Under the pieces are notes generated by a model, which saw only the letters and a list, made by a program, of their open reading frames with translations, searched no databases and was not told where the DNA came from. The position numbers and the translations under genes are program-made. Positions 1 through 64,000 of a stretch of DNA of 64,000 nt are shown piece after piece. Source of the DNA: Bacteroidaceae bacterium (GTDB taxonomy: Bacteria; Bacteroidota; Bacteroidia; Bacteroidales; Bacteroidaceae); the NCBI GenBank assembly GCA_017464815.1, contig JAFTYI010000005.1:22034-86033 (forward strand), in the 5' to 3' direction. How positions within the stretch are numbered: position 1 is the stretch's first letter; every line of letters begins with the position of its first letter.

Positions 1-120
1 TTCGACAGCCCCCGATTGTTTAAATTGTCTAAAAAAGGCTGTTAAATGTCCCATTTTTCGGAAAATATTGTTCAGAAGTGAAAAAGAAACATTATTTTTG
101 CCCGATATTAACGAAAGACT

Positions 121-951
121 ATGGCTGACGATTCTTTTTTTCTCATAGACGTTGACAAGATTCTGGCATCGAAAGCCGGAAAGAAGGCAAAGTATGTGCC
201 AGGCTTTCTGGTTTCGTACCTGAAGAAAATTGTGCATCAGGAGGAAATCAACGAATACCTGCTCAGTGTGAAGGAAAAGCGCGGTGTCCCCTTCCTGGAG
301 GCCACGCTGGAGTACCTCGACACGAAGATTGAAGTCGAAGGCTTGGAGAACCTGCCCGACGACGGACGCCTCTGCACCTTTGTGAGCAACCATCCGCTGG
401 GTGGGCAAGACGGCATTTCGCTCGGATGCATCCTCGGCAAGCACTACGACGGAAAGATAAAATACCTGGTGAACGACCTGCTGATGAACCTCTACGGACT
501 GGCCCCCCTGTGTGTGCCCATCAACAAGACAGGCTCCCAGGCACGCGACTTCCCCCAGATGGTGGAGGCCGCCTTCCGCTCCGACGACCACATCATCATG
601 TTCCCCGCCGGACTCTGTTCGCGACGCCAACCCGACGGCACCATCTGCGACCTGGAGTGGAAAAAGGCATTCGTGGTGAAGAGCGTGCAGACCCGGCGCG
701 ACGTAGTGCCCATCTACTTCGAGGGACGCAACTCCGACTTCTTCTACTCGCTGGCCAACTGGTGCAAGCGGCTGGGAATCAAGTTCAACATAGCCATGCT
801 CTATCTGGCCGACGAAATGTTCAAGAACAAACACAAGACTTTCCGCGTCGTCATCGGCAAACCCATCCCCTGGCAGACCTTCGACAAATCGAAGACCCCC
901 ACCGAATGGGCCGAGCACGTGAAAGGAATCGTTTACAACCTGAAAGAATAA
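121..951 (+). CDS. glsA: PlsC-like acyltransferase, probable glycine-lipid O-acyltransferase (GlsA-like)
   Basis: HX4D motif (SNHPLGGQDG) and IMFPAG block; directly upstream of a GNAT N-acyltransferase, as in Bacteroides glsAB; -7 box TATTTTTG at 93-100. Confidence 0.75.
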   Translation: MADDSFFLIDVDKILASKAGKKAKYVPGFLVSYLKKIVHQEEINEYLLSVKEKRGVPFLEATLEYLDTKIEVEGLENLPDDGRLCTFVSNHPLGGQDGISLGCILGKHYDGKIKYLVNDLLMNLYGLAPLCVPINKTGSQARDFPQMVEAAFRSDDHIIMFPAGLCSRRQPDGTICDLEWKKAFVVKSVQTRRDVVPIYFEGRNSDFFYSLANWCKRLGIKFNIAMLYLADEMFKNKHKTFRVVIGKPIPWQTFDKSKTPTEWAEHVKGIVYNLKE

Positions 952-965
952 TCTAACAAAACATA

Positions 966-1949
966 ATGGAAGAGATAATCGCTCCGATAAGTAAAGAGAT
1001 ACTGAAGTCAGAACTGACAGAAGACAAGCGCTTGCGCCGAACCAACAAGAGCAACAACGACATCTACATCGTTACTGCCCACAACGCCCCCAACGTGATG
1101 AAAGAGATTGGGCGCCTGCGCGAAATAGCCTTCCGTGCAGGAGGCGGAGGCACAGGCCTTTCGATGGACATCGACGAGTACGACACCATGGAGAACCCCT
1201 ACCGCCAGCTCATCGTATGGAATCCCGAGTCAGAAGAAATCATCGGCGGCTACCGCTACCTGCTGGGCACCGACGTGCGCATGGACGAACACGGCCACCC
1301 CATTCTGGCCACCGCCCACATGTTCAACTTCTCGCAAGAGTTCCTCACCGAATACCTGCCCCAGACCATCGAGCTGGGCCGTTCGTTCGTCACCCTCGAG
1401 TACCAGTCGACCCGCTCCGACGCCAAAGGCATCTTCGCCCTCGACAACCTGTGGGACGGGTTGGGCGCACTCACCGTGTTGAAGCCCGACGTGAAGTACT
1501 TCTTCGGCAAGATGACCATGTACCCCTCGTACAACCGCCGCGGACGCGACATGATACTCTACTTCCTCAAGAAACACTTCGGCGACAAGGACGCATTGGT
1601 GGTTCCCGCCGAACCCCTGCAACTCGAAACAGACGAAAAGGAACTGGCGGCCCTCTTCTGCGAAGACGATTTCAAGGCCGACTACCGCATCCTCAACCGC
1701 GAAGTGCGCAACCTCGGGTGCAACATCCCCCCGTTGGTGAATGCCTACATGAGCCTCTCCCCCACCATGCGCATGTTCGGCACCGCCATCAACTACGAGT
1801 TTGGCGACGTGGAAGAGACCGGCATCCTGATTGCCGTCAACGAAATTCTCGAAGAGAAGCGCATCCGCCACATGGACTCCTTTGCCAAGCAACACCCCGA
1901 AATCTTGGAATTCAAGCATGGAGCCGGTTTGCTGGAGATAGAGCTATAA
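966..1949 (+). CDS. glsB: GNAT-family N-acyltransferase, probable glycine N-acyltransferase (GlsB/OlsB-like, often annotated hemolysin)
   Basis: EIGRLREIAF, DIDEYD, IIGGYR and IELGRSFV motifs; 14 bp after the PlsC-like gene. Confidence 0.8.
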   Translation: MEEIIAPISKEILKSELTEDKRLRRTNKSNNDIYIVTAHNAPNVMKEIGRLREIAFRAGGGGTGLSMDIDEYDTMENPYRQLIVWNPESEEIIGGYRYLLGTDVRMDEHGHPILATAHMFNFSQEFLTEYLPQTIELGRSFVTLEYQSTRSDAKGIFALDNLWDGLGALTVLKPDVKYFFGKMTMYPSYNRRGRDMILYFLKKHFGDKDALVVPAEPLQLETDEKELAALFCEDDFKADYRILNREVRNLGCNIPPLVNAYMSLSPTMRMFGTAINYEFGDVEETGILIAVNEILEEKRIRHMDSFAKQHPEILEFKHGAGLLEIEL

Positions 1950-1970
1950 GCTACACCATATACGCGATAC

Positions 1971-2034
1971 GCCCGAAAGATACGGATGTTAAGCCCGAAA
2001 GATCTAAATCTTCAGCGCTTAACATCCGTATCTT
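1971..2034. repeat. 22-bp-period direct repeat plus perfect 18-bp inverted repeat (possible terminator)
   Basis: GCCCGAAAGAT at 1971 and 1993; AAGATACGGATGTTAAGC 1977-1994 pairs with 2017-2034. Confidence 0.8.
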
Positions 2035-2304
2035 CTAGCCCTGTCGACCGTATGTCAAACAGCCATCGCCAACAGCCATCGCCATCGTCATCGCCAACAG
2101 CCATCGCCTAAAAACCACCTCCCTACACCCTAAACCATAATCCCTAAACCACCCTTCACAGCCTTCACAGCCTCGTAACCCACTGACCCACACCCGCTTT
2201 CTGTGAACGCAAGCCCATTCACCACCATTCACAGGCTTCACAAATGACCCACTTTGTCATCTTTTCAGAATTTTATATGTATCAAATGTTGCATCGCCCG
2301 ATTT

Positions 2305-3351
2305 TTATATGTATGATTTGTTGCATGAGAGGGAATCAAGCAATTCGCGGCACTCTTTCCGATAGCTCTTCACCGAGTTGGGAGCCAAGCAGGCGGCACG
2401 AGCCATCATCTCCATATCGTCCAGGCCGAGAGCCATCATGTAACACATGGCAAGTTTGCCCCTGTTAAGTTCACAACCCACCAGAATCTGGTGCAATTCA
2501 GGGTCCTCATCCTCCAGCAGTCCCTGCAATATGGGCAGGTATTCCGACGGATGAATGTCATACTTTGCCAGAATCTCATCACCATACCTCAACTGAAGCA
2601 ACATATCCACCGCAACAGAGTCTCGTCCATGCATCACAAAGTAATCAATCCGCAGGTCTATCCTCCTCTGGTGTTCCATCTGTTCCACCTGCTCCGCCTT
2701 CCGCTTCAACTGTTTCTCCAGCTCCGCCAGTTGCCGTTTGAGTCCCTCCTCAGTCGAGCCTTTTTCCCGCTCTTTACTCTTCAGCCCTTTGATGTCCGCC
2801 TCCAGGCTTTTGATGCCATCTTTCATGCGGTTGATTTCATCCCGATGCTCTTTTTTCATCTCCCCCAACGCCTTCCTCAGCCGTTCTACCACATTGGCCT
2901 GATTGGTCATTGCCCCTTTCAGTTGCCCCAAGTTGATGGAGGCATCCGTCAACGCCTGTTCTTTGCTCAGCATGAACCGGCAGTGCCTGCGCTTCACTAT
3001 CATGTATATGATTCCCGAGGCCACCACAGTCACCACAATCCCCACGGTCAGCCAAAGTCTCCACCCCGACAACGTGCGATTCTCCTCCATGAGCATCACA
3101 TTCTTCCGCCTTATGGGAATTTCAATCTCTTTGCTCCTCAGATTCTGAAGGGCATTTTCGTTGACACATTCGCGATACAACTCATACTTGTCCACCTCCT
3201 CCAATTCCGACAGGGACTTGTATGCGCTGGTCGGCTCTGACTCCATGCGCTCCTCAGCCATGAGGAGACACTGTTCTGCACTACGGTCACACCCTGCCAG
3301 CAAAGCCAGCAGAGCCACTAAAACAAGACAGGTTTTCATCAATCGGTTCAT
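2305..3351 (-). CDS. Membrane-anchored putative transcriptional regulator (lipoprotein-like signal, short periplasmic part, TM, coiled coil, C-terminal LuxR-like HTH)
   Basis: LLAGC lipobox; TM WLTVGIVVTVVASGIIYMIV; long coiled coil; C-terminal CYMMALGL..MARAACLAPNSVKSYRKECR; divergent from accessory genes. Confidence 0.6.
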   Translation of the reverse strand: MNRLMKTCLVLVALLALLAGCDRSAEQCLLMAEERMESEPTSAYKSLSELEEVDKYELYRECVNENALQNLRSKEIEIPIRRKNVMLMEENRTLSGWRLWLTVGIVVTVVASGIIYMIVKRRHCRFMLSKEQALTDASINLGQLKGAMTNQANVVERLRKALGEMKKEHRDEINRMKDGIKSLEADIKGLKSKEREKGSTEEGLKRQLAELEKQLKRKAEQVEQMEHQRRIDLRIDYFVMHGRDSVAVDMLLQLRYGDEILAKYDIHPSEYLPILQGLLEDEDPELHQILVGCELNRGKLAMCYMMALGLDDMEMMARAACLAPNSVKSYRKECRELLDSLSCNKSYI

Positions 3352-3695
3352 ATCACATCAAGGTTTCATCGCTACAAAGTAACTCATAATTCTTCAATCT
3401 CACAAAACCCGACGGACAAACACCCCTCCTTTCCCCTACAAAAGTGAGTGAAAACACGGCTAAAACCGCTCAAAAACTGCATTTATATCCGGCATAGCGC
3501 ACCACCTCAAAAAGGCATCAACCTCTCTTGTTTTCAACAACTTACGCAGCACCCTCAACCCTCTTTCCTGACAGGCGCGGATGGTCACCCCCTTCTTTTT
3601 CATCAAAAAAGCTATTGACAACTCGAATATTTCTTCATACCTTTGCATCACCAAATGAACAAACACGTTCACGGATAGTTGCCAATGATTGAATT

Positions 3696-4172
3696 ATGAA
3701 AACAAGGATATTGATTTTACTATCAATTTTCTGCTTGTCTATGGCAGAGGTACAAATAAAGAAAGATTCAGCTTTGAAAGTTGAATTAGATTATGATGCC
3801 ACGAATAAATTTATTCACATGACAATTGTTAACAATGAAGCAGATACAGCATTCATATATTGTTCCTCATTAAATGGATCAGTCGTAAATATAAATTTCC
3901 TAAGACAAAACGAATCAGACGACATTACAGGAGACGTTAGCAACTTTGGATTAGGAACTCATTATAAACAACCGTTTATAAAATTGGCTCCCAAAGAGGC
4001 ATATAAATATACGTACGAATTTGGAAAGTATATAGAATACGAATATCGTAAATCGAGTTTCAATCGAATCCGTTTTAACTACAACATCAGGTATTTTATC
4101 ACTCCTTATGAAAAAGGAACATTTGAAATCAAATTTTTAAAAGGCGAGAAAATTTTTAAAAGGACGTTATAA
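3696..4172 (+). CDS. Hypothetical secreted protein (AT-rich)
   Basis: N-terminal signal peptide; 158 aa; -7 box TACCTTTG at 3638-3645. Confidence 0.65.
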   Translation: MKTRILILLSIFCLSMAEVQIKKDSALKVELDYDATNKFIHMTIVNNEADTAFIYCSSLNGSVVNINFLRQNESDDITGDVSNFGLGTHYKQPFIKLAPKEAYKYTYEFGKYIEYEYRKSSFNRIRFNYNIRYFITPYEKGTFEIKFLKGEKIFKRTL

Positions 4173-4198
4173 TATCACAAAACCAAACATTACTCGAC

Positions 4199-4633
4199 AT
4201 GAAAAAGAGATTTATCTGGTGTATGCTCGGCCTGCTGGTAGCGGGAGGCATACAGGCGCAAGAAGAGAACAAAAGTGTTGCAGCCGAGAAAACTGAAAAG
4301 GTTTATCAGGCAGTAGAAAAGATGCCAGAGTTCCCTGGTGGGACGAAAAGACTGATGAGCTGGCTGCAACAGAACATACAGTACCCGAAGGAATCATTGA
4401 AGCAAGGGAAGCAGGGACGTGTCATCATCACATTTGTAATAAACAAGGATGGAAAAGCCGTCGAACCCTCCATTGTCAGAAGTGTAGACCCCTATATTGA
4501 CAAAGAGGCCATCCGCCTTGTACACCGGATGCCCAAATGGAAACCGGGAGAAGAAAAGGGAGAACCTGTGCGCGTCAAGTTTACGTTGCCTATACAATTC
4601 CGACTGCAAAGTCCGGCTGAGAGAAGAAGATAA
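4199..4633 (+). CDS. TonB C-terminal domain protein
   Basis: MPEFPGG..IQYP..GKQGRVIITFVI..MPKWKPG..PVRVKFTLPIQF; signal peptide, no Pro-rich linker. Confidence 0.9.
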   Translation: MKKRFIWCMLGLLVAGGIQAQEENKSVAAEKTEKVYQAVEKMPEFPGGTKRLMSWLQQNIQYPKESLKQGKQGRVIITFVINKDGKAVEPSIVRSVDPYIDKEAIRLVHRMPKWKPGEEKGEPVRVKFTLPIQFRLQSPAERRR

Positions 4634-5318
4634 AGGTTCGACAAGCTATCATGCGGAGGAAAGTAGCGGTGAAGTGATGTTGACATTGAAGCATTGAGGC
4701 GTTAATGACAGAGCGTATATATTAGTTTTAAAGATAGAAACTGTTAATTCCGTTCGCCAACCGAACAAACACGGTTGCGAGCGGAATTATTAGTTTACAA
4801 GGAGGCAACGAATATACTAAGGAGGCAAGTTGTGGAGTATGGAAGTCCAAGCGTGGAGTATGGAAGTGCACGTCTTGAGTATGAAAGCCTGGGGCAGGAA
4901 AGAGTTTCAACCTTTTCATGCCACATTGACAATAAGAATAGTTGTTTGAACAATTGATGGACAAAAGTGCATAGTTCATGCACTTGAAAACTCACAAAAC
5001 GTGCACGAATGTGGCACCAAAGTGCCAACTTTGTGCACAGATTAAAATATTGTTTCTTCTTGATTTTTACAGCATTGCGCAATCCTCTCACGCGTGCGCG
5101 TTATAGAGAAGATAAGAGAAGAACAGAACAGAACAGATAAGAGAAGAATAATAAAGAAGAGAAGAAAGAGTGGTGCGATTTAATAACGACTACATAGAAA
5201 TTGAAGTTTATACATGGCGCTACAAATACAAACGTTTATGAAACAGGAATACAAATGGTGTAAATCAGAAAGCTGTACTTTTGCAGCGGAAGAAACGAGT
5301 TATACATTGTGTACAATT

Positions 5319-7295
5319 ATGAACCAAACAAAGCGAACTTATAGAACAACAGCAAAAAGTCTGCTCATTGCACTGTTCGCTCTCACCACACTGGCAGCCT
5401 GCACCTCTCGCGAACCCGACTACTTGGAACAGTCCTTGCAGTTGGCAGGGGAGAACCGTGGAGAGCTGGAGAAGGTGCTGGAACACTACAAGGGCCATCC
5501 GCAAAAGTTGGCTGCGGCACGATTCCTGATTGAGAACATGCCGGCACAGTATTCCTACAAAGGGGACGGGATTGACGGGTATTACCGCGATGCCAGAGGG
5601 GTGTTCCGCACCGGCCTTTCGCCCAAGCAGCAGGCGGATTCTGCGGCTTATCTGGCTGCTGTGGTCTATCCGGGATTGGAGGCTGACACCATCAGCGATG
5701 TGAAGGTGGTGACTTCGGAATTCCTGATTCAGAACATCGACAAGGCGTTCACCGAGTGGGAGACCCGCCCGTGGGCGGCTCACCTGACATTCGAACAGTT
5801 CTGTGAATGGTTGCTCCCCTACAAGGTGGTCAATCTGCAAAGTCTGGACGGGTGGCGCGACACCTTGTCGTCCTACTTCACATGGGGACTGAACAACATG
5901 GTGCACGACGATGACACCTACGAGACCACCATCAATGCGGCCAACACCATCCGCAACGAGATAAACTGGCGCATCAAGCCCTTCGGCATCTATTACAGTG
6001 CAAAGGGCTATCCGTTCCTCAGTGCGGGCACCATGCCCTACTTCACCTTCGGCAATTGTCGCGACTATGTGACCGTGGCCGTTTCCACCTTCCGCAGTGT
6101 GGGCATCCCGGCCGTGATTGACGAGACTCCCTACTGGGGTCGCTACCGGGCAGGGCACTGTTGGTACACACTGCTCAACAACCGTGGCGAGGAGCTGACT
6201 TCCGAATGGGACATCTCTTCCATTCCCGGCGGCTCGTTCTTTACGGACAAACGCATCCCCAAGGTCTTCCGCAACACCTTCGCCATCAACCGCGAGCGGG
6301 AGCGGAACCTAGCCACCTCGGCCTACAGGCATCCGTTTGAGGTGTGCCAGAGCGATGTCACCGACCAGTACTTCAACACCTCCGATTTGGAGGTCCCTGT
6401 GTTCGAGGACTTCCGTCCTGTGGAGGAGTATGCCTACATCGCCACCTTCACGGCCATCGGGTCAGACTGGAGCATTGTAGATTTCGGCCATTTGAAGGAG
6501 AGGAAGGCACATTTTTCCCGCATGGGTCGCAATGTACTCTATCTTGCCATGGGGTACGACGGAAACAGTCTGCGGCCTATCTCACGGCCGTTCATTCTCC
6601 ACACCAACGGCGAGGTGGAATACATCATTCCCGACACCTCCCGAATGAGGCCGGTGGATGCCCGACGCAAATATTACCAGTCGAAGAATGTGGCGACCAT
6701 GCGCAAACGCATCCTGAACGGACGGGTACAGTGTGCCGACAGGAAGGACTTCTCGGATGCCGTCACGCTCTACACCATCGAGAACGTTTGGATTCCCGAC
6801 AAGATTGCCTTGAAGGCCGACAAACCATACCGCTATTGGCGCTATCTGTCACCCGAGAAAAGTCATGGCAACATTGCGGAGCTCTGTTTCTTCGATGCAG
6901 CGGGCACGCCCATCAGCGGTACCCCCATCAGCAACATCGACAACAGGGACATCATCAACCGTGCCTTCGACAACGACTGGCTGACCAATTTCGACGTGGG
7001 CAATCCCGACGGCAATTGGGTGGGCATGGACATGAGCAAGGGTGTCAGCGTGGCCTCTGTCCGCATTGTCCCACGTAGTGACGACAACGACATCCACCCG
7101 GGTGACACCTACGAACTCCGCTATTGGAACGAGAACAACACCTGGACATCCTGCGGCATACAGGTGGCGGACAGCAATGTGCTGCATTACGACAGCATCC
7201 CCCAAGGAGCGTTGATGTGGATAATCAACCACACTCGGGGAATGGATGAACGGGCGTTCCTGATAGATGAGGAGGGAAAGGTGAAGTGGTGGTAA
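5319..7295 (+). CDS. Transglutaminase-like domain lipoprotein with C-terminal discoidin/F5-8-like domain
   Basis: Lipobox LAAC; LQLAGENRGELEKVL and FLIENM N-terminal motifs; putative catalytic GNCRDY and GHCW; YRYWRY/IAELCFF/AFDND C-terminal module. Start moved to ATG 5319, after -7 box TACTTTTG 5276-5283. Confidence 0.8.
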   Translation: MNQTKRTYRTTAKSLLIALFALTTLAACTSREPDYLEQSLQLAGENRGELEKVLEHYKGHPQKLAAARFLIENMPAQYSYKGDGIDGYYRDARGVFRTGLSPKQQADSAAYLAAVVYPGLEADTISDVKVVTSEFLIQNIDKAFTEWETRPWAAHLTFEQFCEWLLPYKVVNLQSLDGWRDTLSSYFTWGLNNMVHDDDTYETTINAANTIRNEINWRIKPFGIYYSAKGYPFLSAGTMPYFTFGNCRDYVTVAVSTFRSVGIPAVIDETPYWGRYRAGHCWYTLLNNRGEELTSEWDISSIPGGSFFTDKRIPKVFRNTFAINRERERNLATSAYRHPFEVCQSDVTDQYFNTSDLEVPVFEDFRPVEEYAYIATFTAIGSDWSIVDFGHLKERKAHFSRMGRNVLYLAMGYDGNSLRPISRPFILHTNGEVEYIIPDTSRMRPVDARRKYYQSKNVATMRKRILNGRVQCADRKDFSDAVTLYTIENVWIPDKIALKADKPYRYWRYLSPEKSHGNIAELCFFDAAGTPISGTPISNIDNRDIINRAFDNDWLTNFDVGNPDGNWVGMDMSKGVSVASVRIVPRSDDNDIHPGDTYELRYWNENNTWTSCGIQVADSNVLHYDSIPQGALMWIINHTRGMDERAFLIDEEGKVKWW

Positions 7296-7303
7296 GCACT
7301 TTG

Positions 7304-7343
7304 AATTAAAAATTAAAAATTAAAAGTTAAAAATTAAAGATTA
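7304..7343. repeat. AT-rich heptamer tandem repeat (AATTAAA/AGTTAAA)n
   Basis: Seen directly; near-identical inverted array at 14320-14382. Confidence 0.8.
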
Positions 7344-7399
7344 GTGGCAAGTTTAGAGAGAAACTAAGTTCAATTATTAATAATTAAAACAAAAAAACA

Positions 7400-8059
7400 A
7401 TGAAACATTTATTAAAAATCAGCTATTTTATTGTCTTTGCAACGATTGTTGCAAGTGTATCTACTTCATGTGGAAATGAGAGTGAACCTTTTATGGAAGA
7501 CCCCAACAGTCTTGACATCAACTTGCTTGTACCATTAACAAGAAGTTCTCCTCAAGAAATAACAGACAATTTCACTTATAGAGAAGTACCAGTGGAAACA
7601 AATGAGTGTATGCTTAATGCACTCCTCCGGATAGCTGTGCTTAATAGCAAACCTGTTTTTGGAAGGAGAATCAGTCCTACATATACTGCAAAACAGGCAT
7701 ATTATGCAGTGAGAGATTCTGCTGTTGGATACTCCCAAAATAAATCCAAATACGAAAACTCTTATACAAATGGAGCTATGACACCGTCATTAGGTGCTGA
7801 AGTTGGTGAAAAAAGTGGAATATTAACTGGTAAAATAAGAAAATTTTCCAATTATGATGACCTCTATCGTTTTTTGAACGATGGGGAATGGGCGCACGAC
7901 GGTAAATGCATCATCAATTTTACACATGAAGGAAATAGTCATTCAAGCATCTGTAAAGGAGCGAAAAATAACTATACAATTAAAGTTCATTCTACGCAAT
8001 ATGGCACTGAGAGTATGGAACCCACAAAACAGTATACAAATATATCCATCATATATTAA
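7400..8059 (+). CDS. Hypothetical lipoprotein, possible papain-fold (C39-like) Cys/His enzyme
   Basis: Lipobox STSC followed by acidic residues; NECMLNAL and GNSHSSIC motifs; AT-rich. Confidence 0.55.
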   Translation: MKHLLKISYFIVFATIVASVSTSCGNESEPFMEDPNSLDINLLVPLTRSSPQEITDNFTYREVPVETNECMLNALLRIAVLNSKPVFGRRISPTYTAKQAYYAVRDSAVGYSQNKSKYENSYTNGAMTPSLGAEVGEKSGILTGKIRKFSNYDDLYRFLNDGEWAHDGKCIINFTHEGNSHSSICKGAKNNYTIKVHSTQYGTESMEPTKQYTNISIIY

Positions 8060-8081
8060 ATTTAAGTATTAAACAATTGTC

Positions 8082-9656
8082 ATGAAAATAAAAAAAACGT
8101 TTCTATTTTATACAATATTTCTATTCTTAAGTTTGTCGAGTGTCTGTGGACAATCAATTTTCACCGCAAACGGTTTCGAATGTGAAATGATGAGAGATAG
8201 CACTCTCATCATTTCTCGTAAACCTTGTCCATATTTTATGGAAGAAAACATAGATTCTGTGTTTCGTATTCCTTCAGCTATTGAATACGAAGGTAAAACT
8301 TACCAAGTAAGTAGAATTGCACAACGGGGTTTTGCAGGTAATGCCGACATCAAGCATTTGGTCATAGATGAAGGAATTAAGCAAATTCATGAGGAAGCAT
8401 TCAGTTCTTGCATCAATTTACAATCTATACGAATTCCCGCATCCATTGTCAATATCGAAGAACTTATTTTTGACAATTGTTACAATTTGGAAAGCATTAT
8501 AGTAGATCCTGCCAATGAAGATTATGATTCGCGAGACAATTGCAATGCCATCATTGAAACTGGAAGAGAAATGCTCATTGCTGCATGTTTTCAATCCCGT
8601 ATTCCATCCGGTATTGCGACCATTGGAGTTGGCGCTTTCACCAATTGTTTGAATTTGCAAAAAATCACCATCCCTGAAGGAATTACACGAATTGAAGATC
8701 TTGCGTTTTCTGAATGTGAAAACCTAGAAAGCATTTCCCTACCACAATCATTAGAATATGTCGGACAATATGTTTTTAGAGGCTGTACATCTTTACAATC
8801 AATCATCATACCTAAGAATGTCAAGAAAATAATCTATGGTGGTTTGTTCTGTAATTGTAACCAACTGAAATCTTTGGCGGTAGAAGCGGGAAATAAAGTG
8901 TATGATTCACGACAAAACTGCAATGCGATTATCGAAACAGAAAATAACAAACTCGTAACAGCTTGTGTAGGAACCCGTCTTGTAGAGGGCATTCAAGAAA
9001 TCGGAGAACATGCATTCGAGGGACTTCCTCTATATAGCGTACATATCCCCCAAACAGTCATGAAGATAGGTCATGGAGCATTCTTTCAATGTAACAAACT
9101 GATGTCTATTACTGTTGATGAGAAGAACCCATTCTATACTTCTCCTACCGGAAGCAATGCCATTCTTTCTAAAGATACAAAGACTTTAGTCTTGGGATGT
9201 GCTGGAACAGTTATTCCTGAAGGTATTGTAAAAATCGGCAAATGTGCATTTTCGGGGAACGAAGTTCCTACAAAGACATTGTTTCTGCCTGAAGGAATCA
9301 AAGTTATCAGAGAATTTGCCTTTAGCCAATGTTCCAATTTACAAATGGTTGTTATCCCATCTTCTGTTGAATCCATCGAGGATTGGGCTTTTAGTTCATG
9401 TCCAAATCTGAATATTGTACAATTTAAAGGAGGAAGTAAGAATATAGATTCTTCTGCATTTTTTAACAGCAAAAGATTAGCTGTCGTTGACCTTCCTAAA
9501 GGGATAACAACTATAGGTTACAGCACTTTCGCAGGTTGTACAAACCTTCATAGTGTGAGTATACCATCTTCACTTATCGAAATAAGACATGGAGCATTCG
9601 AAGATTGCCCCTGTGAAAAAGAAGTTCTGCAAATGATACAGAAAAAAATCGAATAA
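8082..9656 (+). CDS. BspA-type (LRR_5) leucine-rich repeat protein
   Basis: Repeated AFxxCxNLxSIxIPxxVxxIG units; three YDSRxNCNAII-type inserts. Confidence 0.9.
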   Translation: MKIKKTFLFYTIFLFLSLSSVCGQSIFTANGFECEMMRDSTLIISRKPCPYFMEENIDSVFRIPSAIEYEGKTYQVSRIAQRGFAGNADIKHLVIDEGIKQIHEEAFSSCINLQSIRIPASIVNIEELIFDNCYNLESIIVDPANEDYDSRDNCNAIIETGREMLIAACFQSRIPSGIATIGVGAFTNCLNLQKITIPEGITRIEDLAFSECENLESISLPQSLEYVGQYVFRGCTSLQSIIIPKNVKKIIYGGLFCNCNQLKSLAVEAGNKVYDSRQNCNAIIETENNKLVTACVGTRLVEGIQEIGEHAFEGLPLYSVHIPQTVMKIGHGAFFQCNKLMSITVDEKNPFYTSPTGSNAILSKDTKTLVLGCAGTVIPEGIVKIGKCAFSGNEVPTKTLFLPEGIKVIREFAFSQCSNLQMVVIPSSVESIEDWAFSSCPNLNIVQFKGGSKNIDSSAFFNSKRLAVVDLPKGITTIGYSTFAGCTNLHSVSIPSSLIEIRHGAFEDCPCEKEVLQMIQKKIE

Positions 9657-9662
9657 TTGCTG

Positions 9663-11264
9663 ATGAAAGCGTTATTACACTATCCGACTTTTTTTATATG
9701 CATTGCATGTATATTCTGCATATCATCGACTAATTTCGATATGGCAGATGCCATTCGCCGCTGTACGGCTTTGGTTTCTGCCATATCACTATTGTTAGGA
9801 TATTGCTTCTGGTTGTTGATGAAAGGTCCTTCAATACAAATTCCAACAGACAAAATATTGAAAACATTTTGTCTAGTAGGGGTATTTGAAATCCTATATT
9901 CCATATTACAGATTCTTGGAGTAATTAACAACCATTTTCACTATCACTTTTTTTCAGGTAGTTTTGAAAATCCTGCAATTTTGGGAATGCTACTTTCTTT
10001 TTGCATCTCAATAAGTTATTATTATACCATCAAATCTGTTAACAAAGAAAGGGTTCTATGGCTAGCAATTACAATTTTGATGATTTCTTTTATAGTTCTT
10101 TCTGGCTCCAGAACATCATTAATCGCGTCCTTCTCTTCTATTTCCTTTATCAGCTACATAGAAATCCCTAAATGTGCAAAATTGTTCAAAAATAAATATT
10201 TCCTACTATTCGCACCTGTTGTATTGATTATAGCATCATTACTCTTATATTTTTATAAAATGGACTCTGCAAATGGAAGATTACTTATATGGAACGTGTC
10301 TTATGAAATGATAAAGGATAAACCATTTTTAGGGTGGGGCACTGATGGATTCTTAGCACAATATATGTATCATCAAGCACAATACTTTATTCAAAATCCC
10401 AATTCTCCTTATAGCGATTTGGCAAGTGAAGTAAGTTTCCCTTTCAATGAATTTATTAAGTGTGCGGTTAATTATGGACTTATTACGTTAATGATGATGA
10501 TTTTGCTACTTATTCTAACAGTCATATTCATTTGGAAAGAATATAAATCTAAACGATGTGTAATATTAAGCATAATCTTAACATTGATAATGTGGGGAAT
10601 GTTTTCTTATCCATCTGATGTTCCTTTTGTTTGGCTTATAGTATTGTATCTTGTTTTGTCCATTTTAGATACATTCTTAAAGAAATATTATTTAAAATAC
10701 ATACCCATTATCCTTATATGCGTATGTAGTACAATGCTTGTTTTTATAGGTAAACGATATTATAGAGAATTCGAAAGAATATCCTTGCAAGAAAATGCCT
10801 TGAATAATTGGGATAAAAACATATCAGCAGAATATGTCCGGATTTACGAACACAACAAAGAAAATTATCGTTTTTTGTATAATTATGGTGCTATTTTACA
10901 CTATCATAGGATGTATAAAGAAAGTCTTGGAATTTTAAAAGAATGTTCCAAGCATTTAGCCGATTACAACGTACAACTACTTATAGCAGATAATTATCAA
11001 CGTATAGGAATACCTGATTCTGCAATTTCGGCATATCGTTATGCAAGCAACATGATTCCCAACAGATTTCTTCCACTGTATTATCAAATGGTAGTATATC
11101 AAGAGCAAGGCGAACATTATAAAGCACAAGAAATCGCGAAAACTATCATTCACAAAAAAAACAAAATAAAAGAATCAAAGACTGTTAAAGAGATTATTAA
11201 AAGAGCTAATGAATGTCTAAAGGACAATGGCCAAGCCTGTGAGAATTCACTCTCCTGCAATTAG
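9663..11264 (+). CDS. O-antigen ligase (Wzy_C) family membrane protein with C-terminal TPR
   Basis: GSFENPA, SGSRTS, DSANGRLLIW..KPFLGWG, FNEFI motifs; many TM segments; C-terminal TPR-like helices (YRYASNMIPNRFLPLY). Confidence 0.85.
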   Translation: MKALLHYPTFFICIACIFCISSTNFDMADAIRRCTALVSAISLLLGYCFWLLMKGPSIQIPTDKILKTFCLVGVFEILYSILQILGVINNHFHYHFFSGSFENPAILGMLLSFCISISYYYTIKSVNKERVLWLAITILMISFIVLSGSRTSLIASFSSISFISYIEIPKCAKLFKNKYFLLFAPVVLIIASLLLYFYKMDSANGRLLIWNVSYEMIKDKPFLGWGTDGFLAQYMYHQAQYFIQNPNSPYSDLASEVSFPFNEFIKCAVNYGLITLMMMILLLILTVIFIWKEYKSKRCVILSIILTLIMWGMFSYPSDVPFVWLIVLYLVLSILDTFLKKYYLKYIPIILICVCSTMLVFIGKRYYREFERISLQENALNNWDKNISAEYVRIYEHNKENYRFLYNYGAILHYHRMYKESLGILKECSKHLADYNVQLLIADNYQRIGIPDSAISAYRYASNMIPNRFLPLYYQMVVYQEQGEHYKAQEIAKTIIHKKNKIKESKTVKEIIKRANECLKDNGQACENSLSCN

Positions 11265-11346
11265 TGCAATAAAGCGGAAGCGAAAAAGTGGATGAAGCTG
11301 AGAGTTCCGATGCAAATTTAGTTTTATCGATTATAAACGATAAAAC

Positions 11347-11643
11347 ATGGAAAATAATTCTATTCTTCTTTTAAAATCGAAGTTTTTCCTTTTCAGAAGG
11401 GGAAAAGGTGAATTTCATAGCCAAATACAGTGGGAGTTTCTTCACACCACAATCGGCAAAATCTTTACAATAAAAAACGGTTATGGTGTGGAATTGATGC
11501 GTTTGTACAATCCTGCATCGATTCGAATGCTCGTCTTTATCAACACGGACAAAGAGAAGGATGCGATGAAATGTATCGAAAGAATCTGTAGTTATGTGGC
11601 CTTTGACAATTCCCTGGTTGAAGAATTGAAGCTAAAGGAATAA
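11347..11643 (+). CDS. Hypothetical protein
   Basis: 98-aa ORF in the AT-rich island; no recognisable motif. Confidence 0.4.
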   Translation: MENNSILLLKSKFFLFRRGKGEFHSQIQWEFLHTTIGKIFTIKNGYGVELMRLYNPASIRMLVFINTDKEKDAMKCIERICSYVAFDNSLVEELKLKE

Positions 11644-11765
11644 AATCGAGAAGCGTCAAGCACGGGTAAAACAAACTTTATTCAGGAAAATAAAAAAAAG
11701 AGAGAGCTAAGGGAGGTTGTTTCAAGAATAAGCATTACTTTTGCCCGAAAGAACAGAAGAACGAC

Positions 11766-14324
11766 ATGGAAGCAACCACATCCCACACATTTTCAGCCGG
11801 AAGCAACCGCGAGCTGGAACTGGCTCGCCAATTCATTGAACAGACTGACACGAACGTGTTCCTCACCGGTAAGGCCGGTACGGGAAAGACCACTTTCCTG
11901 AAACAACTGCGTGCCAACAGTCCCAAGCGTATGGTGGTGGTGGCACCCACGGGCGTGGCGGCCATCAATGCGGGGGGAGTGACCATCCACTCGTTTTTCC
12001 AACTGCCCTTGTCGCCCTACGTGCCGGGCATGTCGTTCAGCGAGAGCGGACGCAAGCAGTACAGCTTCAGCAAGGAGAAGAAAAACATCCTGCGCAGCCT
12101 CGACCTGCTGGTGATTGACGAGATAAGTATGGTGAGGGCCGACCTGCTGGACGCCATCGACTCGGTGCTTCGCCGCTACAAAGATCACACGCGCCCCTTC
12201 GGCGGTGTGCAACTGCTGATGATTGGTGACCTGCAACAGCTCTCGCCCGTGGTGAAGGAGAGCGAGGTGCACCTGTTGAAGCCCCACTACGAGACGTTCT
12301 ACTTCTTTGGCAGCCACGCCCTGAAGCAGAGCCGCTACGTGACCATCGAGCTGAAGACCATCTACCGCCAGACGGACGAGCAGTTTGTAGGCATCCTGAA
12401 TGCCATCCGCGAACGCCGCATCGACAACCAGCTGTTGGCACGGCTCAACGAACGGCATATCCCCGGTTTCAAGGCCGAGGATGCCGACGGCTACATCCGC
12501 CTGACCACCCACAACCACACGGCCCAACACTACAACGAACAGCGGTTGGCCGCCATCCCCTCGCAGGCTTACTCCTTCCAAGCCGAGGTGAAGGGAAACT
12601 TCAGCGAAGCGCTCTATCCCGCCGAGGCGTCGCTCACGCTGAAACAGGGGGCACAGGTGATGTTCATCCGCAACGACGAGTCGGGCCAAGGGCGCTACTA
12701 CAACGGAAAGATAGGCCACGTGCAGACGGTGACGCCTCATAACATCGTGGTGCGATGCGACGACGGGGCCGCCTTCAACGTGGAGCCGAGCGAATGGGCC
12801 AACAGCCGCTACACACTGGACGAGGCCACCAAGGAGATACGCGAGGAGGTGGAGGGCACCTTCCGCCAATACCCCCTCAGACTGGCATGGGCCATCACCA
12901 TACACAAGAGTCAGGGACTGACGTTTGAGAAGGCCGTCATCGACGCTGCCGCCTCGTTTGCCCACGGACAGGTGTATGTGGCACTGAGCCGGTGCAAGAC
13001 GCTGGAGGGGTTGGTGCTGGCATCGCCCGTCACCGCCTCGGCCATCATCAGCGACGATGCCGTGGCCGACTTCATGCACAGTGGAGCCACCCTGACCGAA
13101 GAGGCCACCAAGCGTCTCGGAAGACTCCAGTATGACTACTTCTACAAACTGCTGGACGAGCTTTTCAACTTCCAGTTTCTGCGCCGCGACTTCGACCAGG
13201 TGCGCCGCCTGCTGGACGAATATTTCTACCGCCTCTACCCTGCCCTGCTCGAACAATACGGGAAGACGGCCACCCCCTTCAAAGAGCAGCTGACCGACGT
13301 GGCCGACAGGTTCCGCCAACAGTACACGGCCCTGATGCAACAATCGGCTGACCACACCACCGACCGCCACTTGCAGGAGCGCATCGGGAAGGCTGCCACC
13401 TACTTCCACCAGAAGCTGGACGAACTGCTGATGGAACTGCTGACAGTCACCAAGGTGGAGACCGACAACCAGGCCATCCGCAAACGCATGGACGAGGCGG
13501 TGTTCAACCTGCGCGAATCGTTTTACCTCAAACGCGAACTGATGCGCCACTTCGGCACTCACGTGTTCAGCGCAAGCGACTACCTGCAGGCCAAAGCCGT
13601 CGTCACACTGGAGGGGAGCGACACGCTGTTCAACCCCAAGCCATCCAAAGCCACAAAGAAGAAAGGACGCTCGGCCGGCAGCATGACCGACAACATCCCC
13701 ACCGACATCCTCTATCCCCAGCTGTACAAGGCCCTGCAGGAGTGGCGCCGGCAGAAGAGTGGCGAACTGGGCCTGCCCGCCTACACCATCCTGCAACAGA
13801 AGGCGCTCATCTGCATGGCCAACTCCATGCCCGAGACCATAGAGCGGCTTATCGACATACCCTACTTCGGCAAACGGGGAGGAGAGAAATTCGGTGAGGA
13901 GATTCTCGCCATCATCCGCCACTTTATTGAGGAGCACGGCCACGAACTGGACGAACGGCCTACCCCCATCAGCCGCACCGAGCTGGAGAAACAACTGAAG
14001 GCTGAGGCCAAGGCCGAGCGCGAAAAGAACAAGCCGCCCAAAGTGGACACCAAGGAGCAGACCTACCTGTTATATAAGGAGGGGAAGAGCATCGACGAGA
14101 TTGCCGCCCTGCGCGGCTTGGCCCGCACTACCATCGAAATTCATTTGGCGCACTACGTGGCCAAAGGCGAACTGCCGCTCAGTGATTTCATTCCCGAAGA
14201 GAAGGTGCGCCGCATCCGAGCCGTCCTGCCAAAGACCTCTTCGCTGACAGAGGCCAAAAACCTCTTGGGCGATGCCATCTCCTACGGGGAGATAAGGATG
14301 GTGATGACCGCGTTTTATTCTTAA
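11766..14324 (+). CDS. PIF1/RecD-like SF1B helicase with HRDC and C-terminal HTH
   Basis: Walker A GKAGTGKT, DEISM, GDLQQL, TIHKSQG, YVALSR; HRDC LYKALQEWR; -7 box at 11736-11743. Confidence 0.9.
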   Translation: MEATTSHTFSAGSNRELELARQFIEQTDTNVFLTGKAGTGKTTFLKQLRANSPKRMVVVAPTGVAAINAGGVTIHSFFQLPLSPYVPGMSFSESGRKQYSFSKEKKNILRSLDLLVIDEISMVRADLLDAIDSVLRRYKDHTRPFGGVQLLMIGDLQQLSPVVKESEVHLLKPHYETFYFFGSHALKQSRYVTIELKTIYRQTDEQFVGILNAIRERRIDNQLLARLNERHIPGFKAEDADGYIRLTTHNHTAQHYNEQRLAAIPSQAYSFQAEVKGNFSEALYPAEASLTLKQGAQVMFIRNDESGQGRYYNGKIGHVQTVTPHNIVVRCDDGAAFNVEPSEWANSRYTLDEATKEIREEVEGTFRQYPLRLAWAITIHKSQGLTFEKAVIDAAASFAHGQVYVALSRCKTLEGLVLASPVTASAIISDDAVADFMHSGATLTEEATKRLGRLQYDYFYKLLDELFNFQFLRRDFDQVRRLLDEYFYRLYPALLEQYGKTATPFKEQLTDVADRFRQQYTALMQQSADHTTDRHLQERIGKAATYFHQKLDELLMELLTVTKVETDNQAIRKRMDEAVFNLRESFYLKRELMRHFGTHVFSASDYLQAKAVVTLEGSDTLFNPKPSKATKKKGRSAGSMTDNIPTDILYPQLYKALQEWRRQKSGELGLPAYTILQQKALICMANSMPETIERLIDIPYFGKRGGEKFGEEILAIIRHFIEEHGHELDERPTPISRTELEKQLKAEAKAEREKNKPPKVDTKEQTYLLYKEGKSIDEIAALRGLARTTIEIHLAHYVAKGELPLSDFIPEEKVRRIRAVLPKTSSLTEAKNLLGDAISYGEIRMVMTAFYS

Positions 14325-14382
14325 CTTTAATTCTTAACTTCTAATTTTTAACTTTTAATTTTTAACTTTTAATTTTTAATTT
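14320..14382. repeat. AT-rich heptamer tandem repeat (TTTTAAY)n
   Basis: Seen directly between the helicase and NUDIX genes. Confidence 0.8.
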
Positions 14383-14391
14383 CTATCTCAA

Positions 14392-14916
14392 TTGCATCCA
14401 TTACATAAATTCCACTACTGCCCCGTGTGCGGCTCGGCCCACTTCGAGGTGAACAACGAGAAGTCGAAGCGTTGCCGCGCGTGTGGCTTTACCTATTATT
14501 TCAACTCCTGTGCGGCCACCGTGGCCTTCATCCTGAACAGTCGGGACGAGCTGTTGGTGTGTCGCCGGGCCAAGGAGCCGGCCAAAGGGACGCTGGACTT
14601 GCCCGGCGGATTCATCGACATGTATGAAACGGGCGAAGAGGGCGTTAGTCGTGAGGTAAAGGAAGAGACGGGGCTCACCGTCGGCCAGGCTCGCTACCTC
14701 TTTTCGCTACCCAACACTTACCTCTACTCGGACTTCCTCGTGCATACGCTCGACCAGTTCTTCCTCTGCACGGTGGACGAGTCGGCTCCCCTGCAAGCAC
14801 TCGACGATGTGGCCGAAAGCTGGTGGGTGCCGTTGGCCGACATCGACCCTGCCCTTTTCGGACTCGACTCGGTGCGGGAAGGGGTGAAGAGGTTCTTGAA
14901 GAATCATAAACGTTGA
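14392..14916 (+). CDS. NUDIX hydrolase with zinc ribbon (NudC-like)
   Basis: CPVC..CRAC; Nudix box GGFIDMYETGEEGVSREVKEETG; TTG start. Confidence 0.9.
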   Translation: MHPLHKFHYCPVCGSAHFEVNNEKSKRCRACGFTYYFNSCAATVAFILNSRDELLVCRRAKEPAKGTLDLPGGFIDMYETGEEGVSREVKEETGLTVGQARYLFSLPNTYLYSDFLVHTLDQFFLCTVDESAPLQALDDVAESWWVPLADIDPALFGLDSVREGVKRFLKNHKR

Positions 14917-14925
14917 ACTAAAATT

Positions 14926-16275
14926 ATGAACCGAGACACAATAGACTTTGAAAACGGGCGGGTGAGCACGCTCTTCCGCCGCATACTGATACCGACACTG
15001 CTAGGGTCGCTGGCCGTGTCGAGTGTGACAGCCATCGACGGCATCTTCATCGGCCACGGTGTGGGAGCCGACGGCGTGGCGGCGGTGAACATTGTGGTGC
15101 CGGTGTACCAGATTATGTCGGGCTTGGGCCTGATGGTGGGTGCGGGATGCTCGGTGGTGAGTAGCATCCACGTGGGGCGACGCAAGCTGAAGGCGGCGCG
15201 AATGAACGTGACACAGGCTCTGGTGGGCACCTCGCTGGTGTGTGCACTCATCAGTGCAGCCATTCTGCTGTGGCCGACAGAGACGGCTCGCCTGCTGGGG
15301 TCATCGGAAACGCTGCTTTCTCAGGTGAGGGACTATCTGCTGTGGATTACTCCCTGCTTCATCTTCCAAATGTGGAGTTTCATCGGCCTGTTCATCATCC
15401 GCCTGGACGGAGCGCCGCGGATGGCCATGTGGTGCAACGTCATCCCCTGTGTGATGAATGCCGTGCTCGACTGGCTCTTCATCTTCCCCCTCGGCATGGG
15501 CGTGAAGGGTGCGGCCATCGCTACGGGCATCAGCATCGCCACGGGCGGCGTGATGGCCCTCGGTTACCTGTTGTTCTTTGCCCGCAGCCTACGGCCTGAG
15601 CGGGTGAAGTGGAGCAGCAAGAGCCTACGCCTGAGCCTGAGAAACATCGGCTACCAGTGCCGCATCGGGTCGGCCTCGCTGTTGGGCGAGATGACGCTGG
15701 CCGTGCTCACCTTTGTGGGCAACCTCACCTTCATGCACTACCTGGGCGACGAGGGCGTGGGGGCCTTCGGCATCGCCTGCTACTATTCGCCCTTCTTCTT
15801 TATGATAGGCAATGCCGTGGCGCAATCGGCACAGCCCATCATCAGCTACGACTTCGGCACGGGGCGCCACGAGCGCATCCGCCAAGCCTTGCGCCTGATG
15901 CTGGGCACATCGGTGGGGTTCGCCGTGGCGGTCATCTTGGGCTTTGTCTTCTTCCCCCGTCCGCTAACGGCGCTCTTCGTCGACCCACAGAGCGAGGCCG
16001 GCCTGTTGGCCATCGAGGGCTTCCCCTACTTTGCCGCAGGCATCCTGTTCTACATCCTCAACATTGCCCTGACGGGATACTACCAGAGTCTGGAGTACAT
16101 GCGCCGTGCCACCCTCATCGTAGTGCTGCGCACGATACTCCTTGTCCCCTGTTTCCTGTTGCTTCCCCTGTGGACGGGCACACCGGGCATCTGGCTGGCC
16201 ATGCCTGTGGCCGAGATGCTGACATTGGGGGTTATCCTCGGCGGAAAACTGAAAAGGGAAAGCCGATTTCGCTAA
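14926..16275 (+). CDS. MATE-family efflux transporter
   Basis: IDGIFIGHGVG, LDWLFIFPLGMGVKGAAIAT, AQPIISY; about 12 TM segments. Confidence 0.9.
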   Translation: MNRDTIDFENGRVSTLFRRILIPTLLGSLAVSSVTAIDGIFIGHGVGADGVAAVNIVVPVYQIMSGLGLMVGAGCSVVSSIHVGRRKLKAARMNVTQALVGTSLVCALISAAILLWPTETARLLGSSETLLSQVRDYLLWITPCFIFQMWSFIGLFIIRLDGAPRMAMWCNVIPCVMNAVLDWLFIFPLGMGVKGAAIATGISIATGGVMALGYLLFFARSLRPERVKWSSKSLRLSLRNIGYQCRIGSASLLGEMTLAVLTFVGNLTFMHYLGDEGVGAFGIACYYSPFFFMIGNAVAQSAQPIISYDFGTGRHERIRQALRLMLGTSVGFAVAVILGFVFFPRPLTALFVDPQSEAGLLAIEGFPYFAAGILFYILNIALTGYYQSLEYMRRATLIVVLRTILLVPCFLLLPLWTGTPGIWLAMPVAEMLTLGVILGGKLKRESRFR

Positions 16276-16375
16276 AAAATCTAAAAGTGTCTCATTCGTT
16301 TGGTTATTTGGATAAAACTTCCTACCTTTGCAGGCAAGATGGAATGAACCATCAACAATCAAAAAAAAGAAGGAT

Positions 16376-16900
16376 ATGATAAGCAAGAAGTTACACGATG
16401 CGATTAACGCACAAATCAATGCCGAACTGTGGTCGGCTTATCTCTATCTGGCCATGTCGCTGGATGCTGAGACAAAGGGATACAAGGGCGTAGCCAACTG
16501 GTTCTACGTGCAGTTTCAAGAGGAGCAGGATCATGCCCGCATCTTCATGAACTACCTGAACAGCGTGGATGCCAAGGTGACACTGCTTCCCATCGAAGAG
16601 GTGCCCGCCACATGGGAGAGCGTGTTGGCCATGTTCAAGCAGACATTGGAGCATGAGAAGAAGGTGACCTCCCTCATCAACAACCTGGCCGCCATTGCTA
16701 ACGACGATCGCGACTTTGCCTCCATCAACCGCCTCGTTTGGTTCATCGACGAGCAGGTAGAGGAAGAGGAGAATGCCCGCGACATGATTACCGCCGTAGA
16801 GGCCGTGGAGGACAACAAGTACGGCATGTACATGCTGGACAAGGAGTTGGCCACACGCACTTACACAACACCTTCACCGTTGGCAACTTCGGCTGAATAA
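16376..16900 (+). CDS. ftnA: Non-heme ferritin
   Basis: QINAELWSAYLY, EEQDHA, WFIDEQVEEE; start corrected to ATG 16376, after -7 box TACCTTTG 16323-16330. Confidence 0.92.
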   Translation: MISKKLHDAINAQINAELWSAYLYLAMSLDAETKGYKGVANWFYVQFQEEQDHARIFMNYLNSVDAKVTLLPIEEVPATWESVLAMFKQTLEHEKKVTSLINNLAAIANDDRDFASINRLVWFIDEQVEEEENARDMITAVEAVEDNKYGMYMLDKELATRTYTTPSPLATSAE

Positions 16901-16903
16901 TAT

Positions 16904-17024
16904 TTTAGGCACGGATTACACTGATTACGCGGATTCAGTATGCAATGTTCAGTACTGCATAATAAAGTCGAATCGGTGTAATCCGCGGAGTTCCCTTGAG
17001 CACAGCGAAAAATCCGTGCCTAAA
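16904..17024. repeat. Palindromic REP/MITE-like element, family A (TAGGCACGGATT...AATCCGTGCCTA)
   Basis: 14-bp terminal inverted repeat; related copies at 24270, 25649, 41444, 51197. Confidence 0.85.
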
Positions 17025-17037
17025 TTTACCACAAGCC

Positions 17038-17472
17038 ATGTCCGAATCCGAAATATTCCTCTCCCACCACATCCGCCCGACGGCAGTGCGCCAACTCGTC
17101 TGGCGGGAAATATTGCACATCGACAACGCCTTCTCGTTGGCCGATGTGGAGGACTTATTGCCCAATATGGACCGTAGCAGCATCTTCCGTACCCTCTCCC
17201 TTTTTGAAGAGCACGGTCTGCTCCACGGGTTCGAGGATGGTAGCGGACACCGCAAGTATTGCCTCTGTATGGAGCACGACGAGGCGGAGGGGCATCATCA
17301 CCACCATTGCCACCACGTTCATGCCTTCTGCACCGTGTGTCATCGCACCTTCTGCCTGAAGGAGGAGCACATCCCGACCGTGCAACTCCCCGAGGGATTC
17401 ACCCCCCAACATATCAACTACGTGGTGCAAGGCGTGTGCGAGGAGTGTGGGAAGAAAAGCACTTCCTATTGA
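17038..17472 (+). CDS. Fur-family transcriptional regulator with His-rich insert
   Basis: IRPTAVR, DRSSIFRTLSLF, HxHxxCxxC and C-terminal CxxC; HDEAEGHHHHHCHH insert. Confidence 0.85.
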   Translation: MSESEIFLSHHIRPTAVRQLVWREILHIDNAFSLADVEDLLPNMDRSSIFRTLSLFEEHGLLHGFEDGSGHRKYCLCMEHDEAEGHHHHHCHHVHAFCTVCHRTFCLKEEHIPTVQLPEGFTPQHINYVVQGVCEECGKKSTSY

Positions 17473-17474
17473 TT

Positions 17475-17738
17475 ATTATTAGTGTCCGCTAAACAGTAAT
17501 AATTCCCTGTCCTTAAATGTTTTAGATGTGAACAAGCCCTTTTTATGCCCACTGACGGTCTCTTGTCATTCTGAACGAAGTGAAGACGAGTTGTTGAGGA
17601 CTTCGTCCGAAAAATCTGTAAACGTCAGCAAAAACTAAAGCACACGTTATCAGATTCTTCACTTCGTTCAGAATGACAGAGACGGCCTAAACTTGCAGGG
17701 AAATAAATCAATTGAAGTTTTTAGCGGACACTAATAAT
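17475..17738. repeat. Nested inverted-repeat element (MITE-like shell around a REP-like doublet)
   Basis: Outer perfect 19-bp IR 17475-17493/17720-17738; inner perfect 23-bp IR TGTCATTCTGAACGAAGTGAAGA 17564-17586/17656-17678. Confidence 0.85.
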
Positions 17739-17741
17739 TGA

Positions 17742-18299
17742 TTATTGATTCAAGCTGCGCTTCACCACGGCAGGACATCCCGCCACGAGCGAGTCATCGG
17801 GGACATCCCTCGTCACCACACTTCCGGCGGCTATGATGCAACGGTTTCCGATGGTCACCCCCGGACAGACGGTGACGTTTCCTCCCAACCACGTGTCTTC
17901 GCCAATGGTGATGGGGAAAGCCGTCTCCTTCGGCTCGCGACGCTCCATGGGGTCGGTGGGATGATTCGGCGTATAGAAGCTGCAATTAGGGCCAATCTTG
18001 GTGTGTTTGCCAATCTTTATGAATCCGCCATCGAGCATCACGCAATTGTAGTTGATGAACACCCCTTCGCCCAACACGATGCCATGTCCGTGGTCGCAAT
18101 GGAAGGGCGGACAGATGGTGGCCGTTGAGGGCAATCCCGGTATCAGTTGCTCCATCAAGGGGCGATACTCCTCATCACTGATGGTCAATCCCCGTAAACG
18201 GGCGCACAACTTCTGAGCACGCACAATGCTTGCTTCCACTTCGGGGTCGGAGAAGTAGTACATCTCCTGACTACGCATCTTTTCAATCTCTTTTTTCAT
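17742..18299 (-). CDS. Maltose/galactoside O-acetyltransferase family (hexapeptide repeat)
   Basis: PPFHCDHG, WLGGNVTVCPGVTIG, GSVVTRDVP..AGCPA; start corrected to ATG at 18299. Confidence 0.9.
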   Translation of the reverse strand: MKKEIEKMRSQEMYYFSDPEVEASIVRAQKLCARLRGLTISDEEYRPLMEQLIPGLPSTATICPPFHCDHGHGIVLGEGVFINYNCVMLDGGFIKIGKHTKIGPNCSFYTPNHPTDPMERREPKETAFPITIGEDTWLGGNVTVCPGVTIGNRCIIAAGSVVTRDVPDDSLVAGCPAVVKRSLNQ

Positions 18300-18450
18300 A
18301 CGGTAACTCTTTTTTTTCGAGCCGCAAATATACGGAAAAAGAGGCAAACAAAACAAGAGCAAATCCTAAACAAATTAAAAACATACGAAGAAATTGCGTA
18401 CATACGGGAAAAAAGTCGTAGTTTTGTGCCATATATCAAACAAGATTACG

Positions 18451-21400
18451 ATGAACAAGCATTTTATCCTGCTGACAGCCTTGTTGGGCGGCCTCTCCGG
18501 CACCATACGGGCACAGCATCCGACACAGACGGCCGACGAATTGTATGCGGAGGGAAAACAGCTGTACCTGCGCCACCACTATGCAGCCGCCCAACAGACG
18601 TTGGAAGACTACCTGAAACTCCCCGTGGCCGACGCAGCCCACCGGACACGCGCCACCGAGGCTGAATACATGACCGTGTGCACGGCCTACTACCTGAAAG
18701 AGGCCGACCGCTTCGACCGGATTCTGAATTATCTCGTCAAGCACCCCGATACGCCCCACGCCAACCGCTTGCATGCCTTGGCCGGAAACACCCTCTATGC
18801 CGAGGGGATGTACGACCGCGCACTGGATTGCTATGCAAAGGCCGACATCGGATTGTTGGGGGATAGCGAGCGCGACGAGGCGACCCTCTACAAAGCCGTC
18901 TGCCTGTTGAAGACGGGCGACCTGCAAGAGGCCTACGCCCTGTTGACCGTGGTGCAGACACTCAGCACCGAATATGAGGCCGACGCACGCTACTACAAAG
19001 CCTACATCGACTACACCAACCACCAATACGACGAGGCACTTTCGGCCCTAGAGTCGTTGAAGGAGCATCCCACCTATGGCCTGCAAGTCTCACTCTACAC
19101 CGCCGACATCCAATTGCAACAGGGAGGATTTTCCGAGGCCCGCCACACGGCAGAAGCCCTCATGGCACAACATCCCGATGCGGAAGAGGCCCTGGAGATG
19201 AAGCGCATAGCCGGCGAGGCGGCCTATGGGATGAAGGAATATGCCCAAGCCGTGAGCTGGTTGGACGAGTATGTGCAAGGGACGGAGGCCCCGCAACGCA
19301 ACGCCCTCTATAAACTGGGCATGAGCCAATTGCAACAAGGCATCTGCACCCAAGCGGCACTGAACCTCACCCGCTCGGCCAGTGAACGCGATGCACTGGC
19401 CCAGAATGCCTACCTCCATAGCGGATTGGCCTACGTGCAATTGCTGGACAAGGTGAAGGCACGCATGGCCTTCGAGCAGGCTTCGTCGATGGACTTCGAC
19501 AAGGGTGTGAAGGAGCAGGCGCTCTACAACTATGCCCTCTGCATCCACGAGACGGCCTACACGGGCTTTGGCGAGTCGGTGACGGTGTTCGAGCGGTTCC
19601 TCAATGAGTTTCCCGCTTCGCCCTACGCCGACAAGGTGAACGACTACCTGGTGGAGGTCTACATGAACACACGCAGCTACAAGACGGCCCTCGCCTCCAT
19701 TGCCAAAATCAAGCAACCGGGCACACGCATCCTGGAAGCCCGGCAGAAGATAAACTACCGCCTGGGCACCGAAGCCTTTGCCAATGCCGACTACCGGGGC
19801 GCACAAGCCTACTTCAACGAATCGTTGAAAGATGCCCGCTACAATCGCGAGACACAGGCCGACACCTACTTCTGGCGAGGCGAGACACGCTACCGCATGG
19901 GCAATTGGAATGGTGCCTCGGCCGACTACCTGCAATACCTCTCGACCACGACATCCAATCCCAAGCAACGGGCCACGGCCTACTACAACCTGGGATACAC
20001 GGCCTTCCAACAGAAGAACTACTCCAAGGCACGCGGTTATTTCGACCGCCTTCTGAATGAATTCCGCTCCTCGTCCACCCCCCAGATGGTGGCCGATGCC
20101 TTGAACCGCAAGGCCGATTGCCTCTTCTATGCGCGCGACTTCAGTGGAGCCGCCCAGGCTTATGCCGAAGCCACCGACACCGACCCCTCACAAGGCGATT
20201 ATGCCCTCTATCAGCGGGCCTTCGTGCAGGGTCTTCAGAAGGACTATCAGGGAAAGGTCACCAGCCTCAACCGCATGATTGACCGTTTCCCCCGCTCGAC
20301 CTACGTGGACGATGCCCTCTACGAACGGGGCCGCGCCTATGTGCAGATGGAGCAGAATGCCCAAGCCATCGCCTCGTTCAAGGAGCTCACCACCCGCTTC
20401 CCCGAGAGTGCCTTGGCACGCAAGGCGGCCAGCGAAATAGGCATGCTCTACTATCAGGACGACCACTTCAACGAGGCCATCGCGGCCTACAAGCAGGTGA
20501 TAGAGAAATACCCAGGTAGCGACGAGGCACGCATGGCCGGACGCGACCTGAAGAACATCTACATCGAGCAAAACCGCGTGGACGACTATGCCACCTATGC
20601 CGCCACCCAAAAGGGGGTCATCCAGTTCGACGTCAGCGAGCGCGACTCACTGACCTATCTGGCCGCCGAGAAGGTGTACATGCGAGGCAACATGCAGGAG
20701 GCCGAAAAGAGCATGGCCACCTACCTGCAAAGTTTCCCCGAGGGAGCCTACCGCCTGAATGCCCACTACTACCTCGGCGTGGCTGCGTATGAGAAAAAGG
20801 ATGCCCCTACGGCCCTCGCCCACTTCGACAAGGTGTTGGAGTATCCCCACAACAAATTCTCGGAAGAGGCCACAACGATGGCCGCCGAGCTGGCCTACAA
20901 CAGCAAGGACTACCAACGTGCCCTCACCCTCTACAAACTCCTGAAGGGGAAGACCACCTCGGCCGAACGCCTGCTGATGGCACGTACGGGCATCCTCCGC
21001 TCGGCCCATCTGCTGGGCGATGGAGACGAGGTGATAGCCTCCGCCACCGAGTTGTTGGACGATGGCAAGACCTCGCCCGAGCTGGCCAACGAGGCACGCT
21101 ACTACCGGAGTCGGGCAGCAGCCAAGGCAGGCGATCGCGAGCTGGCCGGCAAAGACCTGGAAGAGCTGGCCAAGGACACCCGCCACGCCTATGGTGCCGA
21201 AGCCAAATACCGGTTGGCCGAGATGCACTATTCGGCCAGCAACTATGCCGAAGCCGAAAAAGTGTTGCTCAACTACATCGAGGTGAGCACACCCCACGCC
21301 TATTGGCTCGCACGCAGCTTTGTCCTCCTCTCCGACGTGTATATGCACACGGGGCGCGAAATCGAGGCCAAGCAATACCTCCTCTCGCTCAAGCAGAACT

Positions 21401-21462
21401 ACTCGGCCAGCGACGACATTGCCGGCATGATTGAAGAGCGACTCCAAAAAATGACCAACTAA
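18451..21462 (+). CDS. Large secreted tetratricopeptide repeat protein
   Basis: Signal peptide; TPR units throughout (DDALYERG, YP.S..A motifs); start at ATG 18451. Confidence 0.9.
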   Translation: MNKHFILLTALLGGLSGTIRAQHPTQTADELYAEGKQLYLRHHYAAAQQTLEDYLKLPVADAAHRTRATEAEYMTVCTAYYLKEADRFDRILNYLVKHPDTPHANRLHALAGNTLYAEGMYDRALDCYAKADIGLLGDSERDEATLYKAVCLLKTGDLQEAYALLTVVQTLSTEYEADARYYKAYIDYTNHQYDEALSALESLKEHPTYGLQVSLYTADIQLQQGGFSEARHTAEALMAQHPDAEEALEMKRIAGEAAYGMKEYAQAVSWLDEYVQGTEAPQRNALYKLGMSQLQQGICTQAALNLTRSASERDALAQNAYLHSGLAYVQLLDKVKARMAFEQASSMDFDKGVKEQALYNYALCIHETAYTGFGESVTVFERFLNEFPASPYADKVNDYLVEVYMNTRSYKTALASIAKIKQPGTRILEARQKINYRLGTEAFANADYRGAQAYFNESLKDARYNRETQADTYFWRGETRYRMGNWNGASADYLQYLSTTTSNPKQRATAYYNLGYTAFQQKNYSKARGYFDRLLNEFRSSSTPQMVADALNRKADCLFYARDFSGAAQAYAEATDTDPSQGDYALYQRAFVQGLQKDYQGKVTSLNRMIDRFPRSTYVDDALYERGRAYVQMEQNAQAIASFKELTTRFPESALARKAASEIGMLYYQDDHFNEAIAAYKQVIEKYPGSDEARMAGRDLKNIYIEQNRVDDYATYAATQKGVIQFDVSERDSLTYLAAEKVYMRGNMQEAEKSMATYLQSFPEGAYRLNAHYYLGVAAYEKKDAPTALAHFDKVLEYPHNKFSEEATTMAAELAYNSKDYQRALTLYKLLKGKTTSAERLLMARTGILRSAHLLGDGDEVIASATELLDDGKTSPELANEARYYRSRAAAKAGDRELAGKDLEELAKDTRHAYGAEAKYRLAEMHYSASNYAEAEKVLLNYIEVSTPHAYWLARSFVLLSDVYMHTGREIEAKQYLLSLKQNYSASDDIAGMIEERLQKMTN

Positions 21463-21500
21463 CCACATTCCCATTGACGAAAAAAAACAAAGAAGGAACG

Positions 21501-23210
21501 ATGAAGAGACTATACGTGTTGACGGGCATCCTGCTCGGAGCAACAACCCTGCAAGCCCAAGACCCTGAAAAGACATCCACTCAGCTGGATCGCACCGTGG
21601 TGGTGGAAAACCTCTACAACCCCGACATCATGAACGCCAACAAGATAAACATCATGCCCACGTTGGAGGAGCCACAGGTGGCGAAAAAACAGATTGAGTA
21701 CGCCACCACGTCCCATCCCTCGGGTCAGTTCGGCTTTGCCCCCATGGCCTCCTTTGGCGAAACTCCCCAGCAGGCCGATGCCGGGAGGGGATACTTCCGC
21801 CTCGGCTACGGCAACCGGGGCAATGTGGACAGCCGGCTGAGCTATCGGTTCGACCTGGGCAAGCGCGACGTGCTCAACGCCAACCTCGCCTTCCGTGGCA
21901 TGGATGGCACCATCGACCTGCCCGCCCCCATCGGCGACACCGAGGAGTGGAAGGCCCGCGCCTACCACACCCAGGGGAACCTCGGATGGGCCCACCGCTT
22001 CAACCCCGTCACCCTCTCGGTGGAGGCCGATGCCGAAAATCAGGTGTTCAACTACCCCTACACCAACCAATGGACCTTCGACAACACCCACCAACACAAC
22101 CTGCTGGGAAGCCTGAGAGCCAGCGTCAGCAGCAACAACCACGATGCCGACCTGCGTTTCCAAGCCGGCACAGGTCTGTTGTATGCCAAGCAGAAATATG
22201 CCTTCGGCTACTACGACGAGCAGAGCAGCGAACCCTACGCCGAGACCATCATCCGCAGCCACCTCCAAGCAACCGGCGACATCAACACCCGCACCAGTGT
22301 GCACCTGCATGCCCGGATGGACAACATCATGGTCAACCCCGGTGGCGACTACAACAAGGTCTCCCTCACCGTCGTGCAACTCAACCCCCACCTCACCAGC
22401 GAGGGAAAGTGGTGGAAAGTGCGCATAGGCGCCCACATCGACCCCCTCTTTGGCAACGGAGGCTCTGAGTTCTCCTTTGCCCCCGACCTCTATGGCGAAT
22501 ACCGCCTTGCCCGTGGCTACTCGCTCTATCTGCAAGCCGGTGGCGGACGCGTGGTGAACGACTTCCGCACCATCAACCGCTTCGACCCCTACGCCGAGTT
22601 TCCCGTCTTCCGCGACGGAAGCGAAGGCAAGGGCTTCTACTCCCCCCGCCACTCGTTTCATCAATTGGACGGGCTGCTCGGCTTCAAGGCCACCCCGCTC
22701 AACGAATTGTCGCTCCACCTCTACGGAGGCTATCGCATCACGAAGGAGCAGCTCTTCTCCACCCTCGTGCCCGACTACACCAACGAGCGCCTCTGCTACC
22801 TGATGCACGACGATGCCAACCTGTTGCACGCAGGGGCATCGGTCGCCTATGCCTGGAAAGACCTCCTCACCACCCGTGCCGAGGTCGAGTGGAGCAAGTG
22901 GGAGAGCGACCTGACGGACACCTACAGCACCCTGCTCCCCGAATTGTCGCTCCGATGGAGTGCCGAGGTGCACCCCATCCGAGCACTCAGCATCGGCCTC
23001 ACCTACCACTACGAGCAACGGTGCAACGACGTGGCCGGCAACCGTCCCGATGCCATTAACAACCTCGGCGTCCACGCCTGCTACCGCCTCTTCCATTGGC
23101 TCAGCCTCTATGCCCAAGGCGACAACCTGCTGAATCAGGCCTACTACCGCCACATCCTGCAACCCGCACAAGGGTTCAACGTCGTGGGCGGTGCCATCCT
23201 GGAGTTTTAG
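21501..23210 (+). CDS. Outer-membrane beta-barrel protein (often annotated TonB-dependent receptor), partner of the TPR protein
   Basis: Signal peptide; LDRTVVVENLYNPDI..KI; LGYGN; DNLLNQAY; C-terminal Phe. Confidence 0.75.
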   Translation: MKRLYVLTGILLGATTLQAQDPEKTSTQLDRTVVVENLYNPDIMNANKINIMPTLEEPQVAKKQIEYATTSHPSGQFGFAPMASFGETPQQADAGRGYFRLGYGNRGNVDSRLSYRFDLGKRDVLNANLAFRGMDGTIDLPAPIGDTEEWKARAYHTQGNLGWAHRFNPVTLSVEADAENQVFNYPYTNQWTFDNTHQHNLLGSLRASVSSNNHDADLRFQAGTGLLYAKQKYAFGYYDEQSSEPYAETIIRSHLQATGDINTRTSVHLHARMDNIMVNPGGDYNKVSLTVVQLNPHLTSEGKWWKVRIGAHIDPLFGNGGSEFSFAPDLYGEYRLARGYSLYLQAGGGRVVNDFRTINRFDPYAEFPVFRDGSEGKGFYSPRHSFHQLDGLLGFKATPLNELSLHLYGGYRITKEQLFSTLVPDYTNERLCYLMHDDANLLHAGASVAYAWKDLLTTRAEVEWSKWESDLTDTYSTLLPELSLRWSAEVHPIRALSIGLTYHYEQRCNDVAGNRPDAINNLGVHACYRLFHWLSLYAQGDNLLNQAYYRHILQPAQGFNVVGGAILEF

Positions 23211-23242
23211 CCACCGTTTTCCCCGCCTCACCCGTCCAAAAT

Positions 23243-23308
23243 GTCGTTTTTGTCCCATAACTTGTCGGGATTGGCCGATTGCAAACCGGGATACAAGCCG
23301 TAAATTTG
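23243..23308 (+). promoter_or_regulatory. Shared sugar-regulon operator plus -7 box, upstream of the amidohydrolase
   Basis: GTCGtttttgTCCCATAActtGTCGG at 23243; TAAATTTG 23301-23308. Confidence 0.75.
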
Positions 23309-23348
23309 CAACGCAAAAAGCCCGACAAGCAATAAGGATTAAAAACGT

Positions 23349-24266
23349 ATGAAAATAATTGATGCACACGCCCACCTGTGGCTCAAGCAAGACACGGTGG
23401 TGGACGGTCTCCCCATCCGCACATTGGACAACGGTCGCTCGCTCTTCATGGGCGAAGTGCGGCAGATGCTCCCCCCCTTCATGACCGACGGGGTGAACAG
23501 TGCCGAGGTGTTCCTCTCCAACATGGATTACGCCCAAGTGTCGGCCGCGGTCATCACCCAAGAATTCATCGACGGCATCCAGAACGACTACCTCGCCGAG
23601 GTAGCCCGTTGCCACCCGTCGCGCTTCCTCGTGTGCGGCATGTGCGAGTTCCGTCGCCCCGGCTTCCTGCCCCATGCCCGCGAGTTGCTCGACGGAGGCT
23701 TCCGCGCCATCAAGATACCCGCCCAACGCCTGTTGTTGCCCGAGGGACGGGTGATGCTCACCAGCGACGAGATGATGCAGATGTTCCACCTCATGGAGGA
23801 GCGAGGGGCCATCCTCTCCATCGACCTGGCCGACGGAGCCCTGCAAGTGGGCGAGATGCAGGAGGTCATCCAAGAGTGTCCGCGCCTGAAGGTAGCCATC
23901 GGCCACTTCGGCATGGTCACCCGCCAAGGGTGGCACGAGCAGGTCAAGCTGGCCCGCCACGCGAACGTGATGATTGAATCAGGCGGCATCACGTGGCTCT
24001 TCAACGACGAGTTCTACCCCTTCCACGGCGCCATCCGCGCCATCCGCGAAGCCTCCGACCTGGTGGGCATGGACAAGCTCATGTGGGGCTCCGACTACCC
24101 GCGCACCATCACCGCCATCACCTACCGCATGTCCTACGACTTTGTTACCAAGAGCCGCGAACTCTCCCCCGAAGAAAAAGCCCTCTTCCTCGGCGAAAAC
24201 GCCCGCCGGTTCTATGGCTTCACCCACCTGGTGGAGCTGCCTTACATAAAGAATATGAGTGAATGA
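23349..24266 (+). CDS. Amidohydrolase_2 family, probable sugar lactonase (L-galactono-/L-fucono-1,5-lactonase-like)
   Basis: IIDAHAHLW, IGHFG, LMWGSDYP, ENARRFY; genomic context. Confidence 0.8.
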   Translation: MKIIDAHAHLWLKQDTVVDGLPIRTLDNGRSLFMGEVRQMLPPFMTDGVNSAEVFLSNMDYAQVSAAVITQEFIDGIQNDYLAEVARCHPSRFLVCGMCEFRRPGFLPHARELLDGGFRAIKIPAQRLLLPEGRVMLTSDEMMQMFHLMEERGAILSIDLADGALQVGEMQEVIQECPRLKVAIGHFGMVTRQGWHEQVKLARHANVMIESGGITWLFNDEFYPFHGAIRAIREASDLVGMDKLMWGSDYPRTITAITYRMSYDFVTKSRELSPEEKALFLGENARRFYGFTHLVELPYIKNMSE

Positions 24267-24269
24267 ATA

Positions 24270-24473
24270 TTTTAGGCACGGATTACGCGGATTACGCGGA
24301 TTTTTTCTTTTTCAGACATTCAACTTTCGCCGGGTATTATACCTACATGATGTCTCTGTCATTTTGAGCCTTAGCGAAAAATCTGATGACGTTAGCATTA
24401 TTACAAAAGACTTATGTTCTTATGTCTAAGAAAAAGAAAAAAACCGCGTCATCCGCGTAATCCGCACCTAAAA
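24270..24473. repeat. Palindromic element family A with an internal REP-like arm
   Basis: TTTAGGCACGGATTACGCGGATTACGCGG ... CCGCGTCATCCGCGTAATCCGCACCTAAA; internal GTCATTTTGAGCCTTAGCGAAAAATCT. Confidence 0.85.
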
Positions 24474-24500
24474 AAAATAAAAAAACAAAAATAGAGAACA

Positions 24501-25517
24501 ATGAAAGCAATCCAAATAACCGCCCCTTCAGAGATGAAGGTAACAGACATTGAAAAGCCCTGCATCGGCGCAGGCGAAGTGATGGTGAAGCTCCACTACG
24601 TAGGCTTCTGTGGCTCCGACCTCAACACCTTCCTCGGACGCAACCCCATGGTGAAACTCCCCGTCATCCCCGGCCACGAAGTGGGCGCCACCATCGAAGC
24701 CCTGGGCGAAGGCGTGCCCGACGAACTGACGGTGGGCATGAGCGTCACCCTCAACCCCTACACCAATTGCGGGAAGTGCGCCGCCTGCCGCAACGGACGC
24801 GTGAACGCCTGCCAGTTCAACGAGACACTGGGCGTTCAACGCAACGGAGTGATGACCGAGTATGCCGTAGTGCCCTGGCAAAAAGTCATCCCCGCCGAAG
24901 GCATCTCGCCACGCGATTGCGCCCTGATAGAACCCATGAGCGTGGGCTTCCATGCCGTGAGCCGTGCAGGCGTCGAAGACAACGAAGTGGTTATCGTCAT
25001 CGGATGCGGCATGGTAGGCCTTGGAGCCGTCGTGCGGGCCGCCCTGCGAGGCGCCACGGTGATAGCCATCGACCTCGATGACGAAAAACTCTCTTTGGCC
25101 AAGCAAGTGGGCGCCACCCACGTCATCAACTCGGCCAAGGAGAATGTTCACGAACGCGTACAGGCACTGACACAGAATTTGGGTGCCGACGTGGTAATTG
25201 AAGCCGTGGGAAGCCCCGCCACCTACGTGATGGCCGTGGACGAAGTCGCCTTCACCGGGCGCGTCATCTGCATCGGTTACGCCAAGAGCGAAGTCAGTTT
25301 CCAGACGAAGCTGTTCGTGCAGAAGGAGCTCGACATCCGAGGCTCGCGCAACGCCCTGCCCAGCGACTTCCGCTCCGTCATCCACTACATGAAGTCGGGC
25401 CATTTCCCCGCCGACGCCTTCATCAGCCGCATCGCCAAGCCCTCCGAAGCCGCCGACGCCATGCGTGAGTGGGCCGCCTCACCCGCCAAAGTTTTCCGCA
25501 TACTGGTAGAGTTCTGA
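24501..25517 (+). CDS. Zinc-binding alcohol dehydrogenase, probable L-galactonate 5-dehydrogenase-like
   Basis: CGSD, GHE, CGKCAAC..C, GCGMVG, KELDIRGSRNA. Confidence 0.82.
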   Translation: MKAIQITAPSEMKVTDIEKPCIGAGEVMVKLHYVGFCGSDLNTFLGRNPMVKLPVIPGHEVGATIEALGEGVPDELTVGMSVTLNPYTNCGKCAACRNGRVNACQFNETLGVQRNGVMTEYAVVPWQKVIPAEGISPRDCALIEPMSVGFHAVSRAGVEDNEVVIVIGCGMVGLGAVVRAALRGATVIAIDLDDEKLSLAKQVGATHVINSAKENVHERVQALTQNLGADVVIEAVGSPATYVMAVDEVAFTGRVICIGYAKSEVSFQTKLFVQKELDIRGSRNALPSDFRSVIHYMKSGHFPADAFISRIAKPSEAADAMREWAASPAKVFRILVEF

Positions 25518-25628
25518 TGCCCGACGGGAGGTCACATGCAGCTCACCACTCCTAAGCTCGTGCCGATGGCCGTCAGAATCGTTATCAGTGTCTGAATGAG
25601 GATTTTCCAAATGTCTCGTTTTTCTGTC

Positions 25629-25779
25629 GAGGGTGTGTCAAAATTAACTTTTTAGACGCGGATAACGCGGATGACGCGGATTTTTCGTAATTATTATACC
25701 CAAATAGGTTATAATTTATCTGCGTCATCCGCGTCATCCGCGTCTAAAAAATGAAAAGAGGGCTTTTTGACACTGCCTC
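25629..25779. repeat. Family A palindrome (25649-25750) nested inside GAGGGTGTGTCAAAA/TTTTGACACTGCCTC inverted repeats
   Basis: Both IR pairs seen directly; TTTTGACACACCCTC recurs at 41569-41583. Confidence 0.8.
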
Positions 25780-26166
25780 TTTCTACTATCAGCTTTTTCA
25801 ATGCGCTTGATGCATAAGGGATGTGCGCGTTGCAATTGATGAGCGACCAGTATATTGTAGACAATATATTGGAGGAACAGAGACAAACGGCATATTAATC
25901 AGTTATTGTCGATATTGGCAAATATTTGCAACGAGGTATTTCGAGTGCAAACCTTTTAATTAGCAAAAAATACGTCAGTTCGGGATAAGAAAGTGATGTA
26001 ATTATGAAGAATTTCACAGAATATATTGAAGAACATGTTTTACACCATCCAGTAATAAATCCCGTACTTCTATTCCTTTTCTATTTCATCAAAGTGAGAG
26101 ACTCTGCGAGGGGTGCATTATTGCATATATATACAATGTGAAGGTGAGGGGATGAGGTAAGGCACA

Positions 26167-26273
26167 AAGTGGTCAGCCCGTCTCCTCTCAAGTGGTCAGC
26201 GGCTAAGGTGTCTGGCGGTTAGCCCGTGTCCTCTCAAGTGGTCAGCGGCTGACCGCTCGACACCTTAGCCGCT
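26167..26273. repeat. Degenerate 23-bp-period array ending in an inverted partial unit
   Basis: Units start at 26167, 26190, 26213, 26236 (AAGTGGTCAGC...); GACACCTTAGCCGCT 26259-26273 is the reverse complement of 26198-26212. Confidence 0.8.
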
Positions 26274-26577
26274 AAAGGGTGGGAAAAAGGCGATTTTTGC
26301 TTGATTTTCCCGACCGGAAAATGCATAAATATACAGCGGGCGTATATTTATGCAAAACTGACCGCGTGAGAATCGCCTGTATGGGCGCGGATTTTCTTTC
26401 GCACGAAAAATGGGCAGAATTTTAATTGGGTCATAAATCATTGATGCTCAGCCCATGGATAAGACAACCTCAGCCTTGGGATAAGGTGAGCTTAGCCTTG
26501 GGATGAAGGCTAAGAATGATTGCATTTTTTCTATTTTCTTACATCATAAATTAGAAAATATTTACAGTTCACCCTTT

Positions 26578-27438
26578 TCACCCCCTCATCACCTCGCGAT
26601 ACTGCTTAGGGGTGTAGCCTGTGCGTTGGCGGAAGAGGCGGTTGAAATAGGAGTGGTCTTCGAAGCCCAGCATATAGGCCACGTTCTTCACGGGGACGTC
26701 CTCGGTGAAGAGGATGAGTTGGGCCTGCTCGATTTTCTTGCGGTTGATGTATTGCTGGGGCGTACAGCCTACCTCGCGCTTGAACAGGCGGATGTAGTGG
26801 TCCTTGGAGAGGCTGACGGCCTCGGCCAATTGGTCGAGGGTGATGGGCTTGCACAGGCGGCTGCGGATTTCGGCCATCGACCTTTGGATGCGCTCGTCGA
26901 TGTGGCCGTGGCCATGTGTGGCACTGGCAAGGAAACGGGAGAACAACTGGAAGATGATGCCGCGCGACTCGACCCGGTTGCAGAAGGTGCGCTGGCGGTT
27001 GCGGGTGATATTCCGCACCAGCGTGGGGCCGTTGTCGTAGCTCGTAGGGTCGGATTGGGGAAGCACCATGTGGGGATTGAGGTGGCACAGGCGCTCGAAA
27101 AGCAACTGCTCCAGGGTGCCCCCCTCCACCTCGGTGGGGAAATGCCACTCCTCGAGGAAGCCCGAGCTGTCGGGGGCATCTTCGTAGATGTGGAGGTAGT
27201 AGTGCACGAAATGGGCGTCGCACCGGTAGCTGTGTGTGGTAAAGGGGGGGATGAAATACATGTGCCCGGGGCGCAACGGATGCACGCCATCGGGCAAAAC
27301 GAGGTCGGCACCGCCCTCCACCACATAGAAGATGCGGGCAAAGGGGCTGTTCACATCCTGCCAGTTCCAATCGGCATGATGGCGGGCCAACCCGACATTC
27401 AGGGTTATCAAATGTAATTGCTCAACGGACTCTTTCAT
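26578..27438 (-). CDS. AraC-family transcriptional regulator
   Basis: Cupin N-terminus (SPFARIFYV..GHMYFIPPF); double HTH (LDQLAEAVSLS..LFKREVG..P..Y; LGFEDHSYFNRLF). Confidence 0.93.
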   Translation of the reverse strand: MKESVEQLHLITLNVGLARHHADWNWQDVNSPFARIFYVVEGGADLVLPDGVHPLRPGHMYFIPPFTTHSYRCDAHFVHYYLHIYEDAPDSSGFLEEWHFPTEVEGGTLEQLLFERLCHLNPHMVLPQSDPTSYDNGPTLVRNITRNRQRTFCNRVESRGIIFQLFSRFLASATHGHGHIDERIQRSMAEIRSRLCKPITLDQLAEAVSLSKDHYIRLFKREVGCTPQQYINRKKIEQAQLILFTEDVPVKNVAYMLGFEDHSYFNRLFRQRTGYTPKQYREVMRG

Positions 27439-27534
27439 GGTGCTCTACAACGTTGGGAGGCGGGGACTTTTCCGATGGCTTCCGCTGGTTTTTGTTGCAA
27501 AATTACCCTTTTTGCCCCTATCTTACAAGGAAAT

Positions 27535-27599
27535 GTCGAAAAAATCCTATCATCAGTCGCAAATGCACCATTGTATGTTGCAAGAAGTGGCTACCTTTG
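27535..27599 (+). promoter_or_regulatory. Shared operator plus -7 box, between divergent araC and GH43
   Basis: GTCGaaaaaaTCCTATCAtcaGTCG at 27535; TACCTTTG 27592-27599; divergent -7 box TAATTTTG on the minus strand at 27498-27505. Confidence 0.75.
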
Positions 27600-27633
27600 C
27601 CACGAAAAACAAAAAAACATCTTGAAGGAAACT

Positions 27634-29214
27634 ATGAGAAAACAACTGTTTGCACTTGCGCTGATGGGCACACTGGCCACTGCCCTGCCGGCCCAACAGG
27701 AATGGGGAAAGTGGGAGACTTGGGGAGAACAGGCCGACGGCACATTCCGCAACCCCGTAATACCCTCGGATTATAGCGACTTGGATTGCATCAAAGTGGG
27801 GGAAGACTACTATGCCATCTCCTCCACCATGCAATATTCGCCGGGTATGACGGTGTTGCACTCCACCGACTTGGTGAATTGGGAGATTGTGAGCAATGCC
27901 GTGGCCGACCTCACTCAGATAGGCCCTGCACTGAATTGGGACAGGATGGAGAGATACGGACGCGGTGTGTGGGCAGGCACCATCCGCCACCACAAAGGGC
28001 GTTTCTACGTCTTCTTCGGTGCACCCGATGAGGGGTACTTTATGACCTCGGCCACGAAAGCCGAAGGGCCGTGGGAGCCTCTGACCCCCCTTTTGTTAGA
28101 GAAGGGATGGGACGATTGCACCGCCATCTGGGACGAAAGGGGGCGTGGATATTTCCTCGGCACTTGCTTCAAGGACAACTACAAGACCTACATCTTCCCC
28201 ATGGCCGACGATTGCAAGAGCATCGACTTTGACAAGCGCCGCCTGCTCAACGAAGGCAATCATCGCGAAGCCAGCAAACTTATCAAACACGGGAAATATT
28301 ATTACTTGGTGTTCAGCGAGCACAAGGGCCGCTTGGGACGCTACGTGATGGCCAAGCGCGACAAGAAACTGACGGGCGACTTCAAGGAAGAGCGCCAGCT
28401 GCTACTGCCCTGTCGCGAAGCCAACGAGCCCAACCAAGGGGGCATCATCGAGGGACCCGATGGAAAGTGGTACTTCTTCACCCACCACGGTACGGGCGAT
28501 TGGGGCGGACGCATAGCCAGCCTCCTGCCGGTGGAGTGGACAAGTGACGGATGGCCCATGATGGGCGACCGCACACAAGGCGAACCGGGCACCATGGTGT
28601 GGAGTATGCCTATGCCCAAGGTGGAGCAGAAGAAACTCACCATCGGACGTAGCGATGACTTCGATGACCTGACTCTCGCCCCTTGGTGGCAATGGAACCA
28701 TCAGCCACGAGAGGGGTATTGGTCGCTCACCGAACGCCCGGGATGGATGCGCCTGCGTGCCTATCGTCCGATTGAGGCAAACAAGCTGTTGAAGGCGGGA
28801 AACACACTGACACAACGCGTCTTCCGCACGAAGGAGAGCAAGGTTGTCGTGAAGATGGACCTGCAAGGCATGAGCCATGGCCAGCGGGCAGGAGTCGCCC
28901 ACTTTGCAAGAGAGAGCAGCGCTTTAGGAGTGGTGTGCGAGGGAGACAGCATGTTTATGGAATTCCGCCACAATGACCAATGCCAACGTGGTGCTCTGAT
29001 TGCAGGGCGATACGTCTGGGTAAAGTCTGAATGGTCATTGGATGGAAAATCACATTATTCATATAGTACGGATGGAGACAACTACACACCCTTCGGAACT
29101 TATCAGCTCTCGTGGGGATATTATCGGGGCGACCGCATAGGCATCTACTGCTTCAACGACCTCGCCGACACGGGATACGTGGATGTCGATTATCTGCATT
29201 ATGAAATGAAATAA
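27634..29214 (+). CDS. Glycoside hydrolase family 43 with C-terminal ConA-like domain (beta-xylosidase/arabinofuranosidase-like)
   Basis: FRNPVIPSDYSDLD, HSTDLVNWE, GVWAG, EPNQGG, WQWNH; signal peptide from ATG 27634. Confidence 0.88.
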   Translation: MRKQLFALALMGTLATALPAQQEWGKWETWGEQADGTFRNPVIPSDYSDLDCIKVGEDYYAISSTMQYSPGMTVLHSTDLVNWEIVSNAVADLTQIGPALNWDRMERYGRGVWAGTIRHHKGRFYVFFGAPDEGYFMTSATKAEGPWEPLTPLLLEKGWDDCTAIWDERGRGYFLGTCFKDNYKTYIFPMADDCKSIDFDKRRLLNEGNHREASKLIKHGKYYYLVFSEHKGRLGRYVMAKRDKKLTGDFKEERQLLLPCREANEPNQGGIIEGPDGKWYFFTHHGTGDWGGRIASLLPVEWTSDGWPMMGDRTQGEPGTMVWSMPMPKVEQKKLTIGRSDDFDDLTLAPWWQWNHQPREGYWSLTERPGWMRLRAYRPIEANKLLKAGNTLTQRVFRTKESKVVVKMDLQGMSHGQRAGVAHFARESSALGVVCEGDSMFMEFRHNDQCQRGALIAGRYVWVKSEWSLDGKSHYSYSTDGDNYTPFGTYQLSWGYYRGDRIGIYCFNDLADTGYVDVDYLHYEMK

Positions 29215-29251
29215 GAAAAGAAGAAATCATCAAAAAAAATCAAGAACAGAT

Positions 29252-30844
29252 ATGCACAGAAGGAATTCGTTTGCAAAGGCCGCGGGCATCTTCATCGTGG
29301 CCGCTTCGATGGGGGCTTGCTCATCGGACGTGAAGGTGGAGACAGGGAAGTACAAGCCCGATTGGGAGAGTTTGAAACAATGGGAGTGTCCCGAGTGGTT
29401 CAAGGATGCCAAGTTCGGCATCTGGGCACATTGGGGGCCTCAGTGTCAGGCCGAAACGGGCGACTGGTATGCCCGCCACATGTACTACGAAAGGGATTGG
29501 CAAGGCCAGCACCACCGCCGGGTGTATGGCGACCCCAGCGAATATGGCTTGAAGGAGCTGATTCGCGACTGGAAGGCCGAGGAGTGGGACCCCGACGCAC
29601 TGGTGAAACTCTACAAGAGCGTGGGCGCCCGCTACTTCTTCACCCTGGGACAGCATCACGATAATTTCGACCTTTGGGACAGTCCCTATCAGGAGTGGAA
29701 CTCGGTGAACGTGGGACCTAAGAAGGACATCATCAAGGGATGGGCCGAGGCTTGCAAGAAATATGGCCTCCCGCTGGGCATCAGCATGCACGGAAGCCAC
29801 ACGTGGACGTGGATGGAAGGCTCGCAGGCCTACGACGGAAACCTCACCAAGGCCGATGGCAAGGGTCAATGGTGGGAGGGGCTCGACCCGCAAGAGCTCT
29901 ACGCACAACGCCACGAGCATAGCCAGGGGTGGGAAAACTCGGGCACCATCCATAGCCAATGGAACTGGGGAAACGGGGCGTCGCTGCCCTCGGAGGAATA
30001 CAAGATGAAGTTCCAAAACCGCGTGTTGGAGTGCATCAACAGGTTTCATCCCGACATGCTCTACTTCGACGACACGGTGCTCCCCTTCTACGGGTGCGAC
30101 GACCGGGTGGGCCTGAACATACTCGCCCACTACTACAACACCAGCGCCCGCTTGAACGGAGGCGAACAGAGCGTGGTGCCCATGGGCAAGGTGTTGGAAG
30201 AGGAGCACAAGGAGCTGATGATGTGGGACGTGGAGCGCGGAGTGCCCGACAAGGCGCAGGAGAAATATTGGCAGACGTGTACTTGCCTCGGCTCGTGGCA
30301 CTACGAGCAGGGCGTCTATAACCAAAACCGCTACAAGAGCGCCCAGCAGGTCATCAGCATGTTGGTGGACGTGGTGAGCAAAAACGGCAACCTGCTCCTC
30401 AGTGTCCCCGTCCGCGCCAACGGAACCATCGATGATAAGGAAACAGCCATCCTCGAAGGCATCAAGGAGTGGATGGACGTGAACGGCGCCTCCATCTACG
30501 GCACCCGCCCGTGGAAAACCTTTGGCGAAGGCCCCATGGCCGAGAATAGCAATCCGCTCAAAGCACAGGGCTTCAACGAGAACAACAACTACTCGTCGGC
30601 CGACATACGCTTTGTGCAGAGAAACGACACCGTCTTCACCACCATCATGCGCTGGCCACAGGACAAGGAGGTGACCATCAAGGCATTCGGCACCGCCTCG
30701 CCCCACTATAGCGGAGAGGTGAAGAGCGTCGAACTCTTAGGACACGGCACCCTCGCCTTCACCAACGGAGAGGACGGTCTGAAGGTGACTCTCCCCAAGG
30801 AGCCGACCAACAGGATTGCCCCCGTGCTGGCCGTGACGTTTTGA
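29252..30844 (+). CDS. GH29 alpha-L-fucosidase family lipoprotein
   Basis: PEWFKDAKFGIWAHWG, HHDNF, VSKNGNLLL, IYGTRPW; lipobox MGAC. Confidence 0.92.
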   Translation: MHRRNSFAKAAGIFIVAASMGACSSDVKVETGKYKPDWESLKQWECPEWFKDAKFGIWAHWGPQCQAETGDWYARHMYYERDWQGQHHRRVYGDPSEYGLKELIRDWKAEEWDPDALVKLYKSVGARYFFTLGQHHDNFDLWDSPYQEWNSVNVGPKKDIIKGWAEACKKYGLPLGISMHGSHTWTWMEGSQAYDGNLTKADGKGQWWEGLDPQELYAQRHEHSQGWENSGTIHSQWNWGNGASLPSEEYKMKFQNRVLECINRFHPDMLYFDDTVLPFYGCDDRVGLNILAHYYNTSARLNGGEQSVVPMGKVLEEEHKELMMWDVERGVPDKAQEKYWQTCTCLGSWHYEQGVYNQNRYKSAQQVISMLVDVVSKNGNLLLSVPVRANGTIDDKETAILEGIKEWMDVNGASIYGTRPWKTFGEGPMAENSNPLKAQGFNENNNYSSADIRFVQRNDTVFTTIMRWPQDKEVTIKAFGTASPHYSGEVKSVELLGHGTLAFTNGEDGLKVTLPKEPTNRIAPVLAVTF

Positions 30845-31041
30845 AAAACACACGACCGTTGGTCGCTTCTCCCTCTCTTCCATTCGTGAAAAATGCGTAT
30901 TTACGCAAAAATCACGAATGGAATGGTCTTTCAATACGACAATCTCCGCCCGTTTGCCGCGTTTCTTCGGTTCACGAGCGGAGTTTTTTTTATTCTACTG
31001 CCTGTATCAATGGTGCAACCGGCACAAGATTGCACAAGCGT

Positions 31042-31106
31042 GTCGTTATCCTCCTATCATTTGTCGGGATAAGCCGACGGGAATTGGAGGGAAATAAGTA
31101 CTTTTG
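31042..31106 (+). promoter_or_regulatory. Shared operator plus -7 box, upstream of the mutarotase
   Basis: GTCGttatccTCCTATCAtttGTCGG at 31042; TACTTTTG 31099-31106. Confidence 0.8.
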
Positions 31107-31139
31107 CAGTGTTTTAATAACTAAAAAACTGTTGGAACA

Positions 31140-31514
31140 ATGAAAGGATACACCACCCGACAACACCCCGTGCCCGTGAAGCGCTATTGCCGCACGATGG
31201 ACCTGAAGAACGACCCGGCGCTGATTGCCGAATACGTGAAACGACATAGCGAGGAGGAATCGTGGCCGGAAATCAGAGAAGGCATCCGCCAAGTAGGCAT
31301 CTTGGAAATGGAAATCTACATCCTCGGAAACCGCCTGTTCATGATTGTGGAGACGCCCCTCGACTTTGATTGGGACACCGCCATGAGGCGCCTCGCCACC
31401 CTGCCGCGCCAACAGGAGTGGGAGGACTTCATGGCCATCTTCCAACAATGCAACGAAGGCGACACGGCCGACGAAAAGTGGAAGATGATGGAGAGGATGT
31501 TTTACCTCTACTGA
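31140..31514 (+). CDS. L-rhamnose mutarotase (RhaM/DUF718) family protein
   Basis: DPALIAEYVKRH..WPEI..GILEMEIY..RLFM. Confidence 0.88.
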   Translation: MKGYTTRQHPVPVKRYCRTMDLKNDPALIAEYVKRHSEEESWPEIREGIRQVGILEMEIYILGNRLFMIVETPLDFDWDTAMRRLATLPRQQEWEDFMAIFQQCNEGDTADEKWKMMERMFYLY

Positions 31515-31517
31515 TTA

Positions 31518-33161
31518 TCATTGCTTCACAAACACGAAGTCGTGAAGCTCGCAGATGGATTCTCCCTCGGTGGGTGATGAGAAGAGGAAGAAGAGGGCAT
31601 GTTTCCCCTCGACACCCTTCAGATCACCCAACGGGACGCTACGCTCGGTCAATTCCTGAGGCTGATCGGCACTGATAGAGAAGGAGCCAATCTTGCGTCC
31701 GCCCTTCTTTTCCCACGGGCTATCAAGCATGATGTCGACGACTCCGTCAACGCCCTGTGGCTTGTAGCGGATGTTCATGCTGACCTCCTCACCTGCTTCG
31801 CTGAGGTGGTTGAAGTTGAAGTACTTGTAGCCTACCACAGAGCCGCTCGTGTTGTTCACCACGGGGTTGTGGCTGATGCTGAGGTCATAGGCATCCGACT
31901 CTCCGTCGTAATCGGCATATTGGGGCTGAACGTAGGAACCCGAGAAGATGAAGTTGGGGAACTTGGCCTTCATCCCTTGCGGGCCCGTGTAGTAGCAGGC
32001 AATGCCGGCCGAGTGGCGCTCGAGGGGATTCAGCCCCTCGATGGCAAATCCCTCGGAGGTGTATTCTCCCTCACTGATTTCCACGGTGCCGTCGGGTCCC
32101 TCGGTCACCTTCACTTCGATGGGAGCCACCATGGCTTGGCGCGAATACTCGCTCGTGCCACACTGGCGATGGTAGAAGACATACCACTGCCCCTCAATCT
32201 CGATGATGCTACCGTGGGTGTTGCCCGTGATGGTGGCGGTGTAGATGGTGTCACCCTCGGCATTGGTGTCGCGTCCGCGCCCGTCGATAATGGTGCCTCC
32301 ATAGGTGAAGGGGCCAAGCGGCGAGTTGCTATAGGCGTAGGCCAACGTGTAGTTCGTGTCGTGCAAGCCAAACTCCCCCTTATTCGTCCAACGGCTATAG
32401 ATGAAGACATACTTGTCCTTGATTTTACGCATGGAAGAGGCCTCGAAGAAGCGGAAGATGCCCTCTTGATTCAAGTTCGACACCATGTCCTTCACCGCCT
32501 TTGTGCCAGGTTTCACCGTGGCCATCGTAGCGGGGTCGAGCTCGGCTCCCCACGACTCTTGGAATCCCCAGTAGCCATAGACACGCCCGTCGTCATCGAC
32601 AAACACGGCGGGGTCGAAGCGCAAGTCGCCCACCGTCTCCGTCGGCTTTTCGGGATTCCAATTGCACACCTCAAAGGGACCATCGGGACGGTCGCTCTTG
32701 GCAATCATGCCATTTCGGGGCCCCGACTGGTTGTTGGGATAGAGGTAATAGGTCTTCTTCCCGTCGGCATCGGTCACCAGCGTCACGTCGGGCGCATAGA
32801 GGATGTCGCCAACACCCCCTTCGTTCAAGGGCTTTCCCTCGGCATCCAGTTTGGATTCAAAGATGACACCATCGTAGCGCCACCGGCGCAAGTCGTTCAC
32901 CGGAGCCGACCACACCACCTGCTCGCGTCCGCAATAGGTGGTCTTCAGTGCGTCGTGCGAACCATAGATGTACACGCGCATCTCACCGGGACGGTCAGGG
33001 TCTTCAAACACGTATGGCTCCGCATCGGGGATATACTCCCACAGGGGGAGATAAGGATTCATCGCCGTATGCTCCACACTCATCTGCGGCTGGGCCGCCT
33101 GCTTGCATCCACAAGCCATCAGCGCCAATGTGGCCGCTGACACCAAGAATTTCAGTCTCAT
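31518..33161 (-). CDS. GH43-family lipoprotein with C-terminal CBM-like domain
   Basis: NPYLPLWEYIPDAEPYVF, LYAPD, FDPAVFVDDDG, FFEASS, NTHGSI; -7 box TACATTTG on the minus strand at 33218-33225. Confidence 0.85.
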   Translation of the reverse strand: MRLKFLVSAATLALMACGCKQAAQPQMSVEHTAMNPYLPLWEYIPDAEPYVFEDPDRPGEMRVYIYGSHDALKTTYCGREQVVWSAPVNDLRRWRYDGVIFESKLDAEGKPLNEGGVGDILYAPDVTLVTDADGKKTYYLYPNNQSGPRNGMIAKSDRPDGPFEVCNWNPEKPTETVGDLRFDPAVFVDDDGRVYGYWGFQESWGAELDPATMATVKPGTKAVKDMVSNLNQEGIFRFFEASSMRKIKDKYVFIYSRWTNKGEFGLHDTNYTLAYAYSNSPLGPFTYGGTIIDGRGRDTNAEGDTIYTATITGNTHGSIIEIEGQWYVFYHRQCGTSEYSRQAMVAPIEVKVTEGPDGTVEISEGEYTSEGFAIEGLNPLERHSAGIACYYTGPQGMKAKFPNFIFSGSYVQPQYADYDGESDAYDLSISHNPVVNNTSGSVVGYKYFNFNHLSEAGEEVSMNIRYKPQGVDGVVDIMLDSPWEKKGGRKIGSFSISADQPQELTERSVPLGDLKGVEGKHALFFLFSSPTEGESICELHDFVFVKQ

Positions 33162-33329
33162 AATCAGTTTTTCAATGTGATAGTTCTTTTTTTTTACGTC
33201 ATTTCATAAAGTGCGGACAAATGTAAGGAATAAAATCGAAGCAACAAAGCTTCACCCGAATAAAATGACGATGGGCATCATCATCCTCCCCTCTAGCGAT
33301 GGAATGACATTCAGTTGCAGAAAGAAATC

Positions 33330-33409
33330 ATATGTATAAAATGTTGCATCGCCCGATTTTTATATGTATGATTTGTTGCATGAGAGGGAATCGAACGGTT
33401 CGCAGCACT
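33330..33409. repeat. Dispersed copy of 2275-2354; probable remnant of the 3' end of a deleted regulator paralog
   Basis: 62/63 identity between 33330-33392 and 2275-2337, with weaker similarity for about 17 more bp. Confidence 0.8.
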
Positions 33410-33746
33410 TTGGGAACAACCAAAATAGTCCTTTCCTTCAAAACAAATCTTTATTAAACACCTCAATTATATTTGGGGTTTCACAAAACGAAAAAACAGG
33501 GTACCACCTTATTTGTCAACGTTTTACAAAGCGCACTCCTTCCCTCCGAAAGAATGGAGCAAAATAAAGGAAAGTTTTTTTTAACTATTTATCGTCTTCT
33601 CTTTACATAAAACAATATATATTTGCAACGACAAAGGAATAAGAACTTACAATTATCACACAGCTTTTGTCAGAAAGAAGCTCGCGCTTCACAAAAAAGG
33701 CGAATCGCAACCAACTGGAATTATTAACATTTAACTCGATACTGTT

Positions 33747-35537
33747 ATGAAGAAGTTTTATTTACTCCTCGTGCTCATCAGCGCACCGCTGGTTGTGTTC
33801 AGCCAACTGAGAAGTATGAATCTCAATTGGGAAGGTTCCCGCTATAGTTTTCCCATAAAAATCATCAACGACACGCTATACGCGGCGTCTCCCAACGGAC
33901 TTTACAGGAAAGACTTAAAACAAGACTCCGATTGGGAATTGTTCAAATTCAAAGGGCATCAAATCTTCAATTTCGTTCGTTGCGGAGATGATTGGATTGC
34001 CACAACCATAGGAGAAGAATTCAGAACTGACAGTTTGATTCTGTATTCTGCATCTATGAACAGTGACGAGATTGCAGACATCACCATCCCTAACATCTTA
34101 GGGAAAGTCTGGTATGTCACCTTGTCACAATCTCCCACGAACCCCAAACATCTGATGGTGGAGGCACCTTATATCGGCGCCATTTATCAATCTATGGATT
34201 TTGGTTCAAACTGGACAAAGTTAAGTGATTTCTTTATTGGAAATACAAGTATAAAAGCTCTTGAATCCGACCCGTCTGTCACATTCTTCTACGGGATGGA
34301 CAGGTTTGGGGATGGTTTTCTCATGAGGAGTGAAGATGCAGGTAAAACGTATAGTATGATTCTATCTTTCAATGCTTATTCTATCGGTAATATAATTACA
34401 AGCAGTACCAACGACCAGTTGGTGATGTATACTATGCATGGTCATATCGGACGTTCAACGGACAAGGGAGTAACGTGGGAAAAAATCATTCCCCCAGGAG
34501 CAGACATTCCATTTCGTGAATTTGGTTTTTCCGATATACAAGAAGACTGCAATGATTCTAAAACTTTTTACGCATCAGGACATTTGTGGGGAGAAAGGGA
34601 TTCCATTTACATTTTCCGATCAAAAGACGAAGGGCTTACATGGGAACTCGCATGGAAAGAATACTTGCAAGGAGTTGATATCGGAGTCTACAGAATGGAG
34701 ATGTACGGCGATGAACTGATACTTCTGACAGATAGCGGGCTTTACAGCCTCAACACCCGGAAAAACAAGAGCGCCATCCAATCTTTTGTCAATGAATCCA
34801 AAGTGTGGCATTGCAAAAAGTGGAAGCAGGCATTCTCGGGACAAGAAGACAGATACTACTACTTCCAAGGTGACACGGTGATAAATGGCATCTCGGCAAA
34901 GAAGATGTATCTGAAGTTCAGCAAGGAAAGCGACAAGGGAAACTATGAGGTCGCACTGTACGAAGACGGCCAAAAGGTGTACGGTTGCTATCCCGGAGAA
35001 AAAGGATTCTCGTTGTTTTATGACTTTGGCGCCAAGAAGGGAGAAGAGGTGACCACCGCCTATGGGACCTACATCGTGGAAGATGTGAAAGAGATTGTGG
35101 TGGAAGGCGAAACGTTGCGCGTGCTGCATCTGTTGCAGGATTTTGTCCATGAGAAATATCAGTTCACATGGGTAGAAGGAGTTGGAGGCGAATCAGCGCC
35201 ATACGACTCAGGGGCCCGATTACCAGGTGGATACGAATATTTCAGCGATTGTGAGATTGACGGGAAAATCTTCTTGGAGGCGGAAGACATTCCTAATCAC
35301 ATTACCCCTATACAGAAGGACAACGTCCGCATCTCTTCTGTAGGCTCTTCCCTCCTCTGCACCTCCCCCGATGCTGTGAAGCTGGAGGTCTACACCATGG
35401 ATGCCGTGAAGGTGGGCGAAGCTGCTTTTGCTAACGGTGAAGCCACGGTGAAGGTCGGCAATGCTCCTGCCACCTACCTCTACATCGTGACCTATCCCGA
35501 CGGACGGCGCGAGAGTGGGAAGGTGATGGTGAAATAA
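33747..35537 (+). CDS. Secreted BNR/Asp-box beta-propeller protein with a second domain and a T9SS-CTD-like tail
   Basis: Signal peptide; SxDxGxTW repeats; GDTVING/FYDFG/WVEGVG domain; C-terminal YLYIV..SGKVMVK; -7 box 33618-33625. Confidence 0.7.
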   Translation: MKKFYLLLVLISAPLVVFSQLRSMNLNWEGSRYSFPIKIINDTLYAASPNGLYRKDLKQDSDWELFKFKGHQIFNFVRCGDDWIATTIGEEFRTDSLILYSASMNSDEIADITIPNILGKVWYVTLSQSPTNPKHLMVEAPYIGAIYQSMDFGSNWTKLSDFFIGNTSIKALESDPSVTFFYGMDRFGDGFLMRSEDAGKTYSMILSFNAYSIGNIITSSTNDQLVMYTMHGHIGRSTDKGVTWEKIIPPGADIPFREFGFSDIQEDCNDSKTFYASGHLWGERDSIYIFRSKDEGLTWELAWKEYLQGVDIGVYRMEMYGDELILLTDSGLYSLNTRKNKSAIQSFVNESKVWHCKKWKQAFSGQEDRYYYFQGDTVINGISAKKMYLKFSKESDKGNYEVALYEDGQKVYGCYPGEKGFSLFYDFGAKKGEEVTTAYGTYIVEDVKEIVVEGETLRVLHLLQDFVHEKYQFTWVEGVGGESAPYDSGARLPGGYEYFSDCEIDGKIFLEAEDIPNHITPIQKDNVRISSVGSSLLCTSPDAVKLEVYTMDAVKVGEAAFANGEATVKVGNAPATYLYIVTYPDGRRESGKVMVK

Positions 35538-35561
35538 AAATTCCCCTTTTCACGCAACAAG

Positions 35562-35763
35562 TTATGCCTTTCTCGCTAACGAGGAAGGCATAAGCATCAG
35601 CATCTGTGATGCAATAAACGACTCGCAATCAATTATAAAAAGCGCATTACAGATGATACTCCGTCCATCCTCATTTCGAAATGAGGATGGACGGGGAATT
35701 TCAGGTTCAATGTTCAACAAAAGCAACAAAGAGGTGCACATCCAACGATGTGTACCTCTTGTT
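35562..35763. terminator. Three hairpins between convergent genes, including a perfect 34-bp palindrome
   Basis: Stems at 35562-35593, 35661-35694 (CCGTCCATCCTCATTTCGAAATGAGGATGGACGG) and about 35725-35763. Confidence 0.65.
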
Positions 35764-35784
35764 ACATAATATCACCGAGAACTA

Positions 35785-36648
35785 TTACAACCCCGCAATC
35801 TCTTCTGCTGACAGACCGGTGGATTTGATGATGGTTCCCGTATCGACACCACAATTCTTTAAGTTACGGGCTACAGCGTAAATTCCTTCTGCACGACCTT
35901 CTGCACGACCTTCCGCACGACCTTCCGCACGTTCGGTTGTAATGTTGTCGCGAAGGATGATGACATTATCAAGGTGGCGGTAATAAGCCCGCTGCTCTTC
36001 TTGGGAGAGGGAGGCGATATCCAAAATTCCACGAGCCTCTGCCAAGCCGGGAGCATCGGCATCATCAGGGATTTCGCCCGTATTGAGGAAGTATATCCAC
36101 TGTTCAAGAGGAACCTTTGACCACTTGTTGAAGTCATTCACGCGAAGGATATAGTACTCGGGATAGAGCTGGCTGACGGTTTCCACTTGAAACTTCTCGC
36201 GTTGGAAAGGAGAGAGTTGCAGAATATCGTGATCGTGTATTCCGCGGAACTCAGTGGTACCGTGGTAAACGGTATCCTTGCCGGCACCCAAGGCAAAATA
36301 GACTATGTTGATGCTGTATATCTTACGGATATTCTCGTAGCCCTGGCCACGGCGGATGTACTCTGTCACCAGCTTAGAGACACCGAATAGCATACGCTGG
36401 AAGTAGGCATATTCATTATTGTTCTGTATTTCGAACAGAATCAGTCGCCCCTTGCTGTCCTCGGCAAGGATGTCCACGCGATTATATTTATCGTATTCCT
36501 CCTCTTGATTGCTCTCGCTCTCCAACATGCGCCGGATAGTGATTTTCTCATTCAGAAGCGAAGTCAACAATCCCTCTATTACGCCAAAGTTGGCTTTGTC
36601 GCGCAACAGGCGCTTCATCGCCCAATCAAATCGGATGTAATTTGCCAT
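35785..36648 (-). CDS. Rpn-family PD-(D/E)XK nuclease (recombination-promoting nuclease/putative transposase)
   Basis: IRFDWAMKRLL, NRVDIL, FEIQ, YFQRMLFG; C-terminal EGRA repeats and TGLSAEEI. Confidence 0.92.
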   Translation of the reverse strand: MANYIRFDWAMKRLLRDKANFGVIEGLLTSLLNEKITIRRMLESESNQEEEYDKYNRVDILAEDSKGRLILFEIQNNNEYAYFQRMLFGVSKLVTEYIRRGQGYENIRKIYSINIVYFALGAGKDTVYHGTTEFRGIHDHDILQLSPFQREKFQVETVSQLYPEYYILRVNDFNKWSKVPLEQWIYFLNTGEIPDDADAPGLAEARGILDIASLSQEEQRAYYRHLDNVIILRDNITTERAEGRAEGRAEGRAEGIYAVARNLKNCGVDTGTIIKSTGLSAEEIAGL

Positions 36649-36754
36649 AACTTCCACTATTTTAGTTTATCTGCCGCAAAAATAGCATTTAATTCTGAAT
36701 ACCGCAATTATTTCACAAAATTTATGGGACAAAGGCTCTGCATCGGCATCGCGC

Positions 36755-36819
36755 CTCGTTATTATCCTATCATTTGTCGGAATAGGACTATTCAATAAGG
36801 GAGGAAAAGCGTACTTTTG
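36755..36819 (+). promoter_or_regulatory. Shared operator plus -7 box, upstream of the aldo/keto reductase
   Basis: cTCGttattaTCCTATCAtttGTCGG at 36755; TACTTTTG 36812-36819. Confidence 0.8.
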
Positions 36820-36844
36820 CCCATAAAAATTAAAAGAAAGAAAC

Positions 36845-37780
36845 ATGTTAGCATATCATGAACTTGGAAAAACGGGGATGAAGATTTCATCGCTCAGTTT
36901 TGGGGCCTCGTCGCTGGGAGGCGTGTTTCACGGTTTGAAAGAGGAAGAGGGCATCGAGGCGGTGCACACGGCCATTGATGCCGGTATCAATTTTATAGAC
37001 GTGTCGCCCTACTATGGGCACTACAAGGCGGAAACGGTGCTTGGCAAGGCTCTTAGGGAGATACGGCGCGACCGCTATTACCTCTCGACCAAGGTGGGGC
37101 GCTATGGCAAGGATGGGGTGAACACGTGGGACTACAGTGCCCGACGGGCTACGGAGAGTGTCTACGAGAGCATGGAGCGCCTGAACGTGGAGTATATCGA
37201 CCTCATCAATGTGCACGACATTGAGTTTGCCGACCTCCATCAGGTGGTGGAGGAGACGTTGCCTGCCCTGGTGGAGCTGCGCGACAAGGGCGTGGTGGGA
37301 CACGTGGGCATCACAGACCTGCAACTGGAGAACTTGCAATGGGTGGTGGAGCACTCACCCGAGGGGACGGTGGAGACGGTGCTGAACTTCTGCCACCATT
37401 GCCTGTGCGACGACAAGTTGCTTGACTATCTGGGCTTCTTCGAAGAGCGCGGCATCGGCGTCATCAACGCGTCGCCCCTCTCGATGGGATTGTTGAGCGA
37501 ACGCGGTGTGCCTGCGTGGCACCCGGCTCCCACCCCGCTGGTGGAGGCTTGCCGACGCGCCATGGAGCATTGCAAGCAAAAGGGATACCCCATCGAACGG
37601 CTGGCCATGCAATATGCCGTGAGCAATCCGCGCATCGCCTCGACCCTGTTCAGCACCACCAATCCGCAAAACGTGCTGAAGAATGTGGCGTATGCCCAAG
37701 AGAGCGTGGACGAAGAGTTGCTTCACGAAGTGCGCCAGATTATCGGCGGACAGATGAGGGTAAGTTGGAAGAATTCGTAA
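36845..37780 (+). CDS. Aldo/keto reductase, probable L-galactose (L-fucose) dehydrogenase
   Basis: FGASSLGGVF, GINFIDVSPYYG, STKVGRYG, VHDIEF, INASPLSMGLL, which resemble L-galactose dehydrogenases. Confidence 0.82.
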   Translation: MLAYHELGKTGMKISSLSFGASSLGGVFHGLKEEEGIEAVHTAIDAGINFIDVSPYYGHYKAETVLGKALREIRRDRYYLSTKVGRYGKDGVNTWDYSARRATESVYESMERLNVEYIDLINVHDIEFADLHQVVEETLPALVELRDKGVVGHVGITDLQLENLQWVVEHSPEGTVETVLNFCHHCLCDDKLLDYLGFFEERGIGVINASPLSMGLLSERGVPAWHPAPTPLVEACRRAMEHCKQKGYPIERLAMQYAVSNPRIASTLFSTTNPQNVLKNVAYAQESVDEELLHEVRQIIGGQMRVSWKNS

Positions 37781-37795
37781 ATTGGCAACAAGGGA

Positions 37796-37926
37796 TTTTT
37801 AGGAGTGGAGGAGTGTTTCTTTTTAGGAGTAGAGGAGTGTAGACGAATGTCTTGCAAATGATGGTCGAAACTATTGTCTACACTCCTAAGCGAAGCGTCA
37901 CTCCTTCACTCCTACACTCCTAAAAA
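37796..37926. repeat. Palindromic element family B (AGGAGT...ACTCCT)
   Basis: Repeated AGGAGT arms pair with repeated ACTCCT arms; AGGAGTGTAGAC/GTCTACACTCCT stem; internal GCGAAGCG. Confidence 0.8.
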
Positions 37927-37944
37927 GATAAAAAAGACAGATAT

Positions 37945-40521
37945 ATGAAAAAGAATTTACTACTATGGTTATGCTACCTTCTTGCCCTGCCCATGTTGGC
38001 AGGAGGGAATGAGGGAAAGGGCAACGAAGTGAACATTCCTTTCAACAAAGGTACATTGCGCCTGCACATCATGGCCGGAAATGCCGTGCGTGTGCAATAC
38101 ACCGAAGGCGAAGGGCGCGAATTGCCCGAATGGATCTACCTGCCCGAAGCGGGAAAGGGCAACGTGCAATACAGACACCGCCAAACAAACGACGAGACCA
38201 TTGTCGAGACTTCTGACATGACAATCCGGGTAGATGGCGGGAAACAGACCTTGACGGTGAGCAATGCGAAGGGCGAAGAGGTGTTCAAGGCCAACTCACA
38301 CCAGTTGAAGGCAGGCACCGTGCAAGGCGAACCTACCTATAGCGCAGAAATTAAGATGACATCGCCCACCGACGAATACCTCTACGGCCTCGGACAATTT
38401 CAGGACGGATACGCCAACGTGCGCGGATTGACCCGACGCCTGACACAGGTGAACACGCAGATTGCCATCCCCTTCATCCTCTCAAGCCGAGGATATGGCC
38501 TGCTTTGGAACAACTATGGATTGACCGAGTTCAACCCCTCAGACACGTTCATCAGACTTGAGCAGGGCAATGAGGTGGGCGAAGCGGTGGCCGTAGACGT
38601 GACCTCCACCGAAGGAGGCCGACGCGAAGTGCGCCGTTCAAACGGATTCAAAGGGACACTGGACGTGCCCGCCAGCGGGAAATATGCCTTGTTGCTGAAC
38701 GTGGGACAGAGCATGGCCCGCCGACACCACTTGGTGATTGACGGGGCGACGGTGGTGGACGTGCGCAACCTGTGGCTGCCCCCTACGACCTCGGTCATTG
38801 TGGATTTGGAAGCAGGGAAGCATGAGATTGTGGCGGAATTGGAGCGCAACGACCGTCCGACCCTCTACTACCGCCCCGTAGACAACAGCACCACCCTGCG
38901 TTCACCCGTGGCATCGTGTGTGGATTACACTCTTTTCATCGGTTCTGCCGACGAAGCCATTGCCTCCTACCGCGACCTGACGGGCGAAGTGCCGATGCTC
39001 CCCCAATGGGCACTTGGATACGTCCATTGCCGCGAGCGTTACAAATCGCAAAAGGAATTGCTGGAGAACGCCGCCACCTTCCGCCAACGGAATCTGCCCA
39101 TCGACCTGATAGTGCAAGACTGGCAATATTGGGGAAAATACGGATGGAATGCCATGCGCTTCGATGAAGCACACTATCCCGACCCGGCTGCCATGATGGA
39201 CTCGTTGCACCGCATGAACATGCGCCTGATGCTGTCAGTGTGGTCAAAGGTTGACCCCAATTCGGAAGTGGGACGTCAGATGACAGAGAAGGGATACTAC
39301 ATTCCCCAGACGTCGTGGATCGACTTCTTCAACCCCGACGCGGCCGCCTTCTATTGGAAGAACTTCAGCGAACGCTTGCTCAAGCCCTACGGCATAGATG
39401 CCTGGTGGCAAGATGCGACCGAACCCGAAAACGATGACTTGGCAGGCCGACGGGTGAACAATCAGACCATCCCCGGCGAGGTGTATCGCAACGTCTACCC
39501 CCTGTTGGTGAGCAAGACGGTATACGAGGGATGTCGCACGGACGACCCTGCACGACGCCACATGATATTCACCCGCAGTGCCTTTCCGGGCATACAACGC
39601 TATGGCTCGGTCTTCTGGTCGGGCGACGTGGGCAACGACTGGGAGACCTTGCGCCGGCAAATTGTCTCAGGACTCGGACTTGTCAGCACGGGACTCCCTT
39701 GGTGGACCTACGATGCAGGCGGTTTCTTCCGTCCGGGCAACCAGCATACCAATGCCGACTACATCGAATGTATGCTCCGCTGGATACAGGCCGGCACCTT
39801 CCTGCCCCTGATGCGTGTGCATGGCTACATGAGCGACACCGAACCCTGGCGCTATGGCGAGGAGGCCGAACAAATCATCGCCAAATACTTGGAATTGCGC
39901 TATCGCCTGCTTCCTTATATCTATAGCGAAGCGGCCCGCGTCTCATCCGAGGGCTCCACACTGATGCGTCCCTTGGTGTTCGACTTTGCGGACGACGAAG
40001 AGGCATTGAAGCAGGATGTGGAGTACATGTTCGGTCCCTCGTTGCTTGTCAACCCCGTGGTGAAACCTAAGGTTACCAGCTACAAGATCTATCTGCCCGA
40101 AAACACAGGCGGGTGGTATGACTACTGGACAGGCAAGCAATACAATGGGAAACAATCTGTGGAAACAGCCATCGGCATAGACAAGATTCCCCTCTTCATC
40201 AAGGCCGGCTCCATCATCCCCTTCGGACCCGCCAAGCAATATGCAACCGAGGCCAGCGACGAACAGACCACCCTGCATATCTATCCGGGAGCCGACGCCA
40301 CCTTCTGCCTCTACGAGGACGAAGGCACCAACCACAACTACGAATCGGGGGCCTACAGCCGCATTCCATTGGCATGGGACGAGGCCAGACAGACACTGAC
40401 CATCGGCAAGCGCCAAGGCTCGTTCGAAGGAATGCCCAAGAAACGCACCTTCACCCTCGTCAAAGGCCAACAGAAGAAAGAGGTTGTCTACACAGGGAAA
40501 AAGATAAAGGTGAAGTGGTGA
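37945..40521 (+). CDS. GH31 glycoside hydrolase (alpha-xylosidase-like)
   Basis: YGLGQFQ, VQDWQYW, AWWQDATEP nucleophile, WSGDV, WTYDAGGF, YEDEG; signal peptide. Confidence 0.88.
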   Translation: MKKNLLLWLCYLLALPMLAGGNEGKGNEVNIPFNKGTLRLHIMAGNAVRVQYTEGEGRELPEWIYLPEAGKGNVQYRHRQTNDETIVETSDMTIRVDGGKQTLTVSNAKGEEVFKANSHQLKAGTVQGEPTYSAEIKMTSPTDEYLYGLGQFQDGYANVRGLTRRLTQVNTQIAIPFILSSRGYGLLWNNYGLTEFNPSDTFIRLEQGNEVGEAVAVDVTSTEGGRREVRRSNGFKGTLDVPASGKYALLLNVGQSMARRHHLVIDGATVVDVRNLWLPPTTSVIVDLEAGKHEIVAELERNDRPTLYYRPVDNSTTLRSPVASCVDYTLFIGSADEAIASYRDLTGEVPMLPQWALGYVHCRERYKSQKELLENAATFRQRNLPIDLIVQDWQYWGKYGWNAMRFDEAHYPDPAAMMDSLHRMNMRLMLSVWSKVDPNSEVGRQMTEKGYYIPQTSWIDFFNPDAAAFYWKNFSERLLKPYGIDAWWQDATEPENDDLAGRRVNNQTIPGEVYRNVYPLLVSKTVYEGCRTDDPARRHMIFTRSAFPGIQRYGSVFWSGDVGNDWETLRRQIVSGLGLVSTGLPWWTYDAGGFFRPGNQHTNADYIECMLRWIQAGTFLPLMRVHGYMSDTEPWRYGEEAEQIIAKYLELRYRLLPYIYSEAARVSSEGSTLMRPLVFDFADDEEALKQDVEYMFGPSLLVNPVVKPKVTSYKIYLPENTGGWYDYWTGKQYNGKQSVETAIGIDKIPLFIKAGSIIPFGPAKQYATEASDEQTTLHIYPGADATFCLYEDEGTNHNYESGAYSRIPLAWDEARQTLTIGKRQGSFEGMPKKRTFTLVKGQQKKEVVYTGKKIKVKW

Positions 40522-40630
40522 AAAAAGAGGAATAAAATGCACGACCAGTCTTCTGGCAACTGTTTTTTTGCGTATATTTGCAGTCGCAATAAAAAGAAGC
40601 ATAAAAACAACTCTTAAAAAGAATTCACCT

Positions 40631-41440
40631 ATGAAAAAGAGACTGACAACCCTGATTCTGTGTCTGGCCACGCTTGCACCTGCCATGAGCCAGCTGACAA
40701 TGACTCATCCCTGGCAAGGAAAGAAGGTGGCCTACTTCGGCGACTCAATCACTGACCCACGCAACAAGGCATCGAAGACCAAGTATTGGGGATTCCTGCA
40801 AGAGTGGTTGCAGATTACCCCCTATGTCTACGGCGTAAGCGGACGGCAATGGAACGACATTCCTCGCCAGACGGCCAAGTTGAAGGAGGAGCATGGCAAT
40901 GATTTCGACGCCATCCTCATCTTCATGGGCACCAACGACTACAACAATGCCGTGCCCATCGGAGAATGGTTTGAGGAACGGATGGAGAAGGTTGAATACG
41001 GCCATCAGTACGTCAAGCGCATGGAGGACCGCCTGCGACGCACACCCGTCATGGACAAGGATACCTATCGCGGACGCATCAACATTGCCCTCGATTCGCT
41101 GAAGCGAACCTTCCCCGACAAGCAGATAGTCCTGCTCACCCCCATCCATCGCGCCGGATTTTATGCCAACGACAAGAACTGGCAGTGCTCCGAGGACTAT
41201 GTAAACCGTTGCGGTGAATACCTCGATGCCTACGTGGAGAGCATCAAGGAGGCCGGCAACATCTGGGCCATGCCCGTCGTCGACCTGGGTGCCCTCAGCG
41301 GCCTCTATCCCCTGCACGACTCCCACAAGCAATACTTCAAGGATGCTGCCACCGACTGCCTCCACCCCAACGACTTGGGACACGAGCGCATGGCCCGCAC
41401 CCTAATGTACCAGTTGTTGGCACTTCCTTGTACATTCTGA
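40631..41440 (+). CDS. SGNH/GDSL hydrolase (carbohydrate acetylesterase-like)
   Basis: FGDSIT, MGTND, DCLHPN; signal peptide from ATG 40631; -7 box 40573-40580. Confidence 0.88.
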   Translation: MKKRLTTLILCLATLAPAMSQLTMTHPWQGKKVAYFGDSITDPRNKASKTKYWGFLQEWLQITPYVYGVSGRQWNDIPRQTAKLKEEHGNDFDAILIFMGTNDYNNAVPIGEWFEERMEKVEYGHQYVKRMEDRLRRTPVMDKDTYRGRINIALDSLKRTFPDKQIVLLTPIHRAGFYANDKNWQCSEDYVNRCGEYLDAYVESIKEAGNIWAMPVVDLGALSGLYPLHDSHKQYFKDAATDCLHPNDLGHERMARTLMYQLLALPCTF

Positions 41441-41443
41441 TTC

Positions 41444-41583
41444 TTAGGCACGGATTACACGGATTTATATTTCAATTTTATACCCGAACGGTTATAATTC
41501 ATCCGTGTAATCCGCGGAGTTCCCTTGAGCAAAGCGAAAAATCCGCGCCTTAAAAAAGGAATGATGCATTTTGACACACCCTC
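41444..41583. repeat. Palindromic element family A followed by a solo TTTTGACACACCCTC arm
   Basis: TTAGGCACGGATTACACGGAT...ATCCGTGTAATCCGCG[insert]AATCCGCGCCT. Confidence 0.85.
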
Positions 41584-41601
41584 AGTGCAAAGTTCAATCC
41601 C

Positions 41602-42696
41602 ATGAGCAATCGGAAAATCATTCACATCGACATGGATGCCTTTTATGCTTCGGTGGAGCAACGCGACAACCCTGACCTGCGTGGACACCCCGTAGCGGTG
41701 GGGCATGCAGGCGAGCGTGGTGTCGTGTCGGCCGCCAGCTACGAAGCACGCAAGTATGGGGTGCACTCAGCCATGTCGTCCCAAAAGGCAATGCGCCTGT
41801 GTCCCGAACTCATCTTTGTCCCCGGACGTATGGAGGTCTACAAAGAGGTGTCGGGAGAAATCCACGACATCTTTCGCGAATACACCGATATCATCGAACC
41901 CCTCTCGCTCGATGAAGCCTTTTTGGATGTGACGGAGAACAAGAAGGGGATTCCGTTGGCTGTGGATATAGCCCGCGAAATCAAACAGAAGATACGCTCA
42001 AAGCTGGGGCTGGTGGCCTCGGCCGGCGTGTCGTACAACAAGTTTCTGGCCAAAGTAGCCTCCGACTACCGCAAGCCCGACGGTTTGTGCACCATCCATC
42101 CCGACCAGGCATTGGAGTTCATTGCCCGCTTGCCCATCGAACGTTTCTGGGGAGTAGGTCCTGTCACCGCCAAACGGATGCATGCCTTGGGCATTCATGA
42201 CGGAGCACATCTGCGTGCCTGGTCGTTGGATGGGCTGACACGCGAATTTGGCAAAGCCGGAGCGCTCTACCACAACTTCTCCCGCGGCATTGACCTGCGC
42301 CCCGTCGAGGCTGTGCGTGTGCGCAAGTCCATCGGTTGCGAACGGACACTGGAGCACGACATCAATGCCCGTTCGGCCGTCATCATCGAGCTTTACCATA
42401 CGGCCGTGGAGCTCGTCAACCGCCTTTCGGCCAAGGAGTTCAAGGGGAACACTCTCACACTGAAGGTGAAGTTCCACGACTTCACACAAATCACCCGCAG
42501 CATCACCCAATCCCATGAATTGACGACGTTAGACATCATCCTCCCCCTGGCCAAACAGCTCCTCGCCGAGGTGGAGTACGAAGAGCATCCCATCCGCCTC
42601 ATCGGCCTCTCCGTCTCCAATCCCCGCGACAAAGAGGAGGAGAATGCCAAGTCAGTCATATGGGAACAGCTTTCACTGAAGTTCGAGGAGTGGTGA
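41602..42696 (+). CDS. dinB: DNA polymerase IV
   Basis: [46 protein letters not shown]. Confidence 0.96.
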
Positions 42697-42753
42697 AAAA
42701 GATGGGAGAGAGCCTGTCACAGAGGCCTCGAATCCATCATTATCCCTTCCCAC

Positions 42754-42818
42754 ATCGATTTTTTCCTATGATTGGAAGGTGAGAGACTATGCAGAAGAAG
42801 GAAAAAGCCGTATCTTTG
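42754..42818 (+). promoter_or_regulatory. Partial shared operator plus -7 box, upstream of GH95
   Basis: aTCGattttt.TCCTATGAtt with TCC at 42764; TATCTTTG 42811-42818; same 47-bp spacing as the other sites. Confidence 0.6.
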
Positions 42819-42847
42819 CGGCGACTAATATAACAATACTGATAATC

Positions 42848-45319
42848 ATGAAAAGAATCTTTCTTGCAATCTTTGCACTGATGGGCTTGCTCACGATGCA
42901 AGCCGAAGAGAACCCTTTGCGGATGTGGTACGACCGTCCGGCAAACCGTTTTGAAGAGGCACTGCCGTTGGGCAACGGGCGGTTGGGTGTGATGGTATAC
43001 GGCGGCATCCACGACGAGGTGCTGAACCTGAATGAAGAGACCATGTGGGGAGGAGGCCCGACGGACACCAACCCGACACCTGATGCACCGGACTTCCTGC
43101 CTCGCGTACGCGAATTGCTCTTTCAGGAGAAATGGAGCGATGCACAGAAGTTGCTGCGCAACATCCAAGGGCCGAACAGCCAATCGTTCGTCCCGATGGG
43201 CGACTTGCACATCCGGCAGACTTTCAAGGGCGAGGCCAAGGACTATGTGCGCGACCTCGACCTGCAGACGGCCGTGGCCAGTGTGCGTTTCCGTGTGGAC
43301 ACGGTGGAGTACAAGCGCGAAATCTTCGTGTCGGCTCCGGCACAGGTCATCGTCATGAAGCTCTCGGCCTCGGCTCCGAAGATGTTGAACTATAGCATCG
43401 GTGGCACGGCGGCCTTCGAGAACTGCATGGTGCGTAGCATTGGCCCCGATGAGTTTGTGGTAAGCGGACAACTGCCCCGCCGCGTGGATAGCGACCGCGG
43501 ATGGAAGTTGGAGTGGAAGAACGAGGAGGGAGCCGGTGGCATGCGTTACCAGTATCGCGTGAAAGCCGTGGTGACCGACGGCACCGTGACGACCAACCCC
43601 GGTCTGCAAATCAGCAAAGCCACCGAGGCGGTGCTCTACATCTCAGCCGCCACCAGCTACAACGGCTTCGACAAGTGTCCCGACCGCGAGGGACGGAATG
43701 AGGACTTGCTTGCTACCAACTACCTCGCTGATGCCTTGCTGAAGGATTACGAGACACTGAAGAGCGAACATATTGCGGATTACAGAAACTATTTCGACCG
43801 CGTGAAGCTGGAGTTAAAGGAGACCCTCCTGAATCCTCCCAGTGAGGGAGGACTTGGGGGAAGACAGACTATCCAATCTCCCTCTCTCACAGGGGACGGG
43901 GCGGTTCTTCCCACCGACAAGCGCCTCGATGCCTACAAGAAGGGAGCCAAGGACCTGGGGTTGGAGACGCTCTACTTCCAGTTCGGCCGCTACCTGCTCA
44001 TCTCGGCTTCGCGCCCCGGCGGCATTGCCATGAATCTGCAGGGCATCTGGAACAACCGCCAACGTCCCTCGTGGGGAAGCAACTATACGGTGAACATCAA
44101 CCTGCAGATGAACTACTGGCCGGCCGAGCCATTGGGACTGAGCGAACTGACTGAGCCCCTGACGCACCAGATACAGAACATGGCGGTGACGGGCCGCGAC
44201 ATAGCCCGCAACTTCTACCGCATGGACGGATGGGCGGCCCACCACAACTCCGACATCTGGGCACACGTGAATCCCGTCGGATGGCGGCGCGGCGACCCCA
44301 AGTGGGCCAATTGGGCACTCGGTTCGCCCTGGCTCAGCCAACACCTCTACGAACACTACCGCTTCACCATGGACAAGAAGTATCTGACCGACATCGCATA
44401 CCCCCTGATGAAGGGTGCTGCCGACTTCTGTGAAGACTGGCTGGTGGAGAAGGACGGCTACTACATCACCGCCCCCTCGACCTCACCCGAGAATGTCTTC
44501 ATCGACGAGCATGGCAAGAAGGGGGTAGTCACCATCGGTTCGGCCATGGACCTGGAAATCATCTGGGACCTGCTGAACAACCTCATTGAAGTGGCTCCCA
44601 TCGTGGGCGAAAGCGAAGAGCAGATTGCCCGTTGGACTGACATACGCGACCGCCTCCACCCCCTGCGCATCGGCAAGAAGGGGAACCTCATCGAGTGGTA
44701 CAAAGACTGGGAGGACGAAGACCCGCAGCACCGCCACGTCTCGCACCTCTTTGCCCTGCATCCGGGACGCCAAATCAACCCGTTGACACAGCCCGACATG
44801 GCGGCCGCCTGCCGCAAGACGCTGGACACCCGTGGCGACGGAGGCACGGGATGGAGCAAGGCATGGAAGATCAACTTCTGGGCACGCATGCTCGACGGCG
44901 ACCGTGCCCACAAGCTCTATCGCGAACTGCTGACCCACTCGACCCTGCCCAACCTCTTCGACACGCATCCGCCCTTCCAGATTGACGGAAACTTCGGCAG
45001 CATTGCCGGATTGGGTGAGATGCTGTTGCAGAGCCAGTTCGGCGAGCTCCACCTGCTGCCCGCCCTGCCTGCCGAGTGGAACAATGGAAGCATCAGCGGC
45101 CTCTGTGCCCGCGGCGCCTTCACGGTGGACATGGCGTGGGACGGGGGCCAGCTGCAAAGCGCCACCATCCTGTCCCAAGCCGGCGAACCTTGCACCTTGC
45201 GCACACGCGTACCTGTAAAGATAAAGGGCGCACGTGCCAAGACCATCCAAGAGGGCGATTACTACCTGACCACCTTCCGCACCAAGAAGGGTGAAACGTA
45301 TGAAGTGAGGAGGAAATAG
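42848..45319 (+). CDS. GH95 alpha-L-fucosidase/alpha-L-galactosidase
   Basis: [54 protein letters not shown]; start corrected to ATG 42848. Confidence 0.93.
43821..43908. repeat. Family C palindromic element inside the GH95 reading frame
   Basis: AGACCCTCCTGAATCCTCCCAGTGAGGGAGGAC...CTCCCTCTCTCACAGGGGACGGGGCGGTTCT resembles the intergenic copies at 54962, 58756, 63875. Confidence 0.7.
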
Positions 45320-45320
45320 A

Positions 45321-45496
45321 CACCCCGCTGAGTCCCCTCAGAAGACCCACCTGTGTCTTGGTCAGAGACCCACCTGTGTCTCGGCCGGAGACCCACCTGT
45401 GTCTCGAGGCAAGACCCACCTGTGTCTCCAAGAGTGACCCACCTGTGTCTCCAAGAGTGACCCGCCTGTGTCTTCAAGAAGGGCCTCCGCATGTCT
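45321..45496. repeat. 23-bp-period array: 15-bp core GACCCACCTGTGTCT plus 8-bp variable spacers
   Basis: Cores at 45344, 45367, 45390, 45413, 45436, 45459; degenerate units at 45321 and 45482. Confidence 0.92.
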
Positions 45497-45616
45497 AAAA
45501 AAGCCTCTCAAATTCTAAAATTAGCTTAAAAAAAGAGATTCTTACCTTATTATATAGGTGGGAATCTTCTTTTTTTCTACTTTTGCGGCCGAATTAAAAA
45601 GAAAGCATCAAGAATC

Positions 45617-47959
45617 ATGCAAAAGAATCTGGTAATTGTTGAGTCTCCGGCCAAGGCGAAGACCATCGAAAAGTTCTTGGGAAAGGACTACAAAGTATTG
45701 TCGAGCTTCGGACACATCCGCGACTTGAAGAAGAAAGAGTTCAGTATCGACACCGATACGTTCGAGCCTCTTTATGAAATACCCGCAGACAAGAAGAAAC
45801 TGGTGAGCGAGCTGAAGGCCGAAGCCAAGAAGGCCGAAATGGTGTGGCTGGCATCCGATGAGGACCGCGAGGGAGAAGCCATCTCGTGGCACCTGTTCGA
45901 GGTATTGGGCTTGAAGCCCGAGACGACGCGCCGCATCGTCTTCCACGAAATCACTAAGAATGCCATACTGCAAGCCATAGAGAACCCCCGCGCCATTGAC
46001 GTGAACCTGGTCAATGCCCAACAGGCACGCCGCGTGCTCGACCGCATCGTCGGTTTCAAACTGTCGCCCGTGCTCTGGCGCAAGGTGAAACCCGCGCTGT
46101 CAGCCGGCCGTGTGCAATCGGTAGCCGTGCGCCTGATTGTGGAGCGCGAACGCGAAATCCAGCAGTTCCAGAGCGAGGCCTCATACCGCGTGACAGCCGT
46201 GTTCCAGGTGACCGACGGTGAAGGCAAACCTTCAGAGCTGAAGGCAGAGTTGGACAACCGGTTCAAGACACGCGACGAGGCCGAGGCATTCCTCAAACGT
46301 GCCAACGGTGCCTCCTTCGCCATCGACGACATCGTGACGAAGCCCATGAAGAAGAGCCCCGCCCCCCCGTTCACCACCAGCACCCTGCAACAAGAGGCCG
46401 CCCGCAAGTTAGGGTTCACCGTGTCACAAACCATGATGGTGGCCCAGCGCCTGTATGAAAGCGGACACATCACCTACATGCGTACCGACTCGGTCAACCT
46501 CTCATCGCTGGCCATCAACACCAGCCGCGTGGCCATTCAGGAGCAGATGGGCGAGGAGTATGTGAAGACCCGCCAGTTTGCCACCAAGAGCAAGGGTGCA
46601 CAGGAGGCTCACGAGGCCATCCGACCCACCTACATGGACAAGCAGACCATCGAGGGCACTCCGCAGGAACGCCGCCTGTACGCCCTCATCTGGAAACGCA
46701 CCATCGCTTCGCAGATGGCCGATGCAGAGCTGGAAAAGACAACCGTCAGCATCTCGATGAAGGGCCATCCCGAACAGTTCCTTGCCACGGGTGAGGTGGT
46801 GAAGTTCGACGGATTCCTGCGCGTCTACCGCGAATCGAACGACGATGAGCAGGAGCAAGAGGGCGAAAGCCTGCTTCCTCCGTTGCAGAAGGGAGAGTAT
46901 ATCGACCTCAGTGTGATGACAGCCACAGAACGCTACACACAATCCCCCCTGCGCTACACCGAAGCAAGCCTGGTGCGCAAGCTGGAGGAACTGGGCATCG
47001 GACGCCCGTCAACCTACGCTCCCACCATCTCGACCATCCAACAACGCGAGTACGTGGAGAAGGGAGACAAGCCGGGCACCGTCCGCCCCATCCATGCCAT
47101 CATACTGAAGGACGGACAGCTCTCAGAAGAGACCCATAAGGAGACTTTCGGCAACGAGAAGTCCAAACTGATACCGACCGACACAGGCACGGTGGTGAAC
47201 GACTTCCTGCTGCAATACTTCCCCCAAGTGATGGACTACAACTTCACGGCCAGTGCCGAGAAACGCTTCGACGAAGTGGCCGAGGGCGACAAGGAGTGGA
47301 CAGGCATGATTAAGGAATTCTACAACGGATTCATCCCGAAGGTGGACGAAGCCATGTCGACCAAGTCGGAGCATAAGGTGGGCGAGCGCATACTGGGAAC
47401 CGACCCCACAACGGGCAAACCCGTGTCGGTAAAAATCGGACGCTTCGGCCCCGTGGTGCAGATAGGCTCGGCCGATGACAGCGAGAAGCCGCGCTTTGCT
47501 CCCATGAAGAAGAGCCAATCGATAGAAAGCATCACACTGGAAGAGGCACTCGAACTGTTCCGCCTGCCACGCATCGTCGGCGAATACGAGGGCGACAACA
47601 TCACCATCGGCGCCGGCCGTTTCGGCCCCTACGTGCAACACGACGGGAAGTACATCTCCATCCCCAAGGGTGCCGACCCCATGACCATCACGCTGGAGGA
47701 GGCCATCGAGCTGATTCAGGAAAAGCGTCAGGCCGAGGCCAACCGCCACATCAAGACATTGGGCGAAGGGGAAGAGATGATTCAGATTCTGAACGGACGC
47801 TACGGCCCCTACATCGCCTACAAGGGAAAGAACTACAAGATTCCCAAAGAGACTGAACCCACTACGTTGCAAGCCATCCACTGCCTGGCCATCATCGAAG
47901 AACAGGAGAAGGAAGGACCGAAGAAACCGGCCCGCAAGGCTTCAACCAGAAAGAAATAA
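45617..47959 (+). CDS. topA: DNA topoisomerase I
   Basis: LVIVESPAKAKTI, ASDEDREGEAI, SAGRVQS, ITYMRTDS, AHEAIRPT, GIGRPSTY; Topo C-terminal GRFGP repeats. Confidence 0.97.
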   Translation: MQKNLVIVESPAKAKTIEKFLGKDYKVLSSFGHIRDLKKKEFSIDTDTFEPLYEIPADKKKLVSELKAEAKKAEMVWLASDEDREGEAISWHLFEVLGLKPETTRRIVFHEITKNAILQAIENPRAIDVNLVNAQQARRVLDRIVGFKLSPVLWRKVKPALSAGRVQSVAVRLIVEREREIQQFQSEASYRVTAVFQVTDGEGKPSELKAELDNRFKTRDEAEAFLKRANGASFAIDDIVTKPMKKSPAPPFTTSTLQQEAARKLGFTVSQTMMVAQRLYESGHITYMRTDSVNLSSLAINTSRVAIQEQMGEEYVKTRQFATKSKGAQEAHEAIRPTYMDKQTIEGTPQERRLYALIWKRTIASQMADAELEKTTVSISMKGHPEQFLATGEVVKFDGFLRVYRESNDDEQEQEGESLLPPLQKGEYIDLSVMTATERYTQSPLRYTEASLVRKLEELGIGRPSTYAPTISTIQQREYVEKGDKPGTVRPIHAIILKDGQLSEETHKETFGNEKSKLIPTDTGTVVNDFLLQYFPQVMDYNFTASAEKRFDEVAEGDKEWTGMIKEFYNGFIPKVDEAMSTKSEHKVGERILGTDPTTGKPVSVKIGRFGPVVQIGSADDSEKPRFAPMKKSQSIESITLEEALELFRLPRIVGEYEGDNITIGAGRFGPYVQHDGKYISIPKGADPMTITLEEAIELIQEKRQAEANRHIKTLGEGEEMIQILNGRYGPYIAYKGKNYKIPKETEPTTLQAIHCLAIIEEQEKEGPKKPARKASTRKK

Positions 47960-47964
47960 GCCGA

Positions 47965-48504
47965 ATGAAAAGAGTCATCTTAATTGGTTACATGGGCGCG
48001 GGCAAGACTACCTTAGGCAAGATTCTTGCCCGCGAACTGAACCTTGAGTTCATTGATTTGGATTGGTATATAGAGAACCGCTTCCACCAAAGCGTGAGCC
48101 AGTTGTTCGCAACACGCGGTGAAGAGGGCTTCCGGCAACTGGAGCAACGCATGTTGCACGAAGTGGCCGAGTTTGAGGACGTGGTCATCTCTGCCGGAGG
48201 CGGCACTCCCTGTTTCTTCGACAACATGGAGTACATGAACCGTCAAGGGCTGACCGTCTACCTGAAAGCCTCGCCCGAAACCCTGCGCACCCACCTGCGC
48301 ATGGGCAAACAGAAGCGCCCCCTGATCGCACAGAAGAACGATGAAGAGCTGGATGCCTTCATCCGCGAGTCGCTCGACAAACGTTCCCCCTACTACAACC
48401 AGGCCCGCCTGATATTCGACACCGGACTGTTGGACAACGGCAGTCGCGTAAACGAGGCGGCACAATCACTGATAGCATGTGTCAAAAGCAAGATTGAATA
48501 CTAA
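47965..48504 (+). CDS. aroK: Shikimate kinase
   Basis: GYMGAGKTT, DLD, GEEGFR, GGG, RPL. Confidence 0.95.
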   Translation: MKRVILIGYMGAGKTTLGKILARELNLEFIDLDWYIENRFHQSVSQLFATRGEEGFRQLEQRMLHEVAEFEDVVISAGGGTPCFFDNMEYMNRQGLTVYLKASPETLRTHLRMGKQKRPLIAQKNDEELDAFIRESLDKRSPYYNQARLIFDTGLLDNGSRVNEAAQSLIACVKSKIEY

Positions 48505-48532
48505 CCTACAAACAACGCACTGATTTAGAGTA

Positions 48533-50425
48533 ATGAGAAAATGGCGCATTGAAGACTCTGAAGAACTGTACAACATCACCGGATGGGGCACCAGCTACTT
48601 CAGCATCAATGAGAAAGGACACGTAGCAGTTACCCCGAAGAAAGACGGAGTGTCCGTTGACCTGAAAGAGTTGGTCGACGAACTGCAACTACGCGATGTA
48701 TCGGCCCCCATGCTGATACGTTTTCCCGACATCCTGGACAACCGTATCGAGAAAGTCTCCTGCTGTTTCAAAAAGGCTGCCCAAGAATACGGCTACAACG
48801 GAGAGAACTTCATCATCTACCCCATCAAGGTGAACCAGATGCGGCCGGTGGTGGAGGAGATGATTACCCACGGACAGAAATTCAACCTCGGCTTGGAGGC
48901 CGGCTCGAAACCCGAGCTGCATGCCGTCATTGCCGTAAACACCGACCCCAACTCCCTGGTGGTGTGCAACGGCTACAAGGACGAGAGTTTCATTGAACTG
49001 GCCCTGTTGGCCCAGAAGATGGGCAAACGCATCTTCCTGGTCGTGGAGAAGTTGAACGAACTGAACATCATCGCCCGCATGGCCAAGCGGTTGAAGGTGC
49101 GCCCCAACATCGGCATACGCATCAAGCTGGCCAGCAGCGGAAGCGGCAAGTGGGAGGAGAGCGGTGGCGACGCCAGCAAGTTCGGCCTCACCTCCAGCGA
49201 ACTGCTCGAAGCCCTCGACCTGCTTGAGAAGAAGGACATGAAGGACTGCCTGAAGCTGATCCATTTCCACATCGGCAGCCAGATAACCAAGATACGACGC
49301 ATCAAGAATGCCTTGCGCGAAGCCTCGCAGTTCTATGTGCAACTGCACAAGATGGGCTTCAACATCGAGTTTGTCGACACCGGCGGCGGCATGGGCGTGG
49401 ACTACGACGGCACCCGCTCGTCCAACAGCGAGAGCTCGGTGAACTACTCCATCCAGGAGTATGTCAACGACGTGGTGTCAACCTTCGTCGATGCGGCCGA
49501 CAAACATGGCTTTGCCCACCCCAACATCATCAGCGAAACGGGACGTAGCCTGACGGCTCACCACTCGGCACTCATCTTCGAGGTGCTGGAGACGGCTTCA
49601 CTGCCCGAAATGGACGACAACTGGGAACCCGATGAGAATGCACACGAACTGGTGAAGGAGCTTTATCAGATATGGGACAACCTGAGCCAACGCAGTATGC
49701 TCGAACCGTGGCACGACGCCCAACAGATACGCGAAGAGGCTCTCGACCTCTTCAGCCACGGCATTGTTGACCTCAACACACGGGCTCAGATTGAGAAACT
49801 CTACTGGAGCATCTGCCGCGAGATCAACTCCATTGCCAGCCACATGAAGCATTGCCCCGAGGAGTTCCGCAAGCTGAACAAACTGTTGGCCGACAAATAT
49901 TTCTGCAACTTCTCGCTCTTCCAGTCGCTGCCCGACTCGTGGGCCATCGACCAGATGTTCCCCATCATGCCCATCCAACGGCTGGACGAACGTCCCGACC
50001 GCGAGGCTACCTTGCAGGACATGACGTGCGACTCCGACGGAAAGATTGCCAACTTCGTTACCTCTCGCCCCGACACCACCACCCTGCCCCTCCACTCGTT
50101 GCGCGAGAAGGAGAGCTACTACCTGGCGGTGTTCCTCGTGGGTGCTTATCAAGAGATTCTGGGTGACATGCACAACCTCTTCGGCGACACCAATGCCGTA
50201 CACGTGTCGGTCAACTCCAAAGGCTACACCATCGACCAGCTGATTGATGGCGAAACGGTGGCCGAGGTGCTCGACTACGTTCAATACAACCCCAAGAAGC
50301 TGGTGCGCACCTTAGAGACATGGGTCACCCAATCTGTCAAAGAGGGAAAAATTACTGTAGAGGAAGGAAAAGAATTCCTGAGCAACTACCGCTCGGGACT
50401 TTATGGATATACGTATTTGGAATGA
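48533..50425 (+). CDS. speA: Biosynthetic arginine decarboxylase
   Basis: YPIKVNQ, GLEAGSKPE, HFHIGSQ, TCDSDG, GAYQEILGDMHNLFG. Confidence 0.96.
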   Translation: MRKWRIEDSEELYNITGWGTSYFSINEKGHVAVTPKKDGVSVDLKELVDELQLRDVSAPMLIRFPDILDNRIEKVSCCFKKAAQEYGYNGENFIIYPIKVNQMRPVVEEMITHGQKFNLGLEAGSKPELHAVIAVNTDPNSLVVCNGYKDESFIELALLAQKMGKRIFLVVEKLNELNIIARMAKRLKVRPNIGIRIKLASSGSGKWEESGGDASKFGLTSSELLEALDLLEKKDMKDCLKLIHFHIGSQITKIRRIKNALREASQFYVQLHKMGFNIEFVDTGGGMGVDYDGTRSSNSESSVNYSIQEYVNDVVSTFVDAADKHGFAHPNIISETGRSLTAHHSALIFEVLETASLPEMDDNWEPDENAHELVKELYQIWDNLSQRSMLEPWHDAQQIREEALDLFSHGIVDLNTRAQIEKLYWSICREINSIASHMKHCPEEFRKLNKLLADKYFCNFSLFQSLPDSWAIDQMFPIMPIQRLDERPDREATLQDMTCDSDGKIANFVTSRPDTTTLPLHSLREKESYYLAVFLVGAYQEILGDMHNLFGDTNAVHVSVNSKGYTIDQLIDGETVAEVLDYVQYNPKKLVRTLETWVTQSVKEGKITVEEGKEFLSNYRSGLYGYTYLE

Positions 50426-51192
50426 AAGAAAAACTGACCATCATCAAAGTAGGCGGAAAGATTGTGGAGGAGGAAGAAACCCTGCAACGCCTGCTGACCG
50501 ACTTTGCCGCTATCCCCGGCAAGAAACTGCTGGTGCATGGCGGTGGCCGCTCGGCCACCAAGCTGGCAGCCCAATTGGGTATTGAGAGCCAAATGGTGAA
50601 CGGACGCCGCATCACTGATGCCGACACCCTGCGTGTGGTGACCATGGTGTATGGCGGACTGGTGAACAAGAATATCGTGGCCGGACTTCAGGCGCACGGA
50701 GTGAATGCCCTCGGCCTGACAGGAGCGGACATGAATGTCATCCGCTCGCACAAGCGCCCCGTGAAGGATGTCGACTACGGCTTTGTGGGCGACGTGGATG
50801 AGGTGAACGCCGACTTCCTGGGCAAGCTCATCAGCGAAGGGGTGGTGCCCGTGATGGCTCCGCTCACCCACGACAAGCAGGGCCACTTGCTCAACACCAA
50901 TGCCGACACCATTGCGGGCGAAACGGCCAAAGCTCTGGCCCGTCTGTTCGACGTGACGCTCATCTTCTGCTTCGAGAAGAAGGGAGTGTTGCGCGACGAA
51001 AACGACGACGACAGTGTCATCCCCCACATCACCCGCGCCGACTTCGATGCCCTCGTAGCCGACAGCACCATCCAAGGCGGCATGATTCCCAAACTGGAAA
51101 ACTCCTTCCAAGCCATCAGTGCCGGAGTGAGCCGTGTCATCATCACACAGGCTTCGGCCATTGACGGCACACAGGGGACGGTTATCAATTAA
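50422..51192 (+). CDS. argB: Acetylglutamate kinase
   Basis: IIKVGG, VHGGG, GRRITD, NTNAD, GGMIPK; ATGA overlap with the speA stop. Confidence 0.95.
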   Translation: MKEKLTIIKVGGKIVEEEETLQRLLTDFAAIPGKKLLVHGGGRSATKLAAQLGIESQMVNGRRITDADTLRVVTMVYGGLVNKNIVAGLQAHGVNALGLTGADMNVIRSHKRPVKDVDYGFVGDVDEVNADFLGKLISEGVVPVMAPLTHDKQGHLLNTNADTIAGETAKALARLFDVTLIFCFEKKGVLRDENDDDSVIPHITRADFDALVADSTIQGGMIPKLENSFQAISAGVSRVIITQASAIDGTQGTVIN

Positions 51193-51196
51193 TTTT

Positions 51197-51296
51197 TTAG
51201 GCACGGATTACACGGTTCTTTCCTTTTTATATTCATCTATAAGACTTTTTGTCACAGAGTAAGGAAAACCGTGCAATCCGTGTAATCCGTGCCTAA
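51197..51296. repeat. Palindromic element family A between convergent genes
   Basis: TTAGGCACGGATTACACGG / CCGTGTAATCCGTGCCTAA perfect 19-bp IR. Confidence 0.88.
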
Positions 51297-51311
51297 TAAT
51301 AAGCGTGTATT

Positions 51312-52280
51312 TTAAAGTATCACCATAAACGTGGCCCCCGGCCCGTTGCTGAGCGACAGTTTCAGGTCGCCGCCATGCAGGCGCATGATTTGGCGGCTCA
51401 AGCAGAGGCCGACGCCCGTTCCCTTTTCTTTAGTGGTGTAGAAGGGAAGGAAGATTTCTTCCCTCATCCCTTCGGGGATGCCCGGCCCGTTGTCGCTCAC
51501 CAGGATGTAGGGCGACCCTCCTGAGTCGGTGGCTACAACACGGATGTCGGCATCCGGCATTCCCTCCGTCGCCTCGCACGCGTTCCTTATTAAATTAGTC
51601 AACACCTGACCCAGCAATCCCTCGTCGGCCTCCACCTTCATGCCCTTTCCCCACTGGATGTGGACGGAGGGGTGGTTCATCAGCTCCTGCATGTGGCCAA
51701 AGAACTCGTCCATCTCGATAATCGTCTTCTGCGGGTCGGGCAGGTGGGTCAGTTGGTAGTAGGAGTCGAGAAACGACTTCACGCTCACACACTGCCCGTG
51801 TATCACCTCCATGCCCCTGTGCAGGCGGTCGGAGGTATAGTTATCGGGGTGTTTCAGCATGTCGCTCGACAGGGTGATGATGGGGGTGATGGAGTTTCTC
51901 AGTTCGTGTGTCATGATGTGTATCAGGCGGTTATAGTACTGCTGCTTGTACTCGATGTCGAGCAAGCTGTTGCGATACTGAGCGATGATGCGGTTCATGT
52001 TGTCGTACATCATCCCCAGCCTGGCATCCTTTGTCGAGGGGAAGTGTATCATGTAGTCGTGACACAGGAGCGAGTGGAGGAAGTAGTTCACCTGACCAGG
52101 CACAAGGTTGGCCAGTTTCAGCAGATACTTCATCAGCCCCAAGGCCGCCACCACGATGGCTCCCCAATAGACCGGCTCCAGCTCCTTGAAGGGAGATTGC
52201 GCCATCATCCACCCCAAGGCCATGAAGACCAGGGCCACCACCACAAACTTCACCTGATAGGCATTCTTTATCCGCATCAT
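51312..52280 (-). CDS. Sensor histidine kinase (short)
   Basis: Two TM segments; H-box THELRNSITPI; N-box NLIRNA; DNGPGI; FYTTK; GTGVGL. Confidence 0.92.
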   Translation of the reverse strand: MMRIKNAYQVKFVVVALVFMALGWMMAQSPFKELEPVYWGAIVVAALGLMKYLLKLANLVPGQVNYFLHSLLCHDYMIHFPSTKDARLGMMYDNMNRIIAQYRNSLLDIEYKQQYYNRLIHIMTHELRNSITPIITLSSDMLKHPDNYTSDRLHRGMEVIHGQCVSVKSFLDSYYQLTHLPDPQKTIIEMDEFFGHMQELMNHPSVHIQWGKGMKVEADEGLLGQVLTNLIRNACEATEGMPDADIRVVATDSGGSPYILVSDNGPGIPEGMREEIFLPFYTTKEKGTGVGLCLSRQIMRLHGGDLKLSLSNGPGATFMVIL

Positions 52281-52876
52281 ACCATCAATCCATATTTCTT
52301 CAGTTTGTAATAGAGGCTCTGCCGCCCGATGTCGAGGCGGCGAGCGGCTTCGGCCAGATTGCCGTCACACTCCTTCATCACCTCCATGATGTGTTCTCTC
52401 TCCAGCTCGTCCAGTGTCATCTGGCGGAGGCTCTCCTGCCTCTCCATCAGCTGGTCGGCCTGACTGGCCTTCTCATTCTTTGCCTGGTTCTCGCCACGCT
52501 TGCGGATGGCGCCCAGCAGTTTTGCCACCAGTTCGTCGTTGTCCCACGGCTTGGTGATGAAGTCCTCGGCCCCCTCCTTCAGCGAGTTCACGGCCAGGTT
52601 GATGTCGCCAAAGGCGGTAATCATCACCACGGCCGGCGCATTTTCCCGACTCTTGATGTAGCGCAACCAGTCGAGCCCCTCCTGACCGTCCAGTTTCTGG
52701 GCGCTGAAGTTCATGTCCAGCAACACCACGTCCACCTTTCCCGCCGCCATCATGGCCGGCAGGGAGTTGGGCATCGTCAGGGTTGTCACCGTGGAAAATT
52801 CTCCCTCAAGCACCAGCTTCAGGGATTGCAGCACCGCCCGATTGTCGTCGATGATGGCAATGTGATAATCATACAT
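52277..52876 (-). CDS. Response regulator, REC plus Fis-type HTH, with no AAA+ domain
   Basis: IIDD, LLDMNF, ITAFGD, KPW; TLDELEREHI..GNLAEAARRLDIGRQSLYYKLKK; start corrected to 52876. Confidence 0.88.
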   Translation of the reverse strand: MYDYHIAIIDDNRAVLQSLKLVLEGEFSTVTTLTMPNSLPAMMAAGKVDVVLLDMNFSAQKLDGQEGLDWLRYIKSRENAPAVVMITAFGDINLAVNSLKEGAEDFITKPWDNDELVAKLLGAIRKRGENQAKNEKASQADQLMERQESLRQMTLDELEREHIMEVMKECDGNLAEAARRLDIGRQSLYYKLKKYGLMV

Positions 52877-53096
52877 GAAAATCCTCCTTTCTTTGCTAAT
52901 TTTGTGCAAAAGTACACATTTCTCAAAATCGAGTGTCTAAAAATCATACATTTTTCACCTTGAAAATACGTTTTAACAAAATTTTAACCATTTAGATTTG
53001 GAGAATTCAATAACTTTGTAAGGAGAAAAACGGGGAGAACCCCCTGTGAGAAGAGAAAAAAAGAGATTCGTATAAACCAATTAAAAAAGTCAAGTT

Positions 53097-53771
53097 ATGA
53101 TTAAGACAGAGAACCTGCGGAAGGTCTTCCGCACCGAAATGGTTGAAACCATTGCCGTGGCAAACGTGAGTATCGAAGTGAAGAAAGGCGAGTTCGTGGC
53201 CGTGATGGGTCCCTCGGGTTGTGGCAAGTCCACGCTGATGAACATGTTGGGCCTGCTCGACAACCCCACGGAGGGACAATATTGGCTGGACGGCCAGGAG
53301 GTCTCCACCTTCACCGAGGATGAGCAGACGATGCTCCGCCGTGGTGGCATCGGCTTCGTCTTCCAGAGTTTTAACCTGATTGACGACCTCACCGTGTATC
53401 GCAACATCGAGCTTCCGCTCGTCTACATGCGTGTGCCTGCCGAGGAGCGCAAGCGTCGCGTGGAGGAGGTGATGGCCCGCATGGACATCAGCCACCGCGC
53501 CAAGCACTTCCCCAACCAGCTCTCGGGTGGTCAGCAACAGCGTGTGGCCATTGCCCGCGCCGTCATCAGCAACCCCAAGGTCATCCTGGCCGACGAGCCT
53601 ACGGGTAACCTCGACTCGAAGAACGGTCTCGAGGTGCTCAACCTGCTGAAACAGCTCCATGCCGAAGGTGCCACCATCGTGATGGTGACCCACTCGCAAC
53701 GCGACGCCGGCTTTGCCGACCGCATCATCAACATGTTCGACGGTAGCATTGTGACAGAGATTACGGTATAA
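53097..53771 (+). CDS. ABC transporter ATP-binding protein (MacB/LolD-type)
   Basis: GPSGCGKS, LSGGQQQR, LADEPTGNLD; -7 box TAACTTTG 53011-53018. Confidence 0.95.
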   Translation: MIKTENLRKVFRTEMVETIAVANVSIEVKKGEFVAVMGPSGCGKSTLMNMLGLLDNPTEGQYWLDGQEVSTFTEDEQTMLRRGGIGFVFQSFNLIDDLTVYRNIELPLVYMRVPAEERKRRVEEVMARMDISHRAKHFPNQLSGGQQQRVAIARAVISNPKVILADEPTGNLDSKNGLEVLNLLKQLHAEGATIVMVTHSQRDAGFADRIINMFDGSIVTEITV

Positions 53772-53980
53772 AGGGCTTTCCCAAAACAGGCGCACGCGCA
53801 CGCACACACCCACTATCATAAGTATAAAATGTAGTAATAATAATGTTGTATTAGTTCCCCCCGTGTGTGTGCCGTGCCCTGTCCGGGAAAGGACATTCAC
53901 CGATACGTCCGCTAAAGAATCGCATAAAGTGTGTCCACAAACAGTAAAACTTATGCCGACGAACAGGAACAGGTGTCAAG

Positions 53981-54130
53981 TGCAATGCCGCACTACACAA
54001 TTGTACAGTGCCGCACTGCACTAAAGTGTAATGCCGCACTACACCTCAGAAGAACCGAAGAAATGCTGCGGACAAAGCCCTAAAGCCGGACAGACAAATC
54101 GGTAAAGACGGACAAGCAAACCGCTGAAAC
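53981..54130. repeat. Two adjacent degenerate arrays (23-bp and about 22-bp period)
   Basis: Units with core TGCCGCACTRCAC start at 53981, 54004, 54027; CGGACA-containing units over about 54065-54130. Confidence 0.7.
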
Positions 54131-54208
54131 TGATTGCGACGAACGAGCAACTGACAATCTTAAAAGAAGGAACAGAGACAAACCAACCTAACAAAGAAAA
54201 AAAGACGT

Positions 54209-54958
54209 ATGAAAGAGTTTCTACACACCCTGTTCGCCACCCGCCGCGTGGCGTTCTACCTGAACCTGCTGGGCCTCACGCTGGCCTTCGTCATCTTCTA
54301 CGTGCTGATGGCCGAGGTGAAGTGGGTGCATGGCTTCGACAAGTTTCACGACGGAGCGGAGCGCATTTGCCGCATGGATAACAATAGCATGTGGCGTCAG
54401 AATCACAATGGCCCCACGGGCGAATGGCTCATAAACAACAGTGCGGATGCCTTCGAGGCCGCCAAGGTAGGCCGCATGTTGTACGACCTCACCCAAGAAC
54501 TGACGGGTGGGCAAGCAAGCGCGGGTTTCTACACCTCAGAAAACATCTCCGACATTGCCTACGCCGTAGAGAACAAGCAGTTCAGCATGGTGCTCACCGG
54601 CTCCATCGTCTCGCTCGTCATCTCGCTGATTGGTGTCTTCGGCCTCGTGCTGTTCGAGACGCAATCGAAGCGCAAGGAGATAGGCGTGCGCAAGGTGTTC
54701 GGTGCAACCACGCGCGGCATCCTCGCCATGTTCAACATGCAGTATCTGCGCATCCTGGTGGTCTGCTTCCTCTTCGCCTCGCCTGTGGCCTACAGCCTCT
54801 ACAACACGTGGGTGGAGACGTTTGCCTATCGCACGCCCATGCACTGGTGGCTCTTCGGCGTGGCCTTCCTCATTGTGGCGCTCGTCGTCTGCCTCACCGT
54901 TACGGTGCAGAGCTGGCGCGCGGCACGGGAGCGGCCGGTGGAGACGATAATGAAATAA
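54209..54958 (+). CDS. Internally deleted MacB/FtsX-type ABC permease (possible pseudogene)
   Basis: N-terminus (LNLLGLTLAF..GFDKFH..ERICR) joined in frame to the final FtsX domain (RKEIGVRKVFGA..FAYR..TVTVQSWRAA); 249 aa against about 800 aa for the neighbours. Confidence 0.75.
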   Translation: MKEFLHTLFATRRVAFYLNLLGLTLAFVIFYVLMAEVKWVHGFDKFHDGAERICRMDNNSMWRQNHNGPTGEWLINNSADAFEAAKVGRMLYDLTQELTGGQASAGFYTSENISDIAYAVENKQFSMVLTGSIVSLVISLIGVFGLVLFETQSKRKEIGVRKVFGATTRGILAMFNMQYLRILVVCFLFASPVAYSLYNTWVETFAYRTPMHWWLFGVAFLIVALVVCLTVTVQSWRAARERPVETIMK

Positions 54959-54961
54959 AGG

Positions 54962-54997
54962 GACCCCACCCTAACCCTCCCTGTGAGGGAGGGGACT
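54962..54997. repeat. Family C hairpin (CCCTCCCT-GTG-AGGGAGGG)
   Basis: Perfect 8-bp stem right after the stop codon. Confidence 0.7.
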
Positions 54998-55123
54998 CTG
55001 TGCTCGAAGGGGCAAATGTTCTTTGAAATATTGGGAAATACGGAAATAAGTGTTCAAATCTTTGCTTTTTTCCTTGAAAGACTGTACCTTTGCTTCATCA
55101 TTCACTTTTAGAAGACGAAGCAT

Positions 55124-55402
55124 ATGAATACTGCGACATTGGAAAGTTACAAATTGCAAATGATAAACCAAGTGGTACAAGGCATCAGCCACGCAGAAAA
55201 CGTGGAAGAGATACGTCAGGCCATCAACCAAAGCCTTCAAGTTTGCTCTCTGATAGCGAATGAGGACTCCACCTATTCGTTGGACAATGTACACGCACGA
55301 CTCAATCGGGCGGAAGCCTACTTCGCTGCCGGAAACAAAGGTATTCCACACGAACAGGTTATGCAGGATATGGACAACTATGTAGAAAGCCTATGCAACT
55401 GA
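55124..55402 (+). CDS. Putative antitoxin
   Basis: Small acidic ORF overlapping the downstream toxin; C-terminal AEAYFAAG..IPHEQVM; own -7 box TACCTTTG 55086-55093. Confidence 0.7.
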   Translation: MNTATLESYKLQMINQVVQGISHAENVEEIRQAINQSLQVCSLIANEDSTYSLDNVHARLNRAEAYFAAGNKGIPHEQVMQDMDNYVESLCN

Positions 55403-55710
55403 TTTGGTATCCCGAAGCTATAGAGGAATTGCATCGGCAATTGGCCTTTTGCAGAAAGATACACGGTCCTCTTGCTACTCTTAGGGCGCGCGACAACGTC
55501 AAACGGGAAGCTGGCCGTCTCGCTGTTTCACCAACGATTGGAGCCAAGGAACTTCTGCTCGAAGAGCGCCAGTTGGAATATCGTAGTTTGGTCATCCAAC
55601 CACACTTCAAACTAATCTATCATATCGACGAATCGACTGACACAGTTTATATTGTAGATTTTTGGAACACCCTTCGCGAACCCCTCGCTTTGGCTAATCG
55701 CCTGAAATAA
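55393..55710 (+). CDS. RelE/ParE-family toxin
   Basis: MQLIWYPEA..L..SPTIG..YRSLVI..FKLIY..VYIVDFWNT pattern. Confidence 0.85.
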   Translation: MQLIWYPEAIEELHRQLAFCRKIHGPLATLRARDNVKREAGRLAVSPTIGAKELLLEERQLEYRSLVIQPHFKLIYHIDESTDTVYIVDFWNTLREPLALANRLK

Positions 55711-55737
55711 CTATCATATAATAACGTACACTTGTTT

Positions 55738-55784
55738 CCGTCCCGTTTTCACCTTCATGGGTGAAGACGGGACGGTTTGTTTTC
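55738..55784 (+). terminator. Intrinsic terminator after the toxin-antitoxin pair
   Basis: 16-bp stem CCGTCCCGTTTTCACC/GGTGAAGACGGGACGG followed by TTTGTTTT. Confidence 0.75.
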
Positions 55785-55825
55785 CCAAGATATCAGAATT
55801 TGAATAATAATATAATAAAAGATAT

Positions 55826-57301
55826 ATGAAACCAACCCTACCCACCATCCTGCTGCTATCAGCCTTGAGCCTGACGGCAGGTGCACAAGAGAAGCACGAG
55901 CTGCGGCTGACCCTCAGCGAAGTCATCCGCATGGCACAAGAGCAGTCGCCCAGTGCCGTCAGTGCCCGCCTCAGTCGCGAGTCAGCCGAGTTGAGCTATC
56001 GCAACTACAAGGCCAACTACCTGCCATCGGTGACGCTGAGCTCCAATCCCAGCTACAACCGCAGCATCAACAAGATTCTCCAGCCCGACGGTTCGTACAA
56101 GTACCTGGAGCAGAACAGCCTCAGCACCGACCTGAGCCTGAGCATCCAGCAGAGCATTGCACTCACGGGCGGAACCTTCTCCATCACCTCGTCGCTCGAC
56201 CGCTCGGACTTCTTCCGCGAGGGACAGGACAAGGAGACCTCCTTCAGCACACGCCCCGTCTACATCGGCTACAGCCAAAACCTGTTCGGGGTGAACTCGC
56301 TGAAGTGGGACCGCCGCATCGAGCCTATCGCCTACCGCGAAGCGTGCAAGCAGTACAACGAGGCGATGGAGCTGGTGGCCTCATCGGCCTGCAGCTACTT
56401 CTTCAACCTGGCCACCGCCCAGGTGAATGCCGAGATTGCGGCCTTCAACTACGCCTCGGCCGACACGCTCTACCGCTTTGCCCAAGGGCGCTACGCCATC
56501 GGCACCATCACCGAGAACGAGATGCTGCAACTGGAAATCAGGAAACTGAGTGCCGAGAACGACCGCATCGAAGCACAGTTCTCGGTGGAGGACTGCATGC
56601 AGTCGCTCCGCTCGTTCCTCGCCTTGCAGGACGATGTCAGCATCCGCGTGGAGCTGGACGACTCGGTGCCCCACTTCATGGTGCCGGTGGACGAAGCCTT
56701 GGCCATGGCCTACGAGAACAGCCCCGACCCGGAATACTTCAAGCGGGCACGCCTGCAGAGCGACCGCAGCGTGGCCAACGCCAAGGCCAACGCCGGACTG
56801 AGAGCCAGCATCTACCTGCAATTCGGACTCACACAGACGGGACCCGACGTGCAGACGGCCTACCGCGACCCCATCAACTCACAGATGGCCAGCATCAGCC
56901 TGTCGCTGCCCATCCTCGACTGGGGACGCGGACGCGGACAGGTGAAGATGGCACGCTCGAGCCGCGAACTGACCTACCTGAACATCGACCGAAGCGAACG
57001 GGACTTTGAAGAAAACGTGCGCAAACTGGTGCGCCAGTTCAACCAGCAGGGGGCACAGATGAACATCCTGGCCAAGACGGACATCACCGCCGAACGCCGC
57101 TTCGAGGTGGCACGCCGCCTCTACCTGATGGGCAAGAGCACCATCCTCGACCTCAACTCGGCCACCAGCGAAAAGGACAGTGCCCGACGTAGCCGCATCA
57201 GCGCCCTGCGCAACTACTGGAGCCTCTACTACACCCTGCGTAGCCTCACGGGGTATGACTTTGAGAAGGGAAAGGATATCGAATGGGAGTATGAGAAATA
57301 A
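55826..57301 (+). CDS. TolC-family outer membrane efflux protein
   Basis: LTLSEVIRMA, YLPSVTL, SLSLPILDWG; signal peptide. Confidence 0.92.
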   Translation: MKPTLPTILLLSALSLTAGAQEKHELRLTLSEVIRMAQEQSPSAVSARLSRESAELSYRNYKANYLPSVTLSSNPSYNRSINKILQPDGSYKYLEQNSLSTDLSLSIQQSIALTGGTFSITSSLDRSDFFREGQDKETSFSTRPVYIGYSQNLFGVNSLKWDRRIEPIAYREACKQYNEAMELVASSACSYFFNLATAQVNAEIAAFNYASADTLYRFAQGRYAIGTITENEMLQLEIRKLSAENDRIEAQFSVEDCMQSLRSFLALQDDVSIRVELDDSVPHFMVPVDEALAMAYENSPDPEYFKRARLQSDRSVANAKANAGLRASIYLQFGLTQTGPDVQTAYRDPINSQMASISLSLPILDWGRGRGQVKMARSSRELTYLNIDRSERDFEENVRKLVRQFNQQGAQMNILAKTDITAERRFEVARRLYLMGKSTILDLNSATSEKDSARRSRISALRNYWSLYYTLRSLTGYDFEKGKDIEWEYEK

Positions 57302-57328
57302 GAAGTTAGAGGGAGATTGAGAAATTTG

Positions 57329-57465
57329 AGGAGTTAGAGGAGTTAAAGGAGTTATCGGCCCTATGGGCCTAGGAGAAGTACCCTTGAGCAAAGCGAAAAA
57401 AAGCCAATAGTTTTGCTATACATTTGGCTAGCAGGCCAAAGCCTGCGATAACTCCTTTAACTCCT
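57329..57465. repeat. Palindromic element family B (composite)
   Basis: AGGAGTTAAAGGAGTTATC/GATAACTCCTTTAACTCCT arms; internal AGCCAA-loop-TTGGCT and GCAGG..CCTGC hairpins. Confidence 0.85.
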
Positions 57466-57499
57466 AAAAAAGAAACAAATTAAAACAAAAAAAGAATAT

Positions 57500-58753
57500 A
57501 TGGACATCCAATTAAAGAAACGCCCCTGGTACATCCGCTACAAGTACTACCTGATGGCCGCCGTGGCCTTTGTAGCCTTTATGATTTACGTCATGACCCT
57601 GTCAATGGGGCCGCGCAAACAGCGCATCGACACTGAGAGTATTCAAATTTCTGCCGTAGAGACCGGCCGCTTCATGGAGTACGTGGACGTGGAGGGACTG
57701 GTGCAACCCATCCTCACCATCCAGGTATATACCAAGGAGGGAGGCAGTGTGGAACGCATCGTGGCCGAAGAGGGTGCCATGCTGGAGGAGGGTGACACCA
57801 TCCTGACACTGGATAACCCCGTGCTGACACGAACCATCAACGACCTGCGCGACGACTATGAGAAGCAGCTCGTGAACTACCGCAACCAGGAAATCAACAT
57901 GGAGCAGAAGACCCTGACCCTGCGCCAGCAGATTCTGCAAGCCCGCTATGAACAGCGTCGCCTGCAGAAGAACTACGAGCTGGCCAAGGAGGAGTTTGCC
58001 ATGGGCATCAAGAGCAAGGCCGAGCTGGAGGTGGCCGAAGAGGAGTACGAACTCAAGCGGCAGACGACCGCCCTGCAGATGGAGGGACTGCGCTACGACT
58101 CGGTGGCCAGCATCCTGAGCCGCCAGATGCTGCAGTCCGACATGGAGCGCGAGCGCAAGAAGTTTGCCCGCGAACAGCAACGGTTGAACGACCTGGTGGT
58201 GCGTGCCCCCATCAGCGGACAGCTCAGTTTCCTGCAAGCCACGCCCGGCCAACAGGTGGGCAGCAACAACAAGATTGGCGAAATCAAGGTGCTGAGCCAA
58301 TACAAGATTCACACCTCGCTGAGCGAATACTACATCGACCGCGTGACCACCGGCCTGCCCGCCAGCATCCTTTACCAGGGCACGCGCTTCCCGCTGAAGA
58401 TTACGAAGGTGGTGCCCGAGGTGAAGGACCGCAGTTTCGACGTTGACCTCGTCTTTGCCGACAAGATGCCCGACAACGTGCGTGTGGGAAAGAGCTACCG
58501 CGTGCAGATTGAGTTGGGACAACCCGAAGAGGCAGTGGTCATCCCGCGCGGCAACTTCTATCAGGCCACGGGCGGACAGTGGATTTACAAGCTGACCGAG
58601 TCGGGCGACAAGGCCATACGCACCCCCATCACCATCGGCCGACAGAATCCGCAACAGTATGAAGTGACCAGCGGCCTCGCCCCCGGCGACCGCGTCATCA
58701 CCACCGGCTACGACCAGTTCGGCGAGGCGGAGGTGCTGGTGTTGGGAAAGTAG
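57500..58753 (+). CDS. Periplasmic adaptor (MacA/HlyD-type membrane fusion protein)
   Basis: N-terminal TM; EGGSVE..EGAM..GD lipoyl half; coiled coil; VRAPISGQL; GLAPGDRVI. Confidence 0.92.
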   Translation: MDIQLKKRPWYIRYKYYLMAAVAFVAFMIYVMTLSMGPRKQRIDTESIQISAVETGRFMEYVDVEGLVQPILTIQVYTKEGGSVERIVAEEGAMLEEGDTILTLDNPVLTRTINDLRDDYEKQLVNYRNQEINMEQKTLTLRQQILQARYEQRRLQKNYELAKEEFAMGIKSKAELEVAEEEYELKRQTTALQMEGLRYDSVASILSRQMLQSDMERERKKFAREQQRLNDLVVRAPISGQLSFLQATPGQQVGSNNKIGEIKVLSQYKIHTSLSEYYIDRVTTGLPASILYQGTRFPLKITKVVPEVKDRSFDVDLVFADKMPDNVRVGKSYRVQIELGQPEEAVVIPRGNFYQATGGQWIYKLTESGDKAIRTPITIGRQNPQQYEVTSGLAPGDRVITTGYDQFGEAEVLVLGK

Positions 58754-58755
58754 AA

Positions 58756-58884
58756 GACCCACCCCCCTGCCCCTCCCTCTATGGAGGGGAGTTTAGAATG
58801 AAAAACAGTAATAACTTAAAAACATAGCCCTAATACTCTTGGTTCTTTGAATCCTCCCCCTACAGGGGGAGTTAGAGGGGGGCC
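58756..58884. repeat. Palindromic element family C
   Basis: GACCCACCCCCCTGCCCCTCCCTCTATGGAGGGGAG ... CTCCCCCTACAGGGGGAGTTAGAGGGGG. Confidence 0.8.
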
Positions 58885-58890
58885 ACTCTT

Positions 58891-61323
58891 ATGAACATCT
58901 TTCAAACCCTACAGTCCATGAGCCGACAGAAGGCTCATACGGCCATCAACATTGCCAGCCTCGCACTGGGGCTGACCTGTGCACTCACCATCCTGCGGTA
59001 TGTCCATCAGGAACTGACCGTAGACAGCCACTATGCCGACTTGGAGAACACCTACATCATGCTCTCCGAGCGGGAAGGAGACTCCAGCCCCAGCCTCGGC
59101 TGCGATGATAACCGCAACAAAGAGGAGGGGTGGCTCTATCCCAGCCGTGCCCCCGAGGTGGAGGAGGCGGCTGAGTTCTGCATCCTCCAGCAACTCATGG
59201 TAGAGACGGAGAATCAGGAGTTCTCCCTCAACGCCATGGCGGCCGACAGTGTCTTCTTCCACATCGCCCGCTTCCCCCTGTTGGCCGGAAGCAACCGGTT
59301 GGAGGGACCCAACGACATCATCCTGACCGACGAGGCTGCCCGCCGACTCTTCCCCGACGGCGACCCGCTGGGCAAGACCGTCAAGGCACTGCGCGGCGAG
59401 GTGTTCACGGTGAAGGGCATCGTGGGCAAGCCCGCGTGCAAGAGCACCTTCATGTTCGACATCGTCTTCAACTACCACCGTGGCGACCATTGGAACTACG
59501 TTTCCCTAAAGTTGCTCCGCCTGCGACCGGGCACCGACATCGACGACTTCAACGAGCGCAACGGACAGTTCTTCTACAGCAAGATATGGGAGTACAACCT
59601 GCGCTACCTGCTCTTCCCCATGAAGGAGCTGTACTTCCACCCCTCCTACGGCCTTTGGCTGGACAACCAGACCAGCAAGGGCAATGCCGAGAACGTGCGC
59701 ATCCTCAGCATCGCAGCGGCCATCCTGCTCTTCATCGGCATCTTCAACTTTGTGAACGTCTATACGGCCATCCTGCTCCGACGGGGTAAGGAGATGAACA
59801 TCCGCCGCATCTATGGTGCCACACGCAGCCACCTCTTTGCCTGCCTCTTTATGGAGAATCTGGTGCAGGTGGCCGCAGGCCTCGTCCTGGCATGGTTGTT
59901 CATCGACACCACGCAACCGCTGATGGAACGCTACTTGGGCATCCCACAGATGGCCTACAAGGCATTCGACTGGCAGGCGTCGTTGGCACTGCTCGTGGGG
60001 CTGCCCTTCGTCACCACGCTCTACCCCTTCTGGCGCCACGTACACGGGAAGCCCATCACCTCCATGCAGTCGGTGGGAGCCATGAGCCGGCCGGGAATGT
60101 CGCGCGACGTGTTCCTCTTCCTGCAATACGTCATCACCTCCACGCTGGCCGTCTTTGCCCTCTACTTCATCAGCCACCTGCACCACATCCTCCACACCGA
60201 CATGGGGTACAACACGCGGAACATCGTCACCGTCACCCTCAGCAGTGAGGAGGGAACCTCCAACATCCGCAACGAAGAGGAGTGGAAAAGAATGCGGGAA
60301 GAGATGCGCCACAAGGCCCGCCTGCTGCCCATCCGCCTGAACGAGTCGCCCCTTATCACCCACTGGAGTTGTCCACGCGGAATGCCTTACCAGATGGTGG
60401 AAGGAGCACACGGCACGGGCATCATCCACAACGGACAGACCATTGAAGTGCTGAATGGCGACCTCACCAAGGGCTACCAGGCCATGATGGGCTACGAATT
60501 AGCGGCCGGCCGCCTGTTCACCGACGAGGAATACGCTGAATGGGGTGCCTACATCTGCATCATCAACGAGTCGCTGGCCCGCCTGCTGGGCATCACAGAT
60601 TTGGCCGATGCCCACGTGCAGACAGCCCGCCGCCTGTGGTGGAGCAGTATGCCTGAGCATCGCGAAGAGATGAAGACCAACCCGCCCTACCGCGTGGTGG
60701 GCATCATCAAGGACTTCAAAACGGGACACCCGACAAGCCCCACGCGCCCCCTCTTCTTCACACCCGACATGGACGGCTTCAGCCGCCACCCCTTTGTCTT
60801 CTATGCCTCGTACCCCGAGGGACGGCGAGCCGATGTGGTGGACTTCCTGGTGAAGCTCCACGCTGAGGTGGGCAATGGCGAACTGAAATACAGCTTCATC
60901 GAGGACGAGCTGGCCGCTGTATTCGACGACGACCGCCGCACGGTGCACATCTACACCACCTTCAGCGTGGTGGCCATCGTCATCTCCAGCCTCGGCCTGC
61001 TGGGCCTCTCGCTCTTCGACATCCAGCGCCGCCGGCGCGAGATTGCCCTGCGCAAGGTACACGGAGCCACTGTCCGTCAGGTGTTCGCTCTGCTGATGAG
61101 CCGCTACGTGACCATCATGGCCGCGGCCTTTGCCGTCAGCATCCCGCTCGTGCTCTGGCTCATCCACACCTACACGGCCGACTTTGCCAGCCGCGCCCCC
61201 ATCACCGTGTGGCTCTTCGTAGCGGCCGCCCTGCTCACTGGCGGCATCTCCATCGGTGCCCTCTACGTGCAGGTGCACCGCGCGGCACACATCCCTCCGG
61301 CGGAGGCGATGAAGAGGGAGTAA
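58891..61323 (+). CDS. MacB/FtsX-type ABC permease (duplicated domain architecture)
   Basis: INIASLALG, FNFVN..RGKEMNIRRIYGA, DMGYN, VVGIIKDF, RRREIALRKVHGA. Confidence 0.92.
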   Translation: MNIFQTLQSMSRQKAHTAINIASLALGLTCALTILRYVHQELTVDSHYADLENTYIMLSEREGDSSPSLGCDDNRNKEEGWLYPSRAPEVEEAAEFCILQQLMVETENQEFSLNAMAADSVFFHIARFPLLAGSNRLEGPNDIILTDEAARRLFPDGDPLGKTVKALRGEVFTVKGIVGKPACKSTFMFDIVFNYHRGDHWNYVSLKLLRLRPGTDIDDFNERNGQFFYSKIWEYNLRYLLFPMKELYFHPSYGLWLDNQTSKGNAENVRILSIAAAILLFIGIFNFVNVYTAILLRRGKEMNIRRIYGATRSHLFACLFMENLVQVAAGLVLAWLFIDTTQPLMERYLGIPQMAYKAFDWQASLALLVGLPFVTTLYPFWRHVHGKPITSMQSVGAMSRPGMSRDVFLFLQYVITSTLAVFALYFISHLHHILHTDMGYNTRNIVTVTLSSEEGTSNIRNEEEWKRMREEMRHKARLLPIRLNESPLITHWSCPRGMPYQMVEGAHGTGIIHNGQTIEVLNGDLTKGYQAMMGYELAAGRLFTDEEYAEWGAYICIINESLARLLGITDLADAHVQTARRLWWSSMPEHREEMKTNPPYRVVGIIKDFKTGHPTSPTRPLFFTPDMDGFSRHPFVFYASYPEGRRADVVDFLVKLHAEVGNGELKYSFIEDELAAVFDDDRRTVHIYTTFSVVAIVISSLGLLGLSLFDIQRRRREIALRKVHGATVRQVFALLMSRYVTIMAAAFAVSIPLVLWLIHTYTADFASRAPITVWLFVAAALLTGGISIGALYVQVHRAAHIPPAEAMKRE

Positions 61324-61330
61324 GTCATTA

Positions 61331-61473
61331 AGGAGATAAAGGGAGATAAAGGAGTTAGAGGAGTTAAAGGAGTTAAAGGAGTTATCACTCACTTCGTTCG
61401 TTAGGAGTTAAAGCCAAATGTATAGCAAAATATTGGCTAGCAGGCTCTGCCTGCGATAACTCCTTTAACTCCT
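61331..61473. repeat. Palindromic element family B (composite), loop inverted relative to the 57329 copy
   Basis: 9-10-bp GGAGTTAAA units; GATAACTCCTTTAACTCCT; AAGCCAA-loop-TTGGCTAGCAGG. Confidence 0.85.
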
Positions 61474-61520
61474 GAGAAAGCCCCCTCCCCCCAAAAATAA
61501 CCAAACAAAAAAACAATAAC

Positions 61521-63863
61521 ATGTTACTACACAACATCGAACTCGCCTGGCAGCAACTGGTAAAGTACCGCCAGCAATCAGTGGTCAGCATCGTCAGCTT
61601 GGGCATCGGATTTGCCTGCTTTGCACTGGCTATGCTATGGATAAGGTATGAACGGACGTATGACACGCAGCATCCCGAGGCGGACAGGCTGTATGTGGTC
61701 TATCAAAAAAGGGGGCTGAACGTGCGCGAGCCGCTCGGCGAGCACCTGGCAACCATCCTGCCCGAGGTGGAGATGAGCACGAAGCTCTACCAGTCGGACG
61801 AACACATCCTGATAGAGGGTGTGAAGCACGAAATCAAGGATATGGAGTGCGACAGCACCCTGATGGAACTGCTCGGCATTGAGGTGGTGGAGGGGGACAG
61901 GAACTTCTGGATGCAAAAGGGCCAGTACGCCGTCACCCAAGAGTTTGCCACACGGGTGTGGGGCGAGGAAAGTCCCATAGGGAAACGGTTCACCAGTGCC
62001 TTCAACGACCGCGAGAAGACGATTGCCGCCGTGGTGCGCGGCTATGGCGGCCACAGCAATGTGCCCTTCCAGTTGCTCTATGGGAAAGAGAGTAAAGACA
62101 ACTGGTACAGCAGCCGCGGCTATGCCCTCTTGCGCCTGCGTCCCAACGTGAACGGCGAGGCTTTCATGCAAAAGATTGACACCTTCGTGGTGAAGGTACC
62201 CGAGACGGTGCAGAACTGGGGCACAGGCGGGGCATTTGACTACAGCGGACTGGGGGCTGTGCCCATCACGGAGTTCCGCCAAGTGCTGAGCGACTCGGGC
62301 GAGACCGCTTCGCTGAGTGCAGCCACGGGCCTCGTGCAGTTCCGCCACATCCGGCTGATTGCCTTGGCGGGTGCACTGCTCATCCTGTCGGGATTGCTGA
62401 ACTACCTGACTATGTTCATCAACCGCATCATCATCCGCCGCCGCGAGGTGGTGCTGCGCTCGGCTATGGGCGGGACGACGTGGAACATCATGGGGATGTT
62501 CTTCACCGAATACGTCCTGTTGCTCGTTGTGGCCTTGGGATGCGGCCTGTTCGTCATGGAGACGCTGTTGCCCTGGTTTCAGGAGCTGACGGGCGTAGGC
62601 TCGACGCGCGGCGCCATCTATGCCGAGGCGATGCTCTACTCCACGGGAGTGGTGCTGGTGGGCTTCCTGCTCTCGATGCCGGTCATCAATTACTTCCGCC
62701 GCCGGTCAGTGGCGCAAACCCTACAGGGGCGCGGGACACAACACACCTACCAGAGCTTCCGCAAAGCGAGTGTGGTGGTGCAGCTCATCATCAGCATCGG
62801 CTTCATCTTCTGCACGGCGGTGATGATGATGCAGTTGGAGAAGCTGCGCCACACCAATCCGGGCTTTGAGCGGCAGGAGATGGCCGTGCTCCACATCTAC
62901 GACGACAACGACAGTCAGGCCTTTGCCCAGCGGCTGAACGAAATGCCTGAAATCAAGGAGTGGCACGAGGGCTACTCCCTCTTCCCGCGAAGCGGAATGA
63001 TAGGCTTCGGCTTGAAAGTGGGAGGCACGGACAAGTGGATCAATTGCACCATGGTGCTGGGTGCCAAGGAGTACCAGCAGTTCTACGGCCTGCGGCTGAA
63101 GGAGGGACGCTGGATAGAGGAAGGGGACAAGGACTGTGCCGTGGTGACCGAGTCGACCGTCAAGGATATGGAGGTGGAGAACCCCATCGGCACCCGATTG
63201 GAACTGAGCAAGGAAGAGGGCTACACCATCGTGGGTGTGGTGAAGGACATCTACTATCGTGGGCCGACTGACAAGGCGGAGAACCACCTCTTCTGCAACG
63301 ATCTCCACGGCAGCAGCTACGGACAGGGCGACTACCTCATCAAGTACCACCCTGGCACGTGGCCAAGCCTGCGCAAGAAGCTGACCGACCTGTTGGAGGA
63401 CACGGAGACGAGCAAGGCCACCTTCCGCCTACAGAGTTGCGAGGAGGAGTACGACAAGTGCATCCTGTCGGAGCTGACGCTGCGCAAGCTGATGGCGGCG
63501 GTGTCGGTGGTGTGCATCCTCATCTCGCTCTTCGGCGTGTGGTCGATGATTATGCTCAACTGTGAGCAACGCCGCAAGGAGATTGCCATCCGCAAGGTGT
63601 TCGGTGCTACGGCCGGACAGATACTGTGGCAGTTCTTCGGCGAATACATGCTGCTGCTCGTCGTGGCCGCCCTCGTGGCCTTCCCCATCGGCTATGCCTG
63701 CATGAAGCCGTGGGTGGAGCAATACGTCATCCAAGTGGCCATCCCCTGGTGGCTCTACGCCGGCATCTTCCTCGCAAACGCCCTGCTCATCACCCTTTGC
63801 ATCGGTTGGCGCGTGTGGCGGACGGCTCATGCTCATCCGGCGAAGGAGATAAGTAAGGGGTGA
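61521..63863 (+). CDS. MacB/FtsX-type ABC permease
   Basis: SIVSLGIGFACF, LLNYL..RRREVVLR, PGFER, IVGVVKD, EQRRKEIAIRKVFGA. Confidence 0.92.
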   Translation: MLLHNIELAWQQLVKYRQQSVVSIVSLGIGFACFALAMLWIRYERTYDTQHPEADRLYVVYQKRGLNVREPLGEHLATILPEVEMSTKLYQSDEHILIEGVKHEIKDMECDSTLMELLGIEVVEGDRNFWMQKGQYAVTQEFATRVWGEESPIGKRFTSAFNDREKTIAAVVRGYGGHSNVPFQLLYGKESKDNWYSSRGYALLRLRPNVNGEAFMQKIDTFVVKVPETVQNWGTGGAFDYSGLGAVPITEFRQVLSDSGETASLSAATGLVQFRHIRLIALAGALLILSGLLNYLTMFINRIIIRRREVVLRSAMGGTTWNIMGMFFTEYVLLLVVALGCGLFVMETLLPWFQELTGVGSTRGAIYAEAMLYSTGVVLVGFLLSMPVINYFRRRSVAQTLQGRGTQHTYQSFRKASVVVQLIISIGFIFCTAVMMMQLEKLRHTNPGFERQEMAVLHIYDDNDSQAFAQRLNEMPEIKEWHEGYSLFPRSGMIGFGLKVGGTDKWINCTMVLGAKEYQQFYGLRLKEGRWIEEGDKDCAVVTESTVKDMEVENPIGTRLELSKEEGYTIVGVVKDIYYRGPTDKAENHLFCNDLHGSSYGQGDYLIKYHPGTWPSLRKKLTDLLEDTETSKATFRLQSCEEEYDKCILSELTLRKLMAAVSVVCILISLFGVWSMIMLNCEQRRKEIAIRKVFGATAGQILWQFFGEYMLLLVVAALVAFPIGYACMKPWVEQYVIQVAIPWWLYAGIFLANALLITLCIGWRVWRTAHAHPAKEISKG

Positions 63864-63874
63864 AATACCCCAAC

Positions 63875-63981
63875 AGACCCTCCCCCTTCCCCTCCCTCTA
63901 TGGAGGGGAGTAGATAGTTTTGCTATGATAAACGAGACATCTTACTCCCCTCCATAGAGGGAGGGGAAGGGGGGAGGGTCT
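63875..63981. repeat. Palindromic element family C, near-perfect 38-bp inverted repeat
   Basis: 63875-63912 pairs with 63943-63981 with one indel; each arm is itself a hairpin. Confidence 0.9.
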
Positions 63982-64000
63982 AAATAAGCGGCTTACTATT

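Follow-up and report, generated by a model that had tools for sequence, protein, structure and literature searches.

L-Fucose and L-galactose are found as end-groups in mucin, plant xyloglucan, rhamnogalacturonan-II and algal glycans. To our knowledge, the GntR-type FucR is the only L-fucose regulator described in Bacteroides, and for the L-galactose pathway none came up in the literature searched. For the Bacteroides vulgatus L-galactose pathway (Bvu0219-0222), Hobbs et al. reportedly characterised the enzymes in 2014 but not the regulator or operator. Tandem sites with a 21-bp architecture are of the type used by the AraC family: E. coli AraC, of the AraC/XylS family, carries out class II-type activation at araI1-I2, where direct-repeat half-sites lie about 21 bp apart, and represses by looping when its sugar is absent. 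The contacts between activators and RNA polymerase at -33/-7 promoters are, as far as we know, poorly studied.

In Bacteroides, a direct-repeat motif with 21-bp periodicity has been predicted for the AraC-type RhaR (PMC3870299). The 2013 regulon reconstruction in B. thetaiotaomicron includes RhaR as the sole AraC-family transcription factor among 11 monosaccharide regulators and attributes the L-fucose regulon to FucR (BT1272, GntR family) (PMC3878776).

Here we describe five promoter sites in a 64,000-nt window (the whole stretch of DNA analysed) from a Bacteroidaceae bacterium. Taken as a whole, they are probably operators of a neighbouring cupin-AraC regulator that would activate an L-galactose/L-fucose regulon. 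This is an ordinary kind of sugar switch; we found no earlier description of it, its regulator or its motif in the literature searched, and absence there is not proof of novelty. Like E. coli AraC, the regulator is a one-component protein that joins a cupin domain for sugar binding and dimerisation to a double HTH, its gene is divergent from a target operon, and, as at araI1-I2, some 21 bp separate the half-sites, the proximal of which extends into the -35/-33 region. It differs from E. coli AraC in its Bacteroidota promoters (TAnnTTTG -7 box), an unrelated half-site sequence and another sugar. B. thetaiotaomicron RhaR (BT3768), an AraC-family L-rhamnose activator, is of the same phylum and family and also regulates a 6-deoxy-L-hexose pathway, but it targets a rhamnose kinase, isomerase and aldolase, whereas the genes here comprise GH29, RhaM and the L-galactose oxidative pathway. 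FucR, which controls L-fucose use in gut Bacteroides, shares a link through the sugar (in some relatives, fucI and an MFS permease stand behind the present operator), but it is of another protein family, presumably works as a repressor, and has an unrelated motif (PMC3878776).

Five sites at a fixed distance from the -7 box

A pattern search of the window gave exact matches to TCGNNNNNNTCCYATNANNNGTCG at 23244, 27536, 31043 and 36756, all on the + strand, and 100 dinucleotide-preserving shuffles gave 0 matches. Written as TCG-n6-TCCYAT-n-A-n3-GTCG, the motif has four copies in the window against 0 expected. A fifth, partial copy at 42755, before a GH95 gene, keeps TCG-n6-TCCTAT intact and misses the downstream GTCG. 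All five site-bearing promoters fall within 20 kb. An earlier, sequence-only reading had placed this motif upstream of the amidohydrolase, GH43, mutarotase, AKR and, partially, GH95 genes, and the four exact matches and one partial copy bear it out. The fixed distance that it had claimed from the TCC core to the TAnnTTTG -7 box came out again on re-measurement (48, 47, 47, 47 and 47 bp), as did the 21-bp separation of the (G)TCG halves, measured from TCG to TCG.

Transcription start positions were taken from the -7 box. TTTG is absent from the -33 position in all five promoters, as is typical of activator-dependent promoters. An Rfam scan of 22000-46000 gave no matches. When the five promoters are aligned, conservation is limited to the half-site boxes of the operator and the -7 box, and the sequence 5' of the operator is unrelated among them. 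This argues against a similarity that stems from copied promoter cassettes, that is, from paralogous DNA and not from selection on a binding site. The RhaM and AKR promoters are indeed 71% identical over 70 nt, but the core and its spacing recur in distant genera, in intergenic regions that are otherwise unalignable, and we regard copied cassettes as highly improbable.

Half-sites and their position in the promoter

Within the operator, a 15-bp half-site, TCG-n6-TCCYAT, is directly repeated in tandem with a period of 21 bp. Autocorrelation of the distal half-site gives a single peak, at offset 21 (7.8/15 matches versus 4.2 +/- 0.5 elsewhere, z 6.7), with 9, 10, 8, 9 and 6 of 15 at the five window sites. 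The 21-bp tandem proposed before thus stands, but the TCG boxes, which had been taken for the halves, are only the 5' ends of the 15-bp half-sites. Proximal half-sites are weak in this genome; perfect tandems, TTGTCCTAT-n12-TTGTCCTAT, are present in other genera. Measured upstream from the T of the TAnnTTTG -7 box, the distal core is 47-48 bp away and the proximal core 26-27 bp, so that the proximal half-site ends at the would-be -33 element. By autocorrelation and core positions, the arrangement is that of the AraC/XylS family: direct-repeat half-sites in tandem beside the promoter, roughly two turns of the helix apart.

We envision that, in the presence of a sugar of the L-galactose/L-fucose type, a dimer of the regulator would bind the operator, with each monomer reaching into two consecutive major grooves at the TCG box and the CYAT box, and that the bound dimer would recruit RNA polymerase as AraC does at araI1-I2. 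Binding by the AraC protein, activation over repression and the identity of the inducer are what we infer here. The protein could instead bind mainly as a repressor, or act in a dual manner, for example by looping as E. coli AraC does without sugar, in which case the constant spacing would stem from the blocking of an upstream promoter element. The operator adjoins the araC promoter in the window, and Prevotella-type loci carry a second, inverted core 36 bp from the araC -7 box, both of which would suit repression. However, the sites lie entirely 5' of the -7 box, ending at about -33, the missing TTTG speaks for dependence on an activator, and Bacteroides RhaR, of the same family, is cited as a positive regulator in PMC3870299. 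A mainly repressing or dual regulator seems unlikely to us, and activation by the AraC-type regulator is the reading followed below.

The adjoining regulator and its orthologues

The araC gene (26578..27438, minus strand, 286 aa) has a -7 box of its own, TAATTTTG (27505-27498, minus strand). Its product carries a C-terminal double HTH at residues 204-282 (PF12833 HTH_18, E 1.6e-22; PF00165 HTH_AraC, E 1e-24) and an N-terminal cupin-type domain at residues 30-84, the match to which is weak but consistent (PF02311 AraC_binding, 22.8 bits against a cut-off of 21.1; Cupin_2, 23.7 bits, under its cut-off of 27.2). The two hallmarks of the AraC/XylS family, double HTH and, for its sugar-responsive subgroup, a cupin-type ligand-binding/dimerisation domain, are thus both there. 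A hybrid two-component system (HTCS) would unite periplasmic sensor, histidine kinase, receiver and AraC-type output in a single protein; with cupin and HTH domains only, the adjoining 286-aa regulator is not an HTCS. NCBIfam gave no equivalog name above cut-off for the regulator, the lactonase, GH43, GH29 or GH95.

With about 60 related genomes as the comparison base, AraC orthologues 40-84% identical were found in Bacteroidaceae, which as used here include Prevotella/Segatella, and in one Duncaniella MAG; a 60%-identical orthologue is named 'MULTISPECIES Bacteroides'/B. faecis (P0061, P0093). In the promoter regions next to them the core recurs, again 47/48 bp (and 26/27 bp) from a -7 box. 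In fact, TCCTAT emerges with no prior as the top enriched hexamer, in 32 of 48 dereplicated araC-upstream regions against 3.5 expected, and CCTA[TC] peaks at 46-47 bp (21 cases) and 25-26 bp (11 cases) from the -7 box, other distances having scattered counts of one or two. Many loci of 50-60% orthologues have aCCTAT or gCCTAT as the distal core and their strong copy in the proximal position; with such drift, many of them escape a strict 'TCCYAT plus -7 box' rule.

In a 200-genome family sample, a related pattern occurs in 21 of 63 AraC-positive genomes versus 6 of 137 AraC-negative ones. The latter is about the control rate (reversed-pattern control, ~4%), and the matches behind it either fall within coding sequence or have no ORF after them. 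Since relatives are not independent, the association between regulator and motif is weaker than the Fisher p of 1e-7 suggests. The tally itself is an undercount, scored with the single variant TTGTCCTAT: about two-thirds of the AraC-positive genomes fail this strict pattern owing to motif drift (for example aCCTAT, with the strong copy in the proximal half). Within the genus, the composite pattern stands only before orthologues of regulon genes, one chance-looking match excepted, and every genome with the pattern has the AraC except one that is 75% complete (G022, GH95 site). Above chance, the site thus appears confined to regulator-bearing genomes.

The operator could also be real but belong to another transcription factor, either an HTCS with AraC-type output or a regulator encoded elsewhere, adjacency then reflecting a shared sugar context. 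Bacteroides HTCS regulators likewise use direct repeats (PMC3878776), and G022 has its GH95 site with no AraC detected. Against this, AraC is the only regulator adjoining the operon in compact loci (L131), in many genera the motif stays with the AraC orthologue even where gene order has changed, and AraC-negative genomes match at no more than the control rate; we find another factor quite unlikely. All the comparative evidence gathered supports the AraC at 26578-27438, already proposed as the cognate regulator, and indicates that the five sites would be its binding sites.

A PWM scan of the 2.63-Mb assembly (79% complete) scores the five sites at 30-40 bits and the next best at 23 bits, so that the only strong sites are those of the window. 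The runner-up has no -7 box in the following 60 nt, and we read it as probable conserved coding sequence because a near-identical counterpart exists in G013, of the same genus. Leave-one-out scans with the 42-bp operator placed the excluded sites at ranks 5, 5, 5, 3 and 6 of 5,262,550 positions.

Genes behind the proposed operators

Operator 1 (23244..23279, +) has distal TCGTTTTTGTCCCAT at 23244-23258, proximal TCGGGATTGGCCGAT at 23265-23279 and a -7 box at 23301-23308. Transcription unit 1 (23349..25517, +) encodes by Pfam an Amidohydro_2 lactonase-like protein (23349-24266) and a Zn-dependent dehydrogenase (24501-25517) that is L-galactonate dehydrogenase-like on the basis of operon context; they share 76-82% identity with genes of the conserved operon found in two relatives (L130/L131). 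Operator 2 (27536..27571, +; distal TCGAAAAAATCCTAT, proximal TCGCAAATGCACCAT; -7 box 27592-27599) lies in the araC/GH43 divergent gap, its distal edge some 30 bp 5' of the araC -7 box, and precedes unit 2 (27634..30844, +) with GH43 (27634-29214) and a GH29 alpha-L-fucosidase (29252-30844; Pfam). Operator 3 (31043..31078, +; TCGTTATCCTCCTAT / TCGGGATAAGCCGAC; -7 box 31099-31106) stands before unit 3 (31140..31514, +), a RhaM-family mutarotase by Pfam; an identical site precedes RhaM-AKR in G041. The gene at 31518-33161 (-), previously labelled an Rpn nuclease, is by Pfam a second GH43, and an Rpn-like PD-(D/E)XK gene lies at 35785-36657 (-).

Operator 4 (36756..36791, +; TCGTTATTATCCTAT / TCGGAATAGGACTAT; -7 box 36812-36819) has orthologous sites before AKR in L023, L024 and G009. 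Its unit 4 (36845..41440, +) holds the AKR L-galactose dehydrogenase (36845-37780), GH31 (37945-40521) and an SGNH esterase (40568-41440). The SGNH gene had been given a promoter without the motif; a separate promoter is not evident, the GH31-SGNH gap being 46 bp with no -7 box. Operator 5, the weakest (42755..42790, +; TCGATTTTTTCCTAT / AAGGTGAGAGACTAT; -7 box 42811-42818), precedes unit 5 (42848..45319, +), by Pfam a GH95 of the alpha-L-fucosidase/alpha-L-galactosidase family, whose start is most likely the ATG at 42848, 3' of its -7 box; an orthologous site precedes GH95 in G022.

As in the Bvu0219-0222 pathway, there is an AKR-type L-galactose dehydrogenase: the AKR matches PDB 7lh6 (E 4.9e-150, residues 2-311) and four further L-galactose dehydrogenases (E 1e-80 to 1e-94). 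The putative lactonase is Amidohydro_2 and the putative L-galactonate dehydrogenase ADH_N/ADH_zinc_N (Pfam), neither having a solved homologue at E 1e-10 or an NCBIfam equivalog above cut-off. The same order of AKR, amidohydrolase, MFS and Zn-dehydrogenase genes is seen in L130/L131, whose operon includes the MFS permease; in the window the operon is broken up, and no permease turned up. In fact, the 79%-complete assembly holds only a 26-28% identical MFS gene in place of a dedicated MFS sugar permease, and a search of it for permease and fucI as extra regulon members found none; given this completeness, the regulon may be larger here. Behind the operator in relatives are GH29 fucosidases, GH95, GH43, RhaM, AKR L-galactose dehydrogenase, fucI and MFS permease (the last in L012, L016 and L125). 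We propose that GH29, GH95, GH43, GH31 and SGNH would release L-fucose/L-galactose from glycans, that RhaM would anomerise the sugar, and that L-galactose dehydrogenase, lactonase and L-galactonate dehydrogenase would oxidise L-galactose.

A possible sugar sensor and its uses

We lean towards regarding the AraC orthologue group as a so-far undescribed L-galactose/L-fucose sensor, carried by about one third of sampled Bacteroidaceae and one Duncaniella MAG, with its operator defined here. Such an operator would allow sequence-only regulon prediction for fucoside and galactoside use in gut and rumen Bacteroidales, and predicts a compact sugar-inducible promoter module. If the reading is true, five promoters, separately rearranged in one genome yet strictly spaced, would offer a clean natural setting in which to study how activation depends on position at Bacteroidota sigma-A promoters, and an L-galactose/L-fucose-inducible expression switch is possible. 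The fixed 47/26-bp geometry also bears on the contact between activator and RNA polymerase at -33/-7 promoters.

A fragmented locus

The regulon had been described as dispersed, and its five units are indeed scattered. In L131, however, the layout is compact (araC<>GH29-RhaM-AKR-AmidoH-MFS-ZnADH), and the regulon here is a fragmented version of this locus, which is conserved in Bacteroidaceae. We also considered whether the AKR promoter had been copied recently from that of RhaM, following the GH43/BNR/PD-(D/E)XK insertion; this idea was dropped because L023, L024 and G009 have the orthologous AKR promoter, all without the insertion. Between the amidohydrolase and Zn-dependent dehydrogenase genes of unit 1 lies a 204-bp palindromic element, and a hairpin at 30878-30923 lies 3' of unit 2.

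A probable operator at five promoters

Five promoters in the window share a predicted operator, TCG-n6-TCCYAT, which as a sequence feature is real and specific. The extended pattern TCG-n6-TCCYAT-n-A-n3-GTCG matches four times in 64 kb, at 23244, 27536, 31043 and 36756 and always on the plus strand, and in none of 100 dinucleotide-preserving shuffles of the window. A fifth, partial site at 42755 keeps TCG-n6-TCCTAT and lacks the downstream GTCG. The TCC core begins 48, 47, 47, 47 and 47 bp upstream of the TAnnTTTG (-7) box, and the four full sites and one partial site at fixed spacing described in the sequence-only reading thus stand. The genome scan proposed there also holds up: with a PWM derived from all five and run over the whole assembly (2.63 Mb in 58 contigs, 79% complete, the window lying on C24), the five score 30-40 bits, clear of the runner-up at 23 bits. 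This runner-up shows no -7 box in the following 60 nt, and a second genome of the genus (G013) contains an almost identical sequence; we read the runner-up as conserved coding sequence. When each site is left out in turn and the full 42-bp operator is used, the omitted site ranks 5, 5, 5, 3 and 6 among 5,262,550 positions, the GH95 site being the weakest of the five.

The operators precede five plus-strand units, annotated with Pfam: an Amidohydro_2 lactonase-like gene (23349-24266) with a Zn-dependent dehydrogenase (24501-25517); a GH43 (27634-29214) with a GH29 alpha-L-fucosidase (29252-30844); a RhaM-family mutarotase (31140-31514); an aldo/keto reductase (AKR, 36845-37780) with a GH31 (37945-40521) and an SGNH esterase (40568-41440); and a GH95 (ATG at 42848, end at 45319). 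L-galactose enzymes were reportedly characterised in B. vulgatus by Hobbs and colleagues in 2014. The AKR matches the 'L-galactose dehydrogenase' of PDB 7lh6 (E 4.9e-150) and also four other L-galactose dehydrogenases. Two earlier assignments change. The gene at 31518-33161 (minus strand), taken for an Rpn nuclease, is a second GH43, the PD-(D/E)XK (Rpn-like) gene being 35785-36657 (minus strand). The SGNH gene had been given its own, motif-free promoter; TAnnTTTG was not found in any gap inside the units, so a separate promoter is not evident. Palindromic repeat elements occupy three of these four gaps and also the SGNH-dinB gap. Directly 3' of GH29, a hairpin with 22-nt arms (30878-30923) is likely to terminate the GH43-GH29 unit ahead of the RhaM promoter.

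Anatomy of the predicted operator

The 21-bp spacing of the TCG boxes noted earlier is right, and each of the two boxes marks only the 5' end of a 15-bp half-site. Distal and proximal halves read TCGTTTTTGTCCCAT and TCGGGATTGGCCGAT at the amidohydrolase, TCGAAAAAATCCTAT and TCGCAAATGCACCAT at GH43, TCGTTATCCTCCTAT and TCGGGATAAGCCGAC at RhaM, TCGTTATTATCCTAT and TCGGAATAGGACTAT at the AKR, and TCGATTTTTTCCTAT and AAGGTGAGAGACTAT at GH95. We compared the distal half with offsets of 6-39 bp across 35 dereplicated sites from the window and related genomes. Only at offset 21 does it match itself, at 7.8 of 15 positions against 4.2 +/- 0.5 elsewhere (z 6.7), in a set partly chosen by a CCYAT-like core at either position; the five window sites, not so chosen, give 9, 10, 8, 9 and 6 of 15 on their own. 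Other genera carry the tandem explicitly, as TTGTCCTAT-n12-TTGTCCTAT or as gTCGATATTGaCCTAT-n15-TCCTAT with the -7 box 20 bp on. When the five promoters are aligned, identity is limited to the half-site boxes and the -7 box, and the most alike pair is RhaM and AKR (71% over 70 nt).

The neighbouring AraC gene as probable regulator

The proposed cognate regulator, encoded at 26578-27438 on the minus strand, has 286 aa and combines an N-terminal AraC_binding/cupin domain with a double HTH (Pfam). Comparative genomics supports this assignment, through TCCTAT enrichment and co-occurrence with the orthologue, and the five sites as its predicted operators. Orthologues occur in 13 of 31 species genomes of the genus and in 63 of 200 family genomes (14 of 20 genera); those drawn from public contigs come from ruminant-gut Bacteroidaceae MAGs (70-84% identity), Prevotella and Segatella albensis DSM 11370 (~45%) and one Duncaniella MAG (40%). 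In 48 dereplicated araC-upstream regions, no hexamer is as over-represented as TCCTAT (32 regions against 3.5 expected), which ranks above the words of the -7 box. There CCTA[TC] lies 46-47 bp from TAnnTTTG in 21 cases and 25-26 bp in 11, other distances occurring once or twice only, and TCGA is commonest at 55-57 bp.

Within the genus, the composite TCG-n6-TCCYAT-n41/42-TAnnTTTG matches five times in the window genome and also in eight other genomes, always 5' of a gene orthologous or paralogous to a member of the regulon (RhaM-AKR-lactonase, AKR-GH31, GH29, GH95, GH43), bar one chance-looking match in G006, which is AraC-negative. All genomes with a match before regulon genes carry the orthologue except G022 (75% complete). 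The first pattern also matches 5' of fucI in one genome (G004) and of an MFS permease in two (G009 and G017). Across the family sample, TTGTCCTAT-n41/42-TAnnTTTG matches in 21 of 63 AraC-positive against 6 of 137 AraC-negative genomes, and a reversed-pattern control gives 8 matches in 201; the Fisher p of 1e-7 is overstated because relatives are not independent. Matches in AraC-positive genomes precede nine GH29 genes and three L-galactose-dehydrogenase-type AKRs, and also fucI, RhaM, an MFS permease, a GH97 and a small number of genes from other or unknown families; those in AraC-negative genomes fall inside coding sequence or lack a downstream ORF.

A full-text literature search turned up neither this regulator nor its motif. 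The system would be of a well-known kind, a sugar activator of the AraC type acting at a tandem operator. The 2013 regulon reconstruction of B. thetaiotaomicron assigns fucose to FucR, of the GntR family, and contains RhaR as the only AraC-family factor among 11 monosaccharide regulators (PMC3878776). The operator stands 5' of L-fucose isomerase (fucI) in two genomes (L015, which is G004, and L115, which is G106), so in some species the AraC regulator may fill the role of FucR.

Proposed mechanism

Placing the T of TAnnTTTG near -13, our own estimate, would put the half-sites at about -69 to -55 and -48 to -34. The proximal one would end at the -33 position, where TTTG was not found in these promoters. 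This is the geometry known for class II-type activators of the AraC family. It also matches the direct repeats with a 21-bp period predicted for RhaR, an AraC-type regulator of Bacteroides (PMC3870299). From these two likenesses we would expect a dimer that activates transcription in response to L-galactose and/or L-fucose, with each monomer touching one TCG box and, a helical turn away, one CYAT box. At GH43, the operator's distal edge and the araC -7 box (minus strand, 27505-27498) are ~30 bp apart, so autoregulation is possible. Prevotella/Segatella loci (L037-L050) have, on top of the 47-bp site of the divergent GH29 promoter, an inverted core ATAGGACAAAAT 36 bp upstream of the araC -7 box, which may be a dedicated autoregulatory site.

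A compact locus and a dispersed one

In one complete genome (L131) the whole set forms one divergent locus with just one operator, araC<>GH29-RhaM-AKR-lactonase-MFS-dehydrogenase; in another (L130), AKR-lactonase-MFS-dehydrogenase follows araC, which is divergent from GH29-SusC-SusD. Loci are likewise compact in two genomes closely related to that of the window (L024 and L026). In the window genome the genes of this locus are split over five units, each with one operator in identical register, and between the units lie the second GH43, a BNR/sortilin propeller protein, the PD-(D/E)XK gene, dinB and ~1 kb of repeat-rich non-coding DNA. An orthologous permease or fucI was not found in the incomplete (79%) assembly. 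The propeller protein (33747-35537; 596 aa, secreted, BNR/Sortilin-Vps10-like below the Pfam cut-off) and the second GH43, encoded between the RhaM and AKR units and without an operator, may be parts of a different glycan system inserted in the locus.

Repeats elsewhere in the window

Palindromic MITE/REP-like elements lie in intergenic gaps at 24270-24473, 25644-25755, 37796-37928 and 41444-41556, with arms of up to 44 nt that are 88-95% complementary and a common unit TTAGGCACGGATTACGCGGAT. Two sit inside putative operons, between amidohydrolase and Zn-dehydrogenase and between AKR and GH31, and such elements could attenuate read-through. The repeat-rich non-coding DNA (25518-26577) runs from the Zn-dehydrogenase to the 3' end of araC; it contains a near-perfect hairpin (26198-26273) and no match to an Rfam family. 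Upstream of the topoisomerase III gene, at 45322-45496, lies an array with a 23-bp period, in which six ACCCACCTGTGTCT cores are separated by variable spacers of 8-9 nt.
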